A stretch of DNA of 64,000 bases from the NCBI GenBank assembly GCA_036172245.1, contig JAYWIR010000089.1:186001-250000 (forward strand). Direction: 5' to 3'. A model generated the notes under the pieces. The model saw nothing but the letters and a program-made list of their open reading frames with translations. It searched no databases and was not told the origin of the DNA. Made by a program: the position numbers and the translations under genes. Shown in pieces: positions 1-64,000 of the stretch. Every line of letters begins with the position of its first letter. Within the stretch, counting starts at the first letter, position 1. The stretch comes from Raillietiella orientalis. Lineage: Eukaryota.

Positions 1-600
1 CTTCTGCGAATTGTGGACGGCACGGAAAAGCTGAAAACCACCCGCAGCGATCTTGGACTGCGGTGTCCTACAAGGACTGTGGCGGAAGGTGAATGCAACG
101 CTCTTTCACCAAAGGAACACCGCAAGGATATTAATGCTCTTCTTTTTCGCGTCAGGCGGCGTATCGTTAGGTGCAGTGATCGCAACGATCTCTTGCATGC
201 TCACCATCCTCACCTGCTGCTGTCGGATGGAATCGTAGGCAGTTTAGCAAAAGGCCAACAGCTCAGACGACGAGAACATGACGATATCTGCCAGGTGGCT
301 TCTTCTTCGAGAGGACGTTTGCATGCAGATATCCGACTTCCAACGTCCGTTTAGAACAAAGAAATGTCCTATGGCAAGGTTCCCTGTTCGCAACACCCCA
401 ATTCTTTTATTTCTATTTTTCATATACTCATTTGCTATCCCTTCCTGCCCGTTTTGCACTTTCAGTTTTTTCGATCTTCATATTAAGTCTCCCTTCTTTC
501 GTTCTTTGGTACCCTCCGCAGGGAGCTCCTTTTGTGGGATAGTTTTCGAATATACGCTTCTGCACACCCGGCTGGAAAACAGCCGGAACCTCATTCACTG
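1..600 (+). pseudogene. Highly degenerate 3' end of a B-subfamily LINE (ORF2 C-terminus and 3' UTR)
   Basis: 53..238 translation GGVSLGAVIATISC resembles B-family GGLSLGAVVAIICC; followed by a pyrimidine-rich UTR-like tract. Confidence 0.65.
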
Positions 601-3600
601 CTCTGCAATCAACATGAGGAACGCATTCCGATGGCGCCGTTAAGGGACCTTTTGATCAGCACTTGTGCGCATTCAGAATCGCATGCAGAAAACTAATCGA
701 GGCGAACGGTGGTCGCTTTCCTTCCGTCCATTCCGACAAAAACGTCTCCCTCCCTTCTTGTCTTTCTTTAATTTCTTCTTGGTAGGGAAGAGGATTTACC
801 CTTCCTCATCGCCAAGAGCAGGGATTTCACCGATCTGCGGGCCGGCAGTGGAAAATGCTTCCAAACAGCCGCAACCACGTGTTGCGCCTGAACATACTTG
901 GAAGGGTATGTTATAAAATTTGTATCCTGAAGATTTGAATGATAAATGACGCTGCGCATCCGCGTTTCATACTTCGAAGCGCAAATTTTTAATTTCCAGA
1001 TTCATCGGACAGGAAAATCAATTAGGTGATGTTGGTTTGCGGCAATCTTCTTCTGCAGCAGAGTTTTTTGAGTAATGGTAATCGTTGTCATGAAGCTCTT
1101 TTCAAGCAGCAACGGAGGAATCTGCGCTAATTTTGCGTTTCTGCACCGCTACTAACATGTGGAAACCAAGGGAATGTTTCCCAGGACTACGTGCCGGTGT
1201 TCATTTATATACTTCCGATAAGCGCGGTCTGCAGAATACTTGGTGAAGCAACACTTGGAAGCTGCGTGGGTTGCGATCGTGGAGCACGTCAACCTTTTCT
1301 TAGAATTGGACTTTATACGCCACAATAGCACGATGTTCTGAAATCTTGGCACCCCTGGCTTCTTCGATTATGCCATTCCTGAATTAGAAGTACGCAATAA
1401 TGACTTTCCAGATGATCTCAATTGATGAGCTGTATGGATCCCAAGTCCTCAATCACTCTTACATTGGTTCTCGTTGTCTTCCCCTCAGTCGTTTATCTTA
1501 CTTGGTTTTCCCATAAACAGTAACTAATGTAGAAGTTTGGAAATAAGGAGGCATTGCGGATGTGGGCGCAACATTAGGACTTACTCGAAACTTTCCTTTC
1601 CGCATTCATGTTCTTCCTTTTTTGCCTGATTTCCAAATGCTGTTTCGCTTATATCTGATTGAGATTTCAGAATATCTCTCTCTCATTTGTAAAGTCGGAA
1701 GAGCTCACGCTGCTTGCCAGGCAGGAACGTAACTCCAAAAGTGCAAGGCGTACGATGTTACAAGCGCCAAATTAAACAGATGCCGAGTTCTCGCGAATGT
1801 GGTTAACTCCCGTTTCTTCGTAACAGATGGAAAGAGAATGTTTTCGGGGAGTTCTCTGAGAATAAATCTTCCACACTAAGCAACTACACAATCAAAAATG
1901 TGGTTGGCATCTGCCGAAATCACGCATGTTTTGATTTTGGAATCTCCAATGGAAGTAAATCAACCATTTCGAGATGCATGCATCTGTGGTTAGTTGCTTG
2001 CATTGCATGTGGAAATTGCTAAGCCAACGAATCTGCATGACATCTGTTGTGAGGACATTCTGTTTTCGTGTTTGGGGAGAAGTTTTCTTGTGCATTCGAG
2101 ACCCCAGACAATGCTAGGAAAGAATGGGAAGGAAGATTTGCGTGATGAAACTTCTTTGGATGAGTCCAGCGATAATTTCCACTCTCCTTTCTGCTAGTTT
2201 GATTGTAAGTCAACGCCCAAAGAGTGCTCATCGGATTCGGCGGATTGGTGCACCAACCGGCAACTTCGAGTGGACAGTCTGAATACTCGCTGTCAAAGAA
2301 AGGCGAAGAATCGACAACATCTCGAGTTTCGGAATATTCTGCCGGAGAGCAGCTGATTACACTAGGTTGCCATCGGAATTGACATGAACGAATGTACACT
2401 CTGAAAAACGGGAGGTGCTGCGTGTGGAGTGAAAAGCCACACGGTTTTCGAAACGCTGTCCATTGAGACCATTCTAGTTCTACTTACTCGTGTGGGTTTA
2501 GCTTCCAGACCAATTGGGATCCTCAGTTTCAGGTGTCATCCTTACTTGATTTCCAATATCTCCTATTGTCTTTAATAGGATCGTCGATATGAAAACTATC
2601 AAGTAACATATGTTATGAAAACATTCTGTCCTACTTTGTCTTGCAAGTTCTGTTCTCAAGATACCTTTTGGGCACGCATGAACCAAGAAGATCGACGGGA
2701 TCATTGTGCATTTTCCAATCATGAACTGAGTGACCTGCACCTTGCAGGACATTGTGGGATCATTTTTGTGTTGCACTTAACGATTTGAATGGCTCCTAAC
2801 AATCGTATCTTCCTTCTTGAAGAGCGACATCACTTCGAGCAACTTCCCGTTACTACTGGTGTCGTCTTGCGACCATTCGGATGTCTGCCAATGACCCTGG
2901 ATGGAGTCATCTGTTGCTTTTTGGTTCCATGTTCTTCTTTGGAGGACGAACCGTGCGGCGAGGAGTGGTAGACTAGCCAGATGCCATCTCTTCCGATGTA
3001 GAGTGAGAGCAGATGGGAATGTGAAAGCAGAAATACAAGAAACTCAGGGAAAGGCACGACGGCGATCGCAAGTACTTTGTTTTTAAATCGCCATAAACCA
3101 GGAATACATGCGGCAGACTTCCTTCTTTGCACCCGCTTTCTGATACGATCACTTTGCAACACATTTTGCGCAGTTTGACACTACATGTCATGACCTCCCT
3201 AAGCAGCGCGGAGGTTTGCAGTAGCAGTAGAGACCCAACGATGGCAAGGATGCAACCCACAGTTGTACTGACTTCACCCATAGGGAGGCCCCAGGGTGCG
3301 AACAGCCTGCTCGACATGTCTCACACAGCGCCATCCTAATGCAAAAGTGCTGTTGTCTCCTCCGAAGAAATTCTAGATGTTTCTTCAATTCAAGAACAAA
3401 TGCGAGGTCCGCATTTCAAAAATGAAACCCCTCCGGTAATTAAATGCCATCTCTCGTTCTTCTGTGATCCCCTGAGGTGGAAAAAGGAGTAATGCATGCT
3501 TACAGGGGAGCAGGAGCAGTGAACTGTCCACACAGCGGGAAGGGGCCAGTAGTTCTCCAGCAGCAACAGACTTTCATTCGCTTCATCATAAAAGTTCTGA

Positions 3601-3618
3601 GAAAAAAAGCACGCGCAG
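1..3618 (+). repeat. Segmental duplication copy 1 (direct repeat of 60383-64000)
   Basis: Co-linear with offset ~60382; identical 113-aa ORFs at 13..354 and 60395..60736; scattered substitutions and small indels further in. Both copies run off the window ends. Confidence 0.97.
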
Positions 3619-6600
3619 TGGAAGCATTCAATAGTTTTGCGTCTTCCAGCCACCAAGTTGTTCCTGATTCACGCCACGGAACAAAACACTTCCTAGGAGT
3701 CTGTACGCTTCTCTTTCCTGTTGTCCCGAAGTCAGGGAGCGCCGCATCCTGACTTGTGGTAGCTGGCAAGGATGTCGAAAGGATGAAGGTCTTTCGGAAT
3801 CGGTCCTCAGAATGCAACACAGCATTGAACTGCATTTTGCTGCGAGGCATTGGGGTTCCTTAAGCAGCAGGAGATCCGAAGAGTGGGTTTCCTGTTGTGT
3901 AGGGAATTGTTTACAGGGGAAGTTGAATTCCGTAGTTTCTTATTGTGTAGTGAGTACACTACAGGAAGAAGAACGGTTCCTGTATAGAGTGTAATAAATA
4001 TCTCTCTTTAACGGGAGCACGTTTGTGAAATTGCTGCTCCACCGCACAAACACTTCTGTAGAGATTGATTTCATCTGTTAAATTGACGCAGAGCAGCCAC
4101 GGGGCATCCTAGTGGCTGGAGCACTTTGCAAAATCAGCATCGGTTTCGGACTACTTGCTCCTTCATAAGCAACCGGATAACCAAAGATTCTTCATCGTAT
4201 ATGAATTGACGACATCCTGTCTTCTCACAATGCACGGGACGCAGTGAACACTGAGGCAAGGATGCACAGGAACACCAGCTCAGTGATGCTGCTGAAGACT
4301 CTCATGGTAAGAATTTTCCTAGTGTGTTTATTTGCAATCGCGGCCGTTCGAATCAGTTGCAACAGAAATGCAAGGATCGTCTCAACTCTCACATATGAGG
4401 CTGAAAGCAAACCCTGAATCCTCCTAAACCGGTGCCCCAAACTGTTTGGGCGAATAGCATTTTAAACCGAAAGCGTGCCTTGACACCGAGCTTGTTTGTG
4501 TGGGAACTCTTTGCTCAAATCAAATGCTCCAGGGCGACTTCTTTCGTTGCGGAGACCGCAAGGTTATTACTCATGAGTGGACTCCAAAGATAACATTTCA
4601 TGCACACTGTAAGTTCTGCCCCGTGTCGTCACGATGGAGAACTCCAAGAGGTTCCTCTCGTCTAGCGCTTATAATATCAGGACCGTTGCCTTTGCGGCGC
4701 GGGAGCAGAGAGGGAATGGGTCGAATGTGATCCACTGCTGAGGTTCCGCTCTCTAAAGCCAAATCTGCGATGGCCTTTCAAGCGGATACATAGGCTGCAA
4801 TAAGTATCACCAGACTGCGAGTCGATTCCGAACGTGTGCGCTCTCATCTCCGTGTTGTGAGGGTGGAACGCGAGCAGAGAGTGCAACCGTTGACACGTCT
4901 GCAAGTAAAGGTTAACCTTCTCAAAAAATTTGGACGTGTGACCGTGTGATCAGAAAAGTGACAAATTTCGGGGTTCCTAACCTTTCTTGCATCGTGCGCT
5001 AGATTGCAAAAGACTAGGTATGCAAGCAATCAAACGTTTCAGGGTCTGCTGCTGATAGGGACTGCGTTGCTCGGAACAACCATGGCTTCTGGAATTGGGC
5101 TACAAGTTCGACCATCCCCTTCTGACTTTAGATTTTCGAATCATACGGGAGGATGCTCAATGTTCTTTGGAGCTGCAAGAGAAGGAAGATTTGGTCCGAA
5201 TTGCATCCAAATATGGGGAGCAGAAAGATCACGTTCTGTCACAGGAAGCTGCACTGTGGATGTGACGGTAGAGTCATACTGTACCTTCTGATCCCTCACA
5301 TGATTTTCCTTCAGACTGTGAACGGCGTCCCTCGTAAGACGGAGGTTGTAGTTTTTGGACAAGAAGGCAGCTGTTTGTGCCGAACTGAAGGACGTCACGA
5401 GTAAGACTCTCTTATTTTAGAATGGAAGAAGCAGGGGTGCTTCGTGCGTGATGGTCGTCTGTGCCCGCTATTTGAGGGTGGGGAGGACATGCGTTCGTGT
5501 AGGTCATGCGCCGCTGTTTTATGACGATTGCAAGAAGCAATTCGGCCAGCAAGCTGCGATCTCTTTTGTCTGCGGTAATCAGCACGGCAGGACAGAAATG
5601 CTGTTGCCAACATTCCCTGGTTCTCACGAAGGGGCCAAAAGCATTGCAAAGGCGAAACCTTTTACTTGTAGGTAATTTGCAGAACAGTGGCACGTCATTA
5701 AAAGAATTTTTGGGACAGTGCATTTGCAGAATTTGAAGGAAGTTACTCCCATATGAGGCATTCGAATAGCACAGACAACAGATTGAGGATCGGATCAGAG
5801 ATGAGGTAGCTTACATAAAGATTGCTTCTAGACATCAGCGTTACCGACATAAAAGGCTTTGTAGAGAACGAAGAATGCTTAATTACTGATCAACACTCAA
5901 TCAGTGTTCGCTTAGCCGAATTTTGATGAGTGTGGTTGTAATTTTTCTAAAATTCATCTTTCTTAACTTTTCACTTATCCATGTTTGTACATGTACAATA
6001 TTAAAATATTTATAAAGGCTGAGGAGAGCTCATACATTTGGGAACCCCTTCGATTGAATTCAATACCTCTGCTGAAAATTTAAAAACAAATGTTTAACAA
6101 ATCGTTCAGAGACACAAAAGTTTTGCTTACGTCAGAACCGACGTACGACGGAGACGTTGAAACGAAACCCCGTGGTATGTCGAAGGCAAACTCTGCATGT
6201 ATTAACAAATGCAATACAAAAATCGACAGCACGACTGTGAATACTATGCAAACGTTGGATATTGCAGACGCATTGCATGTTGCTCATCTTTTTTCGAGGA
6301 GCTTACAACATCAAAAAAAATTCCGTAAAACCACGCCTTTCCGTATGGACTGCTGTTTTGATGGACACCTCTCTTGCTGGGTAGTATTCGAGTTCTTCTT
6401 TCGAACAGTCGCAGGGGACCCAAAATAGCAGTGGAAGATCCTCTTGCATCTCCATGATATAAAATACAGCATATACTGTGTCAGTATTCGTTCTTGTTTC
6501 AAAGCAGATGGATGGATCAGGTTACGCCGGGAAGTTTGTTTAAGTCATGAAGTTTCATGTTTTTGTTTTGAATTTCGATCCCGCTACGTAACTTGCAACT

Positions 6601-7039
6601 GTTTGCAGGAACCTTAAGCAAGCTAGCAATAGTCATGCAAACTTCTCAGAAGGAAGTTCTTCTTTAACTTCTTCTCACTTTCCATTTTCTTTGTTCTTTC
6701 TTGCTTCCAGGGAGAACTCAGCCGCGCTTATGTGACTTCCGTTACTACTTTTTCTTGGTCTTTCCTCTGAACTGTCGGCAACGGGTAAATTCCATGAGTA
6801 TCGAGCCAATTTCAGTATCTCATGCATTTCCTCTTGACGAGTCTTTATTCGTTGAAGTGGATGCAATGCTAAGGCTTCATGCAGGCTTTGATAAAATGGC
6901 CCTACTCACCAAATGGGAAACAGCGTGGTCTCAAGCATACACCCAGCCGATAGCCAAATTGCTTACAGACGAAGCAGGATGAGGGCTGCATACGGTATCG
7001 TGCGACGTTACCCGTAACGAACACTAGATTTCCTGCAGC

Positions 7040-7580
7040 ACCTTGGAGGACGGTGGCGACCGTGAGCTCCAGCCCGCAGTGCTGCTTATCGTCCGCTCGC
7101 CGGTGAAAGCCGGCAAAACTCGCCGACTTCCCAGCATTAATGCTGGGAATCGCTTCTTCTCGTCGCCTGTCCGTCGCGTGTTGGAACGTGAACGGACTGC
7201 AGAACAATGAGAAGAAACGATTAGTAGCCAACGCTCGGCGATCCATTGACCTCGCGCTCCTACAGGAGATTTACGTAGTCTCCGACGAGCAGGCAGCCGA
7301 TATCGAGGAACGCACAGGAGAACGCTACCTTGGCGGTGCGGCGACGCACAGATGTGCGGCGCCGCGTTCCTCGCAAGAGGAAAAATGGCGAAAGCGATGT
7401 ATGTTGTTAATTTCGACGACAACGGACGCGTGAGGCAACTTGTTGTCAAGTGATCCGAGTCTATCGATCTCGTCGTCACGAACATCTACGTACCCAGTGG
7501 GTCTCGCTACCTCGAAGATACGGGGATTACGATTTACGTTACTGAAATTACGATTGTCTCGAAGAAGCGTCTTCAGAGGG
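7040..7580 (+). pseudogene. LINE fragment: ORF1 end plus ORF2 APE endonuclease N-terminus
   Basis: 7140..7433 VACWNVNGL...DLALLQEI; later frameshifted IDLVVTNIY; TAATG stop/start at 7138-7142. Confidence 0.85.
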
Positions 7581-7669
7581 GCATAGTGCAACACAATCCA
7601 TTAGCCGGTGGGAATGGGACTCACGCTTGTCACACCGTAAACAATTTTGGTCGGACGCTCTCAGTGTTC

Positions 7670-8890
7670 AGTGATGTCGGCGGGCGTTGCACGGAAGACC
7701 CCTGTGCAGCACCCTGAGATTCGACTCCTGCCATTTTAACGAGAAGGTATGGTTGCCCATGAGCATTGCAGGCAACATCAGTAGTTGCAACGTAGCATTT
7801 AGCAGCTCACCCCAGCGCAAAAGTCCAAAGGGGGTGATGATACGGGCCCAGTGCAGTCTCCAGTGCAGAAATAGTAACGCCGTCTCCTGCCACTTCAACA
7901 AAAGGGTGCTGCTAAACGAACACAACGGGGGCCACTTCACCTCCTCAGGAGGTATTGCCAGCAGCTCTCCCCAGTGCACAAGTCCGTGAGACGGGACGTT
8001 TGGGGTAGCAGCGTCCGCTAGCTCCCGAGGCATCCACGCCTTTGAAGTCTCCTGCCTCGGATGAGGTAGGACACTTCCCACGATGCTTCCTCGTTGCTAC
8101 TTCTAATGTTTTTCAGGGAGCACAAAACGGAAGAAAAGGGGGTAAAAGAGGCCCACAGAAACTTCCGGAGCGTGTTGACCATCTCCTGCAGCGGCTTTCG
8201 AACGTACGGAACTTGACGTAGGCAGTTCTATTCGCCTTGCTCGTGCCGTTGATCTTAGCCCACGCGGAGACTGACACCTTTAGTCAGGCATTGCAGTCCG
8301 CGGGAAAGCAGGAGATCCAAGTATTCTCCCTCATCAGGGCGACCATCTGGAGCAGATGGAAGCCGCAGTTGTTGTTGAGGCTGAGCTGGTATGCCACAAG
8401 GATCGAGGAAGATCCTATGCAGCCAGTCGCTCTTCTGGCAAGGAGCCGAGCGAATTTGCACTATGGAGTCATCCATAAGCTAGCCGCAAGGGCTAGCTTA
8501 GCTTGATTTGTTTTTGCTAGCGCTATATCGTCAGAAGGCCCAACCCACCATCCCTGCCTGAGGCGCAGAAGTCTTTCAAGCGGACTGCTGACATCGCTGT
8601 GCCCCAAAGGGCAGTCCTTAAGAGGGCTTTAGTCCGTCTCTGTATGATTGGAGGGACGGGCCAAGAAAAAGTAAGGGGCGAAGGAGGGAGGCCGCGAAAG
8701 CGTTCCACACCGCGGACCGTTAAGACAAGTCAAACTTGCCTTCTAGGGACGAGCCGATCGCCGACCTCACCTTTTGAGAGGTCGCACCAGGTTTCTGACA
8801 GGCAGAAGTCCTACAGCGGAACGCTGAGGAACTTCAGGTACCTATCCGCAGGGATGCCCGGGAGGATGCAATCAGGTGATCCTGTTCACG
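7670..8890 (-). pseudogene. Patchwork of decayed LINE ORF2 3'-half fragments (mostly A-like)
   Basis: ELADAATPNVPSHGLVHWGELLAIPPEEVKWPP and PPIIQRRTKALLRTALWG match the intact ORF2 at 17151-20696; internal deletions and stops. Confidence 0.85.
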
Positions 8891-8894
8891 TCAC

Positions 8895-10712
8895 TTCCCG
8901 TGCCGGATCACCAGTTCGCAGACCGGTACGGTCCACCAGGGCGGTAAGGGGAAGAAGGAAATACAAAAAACAAAAAAAAAGAAAAGAAAAAGTTAGAGGG
9001 TACGGGAAGGGATCGCTGTATTTGGTGGGATCGTTGCATCCTTTGCAGGATGTCGGCAAGTTCTTTTAGTATGCTTAGATCCAGGTGGTGCCATCGCAAC
9101 GCACTCCTCAGGAACTGGAAGACTGGCTGGAACGCACTCTGGTCGTGTAGTCCTTCCACAGCCATGCTCCAGGTGGCGAAGATCCCGTGTAGGCAGCACA
9201 GGGCTGCTAACGAGGCCGCTGGCCGGAGGGCGTCGGAAACGATGAGGGCTTTCAGAGCGGCCCTGGGGTTTCCGCAGGAAATTCCGATGGCCGCGGAAAA
9301 GACGAACCAAAGAGGCCGAAAAGCAACACAATACACAAGCAGGTGGGGCAGGGACTTCCGTTCCCCACACCCAACACAATTGAGATCCACCGCTCCCCAG
9401 GTCCAGTGGTGTCCGCGGGAGTTGCAGGAGAGTCCCCAGTGGTGCAACAGGAGAGCCTACTCCTACCACTTTAAGGGGAGGGTGGAGGCTTTCATTAGTA
9501 CCGGGCGCCACTTCAGACTTTCAAGGGAAACGTCGAGCAGCGCGCCCCAGCGCAGAATTCCATGGGGAGGCGTACTCAGTGTGGCAGGGTCAGTCAGCTG
9601 ACCCGTCCTCCACTCTCCTACCTTCTTCTCCTTCCCAAAGATTGTCACTGTAACCTCCCACTTCGCCGCAACATCGCTGTTTTGATCTTCCATTAAGGAG
9701 TTTAGTGCAGCAGCGAGGGAAGTTCTTCCTGACCTCGCACTCTTCTATGGATCCACCAGGATCTCACAAAGCGTGCAACTTCTGTAATCCCCAAACAGGA
9801 AACCTCGTTCCTGTTGAGAGCGCTGCAACCCGAACTGTCCCCACGTTCTAACGATTTCCTGCAACCAGGCACTACCGTTAGAAGGGCAACAGGTGACCAA
9901 TCCTTGATTTTTCCGTGTCAGCGCAGCCACTCTTCGTAGCTGGATTCCACATCGGTTGAAGCGGCGGCGGAGTGCAAGAAACGACGTGAGTCCCGTGTTG
10001 CCAGTGGCTTGCTGGAGAAGGAGACGTGCAGGGACGCATTAACAGGTGCACCACAACTCTGCAACAAGTGCCAACATTCGGAACTGGAGCTGAAGCTCCA
10101 GCCTCTCCAGCGTCAGGAGGCCCAGACCACCATCCCGACGAGGAGCGCACAAGTCCTTTAAGCGGACTCGGGCCCTCCCGTTGCCCCAAAGGGCGATACG
10201 GAGGAGGTCCTTTGTCCGCTTTTTAATCCTCTCTGTGGGGGGCAAACAAAAAGCAGGGGGCGGAGGAGAGGAGCCGCGAACGTGTTCCAAACCGCGGCCC
10301 GTTCAGGCAGGAAAAACCTGCCGCCTCGGAACGGGCCGATTGCCGTCTCTACTTTTTGAAGGCAGCCGGACCACGCTTCCGCAGGGGAGTAGTCCCCCAA
10401 CGGCACACCAAGGTACTTGAAGTACCTCACCGTGGGGATCCCCAAACGGACCCAGTCCTGCTGCCCTGCCCACGCCGCACCAACTAACATCACGGACGAC
10501 TTCGCCCTGTTCACCGTAAGTCCGGTTCCCCGATGCAGCAGGTCGAAGAACTCCTCGACCGCCGCAGCCGGGGTGGACATAGGAAGCAGCAGCAGAAGGT
10601 CGTCCGCGTATGCCGAAACCGCAGGCGTGCCGGGACAATCACGCAGCAGGTGCGCCAGAGTCTCCCTGTACGCTCTCAGCACCAATTCGAAAAAAGCGCT
10701 AAAGAGCAGGGG
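8895..10712 (-). mobile_element. Element M: 3' half of LINE (RT, zinc finger, part of 3' UTR), decayed
   Basis: 10158..10685 VSAYADDLLLL...FKYLGVPL; 8908..9447 CVGCGERKSLPHLLVYC; T-rich UTR at ~8960-9000. Confidence 0.9.
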
Positions 10713-10804
10713 TGCAGACGCTTCAGGACTGGGACCGCTTCAAGTGCTCGGTCCGGGAGTTTTGCGACGAGTTTCCTATGATCCTCGTGCCTGCTGTGTT
10801 TGGT
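10713..10804 (+). pseudogene. Fragment K: short ORF2 linker remnant (host of element J)
   Basis: QTLQDWDRFKCSVREFCDEFP matches QSLADWDDLKSSVREFCDQFP of intact ORF2. Confidence 0.8.
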
Positions 10805-12845
10805 GTTGCCACCCGGGTACGCTTGCGGCGTTTATTGAAAACTCTACAAAAACGTGGTATGAGGTCACACCAACGGCCGCACAACATTGGACCTGCCAGG
10901 ACGCCCGTTCGCACCCCGGCGTGACGCTCCTCGGCAGTGGAGGGGAGTTTGGGAGAAGATAAAAATAAAATAAAGAAAAACAAAAGAAGTATGGAGGGAG
11001 GTAAAGGGATCACTATCCACTAGGAGGTGCGCCCATGCTTTGCAGGATAACGCCTAGCTCCTGCGTTTTTCCCAGGTGGGACCATATCGCATCTCTTCAA
11101 ATTAAGCTCACAGCATACGGGATGAGTTCCCTCTCGTTAGCATCCACTACTTCGAGACGAATGTCGCTCTAGGCCGCCATGATGCCCCGGAAGCAGCAGA
11201 GGGCTGCGAGGGCTGCAGCGGTTTGCAGGGTGTCCCGCACGAAGAGGGACCGAAGAACATCTCTAGGCGCGCTGCCCATTGGGAGTTCGAGGATGGTCCC
11301 GAACCGTTCCCCCAGGGTTCGGAGGGCAGCACAGTCAACTAAGAGGTGGGAGAGCGATTTTCGCTACCCACACCTGGCACACTCAGGCCCTACACTTTTT
11401 CGTGTCCAGTGGAAGCGGCACGCGTTGCAGGGTAGACTACAGTGCAACAGCAGCAGTGCCGTCTACTGACACTTAACGGGAAGAAGCCTGGATCCGATAA
11501 GAACTGGAAGCCACTTCAGGTCATCCGTCGGGATGCCGTGCAGCTCGCCTTATCTTGGAAGTCCACCCGGGAGGGCACTAGGGGTCATGGCGACTGCCAG
11601 TTCTCCCATGGTCCACGCTCTCATCTTTTTTTCCCTTCCTGCGATTCTGTAGGAGACTTGCCACTTTGGCGTCCTGCCGCTTTTTAGGGCCCTTTGTAGG
11701 AAGGGCCCTAAAAAGCTAAAGGGGTGGTCTGCACCCACGTGCTCCTGACGGGACACTCCAGAGTGCTCCGTAGGGTGCAGCAGGCGTTAAGGCCGAATCA
11801 CAGGCGGTTCCAATTTTCATTTCCTGGGTTGTTCAGCTTGGCCCACGTCGCAACAGATTCCTCCAGCCAAGCGGAGGAGTTGGCGGGGCTGCATACCGTT
11901 CAGCCGTTTTCCCCCATCAGGGCTCCCATACGTCCAAGGAGAAGGTCGCATCTCCTGACCTTTCGGCCGGGGCACAGAAGGAGAGACGCGAGTCCTTGCG
12001 TCCTGGATACACAGCTGGCGAGGGTGCGCCATCTCAGCTGTATGTCCAGAAGTTCCAACGTGAGGAGGTCAAGACCGCCGTCCCGACGCGGAGCGCATAT
12101 GTCTTAAGAGACGCACGAGGCCTCCCGTTGCCCCAGAGGGCGATGCAGAGAATGTCTTTTGCCCAATTCAAGTCACGGGGGACGAAGCACACAACGAGCA
12201 GGGGGCGGAGGATGGAAGCAGAGAACGCGTTCCACACCACGGCCCGTAACGACAGAGGGAACTTGCCTTATAGCGACGGGCTTACTGCCAACTCCAAATT
12301 ATGGAGACGACCTGACCAGGTTTCTAAGAGGCAGAAGTCCTACAACGTGACACCCAGGTACTTCAGGTACCAGGCCGCGGGGATCCCCAAGCGGATCCAG
12401 TCAGGCCGTCCGACCCACGTCGCACCAACCGGTAAGACCGACGACTTCGCCTTGCTTACCTGCAATCCAGTACCACGGCTTAGCAGGTCGAATAAATCAT
12501 CGACTGTGGCTGCCCCTGCGGACATGGGCAAAATAAGAAAAAGATCGTCGGCGTACGCAACTACTGCGGTCGTGCTGGGGCACGAGCTGGGAAAGGCAGC
12601 CAAAGTCACCCTGTACGCTCTCAGCACCAACTCAAAATAGGTGTTGAAGAGCAGAAGACTGAGGCTATCGTCCTGCTGTATGCCTCGCCGCACCGGCACG
12701 CCGTACACCTGTTAACAAGAAAACCTGTGAGCAATGACGTTGCGCCAGCAGGAGCGCAGGTACAAGAGAACGGAGGGTAAGAAGCCCATTGGACCCAGGA
12801 GCACCAACAGAAGCTCTTGGTCCACGCAGTCGACCGCCTTGCGTG
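10805..12845 (-). mobile_element. Element J: 5'-truncated decayed LINE with complete 3' terminus
   Basis: 12340..12708 VVAYADDL...YLKYLGV; 3' UTR; terminal AATAAA...CCCGGGTGGCAAC on minus strand at 10805-10836. Confidence 0.9.
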
Positions 12846-14037
12846 CTCAGTGGGGAAGTGTTTTCTCGGTGCTCCTCGTGCCAGGAAGTCTCCCCCAGTG
12901 CAAGAGTCGTGTGGTTCGGTGGTCGATCAGGGAGCGATGCCTGACGCGACCACCAGGGATGGACAGGGGGCAGCGGCAACGCCTCTCTCAGAGGCGATGG
13001 AGAGCCAGGGGGCGGCGGCAACTTCGCCCCTGGAGGCGATAAAATAGGGGGCGTGCGCCCCCACAGATTCGGTCCCCGCTGCAGCGCGGGCGTGAAGCGC
13101 CATTGTGTCGGCGCCATCGCCTGCAGCCGCGGCGGAATTGTCGGCCTATGTAGAGGAGGGATACAAACCCTCATTGTTCTACAAGGTAGGCAATTTATAT
13201 TCTTTACAGAGCGCGCGCGCCTTCTCGAAGGGTATGCGCGCTCTCGATGTGAAAGAGGAGGAGCTCAGCGCTATGACCATCCGCAGCGGGGGTCAGTACG
13301 GTGAGGTCATCTGCAAACAAGCAGAGCTGGACCAACGACTGCTTAAAACCCCCGTGGTAATGATGACGCGTAGGCTCCTCCCTATTACGGCGGACCGAAG
13401 CATGGTGGTCCACCTGTTAGGTGTTACCGCGCGGATGCGCAAGGAAGAGGTTCGCGCCGCGTTGGAGGAATACGGAACGGTCCACGCGCAGTGGATGAAA
13501 GTTAGTCCTTTCGAGGACTACACGGGGCTGAAACGGCCTCACTGCTGCGCGCGTGACCCTTTCGGAGGACTCCAATCTTCCCCACAAACTGGTGGTAGAA
13601 GGCGACACCGTTGACCTCTGGTATGTGGGGAAGCCGAAATACTGTGGCTTCTGCAATACGTCGGGCCACCTCAAAAAGAGGTGTCCCAATGTGCAGTGCC
13701 AAGTATGCAGAACCATGGGACACACGAGGGAGGTGTGCCCTAAAGCAACAGTGCGGGTAGTTACCAAGAGAAACCTTAAAAAACGTGCCCGGCATCTGCA
13801 GAAAAGGCTGGCGGCGAAAGCTGCCGCGAAGGCTGTGTTACCCGCGCCCAAGGCCCAGGCTGCACCCGAGACCCCGGCGAACAACGTCGAACAAGTCGAG
13901 GGAACAAGCCAGGAGCCTGGGTGGCAGGTGGATACGATCAAAAAATCAAAGCAGGAGAGGAAGATGGAGAAAAAGCTCGCGTACCGCCAGAAAACACAGC
14001 AGGCAAGCGAGCAAATTAAAAAATGCAGCGTTGTCGT
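12846..14037 (+). mobile_element. Element C, 5' part: 5' UTR plus frameshifted gag-like ORF1
   Basis: 13105..13614 and 13553..14071 carry CGFCNTSGHLKKRC and CQVCRTMGHTREVC (two CX2CX4HX4C knuckles); interrupted at CSVVV by element B. Confidence 0.9.
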
Positions 14038-14242
14038 TTATTACCCGGTTGCGCCGCGACGTTTGTTATAATATCAACTGAGAACTGTGTTCCCAGGCAA
14101 GGGGAACAGAAAATGGGGAGTAGATTTCCCGGAACGCAGTCCGGGCACACTGAGAGTTCGTAACGGGAGGGGGTGGGACAATAAATAAATAAACTGGGTG
14201 GGAGGGCGGAGACAGGGGTGTACAGTCTAACCGTTCCTATTC

Positions 14243-16757
14243 TCAGAACCGGCGGTGAATGCCGCCGATCTCCGTCCTCACTTCTGCTCCAAGATGTGGC
14301 CACCCGGCAGCCATTTGCAGGTTGCAGGCTGCGGTGTCAGGGACCGATGTTGGGACTGCTCGCATCAGTAATACGTGGCAGGCCCTAACAATAACGCGGA
14401 CGCAGCAGATGATTGCGACGACCGCTCCAAGAGAAAGTCCGCCACGCGTGTAGAAGCGGCGCATCCAATCCAGTGCGGTGTGTTCAGGGTGAAGGAGCGC
14501 TGAAGACAGCCGCTGCCACAGCTCCTGGAGGGCACCTCACTCAAACAGCAAATGCGGAAACGATTCCACCGCTCCGCATTTCGCACAGTTCAAGGACGCA
14601 ACTCCCCCGGAAATCAGGTGCGCCCGCTGGTTGCAGTACAAACCCCAATGCACCAGCAGGAAAGCGTCCTGCTTCCACCGAAGGGGGAAGAGAGTGGCGT
14701 CCAAACACGCAGAAGGGACCACAAGCTCATCGGTGGGCACCCCGAGGAGCTCACTCCACCGGAGAAGCCCCTTTGCAAGAATGCGAGGTGTGGCAGCGTC
14801 TGCCACTTCGCAAGTCCGCCAGCTGCCCAGCAGTCGGGTTTCGCCTGCGATTTCGCAAGTGATCTCCCACCTCGCCGGCAGGTCACTGTCATCTCGCACC
14901 ATCAGTGCACACAATGCTTCGGCGAGTGGCGTAGCGGCTAGGCGTGTCCACTGGTCCTGGTCTTCCAGCACCTCCCCACTGGACAGTATGGGGAAAGTTT
15001 CACGCAACGGAGTTCCAAACGGGACACATCCTGTTGCGCTGCCCAGGACGATAAGGCTTCCTGCCTCCAGGCGTTGAAGTTCGTCGGCCGGCAGGAGATT
15101 CACTAATGCTTTCCCAGAAGCGATGCGAGCTGCTTCAGAGGGAAGCCGAATCCTCTCTGGGCGCGCTCCGTGCGCAGATGCAACGAACGTAGTCCGTCGC
15201 CACCCGTGCTGCGCCGCAGCAGCAGCCGCGCTGGAGCACACCAGGGAGTAGTGAAGAGCTGCGAACAAAGTGCCAGCATGCGGAACTGCACTAGCAGTCC
15301 GATCCGCTCCAGCGTCAGGATGCCCAATCCTGCATCCCGCCGAGGAGCCGCCAAGTCCTTCAGGCGTATCCTGGACCTCGCCGGTCCCCACAGGGCGTTA
15401 CGCAACAGGCGTTGCGCCCGGCGCTTAGCCGAGTAGGGAGGGGAACAAACAAAAAAGAGGGGACGGAGGAGGGGGGCAACGAAAATGTTCCACACGAAGG
15501 TCCGTTCCGACAGGAGAAACCTGCCGCCTTGGAACGGGCCCAGAGCAGTCTCGGCCTTGTGAAGGCAGTCCGACCACGCTTCTGCTGGACAGAAGGCGCC
15601 CAAGGGAACGCCGAGGTACTTCAAGCACCTGATCGTGGGGATCCCCAGGCGGATCCAGTCGGACTGCCCCTCCAACGTAGAGCCAACCGCTACAACGGTT
15701 GATTTCGTCGTGTTCACGCTCAGGCCCGCTCCCCGACGAATGAGCTCGAAGAAGTCCTCTAGCCTGGACGCCGAGGTGGACATGGGCAGCAGCAGGAGAA
15801 GGTCGTCAGCATAGGCGGCCACGGCCGGTGTTCCCGGGCAGGAGCTCGGCAGGTTGGCCAGCGTCAGCCTGTACGCCCTCAGCACGAACCCAAAGAAGAT
15901 GCTGAAGAGCAGCGGGCCTAAGCTGTCCCCCTGCCTGATACCCCGCGTATGGGAACACCGTACACGTGACGCCCGCTGAAAGAGATACAGCATAACGCGT
16001 GGCGCCAGCAGGAGCGCAAGTAGGCGATGAGGTGCGTCGGGAGGCCTAGGCGTCCCAGAAGCTCTAGAGGGAGGTCCTGGTTTACGCTGTCGAACGCTTT
16101 GCACAGATCGACGGCGACCGATAAGGCTCCCGGCGTTCCATCGTGCCTTGAACACCGCCGCTTTTCTTTGGCAGCGGCGATTTCGGCTGCCTGGCTCTGC
16201 TGCGCTACGCGCTGCTGCGACTCGAACCATGTTCGCGCGAAGAAGAGAATCGCGTCCATGGACCGCCCCGGAACAGCATACGTCTGCTCCGGACTTACCA
16301 AGGACTCTGCGATTCTCCTCAGGCGCGCGACCCATAGCCTGGAGAACAACTTGACGTCCGAATTCACCAATGTGATCGGACGCCAGTTGCTGAGGTGGCG
16401 CAAATCACCGCCTTTCGGCAGGGGCCGCACCTTTGTTCAGCGGAAAGAAGCGGGAACATCTCCCGTCTCACGCATCAGCGAGGAAAGGCTTAGCACCAGG
16501 GGAACGAGCTTCGTCGCGAAGCACTGAAAGAACTCCGCGGGCAGGCCATCCTCCCCAGGCGCCTTACGCCTCTTCAGGCCCGCTGTGGCAGAAGATACTT
16601 CTTCCGCCGTGAAGGGCCAATCCAGTCTTGCGCGTTCCTCCTCGTCGATAGCACGGCTGCTCGTCGGAAGAAGCATCTCGGAGAGACTGCGTTCCGTGGG
16701 ATCCTCCGCGTACAACGAGGAGTAGTAGCGCTTGACTGCGCGGTGCACGGCGCACGC
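14243..16757 (-). pseudogene. Element B ORF2, RT and C-terminal zinc-finger part (frameshifts, stop)
   Basis: KAPGEDGLPAEFF, NWRPITLVNSDVKL, VDLCKAFDSV, GIRQGDSL, AAYADDLL, KYLGV, CAKCGAVESFPHLLFE across ORFs 16437, 15918, 15103, 14537. Confidence 0.93.
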
Positions 16758-16759
16758 AA

Positions 16760-19700
16760 CTTCGGGAGAGCGACAGCCGGAGCGCTCCGGCAACGCTCCG
16801 GCTGTCGCTCTCCCGAAGCGCAAAGCGGGCCGCAAGGTAGGCAACCCGCGGCGCTCCGCACCTCCACCGGCGGAGGAGGAAATGCGGTCGGACCACGACG
16901 ACGGGGAGGCGATGTCCGTGAGGTCTCGCGACTCCTCACCGGAGACGTCCCTGGCCAAGCAGGATCCTCCAACCACCACAACAACCACCGACGGACCGCC
17001 TCCTTGCGAGCAACAGCCCGTCGCAATGGATACACAACTCCCGCCTGCTGAACAGCAGGCGGAGGACGGTAAGCAAGCACAATAAACACACCAACGCGTG
17101 GACTCTCCTCCTGCCGGCGACTGCGCGTAATCTGTTGGAACGTCAACGAATTGCGCGACGACGGCAAGAGGAGAGAAGTGGCCGCCAGCCTGCGGGACTT
17201 CGACCTGGCGCTTCTGCAGGAGACGCACGTGCTCCACGCAGGGGAGGCCCAAGAAATCAAGCGGATCGCAGGCGGGCGGCTCGTATACCAAAACGGGAGA
17301 GACCACACCCGCGGTGTGGCTTTCATGCTGAAGCCAGCCGTCGTTAATGCGCTGCGCGACGTGCACTTCGACGGGGAAGGTCAAATCGGGCAGCTTGTTG
17401 CCATGTGGTCCGACGCGATCGACCTCGTCGTGACCAACGTGTATGCGCCCGGCACGAGCCACAGGCGCGGGGAACGCACTGCGTTCTTCGAAGGCCTGCG
17501 GCGAGATTGGCTGGCCGAAGCAGACATGCGAAAGGCGCACCTCATTGCCGGGGACTTTAACGTCCGCCTGCTGGCAGGTGCGCCCGACATTCGCGCACAG
17601 CTGGTCAACGAGATGTGCGCTGCCATGCACGCGCGCAACTTGTTGGCCGGTGACGCCAGGACGGAGACGAGGATCGACCACATGTTCCTCGACAACCACC
17701 TGTGTTCGCGGGTGAGAAATCGAGGGGCAGTGCCATCCGAACTTTCCGACCATCCCCGGCTCGCGCTAGAAATACACCCGCGCGGTAGAGGTCCACCCTC
17801 CACAGCGTGGCGTTTGCCAGGGGACTGGTTGCGCCTCGCAGGAGCAGCGCAACATCTTCGCTCGTTCCTGCAAGGCTTCCATCTGCAGTCGCTCGCGGAC
17901 TGGGACGACTTGAAGAGCTCAGTCCGCGAGTTCTGCGACCAGTTTCCTCTGAACCGTCTCCCTCCAGGTTTCGGCGGAGGGCTGAGGAACGACCGGGCAT
18001 ACCAGCACGCCCGTCTTTACTCTAGGACTCCCGACGTTCGACGCCTGGCGGAGTATAAAGCTGGGGCTGAGCGACAGACCTGGCAATCCGGGTCGCCCAG
18101 CCTGCTGGACGCCCAAGGCCAAGAATGCTCAGCTCCGGCGAGAATAAACCGCATCCTGCGGGACTATTACTCCTCCTTGTACGCGCGTAGAAAAACAGAG
18201 AACGCCGTGGCGCAGCGCTTGCTGCCGCAAGGCGCCCCCGCGTTGCAGGAGGAGCAGGCACATGAACTCGCGGAGCCTTTCTCGATGGCGGAGATCGTCT
18301 CCGCCATCGGAAAGCTCCGAAAGAGAAAAGCACCAGGGGAAGACGGTCTGCCCGCGGAGTTCTACCAAGGCTTCGTGGCGGATCTGGCCCCCCTGGTGCA
18401 TCGGCTATGCATGCTGATCCGACAACAAGGGGACGTCCCCAAATCGTTCCGGTCAGCTAGAGTACGTCTCCTGCCGGAAGGAGGAGACAATCGCAACGTA
18501 GGCAACTGGCGTCCCATCACAGTAGTGAATGCGGATGCGAAGTTGCTTGCCAAGCTTTGGGCTGAGCGACTGGGACGGGTGGCGGAATCCGTGGTGAGTC
18601 CGGAGCAGACATACGCTGTTCCCGGACGAAGCATGGAGGCCAAACTGTTACTCGCCAGTACATGGTGGCAGTTGCAACAAAGCCAAGACCAGGGAGGTCA
18701 AGAGAATCCTGCATTCTCCTCTGACCAGGGAGGGGACGCCCTTCATGGAAGAGCCGCGCCCGGTGCCCTTGCGGTCGCAGTCGATCTGCGTAAAGCGTTC
18801 GATTGCGTCGACCAGGAACTGCTTCTGGAGCTCCTGGAACGCTTGGAATTCCCGGCCGTCTTCCGGGCTTACCTGCGCTCCTGCTGGCGCTTCGCTCTAA
18901 TAAACATCTCTTTTAGCGGCCGGCACGTGTACGGCGTGCCGGTTCGGCGTGGCATAAGGCAGGGTGACAGTCTGAGCCCCATGCTCTTCAGCATCTACTT
19001 CGAGCTGGTGCTGAGGGCATACCGGGAGACTCTGGCAACCCTGCCAAGCTCGTGTCCCGGCACGCCTGCCGTGTCGGCCTACGCCGACGACCTTCTGCTC
19101 CTGCTCCCCGGGTCCACCCCGGCGTCGGCTCTCGAAGATTTCTTTGAGTTGCTGCGCCGCGGGACGGGCCTCGAGGTGAACAGAGAGAAATCTTCCATCG
19201 TTCCAACATCACCACAACTTTTCAACAATACGGCGTGGGCCGGACAACCGGACTGGATCCGCTTGGGGATCCCCACGGGCAGGTGCTTCAAGTACCTTGG
19301 CGTTCCGTTGGGGGACTTCTGCGTTGCAGAAGCCTGGTCCGACCGTCTCCGAAAGGTGGAGTTGGCGTTCGGCCCGTTCCGGAACAGCAAGTTTTACTTG
19401 CAGGAGCGGGCCGCGGTGTGGAACGCGTTCGCGGCCCCCCTCCTTCGCTTCTTACTTTTTGTTTGCCCCGCCCCTCCCATCATAAAGAGACGGACCAAAG
19501 CCCTCTTGAGGACTGCCCTTTGGGGCACAGCGAGGTCGCGAGTCCGATTGAAAGACTTGTGCGCTCCACGCAGGGATGGTGGCTTGGGCCTCCTTACGTT
19601 GGAGCGCATCCAACTTCAAACAACAATTCGAAAGTTAGCCCTTGCGGCTAGCTCATGGATGACGCCATGGTGCGATCCGGCACGGCTCCTCGCCAGAAGA

Positions 19701-20952
19701 GCGACCGGCTGCGAAGAATTGTCCTCGATCCTCGTGGCCTACCAGCGCAGCCTCTCCAACTGTGGTCCCGATTTGCGCCTGATGGTCGCCCTGATGAGGG
19801 AGAATACCTGGATCTCCTGCATCCCCGCGAACTGCACTGCCTGGCTTCAGGAGTCAGCTTCCGCGTGGGCTAAGATCAAGGGCACGAGTGAGGCGGAATA
19901 CAACTGCCTACGACGAGGACCGTACGCTCGACAGCCGCTGCAGGATATTATCAACACGCCCCGGAAGTTTCTGTGGGCTTCTTTCAGCCCCCTTGCCCCC
20001 GTTCTATCCTCCCTGAAAAACAGTAGGAGCAGCAACGAGCTGGCATCGTGGGAAGTTTCCAGCCTCATCCGAGGCAGGAAAAAACCTTTAAAGGCGTGGA
20101 CGACTCGGGAGCTCACGGACGCTGCCACCCCGAGCGTCCCGCCTCACGGACTTGCGCGCTGGGGAGAGCTGCTCGCAATACCTCCGGAGGAGGTGAAGTG
20201 GCCCCCAGCGTGTTGGGATTGCAGCACCCTTCCGTTGAAGTGGCAGGAGACGGCGTTGCTATTTCTGCACTGGGGACTGTTAAGCAGAGCACGCCTGTCT
20301 CACTGGACACTGGGGAATGTGGATGCCCGCTGTGTCGAGTGCGGAGAAAGAGAAACCTTCCCGCATCTCACCCTCGAGTGTGTCGCCCTGGATGGACTCT
20401 GGAGTCGAATCGCCCCAATCCTCCATCTTCCAGTAGGCTACCCTAAGGAAATTTACCGTCGCCTCTTTCTGCGTGACGGCCTGCGCCCCGCTGCGTCTCT
20501 AGCAGTCCTCTGCTGCGTGCGCGGCATTGTGCAAAGGTGGCACGCCAGAAGAAGAGGCCCAAGATGCAGGGACGCCATCCACTGGACGACGATCTCTTTA
20601 GAGACGGCGACAAGGTGGCGTCTACCTTTCACAGTTAAAGCAGAACTTGACTGCATCCTTAACAGGATGCGGAGGACCGACCCAGGCGCCCAGTGATCCC
20701 TTCCCTGCCCCCCCCCTCTCCCCATACAACTGTTTCCTTCCCCGTTATCTCTCTTTTTGTTTGTTTTTGTTCTAGTTTTCCCTTCCCATGCGCCTCGGGA
20801 ATGGACCTAACCGGTCTATGCACCGGCAACCGACACGTCAACCAAGGTGCGAAAACCAAGTGTTTCCCACAATTAACTTTTGAAAGACTTTATTATCTAA
20901 TTTTTGAAGAAAATTAGAATAATAAATGCCCCGGCATATCCGGGTGGCAAAC
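16760..20952 (+). mobile_element. Element A: 5'-truncated LINE (ORF1 tail, complete ORF2, 3' UTR) inside element B
   Basis: ORF1 tail ends at 17085; ORF2 ends at 20696; UTR ends AATAAAtgccccggcatatccgggtggcaaac; both flanks are adjacent parts of B ORF2 on the minus strand. Confidence 0.93.
17094..20696 (+). CDS. Non-LTR retrotransposon ORF2 (APE endonuclease, reverse transcriptase, CCHC zinc finger), uninterrupted frame
   Basis: ORF track 17151..20696, 1181 aa; frame is open from ACG at 17094, the position of ATG in sister copies. Motifs WNVN, LQETH, NVYAP, GDFN, RIDH, SDH; WRPI, DLRKAFD, GIRQGDSLSP, YADD, KYLG; CVECGERETFPHLTLEC. Confidence 0.95.
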   Translation, partial: TRGLSSCRRLRVICWNVNELRDDGKRREVAASLRDFDLALLQETHVLHAGEAQEIKRIAGGRLVYQNGRDHTRGVAFMLKPAVVNALRDVHFDGEGQIGQLVAMWSDAIDLVVTNVYAPGTSHRRGERTAFFEGLRRDWLAEADMRKAHLIAGDFNVRLLAGAPDIRAQLVNEMCAAMHARNLLAGDARTETRIDHMFLDNHLCSRVRNRGAVPSELSDHPRLALEIHPRGRGPPSTAWRLPGDWLRLAGAAQHLRSFLQGFHLQSLADWDDLKSSVREFCDQFPLNRLPPGFGGGLRNDRAYQHARLYSRTPDVRRLAEYKAGAERQTWQSGSPSLLDAQGQECSAPARINRILRDYYSSLYARRKTENAVAQRLLPQGAPALQEEQAHELAEPFSMAEIVSAIGKLRKRKAPGEDGLPAEFYQGFVADLAPLVHRLCMLIRQQGDVPKSFRSARVRLLPEGGDNRNVGNWRPITVVNADAKLLAKLWAERLGRVAESVVSPEQTYAVPGRSMEAKLLLASTWWQLQQSQDQGGQENPAFSSDQGGDALHGRAAPGALAVAVDLRKAFDCVDQELLLELLERLEFPAVFRAYLRSCWRFALINISFSGRHVYGVPVRRGIRQGDSLSPMLFSIYFELVLRAYRETLATLPSSCPGTPAVSAYADDLLLLLPGSTPASALEDFFELLRRGTGLEVNREKSSIVPTSPQLFNNTAWAGQPDWIRLGIPTGRCFKYLGVPLGDFCVAEAWSDRLRKVELAFGPFRNSKFYLQERAAVWNAFAAPLLRFLLFVCPAPPIIKRRTKALLRTALWGTARSRVRLKDLCAPRRDGGLGLLTLERIQLQTTIRKLALAASSWMTPWCDPARLLARRATGCEELSSILVAYQRSLSNCGPDLRLMVALMRENTWISCIPANCTAWLQESASAWAKIKGTSEAEYNCLRRGPYARQPLQDIINTPRKFLWASFSPLAPVLSSLKNSRSSNELASWEVSSLIRGRKKPLKAWTTRELTDAATPSVPPHGLARWGELLAIPPEEVKWPPACWDCSTLPLKWQETALLFLHWGLLSRARLSHWTLGNVDARCVECGERETFPHLTLECVALDGLWSRIAPILHLPVGYPKEIYRRLFLRDGLRPAASLAVLCCVRGIVQRWHARRRGPRCRDAIHWTTISLETATRWRLPFTVKAELDCILNRMRRTDPGAQ

Positions 20953-22008
20953 TTCGGCTGCAGCCGAGCATTCCTGGCCAGCGTCATCGAGCAGACAAGC
21001 CGCTCCAGACTGCCAAACCTGGCGTTCGGCCCTGGCCTTATACTCCGCCAGACGCCGGACGTCCGGGCATCGTGAAAAGGTACGCGCCTGCAGATAGGAT
21101 CTGCTGTTCGCGACGACCTCCCCGAAGCCGCGGGGAAGCAGGTGCAAGGGGAAACGGCAGCAGAACTCGCGGACCGATCTTCTCAGATCGTCTTAGTCCT
21201 CGAGTTCACAGATGGCGAAGCCCCGGAGGTGTTGGCGGAGATGGTCCACCGCCTGCGAATTGCTGAGCCAGTCGGCCGGCAGCCTCCAGACATTCATCGT
21301 AGGCCCTTTGCCAGGCGGAAGGAGCTCTAACTCCAGTCTAGGATGATCCGAAATCGCGGACAGCAGGCGCCCTCTCCGACCTACTCGTGAGAGCAGGTGT
21401 TCATCGAGGAACGCATGGTCCGGCAATCTCTCCATCCCGGGCTCACCAGCAAGCAAGTTTTTCACGTGCACGGACGCGCATACCTCGCTCACCAGTTGCT
21501 TCTCTCTCAAGCGGCATCTCTCCTCTGTAAGCAGGTGGACGTTGAAGTCTCCTGCAAGGAGGTGCGCCACGTTAGGGCAGGAGTCAGCGAGCCAGCGGCT
21601 GCGCAGGCCACCCAGGAATGCAAGTCGCTGGGCGTAATGCCGGCCTGCGCTCGGAGCGTAGATGTTCGTAAAGACCAGGTCGACCGACTCGGACCACTTG
21701 AGGACAAGTTGGCCCACACGACCTTCCTCGTCGGAACAAACGTTCCGCACCGCCTCCGCCACCCTGCCTCGGACGAGGAACGCGACTCCGCACGTGTGCG
21801 CGGAGCCTTGCCGCCAGTGTAGCGTCCCGCCCGCGCGCTCTTCCAGATCCGATGCCTCCCGTACGGAGATGCTATGTATCTCCTGCAGCAGCACTAGATC
21901 GAACGCGCGCAAAGCGTTGGCTACCGTCCGCCTTTTGTCAGCATCACGTAGCCCGTTCACATTCCAAGAGGCCACGCTGACGCGACGAGCGGACGCGAGT
22001 CCACGCAT
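20953..22008 (-). pseudogene. Element B ORF2 endonuclease and linker
   Basis: 21193..22023 WNVNGL, LQEIH, NIYAP, GDFN, SDH; frame broken near 21193 and cut by element A at GQECSAAAE. Confidence 0.93.
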
Positions 22009-23950
22009 CACTGCTGCGGACATGACGGCGTGCTCCTCGCCCCGTCGGGCGAGAAGTCAGCTGGTAGGAGAGCGGATTGGGAAGCGGAATCGCTCCCGTT
22101 CGCCGCCACATCGCGCCCAGCTGAGTCCTGGGAGCCGAGGATCATCGGCTCGGTCTCCGTGCAGGAGCGGGAACCGCCTCCGGCAACAGGCTCGTGCTTT
22201 CGCACTTTAGCCCGGCGCGCTTCCGGCTTACCCCGGGATGCGCGTTCCATTTGTTTGCACGCGGACTCCACCTCGGAGTCCGAGTGCCTGGCGCGAGACT
22301 GGCGTTTTGCCAGTCTCTTTTTGTTTCGGCAGGTGGAGGCTTGCCCTGCCCGCGCGGGGGTCGTCGCAGTCGCCAACGCAGCTTCCGGAGCTTTGGCTTC
22401 CACAGCCGCCCTCTCGCGCGAAGCGACGGAGACAGAGCACGCAGCCGTAGTGCGTACCTGGGTACGCACCTTCTTCGGCGTGCTTCTCTTTTGCCTCCCA
22501 CCCACCTTAAGGATGGGGAATATTGAAGAGTCAACCTTCTTCTTCCCCTTCGTGGGCGTCCTGGAGACTCGAGTCCAGCCCGCGTCGGGGACGCCCTCCT
22601 GGGAGGCCGACGCCTCCCTCAATTGTTTGGCCGGAGATGCCGGCTCACGTTTCGCGCTCGCGGCGGGAGACGGCTCCGTCCCCGTTACGCACTGCACCTG
22701 CTCCTTAGCCGATGCGGGCGAAACGCCGGTCATTGCCGTCGTCCCGCGAGGCGCTATTGCAGCCTTCGCTGTTCGTGCCTTCGGCGTGGAAGACGTGATC
22801 TCCACCGCCGTAGGAGGAGACTGCCGTTCAGAGGCAGCTCCGGGGGTACCCGCGCACGGTTTCCCGTGTGCTCCGCTGGACGCGCAAGCGGACGCGGACG
22901 GTTCAGCTGCCTTGATTGAGTGCGTGCCCGCACTCTTAGGCTGCTTCGAAGGGGGCGATTTGCCCCCAGGGCGACGTGGCATCTTTCCCGTCTGCGCGGT
23001 TCTCTGGGCTGGTGGCTTCCCTGAAGCAACCGCGTCCTTTTTCGCGGGACCTCCACTCGAAGATGCCCCGCCCTTCGCGCCCGATTTCTCCCGTGGCACA
23101 ACGGGGGATCTTTTCGGCGCGGACGGGGTCGATTGTTGGCGGCTTTTCGCCTGCCGCTTTTTCTTCAGCTCGGCGCACTCTTTGATGGAGTGGCCGAGCT
23201 GTTTACAATAGCGGCAGTTGCGTGAAGGGCACGTCCACGGACGGTGGCCCTCTGCACCGCAAATGCCGCAAGCCGGTCGCTGACCGGCAAATTTAAGGTG
23301 GACGATCGCTTCGCCCACCTGCAAGTGCGGAGGCATTTGCCTCCTATCCGCCATGGTGACACGCGCCATGGCAAGTCCGCTGTGGAGAGATGCAATCCTT
23401 TTGATCGGATTATCTGCTCTCCACAGCGCGTGCACCGTGGCGAATGCACTTAGTGCAGCGACGAGCACGCGATCGGGCGTGTCCACCTGGACGGCGGATA
23501 ATCGGACCACGAACGACTGGTCCATGGCCGACGGGACGACTTCCTTCCCGCGGATATTTAGCGGGGTGCGGAGAAGGCGCTGGACTAGGGATGCCTCTTT
23601 GCAGTGCACCTCCCAGTGTCCGAGCGCGTTAACCAGCATGACGGCCAGGAGGTCGTCCTGTCGGACCCGACCCGCAAAAGCTCGTCCCACAAATTTTCTC
23701 TGACCTTGTCGGAGGTAGAAGCACTCACCGGATAGCAGAGCGCAGGCTTGTATCCATGGGCTGCATATGCCTGCAGCTCTGCTTCGTCGGGCGGTGCTCC
23801 GTTGGCTGCCGCCGCCTTGACGACGGCGGCGAAGCTTCTCGCCGGTGGCGAGACACAAGAATCAGAGGCGGACCGGACATGTGGAGTAGAGTCTCCACTG
23901 CCAGTAGCAGCCTCCACATCCATCTTTTGCTGCAGGGGCTCCGTGGACAT
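22008..23950 (-). pseudogene. Element B ORF1 (gag-like, twin zinc knuckle, long basic low-complexity tail), one frameshift near 23730
   Basis: MSTEPLQQK...ELQAYAAHGYKPALCY then CGICGAEGHRPWTC / CRYCKQLGHSIKEC in 22008..23858. Confidence 0.9.
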
Positions 23951-24035
23951 CCCAGTGGACGCACTCGGGCACACCACACACAAAAAGACGGAAAGGAATC
24001 ACGCTCGAGGAACAACACAGTACACGTCCGTGCGG

Positions 24036-24303
24036 GCGTCGTCGTCGAGCGTATTCCCGACCGCTGCGTAAAAGAACTCGCCGCTACCGACGACAACCCC
24101 ACTGTTGACTCTGTCAACAGCGAGGGGAGCGAGCCGGCGGCGTCGTCCGTCGTCGACACCACCATCGATGACGTAGCCTTCGCGCGAGCCGCGGAAGAGC
24201 TGGCAGCCTCGTTGCAGCCAGAACCCTCCAAGGCTGGCAAGAAGGCCGTAAGGCGTCCGGCCTCCCCTCAGGAGTCCCCCACTTCCGACCCCGAGGTGGA
24301 TGC
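24036..24303 (+). mobile_element. Element C, middle ORF1 fragment resuming after element B
   Basis: VVVERIPDRCVKELAATDD...KKAVRRPASPQESPTSDPEVDA continues CSVVV of 14037 and aligns to element L ORF1 (KKAVRRPA). Confidence 0.85.
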
Positions 24304-24519
24304 TTATTATCTCTCTTTTTGTTTGTTTTTGTTCTAGTTTTCCCTTTCCATGCGCCTCGGGAATGGACCTAACCGGTCTATGCACCGGCAACCGATACGT
24401 CAAGCAAGGTGGGAGAACCCAGTGTTTTTTCCACAGAAAACATCTTTTTAAAGACTTTATTATCTAATTTTTGTAGAAAATTAGAATAATAAATGCTCCG
24501 GCATATCCGGGTGGCAAAC
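24304..24519 (+). mobile_element. Isolated A/C-family 3' UTR and terminus
   Basis: Close copy of ~20745-20952 including AATAAA and ccgggtggcaaac end. Confidence 0.9.
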
Positions 24520-27209
24520 TACTCCTGGTTGTACGCGGAGGATCCCACGGAACGCAGTCTCTCCGAGCTGTTTCTTTTGAAGGGCAACCCTGCTATCGAC
24601 GAGGAGGAACGGGCCAGATTGGATTGGCCCTTCACGGCGGAAGAGGTATCTTCCGCCATAGCGGGCCTGAAGAGGCGTAAGGCGCCTGGGGAGGATGGCC
24701 TGCCAGCGAAGTTCTTTCAGTGCTTCGCGGCGGAGCTCGTCCCCCTGGTGCTCATTTTTTCCTAGCTGATGCGTGAGACGGGAGATGTTCCCGCTTCGTT
24801 TCGCTCAGCAAAGCTGCGGCTCCTGCCGAAAGGCGGTGATTTGCGCCACCTCAGCAACTGGCGTCCAATCACCTTGGTGAATTCGGACGTCAAGTTGTTC
24901 TCCAGGAAATGGGTCGCGCGCCTGGGGAGAATCGCGGAGTCCTTGGTGAGTCCGGAGCAGACGTATGCTGTTTCGGGGCGGTCCATGGACGCGAATCTCT
25001 TCTTCGCGCGAACATAGTTCGAGTTGCAGCAGCGCGTAGCGCAGCAGAGCCAGGCAGCCGAAACCGCCGTTGCCAAAGGTAAGCGGCGGTGTACAGTGCA
25101 CGATGGAACGCCGGGAGCCTTAGCGGTCGCCGTCGATCTCTGCAAAGCGTTCGCCAGCGTAAACCAGGACCTCCTTCTGGAGCTTCTGGAACGCCTAGAC
25201 CTCCCGACGCAGCTCGTCGCCTACTTGCGCTCCTGCTGGCGCCACGCGTTATGCTGTATTTCTTTTAGCGGGCGTCACGTGTACGGCATTCCCATACGGC
25301 GGGGTATCAGGCAGGGAGACAGCTTAAGCCCTCTGCTCTTCAGCATCTTCTTTGAGTTGATGCTGAGGGCGTACAGGCTGACGCTGGCCAACTTGCCGAG
25401 CTCCTGCACGGGAACACCGGCCGTGGCCGCCTATGCTGACGACCTTCTCCTGCTGCTGCCCATGTCCACTCCGGCGTCCATGATCGAGGACTTCTTCGAG
25501 CTCATTTGTTGGGGAGCGGGCCTGATCGTCAACAGGACGAAACCAACCGTTGTACCGGTTGGCTCTACGTAGGAGGGACGGTCCGACTGGATCCGCCTGG
25601 GGATCCTCACAGGCAGGTGCTTGAAGTACCTCAATGTTCCCTTGGGCGCCTTCTGTCCAGCAGAAGCAGGGTCGGACTGCCTTCACAAGGCCGAGACTGC
25701 TCTGGGCCCGTTCCAAGGCGGCAGGTTTCTCCTGTCGGAACGGGCCTTCGTGTGGAACATTTTCGTTGCCCCCCTCCTCCGTCCCCTCTTTTTTGTTTGT
25801 TCCCCTCCCTACTCGGCCAAGAGCCGGGCGCAACGCCTGTTGCGTAACGCCCTGTGGGAACCGGCGAGGTCCAGGATACGCCTGAAGGACTTGGGGGCTC
25901 CTCCGTGGGATGGAGGACTTGGCATCCTGACGCTGGAGCGGATCAGACTGCTAGTGCAGTTTCGCATGCTGGCACTTTGTGCGCAGCTCTCGACTACTAC
26001 CTGGTGTGCTCCAGCGCGGCTGCTGCTAAGGCGCTGCACGGGTACCGACGGACTACGTTCGTTGCATCTGCGCACGGAGCGCGCCCAGAGAGGATTCGGC
26101 TTTACTTTGAAGCAGCTCGCCACGCTTCTGGGAAAGCATGAGTGGATCTCCTGCCGGCCGACGAACTTCAACGCCTGGAGGCAGGAAGCCTTATCGTCCT
26201 AACCAGCGCAACAGGATGTGCCCCGTTTGGAACTACGTTGCGTGTAACTTTCCCCATAGTGTCCAGTGCGGGAGGTCCTGGAAGACCAGGGCCAGTGGAC
26301 ACGCCTAGCCGCTACGCCACTCGCCGAAGCACTGTGTGCACTGATGGTGCGAGATGACAGTGACCTGCCGGCGAGGTGGGAGTTCACTTGCGAAATCGCA
26401 GGCGAAACCCGACTGCTGAGCAGCTGGCGGACCTCCAAAGTGGTAGACGCTGCTACACCTAGCCCTCGTGCAAAGGGGCTACTCCGGTGGAGTGAGCTCC
26501 TCGGGGTGCCCACCGATGAACTTGTGGTGCCTTCTGCGTGTTTGGACGCGACTCTCTTCCCCCTTCGTTGGAAGCAGGACGCCTTTCTGCTGGTGCATTG
26601 GGGTTTGTACTGCAACCAGCGGGCGCACCTGATTTCCAGGAGAGTTGCGTCCACGAACTGTGCCAAATGCGGAGCGGTGGAATCGCTTCCGCGTTTGCTG
26701 TTTGAGTGCGGTGCCCTCCAGGAGCTGTGGCAGCGGCTGTCTTCAGCGTTCCTGCACCCTGGGCACACCGCATTCGATTGGATGAGCCGCTTCTACACGC
26801 GTGGCGGTCTTTCTCTTGGAGCGGTCGTCGCAATCATCTGCTGCGTCCGCGCCATCGTCAGGGCCCGTCACGTATTGCAGATGCGTGCAGTCCCAACATC
26901 GGTCCCCGACACCGCAGCCTGCAACCTGTAAATGACTGCCGGGTGGCCACATCTTGGAGCAGAAGTGAGGACGGAGATCGGCGGCATTTACCGCCGGTAC
27001 TGAGAATAGGAACGGTTAGACTGTATACCCCTGTCCCCGCCTTCGCACCCAATTTATTTATTTATTGTGCCCCCCTCTCCCGTTCCGAACTATCAGTGCG
27101 CCCGGACTGCGTTTCGGGAAATCTACTCCCGATTTTTTTTTACCCTTGCCTGGGAACACAATTTTCAATTGATATTATAATAAGCGTCCTGGCGCAACCG
27201 AGTAATAAA
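24520..27209 (+). mobile_element. Element B' : second copy of B 3' half (inverted relative to 14038-16730), with stops
   Basis: ORFs 24493, 24769, 25024, 25621, 26266 nearly identical to B translations (LYAEDPTERSLSE, AAYADDLL). Confidence 0.93.
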
Positions 27210-28410
27210 GGACAACGCTGCATTGTTTAATTTGCTCGCTTGCCTGCTGTTTTTTCTGGCAGTACGCGACCTTTTTCTCCATCCTCCTCTCCTTCTTTGA
27301 TTTTTTGGCCGTACCCACCTGCCACCCAGGCTCTTGGCTAGTTCGCTCGACTTGTTCGGCGTTGTTCGCCGGGGTCTCGAGTGCGGCCTGGGCCTTAGGC
27401 GCGGCTGGCACACCCTTCGCGGCAGCTTTCGCCGCCAGCCTTTTCTGCAGAACCCGGGCACGTTTTTTAAGGATTCTCTTGCAATCCATCGGCACTGCTG
27501 CTTTAGAGCACACCTCCCTGGTGTGTCCCATGGTTCCGCATACTTGGCACTGCACATTGGGACACCTCTTTTTGAGGTGGCCCGATGTATTGCAGAAGCC
27601 ACAGTATGTCGGCTTCCGCACATACCAGAGGTCGACGGTTTCGCCTTCGACCACCAGTTTGTGGGGAAGAGTGCAGCCCTCCCGAACGGTCACGCGCGCA
27701 GCCGTGAGGCCGTGTTGCAGCCCCGTGTAGTCCTCGAAAGGACTAACTTTCGTCCACTGCGCGTGGACCGTTCCGTATTCCTTCAACGCGGCGCGAACCT
27801 GTTCCTTGCGCATCCGCGCGGTAACACCTAAGAGGTGGACCACCATGCTGCGTTCCGCCGTAATAGGGAGGAGCCTACGCGTCATCATTACCATGGGGGT
27901 TTTAAGCAGTCGTTGGTCCAGCTCTGCTTGTTTGCAGATGACCTCAACGTACTGATCCCCGCTGCGGATGGTCATTGCGCTGAGCTCCTCCTCTTTCACA
28001 TCGAGAGCGCGCATGCCCTTCGAGAAGGCGCGCGCGCTCTCTAAAGAATATAAATTGCCTACCTTGTAGAACAATGAGGGTTTGTATCCCTCCTCTACAC
28101 AGGCCGACAATTCCGCCGCGGCTGCAGGCGATGGCTCCGACACAATGGCGCTTCACGCCCGCGCTGCAGCGGGGACCGATTCTGTGGGGCGCACGCCCCC
28201 TATTTTATCGCCTCCAGGGGCGAAGTTGCCGCCGCCCCCTGGCTCTCCATCGCCTCTGAGAGCGGCGTTGCCGCTGCCCCCTGTCCATCCCTAGTGGTCG
28301 CGTCAGGCATCGCTCCCTGATCGACCACCGAACCACACGACTCTTGCACTGGGGGAGACTTCCTGGCACGAGGAGCAGCGAGAAAACACGTCCACCCTGG
28401 AGCACGCAAT
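27210..28410 (-). mobile_element. Element C' : second copy of C 5' part with ORF1 (27175..28143)
   Basis: 322-aa ORF ELSACVEEGYKPSLFYKVGNLYS...CGFCNTSGHLKKRC; same junction to the B 3' end as at 14037. Confidence 0.92.
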
Positions 28411-29914
28411 TCGGTCGACTGCGTGGACTAGGAGCTCCTCCTGTAGCTTCTGCCTCGCATGGGTTTCCCTCCTACATTAACGGCGTACCTGCGTTACTGC
28501 TGGCTTGCCGCGTTTACAAACATCTCTTTCAGAGGGCAGAACGTGTACGGCGTGCCGGTGCGCCGCGGAATTCTGCAGGGCGATAGCCTCATTCCCCTGC
28601 TCTTTCGCACCTATTTCGGTTTGGTGCTGAGAGCATACAGGATGACTTTGGCTGCCTTGCCAAGCTCGGCCCCGAAACGCCTGCTGTGTCCGCATATGCC
28701 GAGGATCTCCTGCTACTGCTCCCAATGTCCGCCCCTGCAACGGCAGTCGGATATTTCTTCGACCTGCTAAGCCGTGGGACAGGGCTACGGGTCAACAGGG
28801 CAAAATCGTCTGTGGTGACAGTTGGAGCGACGTGGGTAGGACGGCCTGACTGGATCCGCCTGGGGATCCCGACTTAAACAGTTCTGTAGTACCTTGGCGT
28901 TCCACTGAGGTACTTCTGCCCGTCAGAAGCATGGTCAGGCCGTCTTCAGAAAGTGGATTTGGCTATCCGTCCGTTCCTGGACGGCAAGTTTTACTTGCCG
29001 CAACGGGCCGCATTATGGAACGCTTTTGCGGCTCCCATCCTTCGCCCCCTACTTTTTGTTTGCCCCGTCCCCAGAGGAATAAAAAAGAAGACCATGGACC
29101 TCCTGCGCATTGCCCTTCGAGGCAAGAGGAGGCCCCGAGTCAATTTGATTGACTTGTGCGCTCCGCGTCGTGATGGTGGTTTAGGCCTCTTGACGCTGGA
29201 GCGCATGAAAATTCAGCTGCGATGGCGAACTTTGGCCATCGCAGCCAATCTTTGGAGCACCCCCTGGTGTGCTCCCGTCCGCCTACTCGACAGACGTGTA
29301 TCCGGAACGGGAGGACTCGCATCTCTTTTTTTATGTCGTGGAAGGAAGACAAGAAGATCGTTCCATCTGCTCGGACGAGTATCCACCCTCGCGAGGGAGA
29401 ATGCTTGGATGATCTGCAGCCCCGTCAACTCCAGCGCATGGCTGGATGAAACAGTTAAAACGTGGGCTGTAGTGAATAAGAGGAGCTCCGTGAAATGGAC
29501 TAGACTGCGACGCGGCCGATACGCCCGCTGCACTCTACGCGAGATCGTGGAGTGTCCAGCCTGAAGCACGTGGGCACAGGCGACCTGGCTGGCGACGTTG
29601 CTACCCTTCCTACGTAGGGCAATCGTGAGCAGCCCAACGCCGAGGTGACAAGTGTCTTGTTGTATCGCAGGCAGCGAAAAACTGTTAAGCGGTTGAACAA
29701 TGGGACAGCTAGCGGACGCCACAACCCATAGCGTCCTTCCGCAAGGACTCAAAAAAAGGGGCGAGCTTCTCGGAATCACGACTAATGACCTGAAGTGACC
29801 CCCAGTAATTACTGAATCCAGGATTCTTCCCCTAAAATGGCAGGATTTAGCCCTGATGCTGTTGCACAGGGGACTGCCCTGCAATTCACGTTGTCATCAC
29901 TGGACACGGGGAAG
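28411..29914 (+). mobile_element. Element D, left part (decayed RT to HHWTRG)
   Basis: GILQGDSL, SAYAEDLL, DLCAPRRDGGLGLLTLE; cut by the 3' terminus of E. Confidence 0.9.
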
Positions 29915-32900
29915 TTTTCACCCGGTCACGCCGAGGCGTTTATTGCTAAACACTTTGTTTTCGCAGTACGAGGCTTCGCTACGGCCAATATTTCTTTGGA
30001 CGTACCGGGAAGCCGGCTCGCAGGCCGGCTTGACTCTCCTCGGCAGCGGAGGGGGCAGGGGGTAAAAACGAAAAGAAAAATAAAAGAAATAAACGAAAAG
30101 AAACTATTTGGAGGGCCGGGAAGGGATCACAGCCCGCTGGAGAAAGAGACCATCCTTTCGAGGATGCCCTCGAGATCCCTCTTCATTGTTCCCAGATGGG
30201 ACCAGCCGATCGCGATTCGCAGGTATCGACCAGCGTGTACGATGGGATCCCTGTCGCTGCTTCCTCTGTTGGCTGCGCTCCACGCGGCCACAATCCCTCG
30301 GAGGCAGCAAAGTGCTGCCAGGGCTGAGGCTGCTGTCAGGGCGTGTCGCACGAAGAGGAGTCTCATAACGTCTCTGGGGGTGCTGCCTACCGGCATTGAA
30401 AGGTTCGTAGCAAAACGTTCCCACAAGGGCCGGAGGGCAGTGCAGTTTACTAACAGATGGGGGAGGGATTCCTTCTCCCCGCACACTGCACAGTTCTGTT
30501 CAACATTCCCCCACGTCCAGTGGTGGCGGCGCGCGTTGCAGGGTAGACCCCAGTGCAACAACAACAGCGCCGTTTCCTGCCACTTTAGGGGAGGATTGAT
30601 GAATCAATGAACGACGGGGGCCACTCTAGGTCATCCGTCGGGATGCCAAGCAGCTCGCCCCATCTCCGTAGTCCATGCGGGTGAACTCTTGGGGTCGCGG
30701 CGTCTGCCAGTTTCCTCATTGTCCACCCGCTTAGATCCTTCTCCTTTCCTGCTATCCGGCAGGAGACTTGCCATCTCGGCTTCCGGCTGTTTTAAAGCGC
30801 CCTTCGTAGGAAGGGCAGCGCCGTGGCCAGTGGAGTCCTCTCCGCCCAAGTGCTTCTGGCTGGACACACGATCATGTTCCGCAGCGTGCAGCGGGTGTAG
30901 ATGCCGGTACGCAGGCCGTTGCAGGATTCTTCACTGATGTGTTTCATCTTTGCCCACGTTCCAAATGTTTCTTCTAGCCATGAGCTGGAGTTGGCGGGGC
31001 TGCAGACCATCCACCCGTTCTCCTTTGCCAGGGTGGCCATGCGTCCCAGGAGAAGTCCGCATCTTCTTATTTTCCGGCCGTATCACAGAAGAAAAGACGC
31101 AAGTCCTTCAGTCTTGGACACACATCTAGCAAGAAGGCGCGCTGAAACGCATCAAGGGGTGTTCCACATTTTCGCTACGATGGCTAGAGTGCGCCACCGC
31201 AGCTGTGTTTCCATTCGCTCCATCGTGAGGACGCTAAGACCTCCGTCCCGACGTGGAGCGCACAAATCGTTTAAAGGCACACGAGGCCCCCCGCCGCCCA
31301 CAGGGCAATGCGTAGCTGGTCCTTTGTTCTTTTTTCAGTTCACCTTGTACGGGGCAAACAAAAAGCAGAGGGCGAAGGAGGGAGGCCTCGAACGCGTTCC
31401 ACATTGCGGCCCGTTCCGGAAAGTGTAGCTTGCCTTCCAGGAACGGGCCGATCGCTGACTCCACTTTTTGGAGACGACCTGACCAGGCTTCTGACAGCAG
31501 AAATCCCCCAACGGAACGCCAAGGTACTTCAAGTAACTGTCCGTGGGGATCCCCAAGCGGATCCAGTCAGACCGTCCGACCCACGTCGCACCAACCGCTA
31601 CAACCGATGACTTCGCCTTATTTACCCGTAGCCCAGTCCCTCGGCTAAGCAGATCGGAGAAATCCTCGACTGCGGCTGCCGGGGCGGACATTGGCAAAGG
31701 GAGCAGAAGATCATCGGCGTAAGCCTTTACGGCCGGCGTACCTGGACACGAGCTTGGCAGGGCAGCCAATGTCACCCTGTATGCTGTCAGCACCAGTTTG
31801 AAATTAGTGCTAAAGAGCAGGGGACTCATGCTGTCGCCCTACCGGATGCCGCGCCTCACCGGCACGCCGAACACTTGCTGTCCTCTGAAAAACAAGTTGA
31901 TGATCGCATTGCGCCAGCAGGCGCGCAGGTAGACCGTTAAGGTGACAGGGAAGCCTATGCGATCCAGGAGCTCCAGAAGGAGTTCCTGGTCCACGTAATC
32001 GAACGCTTTGTGCAGTTAGACTGCGATCGCTGGAGCGCCCTTCCCTTCCCGGTCGTTTCCTACTTGTTGCGTTGGCGCTCCGAAATCCAGTTTGTCGACA
32101 TTTTGTTCATTTTTAAATTTCTCTCGCGTAGCACAAGGAACCATGTGCTCGCAAAGAACATGTTCGCTTCCATGCTTCGCCCGGGAACAGCGTACGTCTG
32201 TTCCGGGATGACGGAGCTGTCAGCTACCTGCCCCAGTGCGCAGCCCACAGTCCAGCCAGCAGCTTGGCGTCCAGGTTCACAATCGTGATCGGACGCCAGT
32301 TGCATAATTTTCTGAGGTCTCCTCTCTTAGAAAGGAACCTCACCCTGGCTGACCGAAACGAGGCGGGAACATCGCCTTCGTTTCGGATCAGCCGTGTCAA
32401 TTGGAGCACCAAGGGGGTCAGCTCTGCCGCGAAGCTCTAAAAGATCTACGCCGGCAGGCCGTCCTACCCTGACGCCTTACGCCTCTTGAGCCTTTTAATA
32501 GCGGTGATGATTTCAGCGGTCGTAAAAGGCTCGTCGATGCCTTCTTTCTCCTCCTCCCCTATGGCCAGGGCTCCATCTGGGAGCAAGCGCCGCGAGACGT
32601 CCCACTCCGCAGGTACCCTGGCGTAAAGGGAGAAGTAAAATCCACGCACAAGGCGACGTATTGATGCCGGGTCCGAGTATTCCTGGTACGGATCGTCCAG
32701 CACGCTGGGCGGCCCGGATTGCCAGGCTTAACGCTCGGCCTCGGCTTTGTACTCGGCCAAGCGACGGATGTCAGGGGTTTTCGCGAAACGACGGCGTGCA
32801 AATACGCTCTTTCGTTGCGAGCCCCCTTATCAAATCTTCGGGGCAGGCGGTGCAGAGGGAACTCCTCGCAGAGCTCGCGGACCGAGGACTTCATGCGGTT

Positions 32901-35277
32901 CCAGTCTTGGAGATTCCGGAGGATGACGCCTCCCAGTACTTGGCGGAGATGTTCCGCCGCACCTGAGATGCGCGTTTAGTCCCCGGGCAGACGCCACGCT
33001 CTGGATGGTAGTCCCCTCGTTGCGAGGCATAACCTCGAATATCAACCCGAAATGGTCCGATAGCGTCCACGGAAGTTTCCCTCGTCTACCGACCCGTGGG
33101 CACAGGTCGGCGTCAAGGAAGACGTGGTCTACGCTTTGGATCATTTCCAGTAGATCCCATGACAAGTTGCGCGTGCGCATAGCAGCGCACAGCTCGTTGG
33201 CTGCGTCTTTTTGCCCACAAGGCACACCTGAGAGCAGGCGGATGTTGAAATTCCCACCGATCAGATGCACTTTGTGTACGTTTGTATCCGCCAGCCAGTG
33301 GCGCTTCAGGGTTTCGAGGAACCGGGAACGTTCTCCATATCCGCATCCTTTGCTCGGAGCGTACACATTGGTCACGACAAGGTCGATGGAGTCGGACCAC
33401 CTAAGGATGAGCTGGCCAGCCCGGCTGTCTTTGTCGAAGCGTACGTCCTTGACGAAGGCGGCGACTGCTGGCTTCATAAAAAAGGCGACGCCACAGGTGT
33501 TGCGAGCGCCGCATTGCAAAACAGACGACCCCCTGCGATCCTCTCGATCTCCTGGGCGTTCTCCGCGGTGATCACGTGGATCTCCTGCAGGAGCGCCAGG
33601 TCGAAGTCGCGCAGGTTGTCGGCCGTATCCCGCCTGTTGCGGTCGTTGCGAAGCCCGTTGACGTTCCAGCAGGCTACGCGGATCCTACGGTGACAGGCGA
33701 GCCGAAGCATTAATCCTGGGAAAGTGGCAATGGGGCTCCCGCCACCTTGTCGGGCAGGACGCTAGGAGGAGGGTTTGTGATGCGCACCACTTCTCCCTCC
33801 TCCATGGGGGACGAGTCTTCGTCAGGGCTGTGCAGGAGAAGGGGGGTTTCACGCACCTGTACTTCCTCCTCCATGGGGGTCGTCAGCTGCGTGGTGTCGA
33901 GAAATGAGAGATTCCCACCATCGCCTCTCACGCTGCCGGCTTCCCTCTCGGATGCCAGTTCATCCTCCTCTTTCTTGATACGTATGCGCCACCTGGGATT
34001 CTGGGACTAGCGTCCCGTCTTCTTTGGTGGCGCCTCCCTAGAGGAGGACACACTTCCGGCATCCGGTTCGGCCTCACCTGCATACGGAGCCTTCCTCGCG
34101 TCCGACCTTCGTAAGCCTTTTCGAGAGTTCTTCTCACGGCCTTGCAGTTCTGTTTCGAGTTCTTCCACCGCCTGCTGGAAGGGGGCCTCCTCGATCGCGT
34201 CAAGCGCGGCGCGCGGTTCCCCCTCTGTTTCCTTAGAGGGTTCGCCATCGACCGTCGCGGCTTCGGCGGACGCGAGGGGGGAAATGCTCCCCCGGTGGCG
34301 GCATCGAGTGCCTTCACACGCTCTAATTTTACCGAACAAGCGCGAACTTTCTCGCGGCGCGGTTTTTCGAGCTGCGTTTTTGTTTTCCCCGCGCTTCGTT
34401 CGGGACTCCAGGGCTTTCTTCTGGACTGTACCGTCTGCCAGACTTCGCCGTTGCCAGCGTCGTCGAAAGTGCTCTCAATCGACGTTTGCTGGGATGGCTT
34501 AGGGACTGACAGCTGGCTCCTTACGGCATTCTTCATGGTATCCGTCTCTCCCGCTTGTTTCCCCTTTGCCTTTTTTGCAGTGGAAGGAACCGGGATTTCT
34601 CGTCTTGGGCACACCTTGCGGATGTGGCCCTTGTTTCCACATAAGTAGCATTGGATGCTAGGGCACCGTTTTTTTAAGTGCCCTGTAGCATCCAAATGGC
34701 CACTATATTTGGGCTTTTCCACGTACCAAACATCGTCATTTTCTCCGCCGATATTTAGTTTGTGGGGAAACCCACCATTTTCCGGTAGTGTGACGCGGGC
34801 AGCGGCCATCTCACTGAATAGCCTTCCGTACGTTCGGAAGACATTGAGTTTGGCCCAATACGCGTGCACTCTACTGTGTTTTGACAACACGTCATGGACG
34901 CTGGTGGTGTCCATTCGGAGTGATACGCCCGTGAGGTGGACCACGACGGAGCGGTCTTCCGTCACAGGGAAGATCCTGCGGCCGTCCTCCGTAATGGGGG
35001 TGTTTAGCAGGCGCTGCGCTAGACTTGCCTCTCTGCAAGTCAGCTCAACTGGCTGCCCCCCACTAAGGACGGAGAGGCCCTCGATGTCTTCCTCCCTCAC
35101 ATACAGTCTTTGCAGTTCCATTTCAAAGGAGCGTGCAATTTTCTCAGCGAATACACTCCCTACCTTGTAGATCAGCGGCGGTTTGTAGCCGCTGTCCTTG
35201 AAGGCAGTCTGCTGCGCTACTGCAGCCGGGGATGGTGCAGCAACTACGGAACTCTCACTCATCGCCGTTGGCGAAGA
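29915..35277 (-). mobile_element. Element E: near full-length LINE, ORF1 35262-33710, ORF2 33710-30127, both frameshifted
   Basis: ORF1 CYLCGNKGHIRKVC; ORF2 WNVNGL, NVYAP, SDH, KAYADD, CAVCGEKESLPHLLVNC; flanks ggacacggggaag (29902-29914) / ggacgcggggaag (35278-35290). Confidence 0.93.
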
Positions 35278-35290
35278 GGACGCGGGGAAG

Positions 35291-38113
35291 TTTTCACCCG
35301 GTCACGCCGGGGCGTTTATTGATAAACACTATGTTTCCGCGCTACGAGGCCCCGCTACGGCCAATAGTTCCTTGGACCTGCCGGGAAGCCGGCTCGCAGG
35401 CCGGCTTGACTTCCCTCGGTAGCGGAGGGGGTACGGGGTAAAAACAAAAAGAAAAATAAAAGAAATAAACGAGAAGAAATTATTTGGAGGGACCGGAAGG
35501 GATTACAGCCCGCTGGAGGAAGAGACCATCCTTTCGAGGATGCCTTCGATGTCCCTCCTTCATTGTTCCCAGATGGGACCAGCCGATCGCGATTCGCAGG
35601 TATCGACCAGCGTGTACGATGGCATCCCTGTCGCTGCTTCCTCTGTTGGCGGCGCTCCACGCGGCCACAATCCCTCGAAGGCAGCAAAGTGCTGCCAGGG
35701 CTGAGGCTGGTGTCAGGGCGTGTCGCACGAAGAGGAGTCTCATAACGTCTCTGGGGATGCTGCCTACCGGCATTGAAAGGTTCGTAGCAAAACGTTCCCA
35801 CAAGGGCCGGCTGGCACCGCAGTCAACTAACAGATAGGGGAGGGATTCCTTTTCCCCGCACACTGCACAGTTCTGTTCAACATTCCCCCACGTCCAGTGG
35901 TGGCGGCGCGCGTTGCAGGGAAGACCCCAGTGCAACAACAACAGCGCCGATTCCTTCCACTTCAGGGACAGGATGGATGAATCGATGAACGACGGGGGCC
36001 ACTCTAGGTGATCCGTCGGGATGCCAAGCAGCTCGCTCCATCTCCGTAGTCTATAAGGGTGAACTCTTGGGGTCGCGGCGTCAGCCGGTTCCCTCATGGT
36101 CCACCCAGTCAGATCCTTCTCTTTGCCCGCTATCCGGCAGGAGACTTGCCATCTAGGTTACCGAATATTTTGGAGGGCCTTCCGTAGGAGGGGTAGCGCC
36201 GTGGCCAGTGGGGTCGTCAACGCCCATGTGCTTCTGGCGGTACAGACGATGATGTTCCGCAGCGTGCAGCGGGTGTAGATGCCGGTACGCAGGCCGTTGC
36301 AGGATTCTTCACTAATATTGTTAATCTTTGCCCACGTGCCAACTGTTTCTTCCAGCCATGCGCTGTAGTTGGCAGGGCTGCAGGTCATCCACACGTTCTA
36401 ATTTGCCAGGGTGGTCATGCGTCCCAGGTGAAGTCCGCATCATCTTTTTTTCCTGCCGGTGCACAGAAGAAAAGATGCGAGTCCTTCAGTCCCGGATACA
36501 CGTCTGGCGAGAAGGCGGGCCTGTACGCACCACGGGGTGTTCCACATTTTTGCTGCGATGTCTAGAGTACGCCACCGCAGCTGTGTTTCCATTCGCTCCA
36601 TCGTCAGTACGCTGAGACCTCCGTCCCGACGTGGAGCGCACAAGTCTTTTAGAGGCACACGAGGCCTCCCGCCGCCCCACCGGGCGATACGTAGGAGGTC
36701 CTTCGTTCGTTTTCTTAATTCACGGGTGACGGTGCAAACAAAAAATAGGGGGCGAAGAAGGGGGGCCGCGTACGCGTTACACACCGCTGCCCGTTCCGGC
36801 AAGTGAAGCTTGCTCTCCGGGAACGGGCCGATCGCTGACTTTACTTTTTGGAGACGACCTGACCTGGCTTCTGCGAGGCAGAATTCCCCCAACGGGACAC
36901 CCAGGTACTTCAGGTACCTGACCGTGGGGCTCCCCATGCGGATCCAGTCAGGCCTCTCATCCGACGTCGCACCCACCTGAACCACCGACGACTTCGCCTT
37001 GTTAACCTGCAATCCAGTCCCACGGCTTAGCAGATCGAAGAAATCCTCGAGTGCGGCTGCCGGGGCTGACATGGGCAACATCAGCAGAAGATCGTCGGCG
37101 TACGCAACTACTGCGGGCGTGCCGGGGCTAGAGCTAGGAAAGGCAGCCAAAGTCAGCCTGTACGCTCTCAGCACCAACTCAAAGTAGGTGCTGAAAAGCA
37201 GGAGACTGAGGCTATCGCCCTGCCGTATGCCCCGCCGCACCGGCACGCCGTACGTTGTTTGTCCGCTGAAAGAGACGTTGATTAACGCATTCCGCCAGCA
37301 AGAGCGCAGGTAGGAGAGAAGAGAAGGAGGGAAGCCCATGAGACCCAAAAGCTCCTACAGTAGCTCCTGGTCCACGCAGTCGAACGCCTTGTGGAGATCG
37401 ACTGCGATCGCTAGGGCCCCATTCCCCGTCCAGGGGTATCTTCCCAGCCCATCTGGCGGCCCCAATGTTGGGTTGTCGACTCTCCCTATCCCTTTCTTCT
37501 CTCCTCTCTGCATGTGCACCCATGTGCTTGCGAAGAAGTGGTTGGAATGAATACTCCGCCCGGGAACAGCGTATGTCTGCTGCGGGCGAATTATGTAGTC
37601 TGCCACCTGTCCTAGACGCGAGGCCCACAGTCCAGCAATCAGCTGGTGTCCGTGTTTACAATTGTGACCGGACGCCAATTGTTCAATGTTCTCAGGTCTC
37701 CTCCCTTAGGGAGGAGCCTCACTCTGGCTGACCGAAACGAGGCGGGAGCGTCACCTTCGTCTCGGATCAGCCTGATCAACTGAAGCACCAGGGGTGCCAA
37801 CTCTGTCGCGAAGCATCGGAAGAACTCCGCGGGCAGGCCGTCCTCCCCTGGTGCTTTCCTCCTTTTGAGCCTTTCAATACCGGCGAGAATTTCGCCGGTG
37901 GTAAAAGGCTAGTCGAGGCTAATCCTCTCCTCCTCCCCTATTGCCGGGGCTCCATTCGGAAGCAGGAGCCGCGAGGCATCCCTCTCTGGGGGTGCCTTGG
38001 CGTAGAGGGAGGAGTAGAACCGTCGCACGAGGTGCCTCATCGCAAGTGGGGCCGAGCGTTCCCGGCCCTGATCGTCCAGCAAGCTGGCCGATCCGGAATG
38101 CCAGGCTTGCCAG
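35291..38113 (-). mobile_element. Element F: 5'-truncated LINE, same subfamily as E, head-to-tail with E
   Basis: 36440..37348 RT (GIRQGDSL, VAYADDLL, KYLGV); 35480..36097 zinc finger; 3' UTR and terminus like E. Confidence 0.93.
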
Positions 38114-38686
38114 GCGGGGAGCGGGAAACCCTCCCGCGCCTTCTAGTTGAGTGTGCTGTTCCTCAACCCCTGTGGGAACGTTTCGGTTCCACCTTAGGTA
38201 TCCTGGAAGGTAGTCTTCCCAGAGACGTTTTTCGGCTCCTCATCGTGTGGGACGCCCTGCAGCCAGCCGCTGTAATAGCAGCTCTCCGCTGCGTACGCGG
38301 TATTGTGGCAGCTTGGAGTGAATTCGACGAAGGAGAGGATGTTAACAGAAGGAATGCCATGGAGTATGCAGCTCGCTTTCTGCGAATAGCATCCCGATGG
38401 CGCCACCTGGGAAATCTACAGAATGTCCTCGTCGGCATCTTGTGAAGGATGGAAGCTCCACAAAACGGACAGTGATCCCTTTCAGGCCTTCCCAATGACC
38501 AGTGCTTTTACTTTTTATTTTTTTTATTTTTGTTCTTTCCCTAACCCCATCCGTTGACGTGGAGTGTTATGTCGTTCTTTGCACTGACCACCAGACAGCT
38601 CGATGAAACTATTGGCCGCAGCTGGGCCTTGTACCGCAAATACTGTTAGTTTTTAAATAAAGGCCCCGGCTTGACCGGGTGAAAAC
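38114..38686 (+). mobile_element. Element D, right part (zinc finger, 3' UTR, terminus)
   Basis: GERETLPRLLVEC resumes about 20 bp after HHWTRG of 29914; ends AATAAAggccccggcttgaccgggtgaaaac. Confidence 0.85.
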
Positions 38687-40720
38687 GTCGAACTGTACAC
38701 TGCACACTTCATTTGCGACGGCTGGCTTCAGCATGAAGGCCACTCCGCGGGAGTGGCCTCCACCGGATCATCAAAGTAGCCTTCCCCCTGTGAGCCTTTC
38801 GATCTCCAGGACGTCCTCTCCCCTGAGGACGTGAACCTCTTGGAGAAGTGCCAGGCCGAAAGGTCGCAGGGTGTCGCCCACGCAACGCCTCCTGGATTCG
38901 CTACGCAGCCCGTTGACATTCCAACAGGCTATACGCAGCTGCCGGCAAGAGTCGATTCCACGCATCATGCTAATGATGGTGGTGGCGATTGTGTAGCCGC
39001 CTCCTGTTTGGGAGGCGGCTGGTCGATGTCCACCTGTATGGACGGCGTTTCCGTAACGACCGGAACGTCGGCAGCCGAACTGAGGTCGATCGGAAGATCG
39101 GAGCGGGCGGTTTCCACGGAGTGATCCCGCGACGTCGCGGACATCGCCTCCTCGCTACCCGAGCGCATTTCCTCCTCCTCAGCCTGAGGGGGAGCGACGC
39201 GCATAGGGTTGCGGGACTTCCGGCCCGCCTTCCTCTTCGGGAGGGCGACGGTGGGAGCGTTTCCGGCTTCCGCCTCGGACTCGGAAGTTTCCGGTCCTTC
39301 TCTTCCGCCGGGCGTCTCACAGCTTTCTTTGCATTCTTAGGCGGCTGCATTAAGGTGGCCGCAAGTTCCTCCGCCGCCTTCTCGGAACTTTTGTCCTCGC
39401 TGCTGCTGACGTCTGTTTCGCAGGTTTCCTGCGGCGTCTCCGCGGCCTTCGCGACGGTTGCAGGAGTCGCGTTCGATGCTCGACGCTCGATCGACGAAAC
39501 GCGCTCGATGTTAACGCGGCATTCATTAATACCTCGCGCGGCGAAATTTTATTTTTGCCTTTTGCTGGTTTTTTCGGAACCCTCGCGTTCTGATTTGTAT
39601 TGCTTTGTGTACGTTTTTTTGTTTTATTTTGAATTTCTTTTGTTTTTTTGCTTGCGACGGTTTTCCAGCCTTCCTCATCGGCAGTTGGCTTAGAAGTCTG
39701 CTTTTGAGAGTGCTTTTTCTTCTGCACGACTTCTTTTGAAGTTGGCTGAAGATCGCGTTGCAAGTTATTTTCGACCTTCTTTCCCTTTTTGTAGACGGTG
39801 TTTCCGGCGTTGGAGCGGCGTTATTTGGGCACTGAACGCTAGTGTGGCCCTTAGGGTTGCACGTCGGGCATGTGGCGTCCGCGCATCTCTTTTTGAGATG
39901 CCCAAACGTCTTGTATAGCCCGCAGTATTTTTCTTCCCCCACGTACCAGAGATCAACGGGCTCGTCATTAATCTGCAGCTTGTGGGGAATATCAACATGG
40001 TCCCCGACATTTACGCGAGCGGCAAGTTGCCCATTAATTGCGCCTCTATATGTGAAGGCGTTGGGCTTCTTCCACATAGCGTAAATCTCCGCGAACTTGT
40101 TAATTTCAGTGCGGATGGCTTCGTCGCTTATCCGCACTGTTGTTCCTGTTAGGTAGAACACTATCGAGTGATCCACCGGGTGTGGGAGGAAATTGAGCCC
40201 TTCGCAAGGAACGGGCATGCTAAGCAGTTTGTGCGTGAGCGCTGCATCTCTGCAGATTGGCTTCGCGAACTGCCCTCCGCTCTGTACCGAGAAGCACAGA
40301 ATCTCCTCCTCTGTAATGTCCATCCTACGGATGGCGTTTCCAAATTTCCGCGTAGTTACCCGTGAGTATAAATTACCTACCTTCAAAGCAGGGCTATGCT
40401 GTAGCCTTTTTTAATGTAGGCTTGCACTTCTGCAGCCACCTCCGGCGGAGCCACCGCGGCCACTTCATTCCATGCCTCCGCCGGGGGGGCGGGAGCTGAT
40501 TTTGTGGTGGGGCTTGACGTCAACTCCATGGGCTGGGGAGACGTTGGTCTCACGGCTCCCGTCACAGGTGTTACGGAGTCTTCAGGCATTCCTATCCCCC
40601 AACGACCGCATTTCTACACTCACACAAACTGCTTTTGGTTGAGCTCGCGGGAGCTCACCAAATACGCGTGCGTCTACGGCGAAGTTGGGTCGCATCGTTG
40701 CGCGCGGTAAGAGTTTGCCA
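38687..40720 (-). mobile_element. Element L: 5' UTR, ORF1 (40589-38965, frameshifted) and start of endonuclease
   Basis: KVGNLYS, DLWYVG, CPTCNPKGHTSVQC; IACWNVNGL...LALLQEVH at 38771..38968. 5' boundary approximate. Confidence 0.9.
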
Positions 40721-40967
40721 TATGCGCGCTACGTGGACGCGCCGTCATCTTTAAATTTCAGCATTGCAAATAAAAAGAAAAATTAACTAACTCAACAAAA
40801 ATTTCGGTTTACACAATATTCAAGAAATCAAAGAAGGTGCTAGTTGCTGCTTGCATTGAAAATTGAAGCTCGAAACAAAGAGTTGAGATCCTGGGATGCT
40901 ATGCGACAGTAACTATTGTGAATGAATTCACGCGTTGCACTGATAATATTTCTGCAGACACAGTGGC

Positions 40968-40986
40968 AAAAAAAAAAAAAAAAAAA
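40968..40986 (+). repeat. Poly(A) run of about 19 nt
   Basis: gtggc followed by an A-run in an AT-rich spacer. Confidence 0.8.
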
Positions 40987-41282
40987 CCTTTTGGAAAAGA
41001 TTGAAACGTTCTTCCAAAATCTTGAGGTCAAAAGGAACATGGGAATAAGCTTACCTTGGCCAATCAACAGCATTCTAGTTGAACTATAACAGCTACGGAC
41101 GACCAAAGGAGCGCCCTTTCTTTTACCACAATAATCACTGTATTACTACGATTCCTTCTGAACAAGTGAAATAACTCTGTAAGATGCACTGCAAACAATA
41201 TAAATGTAAGTGCGTAGAGAAAATTTCACGAACTTCACAATTGAACTGTCAGCTACTTAGTGACACGAAGAAACGTCCGCAC

Positions 41283-43125
41283 ATAGAGGCTGACGCTGGC
41301 CAAACTGACGAGCTCTTGTCCACGTACGCCGTTCGTGGCGGCGTATGCCGATGACCTGCTTCTCCTTTCACCCATGTCCACCCCGGCGACCACTCTCCAG
41401 AATTTCTTCGAGCTTATTCGTCCGGGAGCGGGCGTGAGCGTGAACAGTACGAAATCCAGCGCTATGCCGGTTGGCTCTACGTGGGAGGGGCAGTCGGAAT
41501 GGATTCGCCTGGGGATCCACACAAGTAGGTGCTTTGAGTACCTTGGCGTTCCCTTGACCGCCTCCTGTGCAGCACAAGCGTGGTCGGACTGTCTTCACAA
41601 GGCCGAGACTGCCCTGGCATCGTTACAAGGCCTCACGTTCCTGCTGCCGGAGCGGACCTTCGTGTAGAACATTTTCGTTGCCTCCTTCCACCGTCCCCTC
41701 TTTTTTGTTTGCCCCCCTCCCTATTCGGCCAAGCTTCGGGCGAAGCGTCTGTTGCGGAACGCCTTGTGGGGACCGTCGAGTCCCAGGATCCGCCTCAAAG
41801 ACTTGGCGTCTCCTCGGCGGGATGCCGGCTTGGGTATTCTGACGCTGGAGCGGATCGGACTGCTAGTGCAGTTCCGCATGCTGGCACTGCGCGTCCAGCT
41901 TTGGACGAATTCGTTGCGTGTTCCAGCGTGCCTGTTTCTGCGGCGCTGCATGGGGGACGACGGACAGCGTTCGTTGCACCTGCGTGCGGAGCGCGCCATG
42001 AGAGGATTCAACTTCTCGCTTTGGCAGCTCGCCTCGCTTCTTGGAACGCATTCGTGGATCTCCTGCCGGCCGACCAACTTCAACTCCTGGCGGCAGGTAG
42101 TCTTATCGACCTAAACAGGGCACAGGATGTGTTCCGATTGGAAATCCGTTGCGTGAATCTTGCCCCATGTTGTCCAGTGGGGAAGGTGTGGCAATACCAG
42201 GACAAGAGGTCTCGCCTGGCCGCTACGCTCCTCGCCAAAGCGCTGTCTGCCCTAATGGCCCGGAACGATAGTGACTTACCGGCGAGGTGGGACGTCGCTT
42301 GCGCTATCGCAGGTGAAACCCGACTTCTGGGCAGCTGGAGGACCTGCGTGCTGGCAGACACTGCCACGCCTCGCCTTTGTGCCAACGGACTTCTCCGGTG
42401 GAGCGAGCTCCTCAGAGTGCGGTCCGATGAACTTCTGGCCCCTTCCCCGTGCTTGGACACGGACACCACTGTGTTCCCCCTTCTGTAAAAACAGAACGCT
42501 TTTCTGCTGGTGCATTGGGGCCTGTACTGCAAGCAGCGCGCTCACCTGGTTTCCGGGGGAGTCGCGTCCTCTGACTGTGCAGCATGCGGAGCGGTGGATT
42601 CGCATCCGCATTTCCTATTTGGATGCGGTGCCCTCCAGGAGCTGTGGCGGTAGCTGTCTTCAGCGCTCCTGGACCCCTGACACATCGTAACGGATTCTGT
42701 GCGCAGCTTCCTCACGCGTGGCTGTCCACCTCTATAAGCGGTCGTCGCAATCGTCTGCTGCGTCCTTGCCATTGTCAGGGCCCGCCACGTATTGCAGCTG
42801 CGAGCAGTCCTAACATCGGTCCTGACAGTGCAGCCTGCAATCTGCAACTGGCTGCAGGGTGGTTATACGTTGATGAAGAAGTGAGGGCGAAGATTGCCGG
42901 CATTCACCGCCGGTTCTGAGGAATAAAAACGGATGAAGCTGCAGACCCCTGTCCCTACCCTTTCACTATACTTATTCAATTTCCCCTCTTTGCCGTTCCG
43001 AACTCTCAGTGTGCCCGACTTGCGTACCGGGAACCCTCCTGCTCATCTGGTCCTCTTTCCTGGGAACACATGTACCAGATGATTTCAAACAACAAACGTC
43101 CTGGCGGGACCGTGTAACAAACGAC
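41283..43125 (+). mobile_element. Element B'' : third, more decayed copy of B 3' half
   Basis: AAYADDLLLL, RIRLKDLASPRRDAGLGILTLERIGLLVQFRMLAL, GIHRRF end and UTR. Confidence 0.9.
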
Positions 43126-44262
43126 AACGCTGCAATCTTTGATCGAAACGCTACCAAGCTGTTTTTGTACGCGGTTCCGATTTGTTTCTCTAGTCGTCGT
43201 TTTTCCTTCGCCTTCTTGGCTGTTGCCACCTGCCATTCAGAGCATTTTTCGTTTTCCTTAACCGTTTCGGCGCTGTTCGCCGGAGTCCTGGGTGCGGCCT
43301 AACTTGGGACGCGAGTGGCACAGCTATCGCTGCAGCTTTCGACGCAAGCTATTTTGGTAGCAGCCTGGAGCGTTTTTTGGCGTGTCTCATGGACACCACG
43401 CGCACGGCTGCATGTGGTCACACCTCCCGTGTGTGTCCCATCGTCTTGTATACCTGGCACTGGACGTTGACGCACTTCTTTTTGTGGCGGCCCGATGTAT
43501 TGCGGAAGCCGCAGTATTTGGGTTTCCCCACAACTATAGGTCGATCGTTTCGCCGACGAACACCAGTTTGTGAGGAAAAGCACAGTCTTCTCGGACGGTA
43601 ATGCGCGCAGCCGTGAGGCCATATTGCAGTCCAGTATAGTCCAAAAATGGACTAGGCTTGGACCAATGGGCATGAATCGTTTCGAATTACTCCAGCACGG
43701 CGCGTACGGTTCCCCTACTGATCCGCGCTGTAAACTACTAATAGGTAGACCACCGTGCTGCTGTCCCCCATAATGGGAAGAAGCCTGCGTTTTCCCATCA
43801 CCACGGAGATTTTGAGCAGCCAGATCTGCCTGTTTGCTGATCACCTTGCTGTACTGCCCCCCTATGCGGAGGGTCATCGCGCGAAGTTCTTCTTTCTGTA
43901 CATTAAGAGCGCGCACCGCCTACTGGAACTCGCGCACACTCTCAACACAATGGAGATTGCCTACCTCGTAGAAAAGATAGGGTTTATACTCTCCTCCAAG
44001 AAGGCGTTCAATTCCGAGGCGGCTGCTGGCGTTGGCGCCGCTACGGAGACGCTGCACGCCCGCGCTGCAGCGGGCATTGATTCTGTGAGGACGAGTGCCC
44101 CAGCTCCTTCGCCGCTAAGGGCTACTTTTCCGTCGCCCCCTGGAACTTCCTGGTGGTCGCCGTGACAAGTATTGCTATCTGACTGGCCACCGAACCACAT
44201 GACGCGTACATTTAAGAAGGGTTGCTGGCACCGAGGAGCACCGAGAAAACACGTCCGTCCAG
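43126..44262 (-). mobile_element. Element C'' : third, decayed copy of C 5' part
   Basis: MRALNVQKEELRAMTLRIGGQY; same DCSVVV junction with the B terminus. Confidence 0.85.
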
Positions 44263-45800
44263 CGCGCATAAAGCATTCGAATTTCTAGACCTGAGTCTTC
44301 TGTTGGAGTTACTGAAATCCTCGGGCTTCCTGGTCTCTTTGTAACCTACCTGCGCTCCTTCTGACGCGATGCGCTAATCCGGATCTATCTCAGTGGACAC
44401 ACCGTGCACGGCGTGTCGGTGCGACATGGCATACCGAAGAAAGAGTGTCTGTGTTCCTTCGTCATCAGTGCCTACTTACAGTGGGTACTGAGAACGTACA
44501 GTTAAACTCTGCCGCATCTGCCGCACGTTTGTGACGGTACGTCTGCGGTTTCAGCATACGCGGACGACCTTCTGCTGCTGCTCCCTATGTCAACTTCGGC
44601 TGCTCAGTCGGGAAACACGACTAACGGAGAAGAGGGCGAAGTCGTATGTAATGCCGGTTGAAGAGGCGTGGACAGTGAAGCAGAACTGGGTCTGCTTGGG
44701 GATCCCCACGCTGAGGTAGTTCAAGTACCTCGGTGTGCCGTTATGGGACTATCTTTAATGAGACGCATGCCTCCAGAAAGCACAGTCGGAGATCCGCCCG
44801 TTTCAAGGCACCACGTGTTTCCTGCCGGAACAAACCGCAGTTTGGAAAACGTTCGCGGCTCCTCTCCTGCGCACCCCCCACAGAGAGAATGAAGAAGCGT
44901 ACGAACGACCTCCTGCGTATCGCCTTTTGGGGCAACGGGATGGCCCCACTCTGCCTGAATGACTTGTGCGCTGCGCGTTGGGACGGCAGTCTCTGCCTAA
45001 TGACGTTACAGCAGCTGCTGCATCAGCTCCAGTTTAGAATAATGGCCGTTGTGCCGGAGTTGAGGTGCACCTGCTAACGCGTTCGTGCTCGTCTCTTCGT
45101 CAAGCGAGCCACCCGGAAGACGGAACTCACGCCCTTTGTTGTGCTCCATCGCCGATGTGGATACCAACTACGGATAGTTGCCTCCTTGACACGGAGAAAC
45201 CCTAAATTGGTCAACTGTCGCTTCGCGAACGGTAGTGCTTGTTTGCAGGAAATCGTTCGCACGTGTGTACAGAGCGGCACGCAAGGCGCCCTTCAGGAAT
45301 GACGGTGCCTGTTTGGGCGCTACAGAAGTTGCACGCTTTGAGAGATCCTGGAGGCTCCGAGGAAGAGAGTGTGGTCAGGAAGGACCCCCCTCGCTGATGC
45401 GATGGCCTCCCTAATGGAAGTTCTGGACAGCGATGTTGCGGCGAAGTGGGTGTTTTCATTAACCATCTCCGGGAAGAAGAAGAAGCTAGGAGAGTGAAAG
45501 ACGGGTCTGGAGAGCGGTGATCCCTGATTGTGTTCATTGTGGGGAACGGGAGTCCCTCCCTCACTCGCTAGTGGAATGTGTTTTCCTTTGGATTCTCTGG
45601 TTACGCTTTGCCGCGGCCATCAGTATCCTCTGCGGCAACCCCAGGGACGCTTTAAAAAGCCCCTTCGTTAACAATGCCCTTCGGCTTGCGGCCGCGATAG
45701 CAGCCCTGTGCTGCCCTCGCGGGATCGTCGCGGATTGGAGAAAGCCTATGGGAGGACTTAGCGATAAGGGTGCCATCCAGCACGCCGCAGCTAAAAGTCT
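44263..45800 (+). pseudogene. Decayed M-like ORF2 3' half
   Basis: tacgcggacgac (YADD) near 44557; QLQFRIMAVVPELRCTC* shares a stop with element M; CVHCGERESLPHSLVEC. Confidence 0.8.
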
Positions 45801-48800
45801 CTCGAGAAAGTCCAATGTACGCTAACTGCAAATAACCTCCTTGCTGTCCTCACTGTATTTGCTTCCTGTTTTAGTGCATTCGGTATGGGATTCGTGCCTT
45901 CGTATTTGCAAAAGAATCGCTTTTTCCCTTATGGTTTTGTTGGAAGCTGATATCTTTGCAGTGATGAAGTTCTCACACTGTTCAAATGGAAGTGGAGAGT
46001 CGCGACTAATGAGTTGAAACTGGCACATAGTTCTGAAAGGAAAACTAAGGAACGACTCTTGAGAAGAACTTAAGGAAACCGGATGCTGCCTGCGGAGATC
46101 AACGGTGCATAACTGCGGAGATGAGTTCCTTCCAAAATCGTGGAAAACGCTGGAGCCTGGCGCCTGAGAAGAACTTTACCTCTTCCGGCAAGTCAAAGTT
46201 AGATTCCTTCCAAAGAAGGAGTTCTCACTCCAATGTGGCTACGAAAGCTCATTGCTACGGATAACCGCGCAAGCCATGTACGTTGACAGGCTGCCAACTG
46301 ACTGGATGACGAAAAGAGGAGCATCAGGGATACGTCCGCAGTCCTGCGCTGTTCGTTCATGAAGTATGGTATCCAAATCGTTTCTCTTCAGCACATGGAC
46401 GAACGTAGAAAGACCGATTGCACCCTGAGAAAACGGAAGCACGGCACTATTCGAGCGAATATTGAACGTCTCACACACGGTGTAAGAAACGAAGATCCGG
46501 AAGCCCTTTCGGTTGGGTTTGCTTTGTACACCAGATTTGAGTACACAGATTCCAAGTCTTTGTGTAACACTGTCGCTAATCTTGTTCAGAAATTGACATC
46601 GAAAGTCGTCAATTAATCTTTCGAACGCATCAGTGTTCCGCCTGGAACCATGTACGGGAGGACGTGCATTTTCGCGCGGTCCATCTTCGAAAGAGACGCT
46701 CTACACCCAATTCTAGTACGGAAATGTTCAGCTTCCCACCGTGCTTCCAACTTCAAAATGAAATCTTCCTTTCTTATTTGATCAAAATATGTCGTTCTCA
46801 AGAACGTGCGGAAACCTTTGCGATTCCAACATGGTATCCGGAGGCACCAGCTGTCAGGGCTCATCTTGCGCGAAGCGGCATTGGTTGCCACGGTAACAAC
46901 GGCAGTGGTCTTCAGCCAAAGTATCCGCTGTTTGAGTGGACACATCGAGGGTTTGCAAGTAGAAAAACATCCATTGATGTCTTCATTATGTGGAAGACGA
47001 ATGATGCCAATGCATACGCTGCTTGCAAGTAGATTCCTGAGTAATTTGCGAGAATGTTACAACGAGAAGTTGGTCATTTGACTTCTTTCGCAAACTCTAT
47101 TTTTTTTTTCCCTTGCGAAGATTTCTCTGGATTATTTTCTTGCGGAAAATGCCTTTTCAAACAAGCTTCTACGTACTTACACTTCCATTCAACTGAGAAA
47201 GATCGATTTTCATTTGAAATGGCTCGACACTTTATTTACTAAATACATTCAACGTTGATGGTTCCAATGAAATTAAGTGACAAACGCCAGAGAAGTGGGA
47301 AATCTCATCTCGGACTATTTTTGAACCGTCTGGTTATTTACAGGGAGGTTTTCAATTTGAAGTGAGCGCTTCGTCGTTCTGAGATCATGAGCAGGCGGTC
47401 TTGCAGTTTGTGCAAAGGAAGCGAAAACCCAGAGATCTGAGGAAAAAGTTGCTCGTTTGTTAACTTGCTTGTGGCCTGGGAGGCAGTTGGATGATATCAA
47501 AATTTTCCTTACCTTTGCTAATTAACAAACCAGGAAGGGAAAAATTAAGTTCTTCTATACGGTCAAGGTACCATTCAATGCGGTCGACATCCCTCTGGGG
47601 GCACAGTAAGGATGCGTGCTTATCAGCTCTAGCGCAGAGGTTCGAATGTCCTTATAGTCAATGAAATTAGAAAACGCCCAATTTCTTTGTTCGTGAATTG
47701 CCAACCATCAATGTATTTCTTCCCGATTACGCGTCCATTATTCCATTTTCCTTATGCTATGAAGGCACTCCTACAAACGAATGTCCGAAGTATCCACCCA
47801 ACTCCTTCGAGATCTTCATCACAGCATTTCATTGGCGTCACACCGGGAGTCGCGAATCTGTTCCTCATGTCATCTTGGACAGATCAGCTGTACTGACCTC
47901 TCTTTCAAAGTATGAACCGACCTTCCTCTTGCGAAAACACATGAGAAAAAGGAAATTCAGCTTATGTCCAGTTATTTGGATCGATATGAAACGCCCGTCA
48001 TGCCATAAAGTCAGCAGACTTTTGTGCCAATGCCCACCCTTTCAATAAAACCAAAGAACAAGAGGTTAATAGCTTCATTTTAGCAAACATGTGAAACAAA
48101 TTGAGCACTTTGTTTCCATCATTTTGATTCGGTAACTTCTTGAAATTCCAGCCAGCAATCGGTGTTTTCTGGAAACGTGCAATTTGCAACGAATGGAGTC
48201 TGCAGTATCAGTTTTTCATTTTCTTGGCCAGGGAGTCTGAAACATAGCTGCAGTCAAAATTGGCGGCAATGCAATTCAGAATTGGAGACGCATCTCCTTA
48301 TGTGGATCCTATTGGGCATAGAAAACGGCTCCTCCGATTCAGAGATTTAAATTTTCAAAAAACTGTTACTCCATATTTACTTATTGAAACGTTTTCATAC
48401 GTTCCACTGCACGCTTGATAGCGCAGCTTTAGAGTGCTAATCTCAGCCGTCGGTCTCCAACGAGAAAAGACTTTCGTGCATCTTGAATGCTTCTTTGACG
48501 CTAGCTGCTCGAATGCTGCAGCAAGACGCTACTTTACCTGGGATCAGGGTGGAATTCGCAGCCACATGTCTTCTCACCCCCTGAAATGTCTACAAGCACA
48601 GATTCATCAGAGTTTCCCGCAGACTAAGAAAATCATTTTAAAACTTCCAGAGTGCAGTAGGAACTTACTTCCACGCGTACCGAACAAGGTGTTTCATGTG
48701 GTGGTGGCAATTCATTTGGTCCCCATCCTTGCTTGCAGATTGGATGTATGTCTTGACTCACGTCGTTGGCAGTCTCAAAAACGAACGAACATTCTCCTTG

Positions 48801-51419
48801 GATATTTTGAAACTCAAGGGCGAATTCCGTAGAACGGAGTGAAAAGAACTCCAGAGCTCCCAGGTTGCTTTCGATGAAAAAAGCTACCACCAGCAGCAGC
48901 CTCTGAAACTTGAAATTTTTAAAGCAGCACAACATTTACGATGCGTGGAAACCTAGCACGAATGACCAACGGAAACTGCAAATGTCAATCATAGTCTTTC
49001 CTATGACTCTTAGACGGAGGAATAGTTGGCCGATGGTGCTGCGATAAAAGAACAAAACCATTCCACATAAGACGATTGGTTCCTTCTTTCAGAATTCGAA
49101 ACTCCCTACGCAATATTGTCGGAATGCTTGCGTTCTCCCGGAGGCTATTCTGTTCAGCAATGCCATTACATGTCCGATCCACACGTCTCGTACCTCAACC
49201 CTCTGCCACTCACTTCGTATTACAGGGAAAGTATATCCTAGCGCCATCTCAATACACTTGCCATCGTATGATCAGAAAACGAGGAAGCGTTTCTTTATGA
49301 AACTGCACTTCCAAGTTATGCACGTAAACAGAAATTAGCACAGAACTCGCCGCATAGGGGACTCTACGCTGTACGTTTTTCGCGGACTAATGTACAGATA
49401 AGGAAAACGGTATTTCCATGAGCGGAAGTGGCCAGTTGCAAGGAAATGAGCAAATCGGAGCGACGATCCGCTGACTGCAGAGTTATTCTAAAACTCAATT
49501 TGCTGACCGTTCTCCGCCTCGAGTTGATTGCGACTAAGCAAAGCCGTCACTCGACACCATTCGGGTGCATCTCCAAAGCAACCGTTGGGCTTTCCCTTAC
49601 AGCTTGCTTGGCTGACGCTTGAGAGACGGAAAGAATTCTCACCATACTCATCCTTGGAATTGTCATCGGTTGCAGGTTCTCCTTTATTCCTGTTTGCTAT
49701 TCACTTTAGTCTTCGCCACACCAGGAAACGTTACCTCAACTGCGAAAGCGGAACGTATCTGCATCAAAAGTTATCCAGAGTTGCTGGTTTTACAAATGCT
49801 GCAAGAAGCGCAGGCAGCAGACCATAAATGCAGATACCACGAGATGCTTGCGTCACTTGTATGGGAGTCTTCGAAAGCACAACATGCGTGATTTTCGTAG
49901 ATGCGAAGCACATGTTCCCAGTCACGTGCTCTGAGCAAAAAGGAATGCTTCAAAATTGATTTTCATTTTTAATAACATATGCACTTGTTGGAAGGCGCTG
50001 TTGTTTTTTCGCCCTACTGTGCACATGCTGTGCTAATTTGCTGGAAAAAGGGGTCCATTGGAGCTTGTTGTTGTTGCAAGAGCCCAACAGATAATAATAA
50101 TTGCTTTCCCGATCTAAAAATCCAAGTTGATCAGCTATGGCTGCTGCGAATGCTCTCAGCTGAATTTGTCGGAATAATCTTTTTGAATTCTTTCAGCAAT
50201 TGAGGGGCAATTTTTTCAGGTGCTAAGCAGAGATGCAGCTCCTTCATGCGGTCGCGAATTCTTTAATCGGTTTACTTTCTTGTTCATAGAACAGCAGGGC
50301 TGTTCTTGAGACTTCCTGAAGCACACGATCAATGAGTAGAGAAGCAAATTCTGAAAACTAATGGATTCCAACAGGAATGCCATGCACTCACGTATTAAAA
50401 ACTTGTGTATGGAATTATCATTCCGGAAACGTACACACCTCTTGAATCACTTTAGTATGGATGTCCTTTTCTTAGTTATTAGTGACCACTTTCTAATACC
50501 TTAAACTCTTATGAAATCAGGATACAAATTTCGACCAATCAACGGAGTTAATCATTAAAATGCCTCTGCAAATTCCTTCGCAACGACGGAAAGCACGGCA
50601 TATGTGTTGCACGGCATATGTTTTAGAAGAACGAATGAACTACCTCCACTTTGGCAAACATCATAAAATGGTAATAATTGCGTTGCAGAGGACTGTATCG
50701 CACAGGCGAGTTCTTCCAGAGGCAATCTTTAAACACATTGTCGGTTAGCGAATGGCTTCTGTAAAGATCTTGGAAGTCAGATTGCTCCGGGCAGCGACGC
50801 TGCCACGAATCCAAGATGCCTGCATAGCACCGCAAATGGCACCGCAACGGCCAATGCATCACGAGCAATGTAGCGTTAGCGAGTGTATTTGGCACAGCAA
50901 AGTGAAGTTTCTGTGGCGGTAAGGGGACAACTCGCAAGGAGGCAGAAGGAATAGCACTTTGATAGGTGCGAAAAAGTCGTTTTCTTGTTCTACCTATCAG
51001 AATGGACATCCGCAGAACCCAGCGTGGTCCAACGAATCCGTGTCCTGCATGGGATTCGCCACTGCAGCACTTGCGACTTCTGCAGCTGCCATTCGAAGGG
51101 AGAGATGCCACTGTTCCTCCCGCAGGGCAATTGCGAGAACTGCCCTCCAGGGTAACATTCGTTGGAGTGGCGCACTCGCATTCGCGGAGCCATTTCCTGC
51201 TTTTCTTTATATTGCTTTCCCGCGTCGTTAAAGGCTGATCGCTCTTGGTTCCTGGTCTGGAGATTCAGCAGTGAGCACAGGGTTCAACAAAGCCGACAGT
51301 AGCATCTTGAGATTCCTTGTATCTCTCTCCACCGCTGAGGATCGTTCTTGGTTCCCCAGTAGGATATTTCTCTGGAAAATTTGAATAGGATGAAATTCTA
51401 AAATCAACTCCCCGTATAC

Positions 51420-52150
51420 ATTTAGTGCCATAACACGCGGTTCCGCCTTTCTTGGAGCAATTTTCTCTACCGATCCAAAGTCCGGTGAGATTTTCTATCC
51501 ACGAGCATGAAATGGGAAAACCACAAACAAAGAAGCAAACAAATAAGAAACAGAAGGAAAGGCAATGTTTTCTGGGAAGGAGAGGGATGGGAAGCAATCA
51601 CTGCTAATCGCGCATGGTCTTCTGCAACCAGCTGTAATGCGGACAAATGCAGGTCTTAGGATTCGAAGTCACCGTAATTGGAAAGTCTTCCCCATCGAGA
51701 TGGCTATGCAGTGAATAGTGTTCCGGCTGCTGCAGCCCCTCCTGGACACAGTCGCGTTGTCCAGAATTGCTTGTTTCCGGAAACGAACTGCAGCACACGC
51801 GGCTGATGGACGGGAGTGCTCCATGTGGGAGCATAGAAAAATGTTTCTCGAGTCGCCCTATTGAATGTTTAAAATCAACGATCTTCGAATCCACATGAGG
51901 CGGAGGGTGACGAACTCGTTGCTTAGGTGGGGGAAGGATTGGCTCTTCCTGCATCCCGCACAATAAACATGTACGCCACCCAGTGTCCAGTGGGAGAGGC
52001 GTGCTGCTCAAAGGAGTGCTCACTGCAACATATGCAGAGCCGTCTTCTGACAAACCAAGAGGAGAGTGCCAACTGCCCATAGTTCTGAGAGCTGCTTCAA
52101 TCTGTCGGATCTATGGCGAGCAGATCGTTCAAACCAATGGAGCTTCTCCG
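51420..52150 (-). pseudogene. Old A-like LINE 3' end remnant
   Basis: Remnants of PLHWV..CLLCG zinc-finger region and a T-rich UTR resembling that of element A. Confidence 0.6.
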
Positions 52151-52189
52151 CCGCCTTAAGGGCCTTCCAGCTTTGCTGCTTCTGCCATG

Positions 52190-54082
52190 CGAAAATTCAC
52201 GTTATTTCCACACAAAAAGCGCGTACGGCGTGCCGCTGCTGAGCGGATTCAGGCGGGCGACTGCCTAAGTCCCCTGCTCTTTAGCAAATTCAACTGTGCC
52301 GAGAGCGTACAGGGAGCTTCCGGCTACCTGGCTGAGCTGGTGCCCTGGCACGTCGGATGTGTCTGCGCATTCTGACCATCAACTGTTTTTGCTGCCCATG
52401 TCTGATCTAAGCTCCGCAGTCGAGAAGTGTTTCGAATTACTGGACCGCACGACATAACTGAGGGTGAAGAAGGTGATGTCGGAAATAGTAGTCGTTGATG
52501 TAACGTCGCCAGGACGACCTGGCTGGATCCGTCAGGACATCCCCAGGGAGATGTACATGAAGATACTTGGCGTTCCTTCCGGGGATTTCTGCTCGTCGGA
52601 GGTTTGGTCATTCGCCTTCAGAAAGTGCTGTTAACTATCGGCTCGTTCCTCGAACGGAAGTCTTACTTGCCGGTACGGTCCGAGGTGTGGAACCTGTGTG
52701 AGACATTCCTCCTTCACCCCATGCTTTTTGTTTGTCCCATCCTGGTAGAGATTGAAGAGAGGAACAAGAACCTCCTGCGATTTGCCCCTTCTGTGCAAAG
52801 TGATGGCTTTGAGTCTCCTTAAAGTGCTTCTGCGCCCCGAGTCGGGATGGTGGTCTTGGCTTCCTCATGCTGCAGTGGATGGAAATTTATCTGCGATGGA
52901 GAACAATGGCCATCGCAGCGAAGTTGTAGAGCACCTCTTGGTGCGCCCAATCCGGACACCTCTCCAGCCGTGTATCCCGCACTCGAGGTCTTGCATCTTA
53001 TCTTTTACGTCGCGACAAGAAGATAAGAAGTTGCCGCCTTCTCTTTGAACGCATAGCCACCTTGGCTAAGGAGACAGGGTGGATGGTATGCAGCCTCGCC
53101 AACACCAGCGCATGGCTGCCAGAAACTTTTGGCAGGAGGGTGACCATAAATGAAAGGAACAACTATACTTGGAATAGCCTGCGTTTTGGACCCTATGCCC
53201 GCTGCAGTCTGCAGGAGATACTAAAGTGTCCGGCCAGAAGCACGAGGAGAGAGAAAACCCCCTAGGTGCGGCGCTACCCTTTCATAACAAGGGACTTATT
53301 TGCAGCCGCAGGCGAAGTTCGCAAGTCTCCTGGCTTATCTCAGGCAGAATTGAGATTGTACGCGGTCATGCCACAGGACAGCTGGCACACGCCAAAAGCC
53401 CATCCTTCTTTCCGCGAGGACTTCTGAAATGGTGCGAGCTGCTAGGCATCCCGACGGAAGACCCGATGTGGCCATCAATGTTGAGACACTCATCCAACTG
53501 TACTGTTGTTGTTGAACTGGGGCTTTCCCTGTAACGCACGCTACCTATTCTTGACGATGGAGAGTGTGAGATTGAACAGTGCAGTGTGAGGGGAAAAGGA
53601 ATCCCTGCTCCACCTTCTAGTGGACTGCTCTGCACTCCAGCCTTTGTAGGAGGTTTCTGCGTTGACCCTTCGGTGCCCGGTTCGCATGCTTGCCTTCTCT
53701 TTGTGCGGGACGCTTTTCAACCAACCTCTGCTCTGGCAACGCTATGTTAATTCTGATGGATTGTGGCGGCGTGAAGAGCAGCCAATAGGGGAATCAGGGA
53801 GAGAGCTACGGTATACTCTGTTCGCTACCTGCGAATTGCGACCAGATGGCCTCAACTTGGAGCTATGCTGAGGGATATCCAGGACATCTTGAGAATTGTG
53901 GTCCCTCCGCTCAGCGGGCAAAGATTTCTTCTCGACTCATCCAAGTGTTTTTTTTTTTTTCTGTTCTAGTTTTCTTTTTGTTCTTTCCTCCCTTCCTTCT
54001 CCGTTACCGGGGACAGTCGAGTCTCACTGCGCAATGGCTTTTCAGCATGCCCCAAGATCTATTAGCCCCAGCGGGCCCTGGT
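52190..54082 (+). mobile_element. Element I: decayed RT to 3' UTR; terminus continues at 56106-56173
   Basis: IQAGDCLSPLLFS, GPYARCSLQEILKCPARS, GLLKWCELLGIPTED; UTR split by H with cagcgggccctggt duplicated. Confidence 0.85.
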
Positions 54083-56105
54083 TTTTCACCCGGGTGGACC
54101 GGGGCTTTTATTATTAAAAATTTTTGCAAGTACAAAAAATTTCATAATAAAGTCTTGATTTTGTCGAATAGAGTTTTTTCTTTTTTGCTCTGTTTTTCAG
54201 TCGGAACACACGATCCGACTGTCTTGTGGCACTTGTCCTTACCGGCTCGTAAGCCGATTAGGTCCTCCACACTGACGAAGGGGCGGGAAAAACAAAAATA
54301 AAACAAAAAAAAACAAAACGCCTGGGAGAAGAGTTCTTTAGAAGGGGGGGAGGAAAGGGAGCAGATCACGTTACTCCGTGAGGAGGCGTCTGCATCCGGT
54401 TAAGCATGCGAACAAGTGCCGGCAAATGTTTTAGGAGTCGGCGCCAACGTCAGACCTTCTCCAAGGAGATGGTTGCCCAGTGGATAACATTCCGACTGGT
54501 ATGTCCTCTCCTTGACCCGGTCCACTAGTCCAGGATTCCGCGTATGCAACAGAGCACTGCTACACACCCGGAACCTGGCAAGGCGTCCTGCATCAGGAAG
54601 CTTCTAAATAATTTTTTCGGGTCGCCGACCGGAATGTTCAGGATCGACGACAGTCGGTCCCACCCCTCCCGGAGGACGAGCTGGGACCGAATGCCAACTC
54701 CAGCGCATGGCTGGAAGAAACAGTTGGAACGTGGGCAAAGATAAACAATATCAGTGAAGAATCCTGCAACGGCCTGCGTACCGGCATCTACACCCGCTGC
54801 ACGCTGCGGAACATGATCGTGTGTCCCGCCAGAAGCACATGGGCGGAGACGACCCCACTGGCTACGGTGCTACCCTTCCTACGGAGGGCGCTCCAAAATA
54901 TTCGGTAACCTAGATGGCAAGTCTCCTGCCGGATAGCGGGCAAAGAGAAGGATCTGACTGGGTGGACCATAAGGGAACTGGCTGACGCCGCGACCCCAAG
55001 AGTTCACCCGCATGGACTACGGAGATGGGGCGAGCTGCTTGGCATCCCGACGGATGACCTAGAGTGGCCCCCGTCGTTCATTGATTCATCAATCCTCCCC
55101 TAAAGTGGCAGGAAACGGCGCTGTTGTTGTTGCACTGGGGTCTTCCCTGCAACGCGCGCCGCCACCACTGGACGTGGGGGAATGTTGAACAGAACTGTGC
55201 AGTGTGCGGGGAGAAGGAATCCCTCCCCCATCTGTTAGTAAACTGCACTGCCCTCCGGCCCTTGTGGGAACGTTTTGCTACGAACCTTTCAATGCCGGTA
55301 GGCAGCACCCCCAGAGACGTTATGAGACTCTTCTTCGTGCGACACGCCCTGACAGCAGCCTCAGCCCTGGCAGCACTTTGCTGCCTCCGAGGGATTGTGG
55401 CCGCGTGGAGCGCAGCCAACAGAGGAAGCAGCGACAGGGATCCCATCGTACACGCTGGTCGATACCTGCGAATCGCGATCGGCTGGTCCCATCTGGGAAC
55501 AATGAAGAGGGATCTCGAGGGCATCCTCGAAAGGATGGTCTCTTTCTCCAGCGGGCTGTGATCCCTTCCCGGCCCTCCAAATAGTTTCTTTTCGTTTATT
55601 TCTTTTATTTTTCTTTTCGTTTTTACCCCCTATCCCCTCCGCTGCCGAGGAGTCAAGCCGGCCTGCGAGCCGGCTTCCCGGCAGGTCCAAAGAACTATTG
55701 GCCGTAGCGGGGCCTCGTACCGCGAAAACATAGTGTTTAGCAATAAACGCCCCGGCGTGACCGGGTGAAAACTCCCGGAGGGCAACACACTTTAGAATCA
55801 GGTGGGAGAAGGTCTCCCGTTCCCCGCACTCTGTGCAGCTGGCATCCACATTCCCCGATGTCCAGTGAGACAGGCGTGCTCTGCTTAGAAGTCCCCAATG
55901 AGGCAGAAGCAACGCCGTCTCCTGCCATTGCAGGGGAAGGGAGCCGTTATCCCAACCCGCTGGGGGCCACTTCACCCCCTCCGAAGGTATGTCGAGCTGC
56001 GCGTTCCAGCGTAAAAGTCCATTCGGCGGTACAAGGGGTGTACTAGCGTCCGCTAGTTCCCGAGACATCCACGCCTTTAACTGTTTTTTTCTGCCTCCGA
56101 TAAGG
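54083..56105 (-). mobile_element. Element H: short 5'-truncated LINE 3' end, interrupted by G
   Basis: CTECGERETFSHLILKCVALRE (55772-56105) continues as LREGWDRL at 54675; terminus at 54081-54112; 14-bp TSD 54069-54082 / 56106-56119. Confidence 0.9.
54676..55771 (+). mobile_element. Element G: 1.1 kb 5'-truncated E/F-subfamily insertion
   Basis: 55124..55561 differs by one residue from 30127..30564; TSD ctcccggagg at 54666-54675 / 55772-55781. Confidence 0.93.
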
Positions 56106-56173
56106 CAGCGGGCCCTGGTACCGCTATTGCGCAGGGAGTTTGAATAAACGCGCCGGCGTGACCGAGTGAAAAC
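56106..56173 (+). mobile_element. Element I 3' terminus
   Basis: AATAAAcgcgccggcgtgaccgagtgaaaac at 56143-56173. Confidence 0.85.
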
Positions 56174-56199
56174 GTTAGACGAGGCCACCATGGCACTCT

Positions 56200-57560
56200 A
56201 ACTGCACAGGCTGCAGGGAGGATCCCCTAACGATTGTCCCCATCTCTGTAGATTTTGTGGAGGAACCTGCTTCCACCACACCTATTTCAAGCGCAATTCC
56301 CTCTGAAAGTGCTACCATTTTATACCACCGATGCACAGCCAAATCACACGCAATAAAAAAAGGTCCTCAAGGACTCCCAGACGATGCCCGACAAAAAGAC
56401 TTCCGAACGCCAAGTTCCTATCTATGTTTTCTACTCAGCGTTTAGAACGGTTTGCTAACGCCATTATGATCCCGGAACAGACGTATGGTTTTTGCGGACA
56501 GACCAGGCAGGCTAATCTGTTCCTTGCATTCACCTGGATGGAGCACCAACAAGAAAGGGACTTGTGCGCAACAGGAATTCCGATGCGTATGTCGACGGAT
56601 GACGGGATGGTGAACAGGGGATGGAGCTTTTGCCGTCTCAGTCGATCTGCACAAAGCGTTCGAATGTGTGGACCAGGAACTCCTTCTGGATCTCCTGGAT
56701 TGCATGGACTTTCCGGCCTTATTATTGGCCCATCTGCGCTCATCAACGTTTCCTTCAGAGGGCAGACCGTACACGGCATGCCGCTACGGCGTGGGATACA
56801 GCAGAGACAGTCATAGACCCTTGCGCTTCATTGGCTTGGTGCTCAGAGCATACAGTAAGACTGGCGCATCTTCCGCACGATTGTGCCGGTACCCCTGCGG
56901 TTTAAGCATAAGCGGACGAACTGCTGCTGCTGCTCTTCCTGTCCGCCTCGGCTTCAGCGGTCAAGTGCTTGCTGAACCGTGTGACCAGACTACGGGTGAA
57001 CCGTGAGAAGTCGTCCATGATGCCAGTTGTTGCGGCGTGTGCAGGCTAGCAGGACTTTGTCCCTTTGAGGATGTTCAGGGCGCGTTCCTTAAAGTACCTC
57101 AGAATGTTTCTAGGGGACTATCGTTCTGCAGAACCGTAGTCCAGCTGCCTCCAGAAACCTGAGAAGGTTGTCGGTCAGTTTTTGGAAGGCGAGTTCCTGC
57201 AGGAACGGGACGCGGTTCGGAACGCGCTCACGGCTCCTCTCCTCCCATTGCCGCTATCCGGTACCCCTTAAACAGAAGATAAAAAAAAGGACGAAGGAAC
57301 TCCTCCGTATCGCCCATCGTGGCAACAGGTAAACCAGAGTCCTCTTGAAGGACTTATGCGCTCCGCTTCAGGACGGCGGTGCCTGCCTGCCGAAGTTGAT
57401 GCGCTCGGGGTTCAGCTGCATCTCCGAAAAATGGCCCTTGATCCGGTGTTGTAGTTAAGCTTCTGGTGCATCCCTGAACGCCTGCTTTTCATGACAGCCA
57501 CTGGCAAGATGGGACTCCCTTCTTTAAACTCCACCGCCGCAGCATCATCCGAAGTGAACT
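56200..57560 (+). pseudogene. Old decayed LINE RT region
   Basis: PEQTY, gtcgatctgcacaaagcgttcgaatgtgtggaccaggaac (VDLHKAFECVDQE), aaggacttatgcgctccg (KDLCAP). Confidence 0.8.
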
Positions 57561-59139
57561 GCAGCTACGAAGTATGGCTTCCTCGACACGAAGAAATCAA
57601 TGAATAATCACTTGTCGCCACGCGAGAGGTAGTGCCTGGCTGCAAGAAACGTTCCAGGCTCGTTCTAGGTTTCGCCAAAACAGGGATCGGAGTACTTTGG
57701 GCTGAAAGGCAAAACGCATTGGATAGGGGTGTAGACCTACCGGAACGGTTAGATGCGCGTATGTGGAATACCGAAGTTATCAAATTCGTAATTTCCTAGA
57801 GGGTGACCTGTGCACGTTACCAAGTGTCATTGGATGTAGATTGTGAAAGAAGAGCAGATTGCTCCGGAGAAGATGTTCGCACATCGCATGGCAGAGGAGT
57901 TAGTGGAGGCTGTCGGTGGACGGCGCTCGAGGTGATGAATGAGGCTATTTGCGAAGATTCGGGAAAGTTTGCGTTATCTAAGCATTGTAGTGGGATATCG
58001 TTTCTCGCATGTTCAAAATACGCTGAATGACATGCGCCTGCTTCCTCTTCAAGAAGTACAAACTCGGATAGTTTCTGAAACTATGAAGTGCCATGCACGA
58101 CTTGATTATGCTTCACGGGGAAACGTTGGAAGTAAGATCTAGAGGAATCTAACTTACTGGGAAATTTTCACTTTTTCAGAGGAGGGCGGAAGTTTTAATG
58201 CTAAAGTGGATTGAGGGACCTTATGGGAAGCAGGAGAATATTTCAGAAGGCCTGCAGTCAAGTTGCATTCATTACAAGAGTGAAAAGTAATTTTAAAGGT
58301 TGTTACATGTCTGCGTGAGGTATGGCGCTACAGGGTTCTGAAGAGATTGTAGCTTATTTCAGCTGAGGATGGAAACGTGCATCCTTCAATCGCACTTGAG
58401 CATGTTCGTGGGTGGAAACCACCTAAGTATAGACATCTGTCGGAGTCTAGCTAAGTATGCTTCGAATGCTCTTTCAAGCTTTCCATACTGAACGTGTCAT
58501 CAGACACACAAACGTATATCGGATAACAAGTAATTCGAAGACCTTAATAACTACTGCGAAATTTTTAGTATTACACACGCGATCGAGGGCGTTCTCGACA
58601 AGGTTAAAAAAGTATTCCGATTACGAGAGAGCGCATCAATTCTCCTGTATACACTAACAGTGTATAAGCGCATTACAGACACGGATTCTCGTGCTTAGCG
58701 AGCTGTGCAGATCTCGAAAAACATGTCACATCGACGATCCACGAAATTGGAAAATTTGTACAAATGCAATGCTATGGCAACCATTGTGGGTGATCGCACG
58801 TGTCGCTGAGAATCTTTTGTTTTGGCAACCATAAGACATTAAAAAATGTGAAGAAACCAAAGTCAATTGAATGGTAGCAGGATCTTCATAGGAGCAGGCA
58901 GAAACTCTGACCGTGGCCAACCAAAAGTTCTGGAGTTAAATAATGGAAGTTGTTATCGACCAGAGGACAATCAGTATATTGGCAACATTACCTAACGTGC
59001 CACACTAATTTTCCACATAGAAGTAGAGGGCGTCTAAAGCATTGGGATCCAACAAAAAACATCACAAGTGCTCAAAGAAAATTTTCCCATACCATTTGGA
59101 ATTGTGCACTCCGGAGATACGCTCAAACACGTCCTGATG

Positions 59140-60980
59140 TAGAGGCTGACGCCGGCCAGCCTTCGCAGCTCTTGTACAATTACTCTGTCTATACCGGTTC
59201 ATGTCGAAGGACTGCTTATTATTCCACACCACCTTCCACCCTGCTTCCAGTCTGGAGGATTTCTTGCAGCCGAACCGTCGAAGGGCTAGAGTAGCCGTAA
59301 ATAGGAGGAAGAGTGCGGTGGTTTCTAACGGTGCGGAGTAGGATGGGCAGTCCCACTGGTTCCGTCAGGGCATTTCGTCCACAGTTGGTTGTAATACACT
59401 TACGCTGTGCCTGATGACATTATTCCAATGCAAGTGTGATGAGACTTCCTTCGAAAGTCAGCAGGTGTCTCGGGCCCAGTCCAAGCTGGCGGTTTGCCCT
59501 GTCCAAGCATGCCTCTGGTTCGAACTTCTTTATAGCCCTTTCTTCACTCTGCTCGTTTTGCTTGCTCGCCCTCAAACTCCGTCAAAGTCCAAGCAGTTCT
59601 CCTGTTGGGTAAATCTTTTTGCGGACCAGCGACAATCCACCTCAAGAAATTCGGGTCTCCGCGTTTGGATACCAGTTCCAGGGTCACAACGTTGAAGTGG
59701 GACGTTGTTCATGCTCCGTTCTGCACTTTGTGCTGAACTTTGGACGAGATCGTGGTGCTCCCGTGCGCCCTGTACTGCGGTGCAGCACCGCAACCGAAGG
59801 AATTTTTTCATTACTTCCACACGCCGAAAGCGCCACGAGTAATTTTTGATTTCCTTTGAAGCTACTCTACGGACACGTGTGAGCTCACATTTGGATCTCC
59901 TGCTGCTCTACCTACTTCAACGCCTGGCGGCAGGAAGCCTTATATTCCTGGACAACGCTTCATATCCTGTCTCTGATCGATAGGAGTCACATGTACCATC
60001 TCCTTGATCCTACATTGGATGATTGGATGCGAAGCCAGTCGACCTATCGAGCGGCCACATTCCTCTTCGCTGCGTTGTCTTTCCGAAGGGCAAGAAAGGA
60101 TTGTAGCCTACCGGCAAGGTGGAAGGTTGCGTGCGCGATTGCAGGCGCAACCATACTCAAATGCTGCTGGGGGACGAGGGAGCCTGCAGACGGCGCCACG
60201 CTTGTCAATATTGCTAGAGGTCCGCTTCGGGGAATTCCTTTGTGTTGCTGGGGAAGAACTTGCGGTCTCAACTTCGTTCGCGATCACTTTAGTGCCCATC
60301 TTGCATAGGACACAGGACCTGCTCTTGCTAGTGTGCTGGAGCTTCCATCTCAAGTGCCGAAACAACCTGTCTGGCGAAATTCCTTCTGCGAATTGTGGAC
60401 GGCACGGAAAAGCTGAAAACCACCCGCAGCGATCTTGGACTGCGGTGTCCTACAAGGACTGTGGCGGAAGGTGAATGCAACGCTCTTTCACCAAAGGAAC
60501 ACCGCAAGGATATTAATGCTCTTCTTTTTCGCGTCAGGCGGCGTATCGTTAGGTGCAGTGATCGCAACGATCTCTTGCATGCTCACCATCCTCACCTGCT
60601 GCTGTCGGATGGAATCGTAGGCAGTTTAGCAAAAGGCCAACAGCTTAGACGACGAGAACATGACGATATCTGCCAGGTGGCTTCTTCTTCGAGAGGACGT
60701 TTGCATGCAGATATCCGACTTCCAACGTCCGTTTAGAACAAAGAAATGTCCTATGGCAAGGTTCCCTGTTCGCAACACCCCAATTCTTTTATTTCTATTT
60801 TTCATATACTCATTTGCTATCCCTTCCTGCCCGTTTTGCACTTTCAGTTTTTTCGATCTTCATATTAAGTCTCCCTTCTTTCCTTCTTTGGTACCCTTCG
60901 CAGGGAGCTCCTTTTGTGGGATAGTTTTCGAATATACGCTTCTGCACACCCAGCTGGAAAACAGCCGGAACCTCATTCAC
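59140..60980 (+). pseudogene. Very decayed B-family ORF2 3' half and UTR
   Basis: ttcaacgcctggcggcaggaagcctt, SLPARWKVACAIAG and GGVSLGAVIATISC match B. Confidence 0.7.
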
Positions 60981-63900
60981 TCTCTGCAATCAACATGAGG
61001 AACGCATTCCGATGGCGCCGTTAAGGGACCTTTCGATCGGCACTTGTGCGCATTCAGAATCGCATGCAGAGGACTAATCGAGGCGAACGGTGGTCGCTTT
61101 CCTTCCGTCCATTCCGACAAAAACGTCTCCCTCCCTTCTTGTCTTTCTTTAATTTCTTCTTGGTAGGGAAGAGGATTTACCCTTCCTCATCGCCAAGAGC
61201 AGGGATTTCACCGATCTGCGGGCCGGCAGTGGAAAATGCTTCCAAACAGCCGCAACCACGTGTTGCGTTTGAACATACTTTGAAGGGTATGTTATAAAAT
61301 TTGTATTCTGAAGATTTGAATGATAAATGACGCTGCGCATCCGCGCTTCATACTTCGAAGCGCAAATTTTTAATTTCCAGATTCATCGGACAGGAAAATC
61401 AATTAGGTGATGTTGGTTTGCGGCAACCTTCTGCTGCAGCAGAGTTTATTTGAGTAATGGTAATCGTTGTCATGAAGCTCTTTTCAAGCAGCAACGGAGG
61501 AATCTGCGCTAATTTTGCGTTTCTGCACCGCTACTAACATGTGGAAACCATGGGAATCTTTCCCAGGACTACCTGCCGGTCTTCATCTATATACTTCCGA
61601 TAAGCGCGGTCTGCAGAATACTTGGTGAAGCAACACTTGGAAGTTGCGTGGGTTGCGATCGTGGAGCACGTCAACCTTTTCTTTGTATTGGACTTTATAC
61701 GCCACAATAGCACGATGTTCTGAAATCTTGGCACCCCTGGGTTCTTCGATTATGCCATTCCTGAATTAGAAGTACGCAATAATGACTTTCCAGATGATCT
61801 CAATTGATGATCTGTATGGATCCCAAGTCCTCAATCACTCTTACATTGGTTCTCGTTGTCTTCCCCTCAGTCGTTTATCTTACTTGGTTTTTCCATAAAC
61901 AGTAACTAATGTAGAAGTTTGAAAATAAGGTGGCATTGCGGATGTGGGCACAACATTAGGAGTGATTCGAAACTTTCCTATCGGCATTCATGTTCTTCCT
62001 TTTTTGCCTGATTTGCAGCTGCTGTTTTGCTTATATCTGATTGAGATTTCAAAATATGTCTCTCTCATTTGTAAAGTCGGAAGAGCTCACGCTGCTTGCC
62101 AGGCAGGAACGTAACTCCAAGAGTGCAAGGCGTACGATGTTACAAGCGCCAAATTGAACAGACGCCGAGTTCTCTCGAATGTGGTTAACTCCCGTTTCTC
62201 CGTAACAGATGGAAAGAGAATGTTTTCGGGGAGTTGTCTCACAATAAATCTTCCACACTAAGCAACTACACAATCAAAAATGTGGTTGGCATCTGGTGAA
62301 ATCACGCATGTTTTGATTTTGGAATCTCCAATGGAAGTAAATCAACCATTTCGAGATGCCTGCATCTGTGGTTAGTTGCTTGCATTGCACGTGAAAATTG
62401 CTAAGCCAACGAATCTGCATGACATCTGTTGTGAGGACATTCTGTTTTCGTGTTTGGGGAGAAGTTTTCTTGTGCATTCGAGACCCCAGACAATGCTTGG
62501 AAAGAATGAGAAGGAAGATTTGCGTGATGAAACTTTTTTGGATGAGTTCAGCAATAATTTCCACCATCCCTTCTGCAGGTTTGATTGTAAGTCAACGCCC
62601 AAAGAGTGCTCATCGGATTCGGCGGATTGGTGCACCAGCCGACAACTTCGAGTGGACAGTCTGAATACTCGCTGTCAAAGAAAGGCGAAGAATCGACAAC
62701 ATCTCGAGTTTCGGAATATTCTGCCGGAGAGTAGCTGTTTACACTAGGTTGCCATCGAAATTGAAATGAACGAATGTACACTCTGAAAAACGGGAGGTGC
62801 TGCGTGTGGAGTGAAAAGCCACACGGTTTTCGAAACGCTGTCCAGTGAGACCATTCTAGTTCTACTTACTGGTGTGGGCTTCGCTTCCAGACCAATTGGG
62901 ATCCTTAGTTTCAGGTTGCATCCTTACTTGCTTTCCAATATCTCCTATTGTCTTTAATAGGATCCTCGATATGAAAACTATCAAGTAACATATGTTATGA
63001 AAACATTCTGTCCTACTTTGTCTTGCAAGTTCTCTTCTCAAGATACCTTTTGGGCACGCATGAACCAAGAAGATCGACGGGATCATTGTGCTTTTTCCAA
63101 TCATGTACTAAGTGACCTGCACTTTGCAAGACATTGTGGAATCATTTTTGTGTTGCAGTGAACGATTTGAATGGCTCCTAACAATCGTATCTTCCTTCTT
63201 GAAGAGCGACATCACTTTGAGCAACTTCCCGTGACTACTGCTGTCGTCTTGAGACCATTCGGATGTTTGCCAATGACCCTGGATGGAGTCATCTGTTGCT
63301 TTTTGTTCCATGTTCTTCTTTGGAGGACGAACCGTGCGGCGAGTTGTGGTAGACTAGCCAGATGCCATCTCTTCCGATATAGAGTGAGAGCAAATGGGAA
63401 TGTGAAAGCAGAAATACAGAATACTAAGGGAAAGGCACGACAGCGATCACAAGTACTTTGTTTTCAAATCGCCATAAACCAGGAATACATGCGGCAGACT
63501 TCCTTTATTGCACCCACTTTCTGATACGGTCACTTTGCAACACATTTTGCGCAGGTTGACACTACATGTCATGACCTCCCTAAGCAGAGCGGAGGCTTTC
63601 AGTAGCAGTAGGGACCCAACGTTGGCAAGGATGCAACCCACAGTTGCACTAACTTCACCCATAGGGAGGCCCCAGGGAGCGAACAGCCTGCTCGACATGT
63701 CTCACACGGCGCCATCCTAATGCAAAAGTGCAGTTGTCTCCTCCGAAGAACTTCTAGATGTTCCCTTCAATTCAAGAACAAATGCGAGGTCCAGATTTTA
63801 AAAATTCAACCCCTCCGGTAACTAAATGCCATCTCTCGTTCTACTGTGATCCCCAGAGGTGGAAAAAGGAGTAATGCATGCTTACAGGGGAGCAGGAGCA

Positions 63901-64000
63901 GTGAACTGTGCACACAGCGGGAAGGGGCTTGTAGTTCTCCAGCAGCAACAGACTTTCATTCGCTTCATCGTAAAAGTTGTGAGAAAAAAAGCACGCGCAG
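60383..64000 (+). repeat. Segmental duplication copy 2 (direct repeat of 1-3618)
   Basis: Starts cttctgcgaattgtggacgg as at position 1 and ends gcacgcgcag as at 3618. Confidence 0.97.

Follow-up and report, generated by a model that had tools for sequence, protein, structure and literature searches.

Within a window of 64,000 nucleotides from Raillietiella orientalis (contig JAYWIR010000089.1, positions 186,001 to 250,000), LINEs are inserted into one another, and the locus raises the question of why the newcomers lie almost always antisense to their hosts. This pattern had been described in an original prediction, and all the junctions that it named are present in the sequence.

Anatomy of the island

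About 23 L1-type LINE copies were mapped within the window, stacked in an island with a GC content of 55-63%, as against 45% in the flanks. The ORF2 products matched the Pfam families Exo_endo_phos (48.4 bits, cut-off 24.5) and RVT_1 (84 bits, cut-off 29.6), and weakly zf-RVT (24.5 bits, cut-off 27.5); CxxC...HxxxxC codons are visible in the alignment of the ORF2 C-terminal region. The closest solved relative of ORF2 in the PDB is human L1 ORF2p (E = 6e-49), with R2 at about 1e-12 to 6e-15, and the best database relatives are 24-28% identical. The ORF1 of element E carries a CCHC knuckle (zf-CCHC, 21.9 bits, cut-off 20.8), and in the translated ORF1 of B the stretch CGICGAEGH...CRYCKQLGH is seen, with zero Pfam matches at E <= 0.01. 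Most copies are 5'-truncated, TSDs of 5-12 bp flank A, B, E, G, and H, and every 3' tail consists of AATAAA, a 5-bp stem with a 5-nt loop, and (G)AAAAC. By their endonuclease and reverse transcriptase, CCHC ORF1, TSDs, and 5' truncation, the elements are L1-superfamily (APE-type) LINEs, with no poly(A) or A-rich tail at the 3' ends of the mapped elements.

The outermost host in the left part is K(+), of which a left piece (7132-7504; ORF2 q10-129, tblastn and blastn) and a 92-bp piece (10713-10804; q272-305, score 102) were joined by their colinearity. Between them lie, head-to-tail, two 5'-truncated copies, S2(-) (7584-8890, 81% identical to A, without a 3' end) and S3(-) (8895-10719, q632-1202), the 5' end of the latter adjoining K(+). 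On the other side of the 92-bp piece follows X(-) (10805-12849), which runs from RT motif A, where it is interrupted by C, to its 3' end (AATAAA...GGCAAC); the 3' end at 10805 meets K(+), and we take this to be the predicted abutment of an element "J(-)" on K(+). The 5' part of C(+) (12850-14037; 5' UTR and ORF1 N-terminus) adjoins X(-) with a full-length 5' end and is in turn interrupted by B(-), whose 3' part (14038-16765) and 5' part (20953-24035; ORF2 start and a 617-aa ORF1 frame with CCHC knuckles) amount to a full-length element of 5.8 kb after subtracting A. The flanks of B read gcgttgtcgt (14028-37) and gcgtcgtcgt (24036-45), matching at 9 of 10 positions (chance at fixed positions 3e-5), as predicted for a TSD. 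Past B, the stretch 24036-24306(+) is presumed to continue C, solely on the strength of this TSD copy, and no homologue of it was found elsewhere in the window.

Inside B(-) sits the 5'-truncated A(+) (16766-20952), with an intact 1207-aa ORF2 (17073-20696) and a TSD of TTCGG up to AACTTCGG. Its 5' junction forms a perfect inverted repeat of 25 nt (16760-16818), in which an inverted copy of 19-25 nt was primed from the CTTCGG of the target, an arrangement that resembles twin priming.

To the right of the presumed C continuation, the 3'-terminal 213 nt of an A-like element (24307-24519, plus strand) precede B'(+) (24520-27208), which extends from B coordinate 3124 to the 3' end, followed by the 5' part of C'(-) (27209-28391), whose 5' end adjoins D(+) at motif A. 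The host D(+) begins at motif A, breaks off at the HWT(L/R)G codons (28392-29913; ORF2 q1082), and restarts near q1091 (~38114) with its 3' part including the 3' end (38114-38686). The gap is filled, as predicted, by E(-) (29914-35277; full length, 5364 bp) and the 5'-truncated F(-) (35290-38108; 82.9% identical to E), which adjoin head-to-tail; the 12-nt TSD on the flanks of E, GGACACGGGGAA and GGACGCGGGGAA, matches at 11 of 12 positions. At 38686 the 3' end of D meets its own host, the 5' part of L(-) (38687-40740, 5' limit approximate; ORF1 and ORF2 q1-100). Further to the right, the 5'-truncated B''(+) (41284-43120), the 5' part of C''(-) (43121-44252), and the host of the latter, D''(+), which starts from motif A (44253-45900, 3' limit approximate), repeat the order seen for B', C', and D.

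The rightmost group has M(-) as its host, with a 3' half (51600-52196, lower limit approximate; q1038-1176) and a 5'-side remainder (56174-56405; q~975-1050; VPPQNLQRWGQSLGDPP) that stands head-to-head with the old copy N(+) (56406-57700; q488-936). M encloses the 5'-truncated I(+) (main part 52206-54080; terminal 67 nt with the 3' end 56106-56173). The predicted nesting of H(-) in I(+) is present (H 3' part 54081-54676, 5' part 55773-56105 with q998-1106), and its TSD, CAGCGGGCCCTG, is 12 bp (54069-80 and 56106-17) rather than the 14 bp claimed. Within H(-) lies G(+) (54677-55772; 95.8% identical to E), 5'-truncated at 54677 and flanked by the TSD TCCCGGAGG(A/G), which matches at 9 of 10 positions.

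Orientation of the insertions relative to their hosts

The antisense nesting proved real and stronger than first stated. Fifteen of the 16 insertions with a readable host strand are antisense (binomial p = 5.2e-4), as are 11 of 12 3' junctions having a LINE flank (p = 0.006), and the strand switches at 20 of 25 LINE|LINE junctions (p = 0.004). After collapsing duplicates into lineage/site classes, the antisense share is 10 of 11 (p = 0.012), a count that covers one window and in which the independence of classes may fail if the lineages inherited an ancestral strand preference. S2(-) was excluded from the tally since its 3' end is missing and its host is not readable. Chains of alternating strand, predicted with three layers, reach up to five (K+ > X- > C+ > B- > A+).

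Two junctions had been singled out as apparent exceptions. That at 24519, between the A-like piece and B', is indeed same-sense, the only such junction among the readable cases, and may be a template-switch chimera. The one at 56173 is not: to its right we found minus-strand ORF2 sequence (q1022-1050) that continues the M(-) sequence left of the 5' end of I, and I(+) thus sits in an antisense host. These results bear on the possibility that orientation is random and that the excess stems from duplicated junctions in a small sample. Three junction types do occur in two or three copies each, and the class-level p value is only modest; however, the excess persists among the collapsed classes and the resolvable exception turned out antisense, making chance a very improbable explanation.

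The polarity is relative to the host: along the chromosome, 12 copies lie on the plus and 11 on the minus strand, so that strand-polar insertion exists without any chromosome-level bias. In one-strand clusters of the flamenco kind, elements are known to face one way along the chromosome. A silencing locus similar to a small-RNA cluster, kept by host selection for the double-stranded RNA from antisense pairs, could draw on the abundant sense/antisense overlap that alternating strands would give if the island were transcribed. However, the balanced, alternating strands are unlike a one-strand cluster, and selection at the level of the cluster would hardly be able to dictate how every individual insertion is oriented; we therefore give this explanation hardly any credence.

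Reuse of insertion sites and a proposed mechanism

From the scattered targets it had been argued that the pattern is not single-site specificity. This does not hold within lineages, where exact sites are reused. In RT motif A of three hosts, which share 54-69% identity and all begin at the same GTC/TTC codon in the stretch AV|AVDLRKAFD, the C lineage ends at one and the same nucleotide. Between the left and middle copies, identity is 94.3% for C/C' and 92.4% for B/B' and falls to 69.0% for their hosts X/D, the drop being located exactly at the 5' nucleotide of C; in the third set it is 71% for C'' (to C and C'), 79-81% for B'' (to B and B'), and 54% for D'' (to D and X). The B|C junction and the C|host junction are each found three times in the window. 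A single site in C was hit three times by the B lineage, with a minimum of two independent insertions, and the three B 3' ends all read AAAC/AAAG|GACAACGCTGCA. The A-like piece is 92.3% identical to A. With identities so similar in the pairs C/C', B/B', and A/A-like (92-94%), the two inverted arms could have been homogenised through gene conversion or copied in one piece; B'|C' and B|C would then not count as independent junctions.

Such copying is relevant to the view that insertion was unbiased and that same-sense nests were later lost, by recombination between direct repeats as the original prediction had suggested, or failed to spread. In the latter version, the AATAAA-hairpin terminator of a sense insert truncates the transcripts of its host, leaving only antisense nests to be co-copied. 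The terminator-bearing tail (AATAAA, 5-bp hairpin, AAAC) is present on every element, and the equal divergence of C/C' and B/B' looks as if C had been copied together with its antisense B, which would multiply antisense junctions. On the other hand, co-copying inflates copies and not classes. Identities of 66-73% are too low for efficient homologous recombination, and no more than this is seen between insert and host (A/B, E/D, F/D, and G/H), while B and the ORF1 of C are unrelated at their junction, a poor fit to loss by recombination. Recent inserts, namely G with its high identity to E and A with its intact ORF2, obey the antisense rule as well, which is better explained by a bias at insertion than by gradual filtering. 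We consider later loss quite unlikely.

E and F share a nick after GGACRCGGGGAA, although the downstream context of E is the tail of F and not D. This reuse with an altered downstream context suggests that recognition would involve the nicked strand, in the sequence immediately 5' of the nick. A near-copy of the target of E is also present within E. Specificity has its limits: G used a different site in H, ~75 nt downstream, leaving the copy of the E/F motif in H unoccupied, and the specificity is thus degenerate for at least the G/E lineage. The positions of A and the A-like piece in B and B' differ by 40 nt and in strand, and the 3' end of C, hence its nick site, is absent from the window. 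A nick consensus common to the lineages was not found among the mapped insertions of the window. Functionally, these are target-specific LINEs that have independently hit the same nucleotide and strand, with a specificity that is not absolute.

We regard the island as probably a pile of the Zepp type, in which some ten related L1-type lineages, acting as a guild, have used target-primed reverse transcription to home into one another's sequence. A short site would be specific to each lineage, and we infer that its recognition acts on the nicked strand, which would be the sense strand of the host element in all readable cases but one. Primed from the host sense strand, the cDNA would place the newcomer antisense. 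The recognition sequence would remain beside the 3' end of the newcomer, open to a second cut, and re-cutting would yield head-to-tail pairs of one lineage in an antisense host, as with E/F and probably S2/S3. Repeated across lineages, these steps would lead to strictly alternating Russian-doll chains. The reuse of sites by C, B, and E/F thus points to orientation being fixed lineage by lineage through site-specific homing.

This model would cover the orientation of each lineage, not the preference for the sense strand that they all share. Replication direction and base composition were considered for this common choice and fit poorly. Alternatively, the state of the host could guide the strand, in that transcribed copies or copies in RNA:DNA hybrids expose the non-template (sense) strand and are nicked there at any site, giving antisense insertions. 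This would account in one step for the polarity common to about ten lineages with different sites, for its tracking the host and not the chromosome, and for young copies being antisense already. However, many hosts, e.g., D, X, I, and H, are 5'-truncated and lack a promoter of their own, and the nucleotide-exact reuse of sites also demands sequence recognition. To our knowledge, a transcription-linked strand bias of such a kind is absent from de novo human L1 insertions. That all guild lineages nick only the sense strand of resident relatives, with targeting coupled to host transcription or RNA:DNA hybrids, is unlikely; if true, strand-sensing LINE integration would by itself build alternating, double-strand-RNA-prone, centromere-like islands.

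Relation to known LINEs and significance

Like Zepp of Chlorella and Coccomyxa C-169 and ZeppL-1_cRei of Chlamydomonas, the elements are described by the features of GC-rich L1-type LINEs that insert into their own copies and form nested gene-free clusters, and head-to-tail pairs (E/F) also occur here; the likeness is one of features. For Zepp, a GC content of 61% vs 53% for the genome is given in PMC3446292, and the parts of that paper drawn on here state no orientation rule for Zepp/ZeppL. Unlike in those systems, the targeting is mutual among several lineages, which have diverged to 54-73% identity, and it hits fixed nucleotides; antisense nesting dominates rather than tandem 3' ends, and the ends consist of a hairpin and AAAC, with poly(A) not seen.

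Target-specific APE-type LINEs include Tx1L, in the Tx1D transposon, and R1, in 28S rDNA. According to PMC4640811, it is mainly the early-branched, Tx1, and R1 groups that contain target-specific families. Our elements resemble Tx1- and R1-clade LINEs in using the exact sequence of a multicopy target, sometimes another transposon, in a fixed orientation, but here the targets are coding motifs of sister LINEs, possibly of their own kind, and many lineages form a mutual network, all antisense. Antisense copies are also in excess for L1 and other retroelements within the transcription units of mammalian genes, and the terminator signals of retroelements are proposed as the reason (PMC3517506). 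That bias is attributed to post-insertion selection on host genes, whereas the hosts here are dead transposon copies and the site reuse argues for a bias at insertion.

In several green algae, clusters of self-targeting LINEs are regarded as the probable centromeres. In the present island, landing sites of several sister lineages are resolved to the nucleotide, and a simple, countable rule emerges, the newcomer being antisense to its host. If this rule were true genome-wide, it would provide a handle on target recognition by APE-type LINEs, i.e., on strand and sequence relative to the nick, and would bear on the self-assembly of gene-free repeat domains.

Composition of the LINE island

The LINE island extends over about 7.1-46 kb and 51.6-57.7 kb of the window and has a GC content of 55-63%, against 45% in its surroundings. 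It is built from L1-type LINE copies, about 23 of which were placed by tblastn (ORF2 and ORF1), self-blastn and blastn against three reference copies. The sole intact ORF2 (17073-20696, 1207 aa) carries Exo_endo_phos and RVT_1 domains, with zf-RVT under the cut-off. Its closest solved relative is human L1 ORF2p (E = 6e-49), and R2 proteins gave E-values of about 1e-12 to 6e-15. A CCHC knuckle is present in ORF1 of the copy designated E. The 3' ends consist of AATAAA, a 5-bp stem with a 5-nt loop, and (G)AAAAC; poly(A) was absent from the 3' ends of the copies in the window, and the hairpin energies alone were not significant (z -0.5 to -1.6). The protein atlas matches were LINE clusters. A metagenome scan with the 3'-tail motif gave two loci, which were rejected as chance matches, neither resembling LINE proteins or the window.

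A 3.6-kb direct repeat (1-3618 and 60383-64000, 96.2% identical) encloses the entire island; it is low in GC and matched no protein family. No Pfam family was assigned to 13 ORFs in the flanks of the island. The island is interrupted by AT-rich non-LINE spacers at 40745-41283 and about 45900-51600, and a run of 19 A in one of them (40968-40986) is perhaps a further retroposon's tail.

Nesting and strand of insertion

Individual copies are denoted by capital letters, with primes to distinguish copies that share a letter and bracketed signs for the strand. A(+) lies in B(-), which lies in C(+), and C is in turn inside X(-) and X inside K(+); S3(-) is likewise inside K, and S2(-) probably so. L(-) contains D(+), which holds E(-) and F(-) as well as C'(-) with B'(+) inside it. 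The other chains run from D''(+) through C''(-) to B''(+) and from M(-) through I(+) and H(-) to G(+). The relations of S2, S3 and K are based on colinearity and an assumed deletion of about 1 kb, and the window lacks, or contains only in rearranged form, the 3' end of C and the 5' sides of D, X and I.

Target site duplications (TSDs) were found for B (gcgttgtcgt/gcgtcgtcgt, 9/10 matching, chance 3e-5 at fixed positions), A (TTCGG up to AACTTCGG, 5-8 bp), E (GGACACGGGGAA/GGACGCGGGGAA, 11/12), H (CAGCGGGCCCTG, 12/12) and G (TCCCGGAGG(A/G), 9/10), while none was found for I, D, X or the A-like piece at 24307..24519 (+). Judging by its TSD copy, 24036-24306 presumably continues C; a palindrome of facing C remainders was rejected, the one seen there by eye being about 15 nt long. 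The 5' junction of A (16760-16818) is marked by an inverted repeat of 25 nt, perfect and with a 9-nt loop, whose outer arm begins with the target's CTTCGG. In twin priming, a second nick primes on the RNA and leaves such an inverted repeat, and the A junction resembles a short inversion of this kind. To the left of B'', a similarity search did not find a continuation of C'', and the DNA there is AT-rich and non-LINE. The whole B''-C''-D'' block is flanked within AT-rich DNA by GAAACGTCCGCA and GATACGTCCGCA (41270-41281 and 46329-46340, 11/12 matching), a pair that could be a TSD if all three elements had moved together. On its right-hand side, the block ends in a sequence unlike a LINE tail.

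The original prediction that LINEs nest in LINEs nearly always in antisense was borne out in this one 64-kb window, from which all strand counts come. Antisense were 15 of the 16 insertions with a readable host (p = 5.2e-4; S2, which has no 3' end, is left out), 11 of 12 3' junctions with a LINE flank (p = 0.006) and 10 of 11 lineage/site classes (p = 0.012), and the strand switches at 20 of 25 LINE-LINE junctions (p = 0.004). Along the chromosome the orientation is balanced (12 plus and 11 minus copies), and thus the polarity is set relative to the host element. Without a chromosome-level strand bias, neither the direction of replication nor a one-strand cluster fits well as the source of the polarity; base composition also fits poorly, the skews being near zero over A. 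Loss of same-sense nests by recombination, offered earlier as one explanation, also fits poorly, because insert and host share only 66-73% identity or, at the junction, have no relation to each other.

Two junctions, 56173 and 24519, had been put forward as apparent exceptions. The first proved to be antisense. Read on the minus strand, the adjoining 230 nt on the right-hand side give VPPQNLQRWGQSLGDPP, corresponding to ORF2 residues q1022-1038 in a frame that continues to about q1050, and left of the 5' end of I lies M(-) with q1038-1176. Since pieces of the M ORF2 are found on both sides, M(-) is the host of I, which carries H and G. The junction at 24519 remains same-sense: the A-like piece, a 213-nt 3' end with no terminal base missing, gives way to B'(+) at B coordinate 3124, 40 nt from the entry point of A in B and on the opposite strand. 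A sense insertion accompanied by a large 5'-side deletion could account for this, as could a chimera formed by reverse transcriptase switching from B RNA onto the 3' end of A RNA.

Reuse of insertion sites

Single-site specificity had been dismissed; exact sites are, however, reused by the C, B and E/F lineages. The X-C-B block occurs three times in the window. Its left (X/C/B) and middle (D/C'/B') copies are 94.3% identical in the C part (1114/1181), 92.4% in the B part (2483/2687) and 69.0% in the host part (982/1424), and the third (D''/C''/B'') shares 71%, 79-81% and 54%, respectively, with the other two. The drop is located exactly at the 5' nucleotide of C. As identity goes down from 94-97% to about 70% at precisely this point, a simple segmental duplication of the block was rejected, and so, on the same ground, was a single read-through retrocopy of B, C and host. 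All three C hosts begin at one GTC/TTC codon of an AV|AVDLRKAFD stretch, which, following L1 ORF2p, we take to be RT motif A, and at these junctions the C-lineage copies all reach one and the same full-length 5' end. Together, the identity drop and the common host codon indicate that C-lineage elements entered three different hosts, antisense, at one nucleotide.

In all three C copies, the B-lineage tails join AAAC or AAAG to GACAACGCTGCA. The third B-in-C junction is clearly independent of the other two. For these, separate insertion, homogenisation through gene conversion of inverted arms and co-copying are all possible. Inverted 3.9-kb arms comprising the C 5' part and the B 3' part (12850-16726 and 24520-28391, 92-94% identical) are separated by a 7.8-kb spacer; their outer ends are the C 5' ends, and gene conversion between them is possible.

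E and F share a nick after GGACRCGGGGAA, which the alignment places within HWT(L/R)G codons and not in the CGERET codons also considered. The mapped landing sites include the CACTGGACRCGGGGAA stretch. About 20 nt of D, comprising the codons around VDARCVEC, are missing from the stretch that joins the E/F site to the resumption of D (29913 / 38109-38125), so that a small target deletion came with the 5' junction of F; a candidate TSD copy at this end was dropped. When E landed, the tail of F lay downstream of the nick, and therefore the recognised sequence seems to be positioned 5' of the nick on the nicked strand, an arrangement that would yield head-to-tail pairs. G is 95.8% identical to E, yet its insertion in H is at another G-rich site, about 75 nt further downstream, and the copy of the E/F motif in H is unoccupied. 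Site specificity is real without being absolute.

One sequencing run, X1, contains 0.25 of the sampled words and gave 177 pieces against 38001-58000, 91 of them under 90% alike (151-280 nt among the 8 of 177 listed). Over this range they neither bridged nor contradicted any junction, and no empty sites were found. At 55768, four short X1 contigs run past an E/G-type tail and enter different flanking sequence, with a consensus agreement of 0.67, which hints at further E/G-lineage copies elsewhere.

Known nested LINEs and the origin of the polarity

Zepp clusters of Coccomyxa are nested, GC-rich and present once per chromosome (PMC3446292), ZeppL and Zepp have been reported to target existing copies, yielding tandem 3'-end arrays (PMC8226300), and target-specific APE LINEs are known from the Tx1 and R1 clades (PMC4640811). 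The island resembles Zepp as a nested, GC-rich LINE cluster, but the available passages on Zepp, ZeppL and target-specific APE LINEs contain no antisense rule, whereas the island does show one. A literature search, with subscription papers mostly outside its reach, did not find such a rule for LINE-in-LINE nesting.

The best explanation is lineage-specific homing with a fixed strand, which would set the orientation lineage by lineage. Homing gives no reason for the choice of the host sense strand in all of about ten lineages. A sensing of the strand itself, in which transcription or R-loops would expose the non-template strand of the host, is possible though unlikely. An alternative of similarly low probability is a filter by which only antisense nests would be transcribed through and copied with their host.
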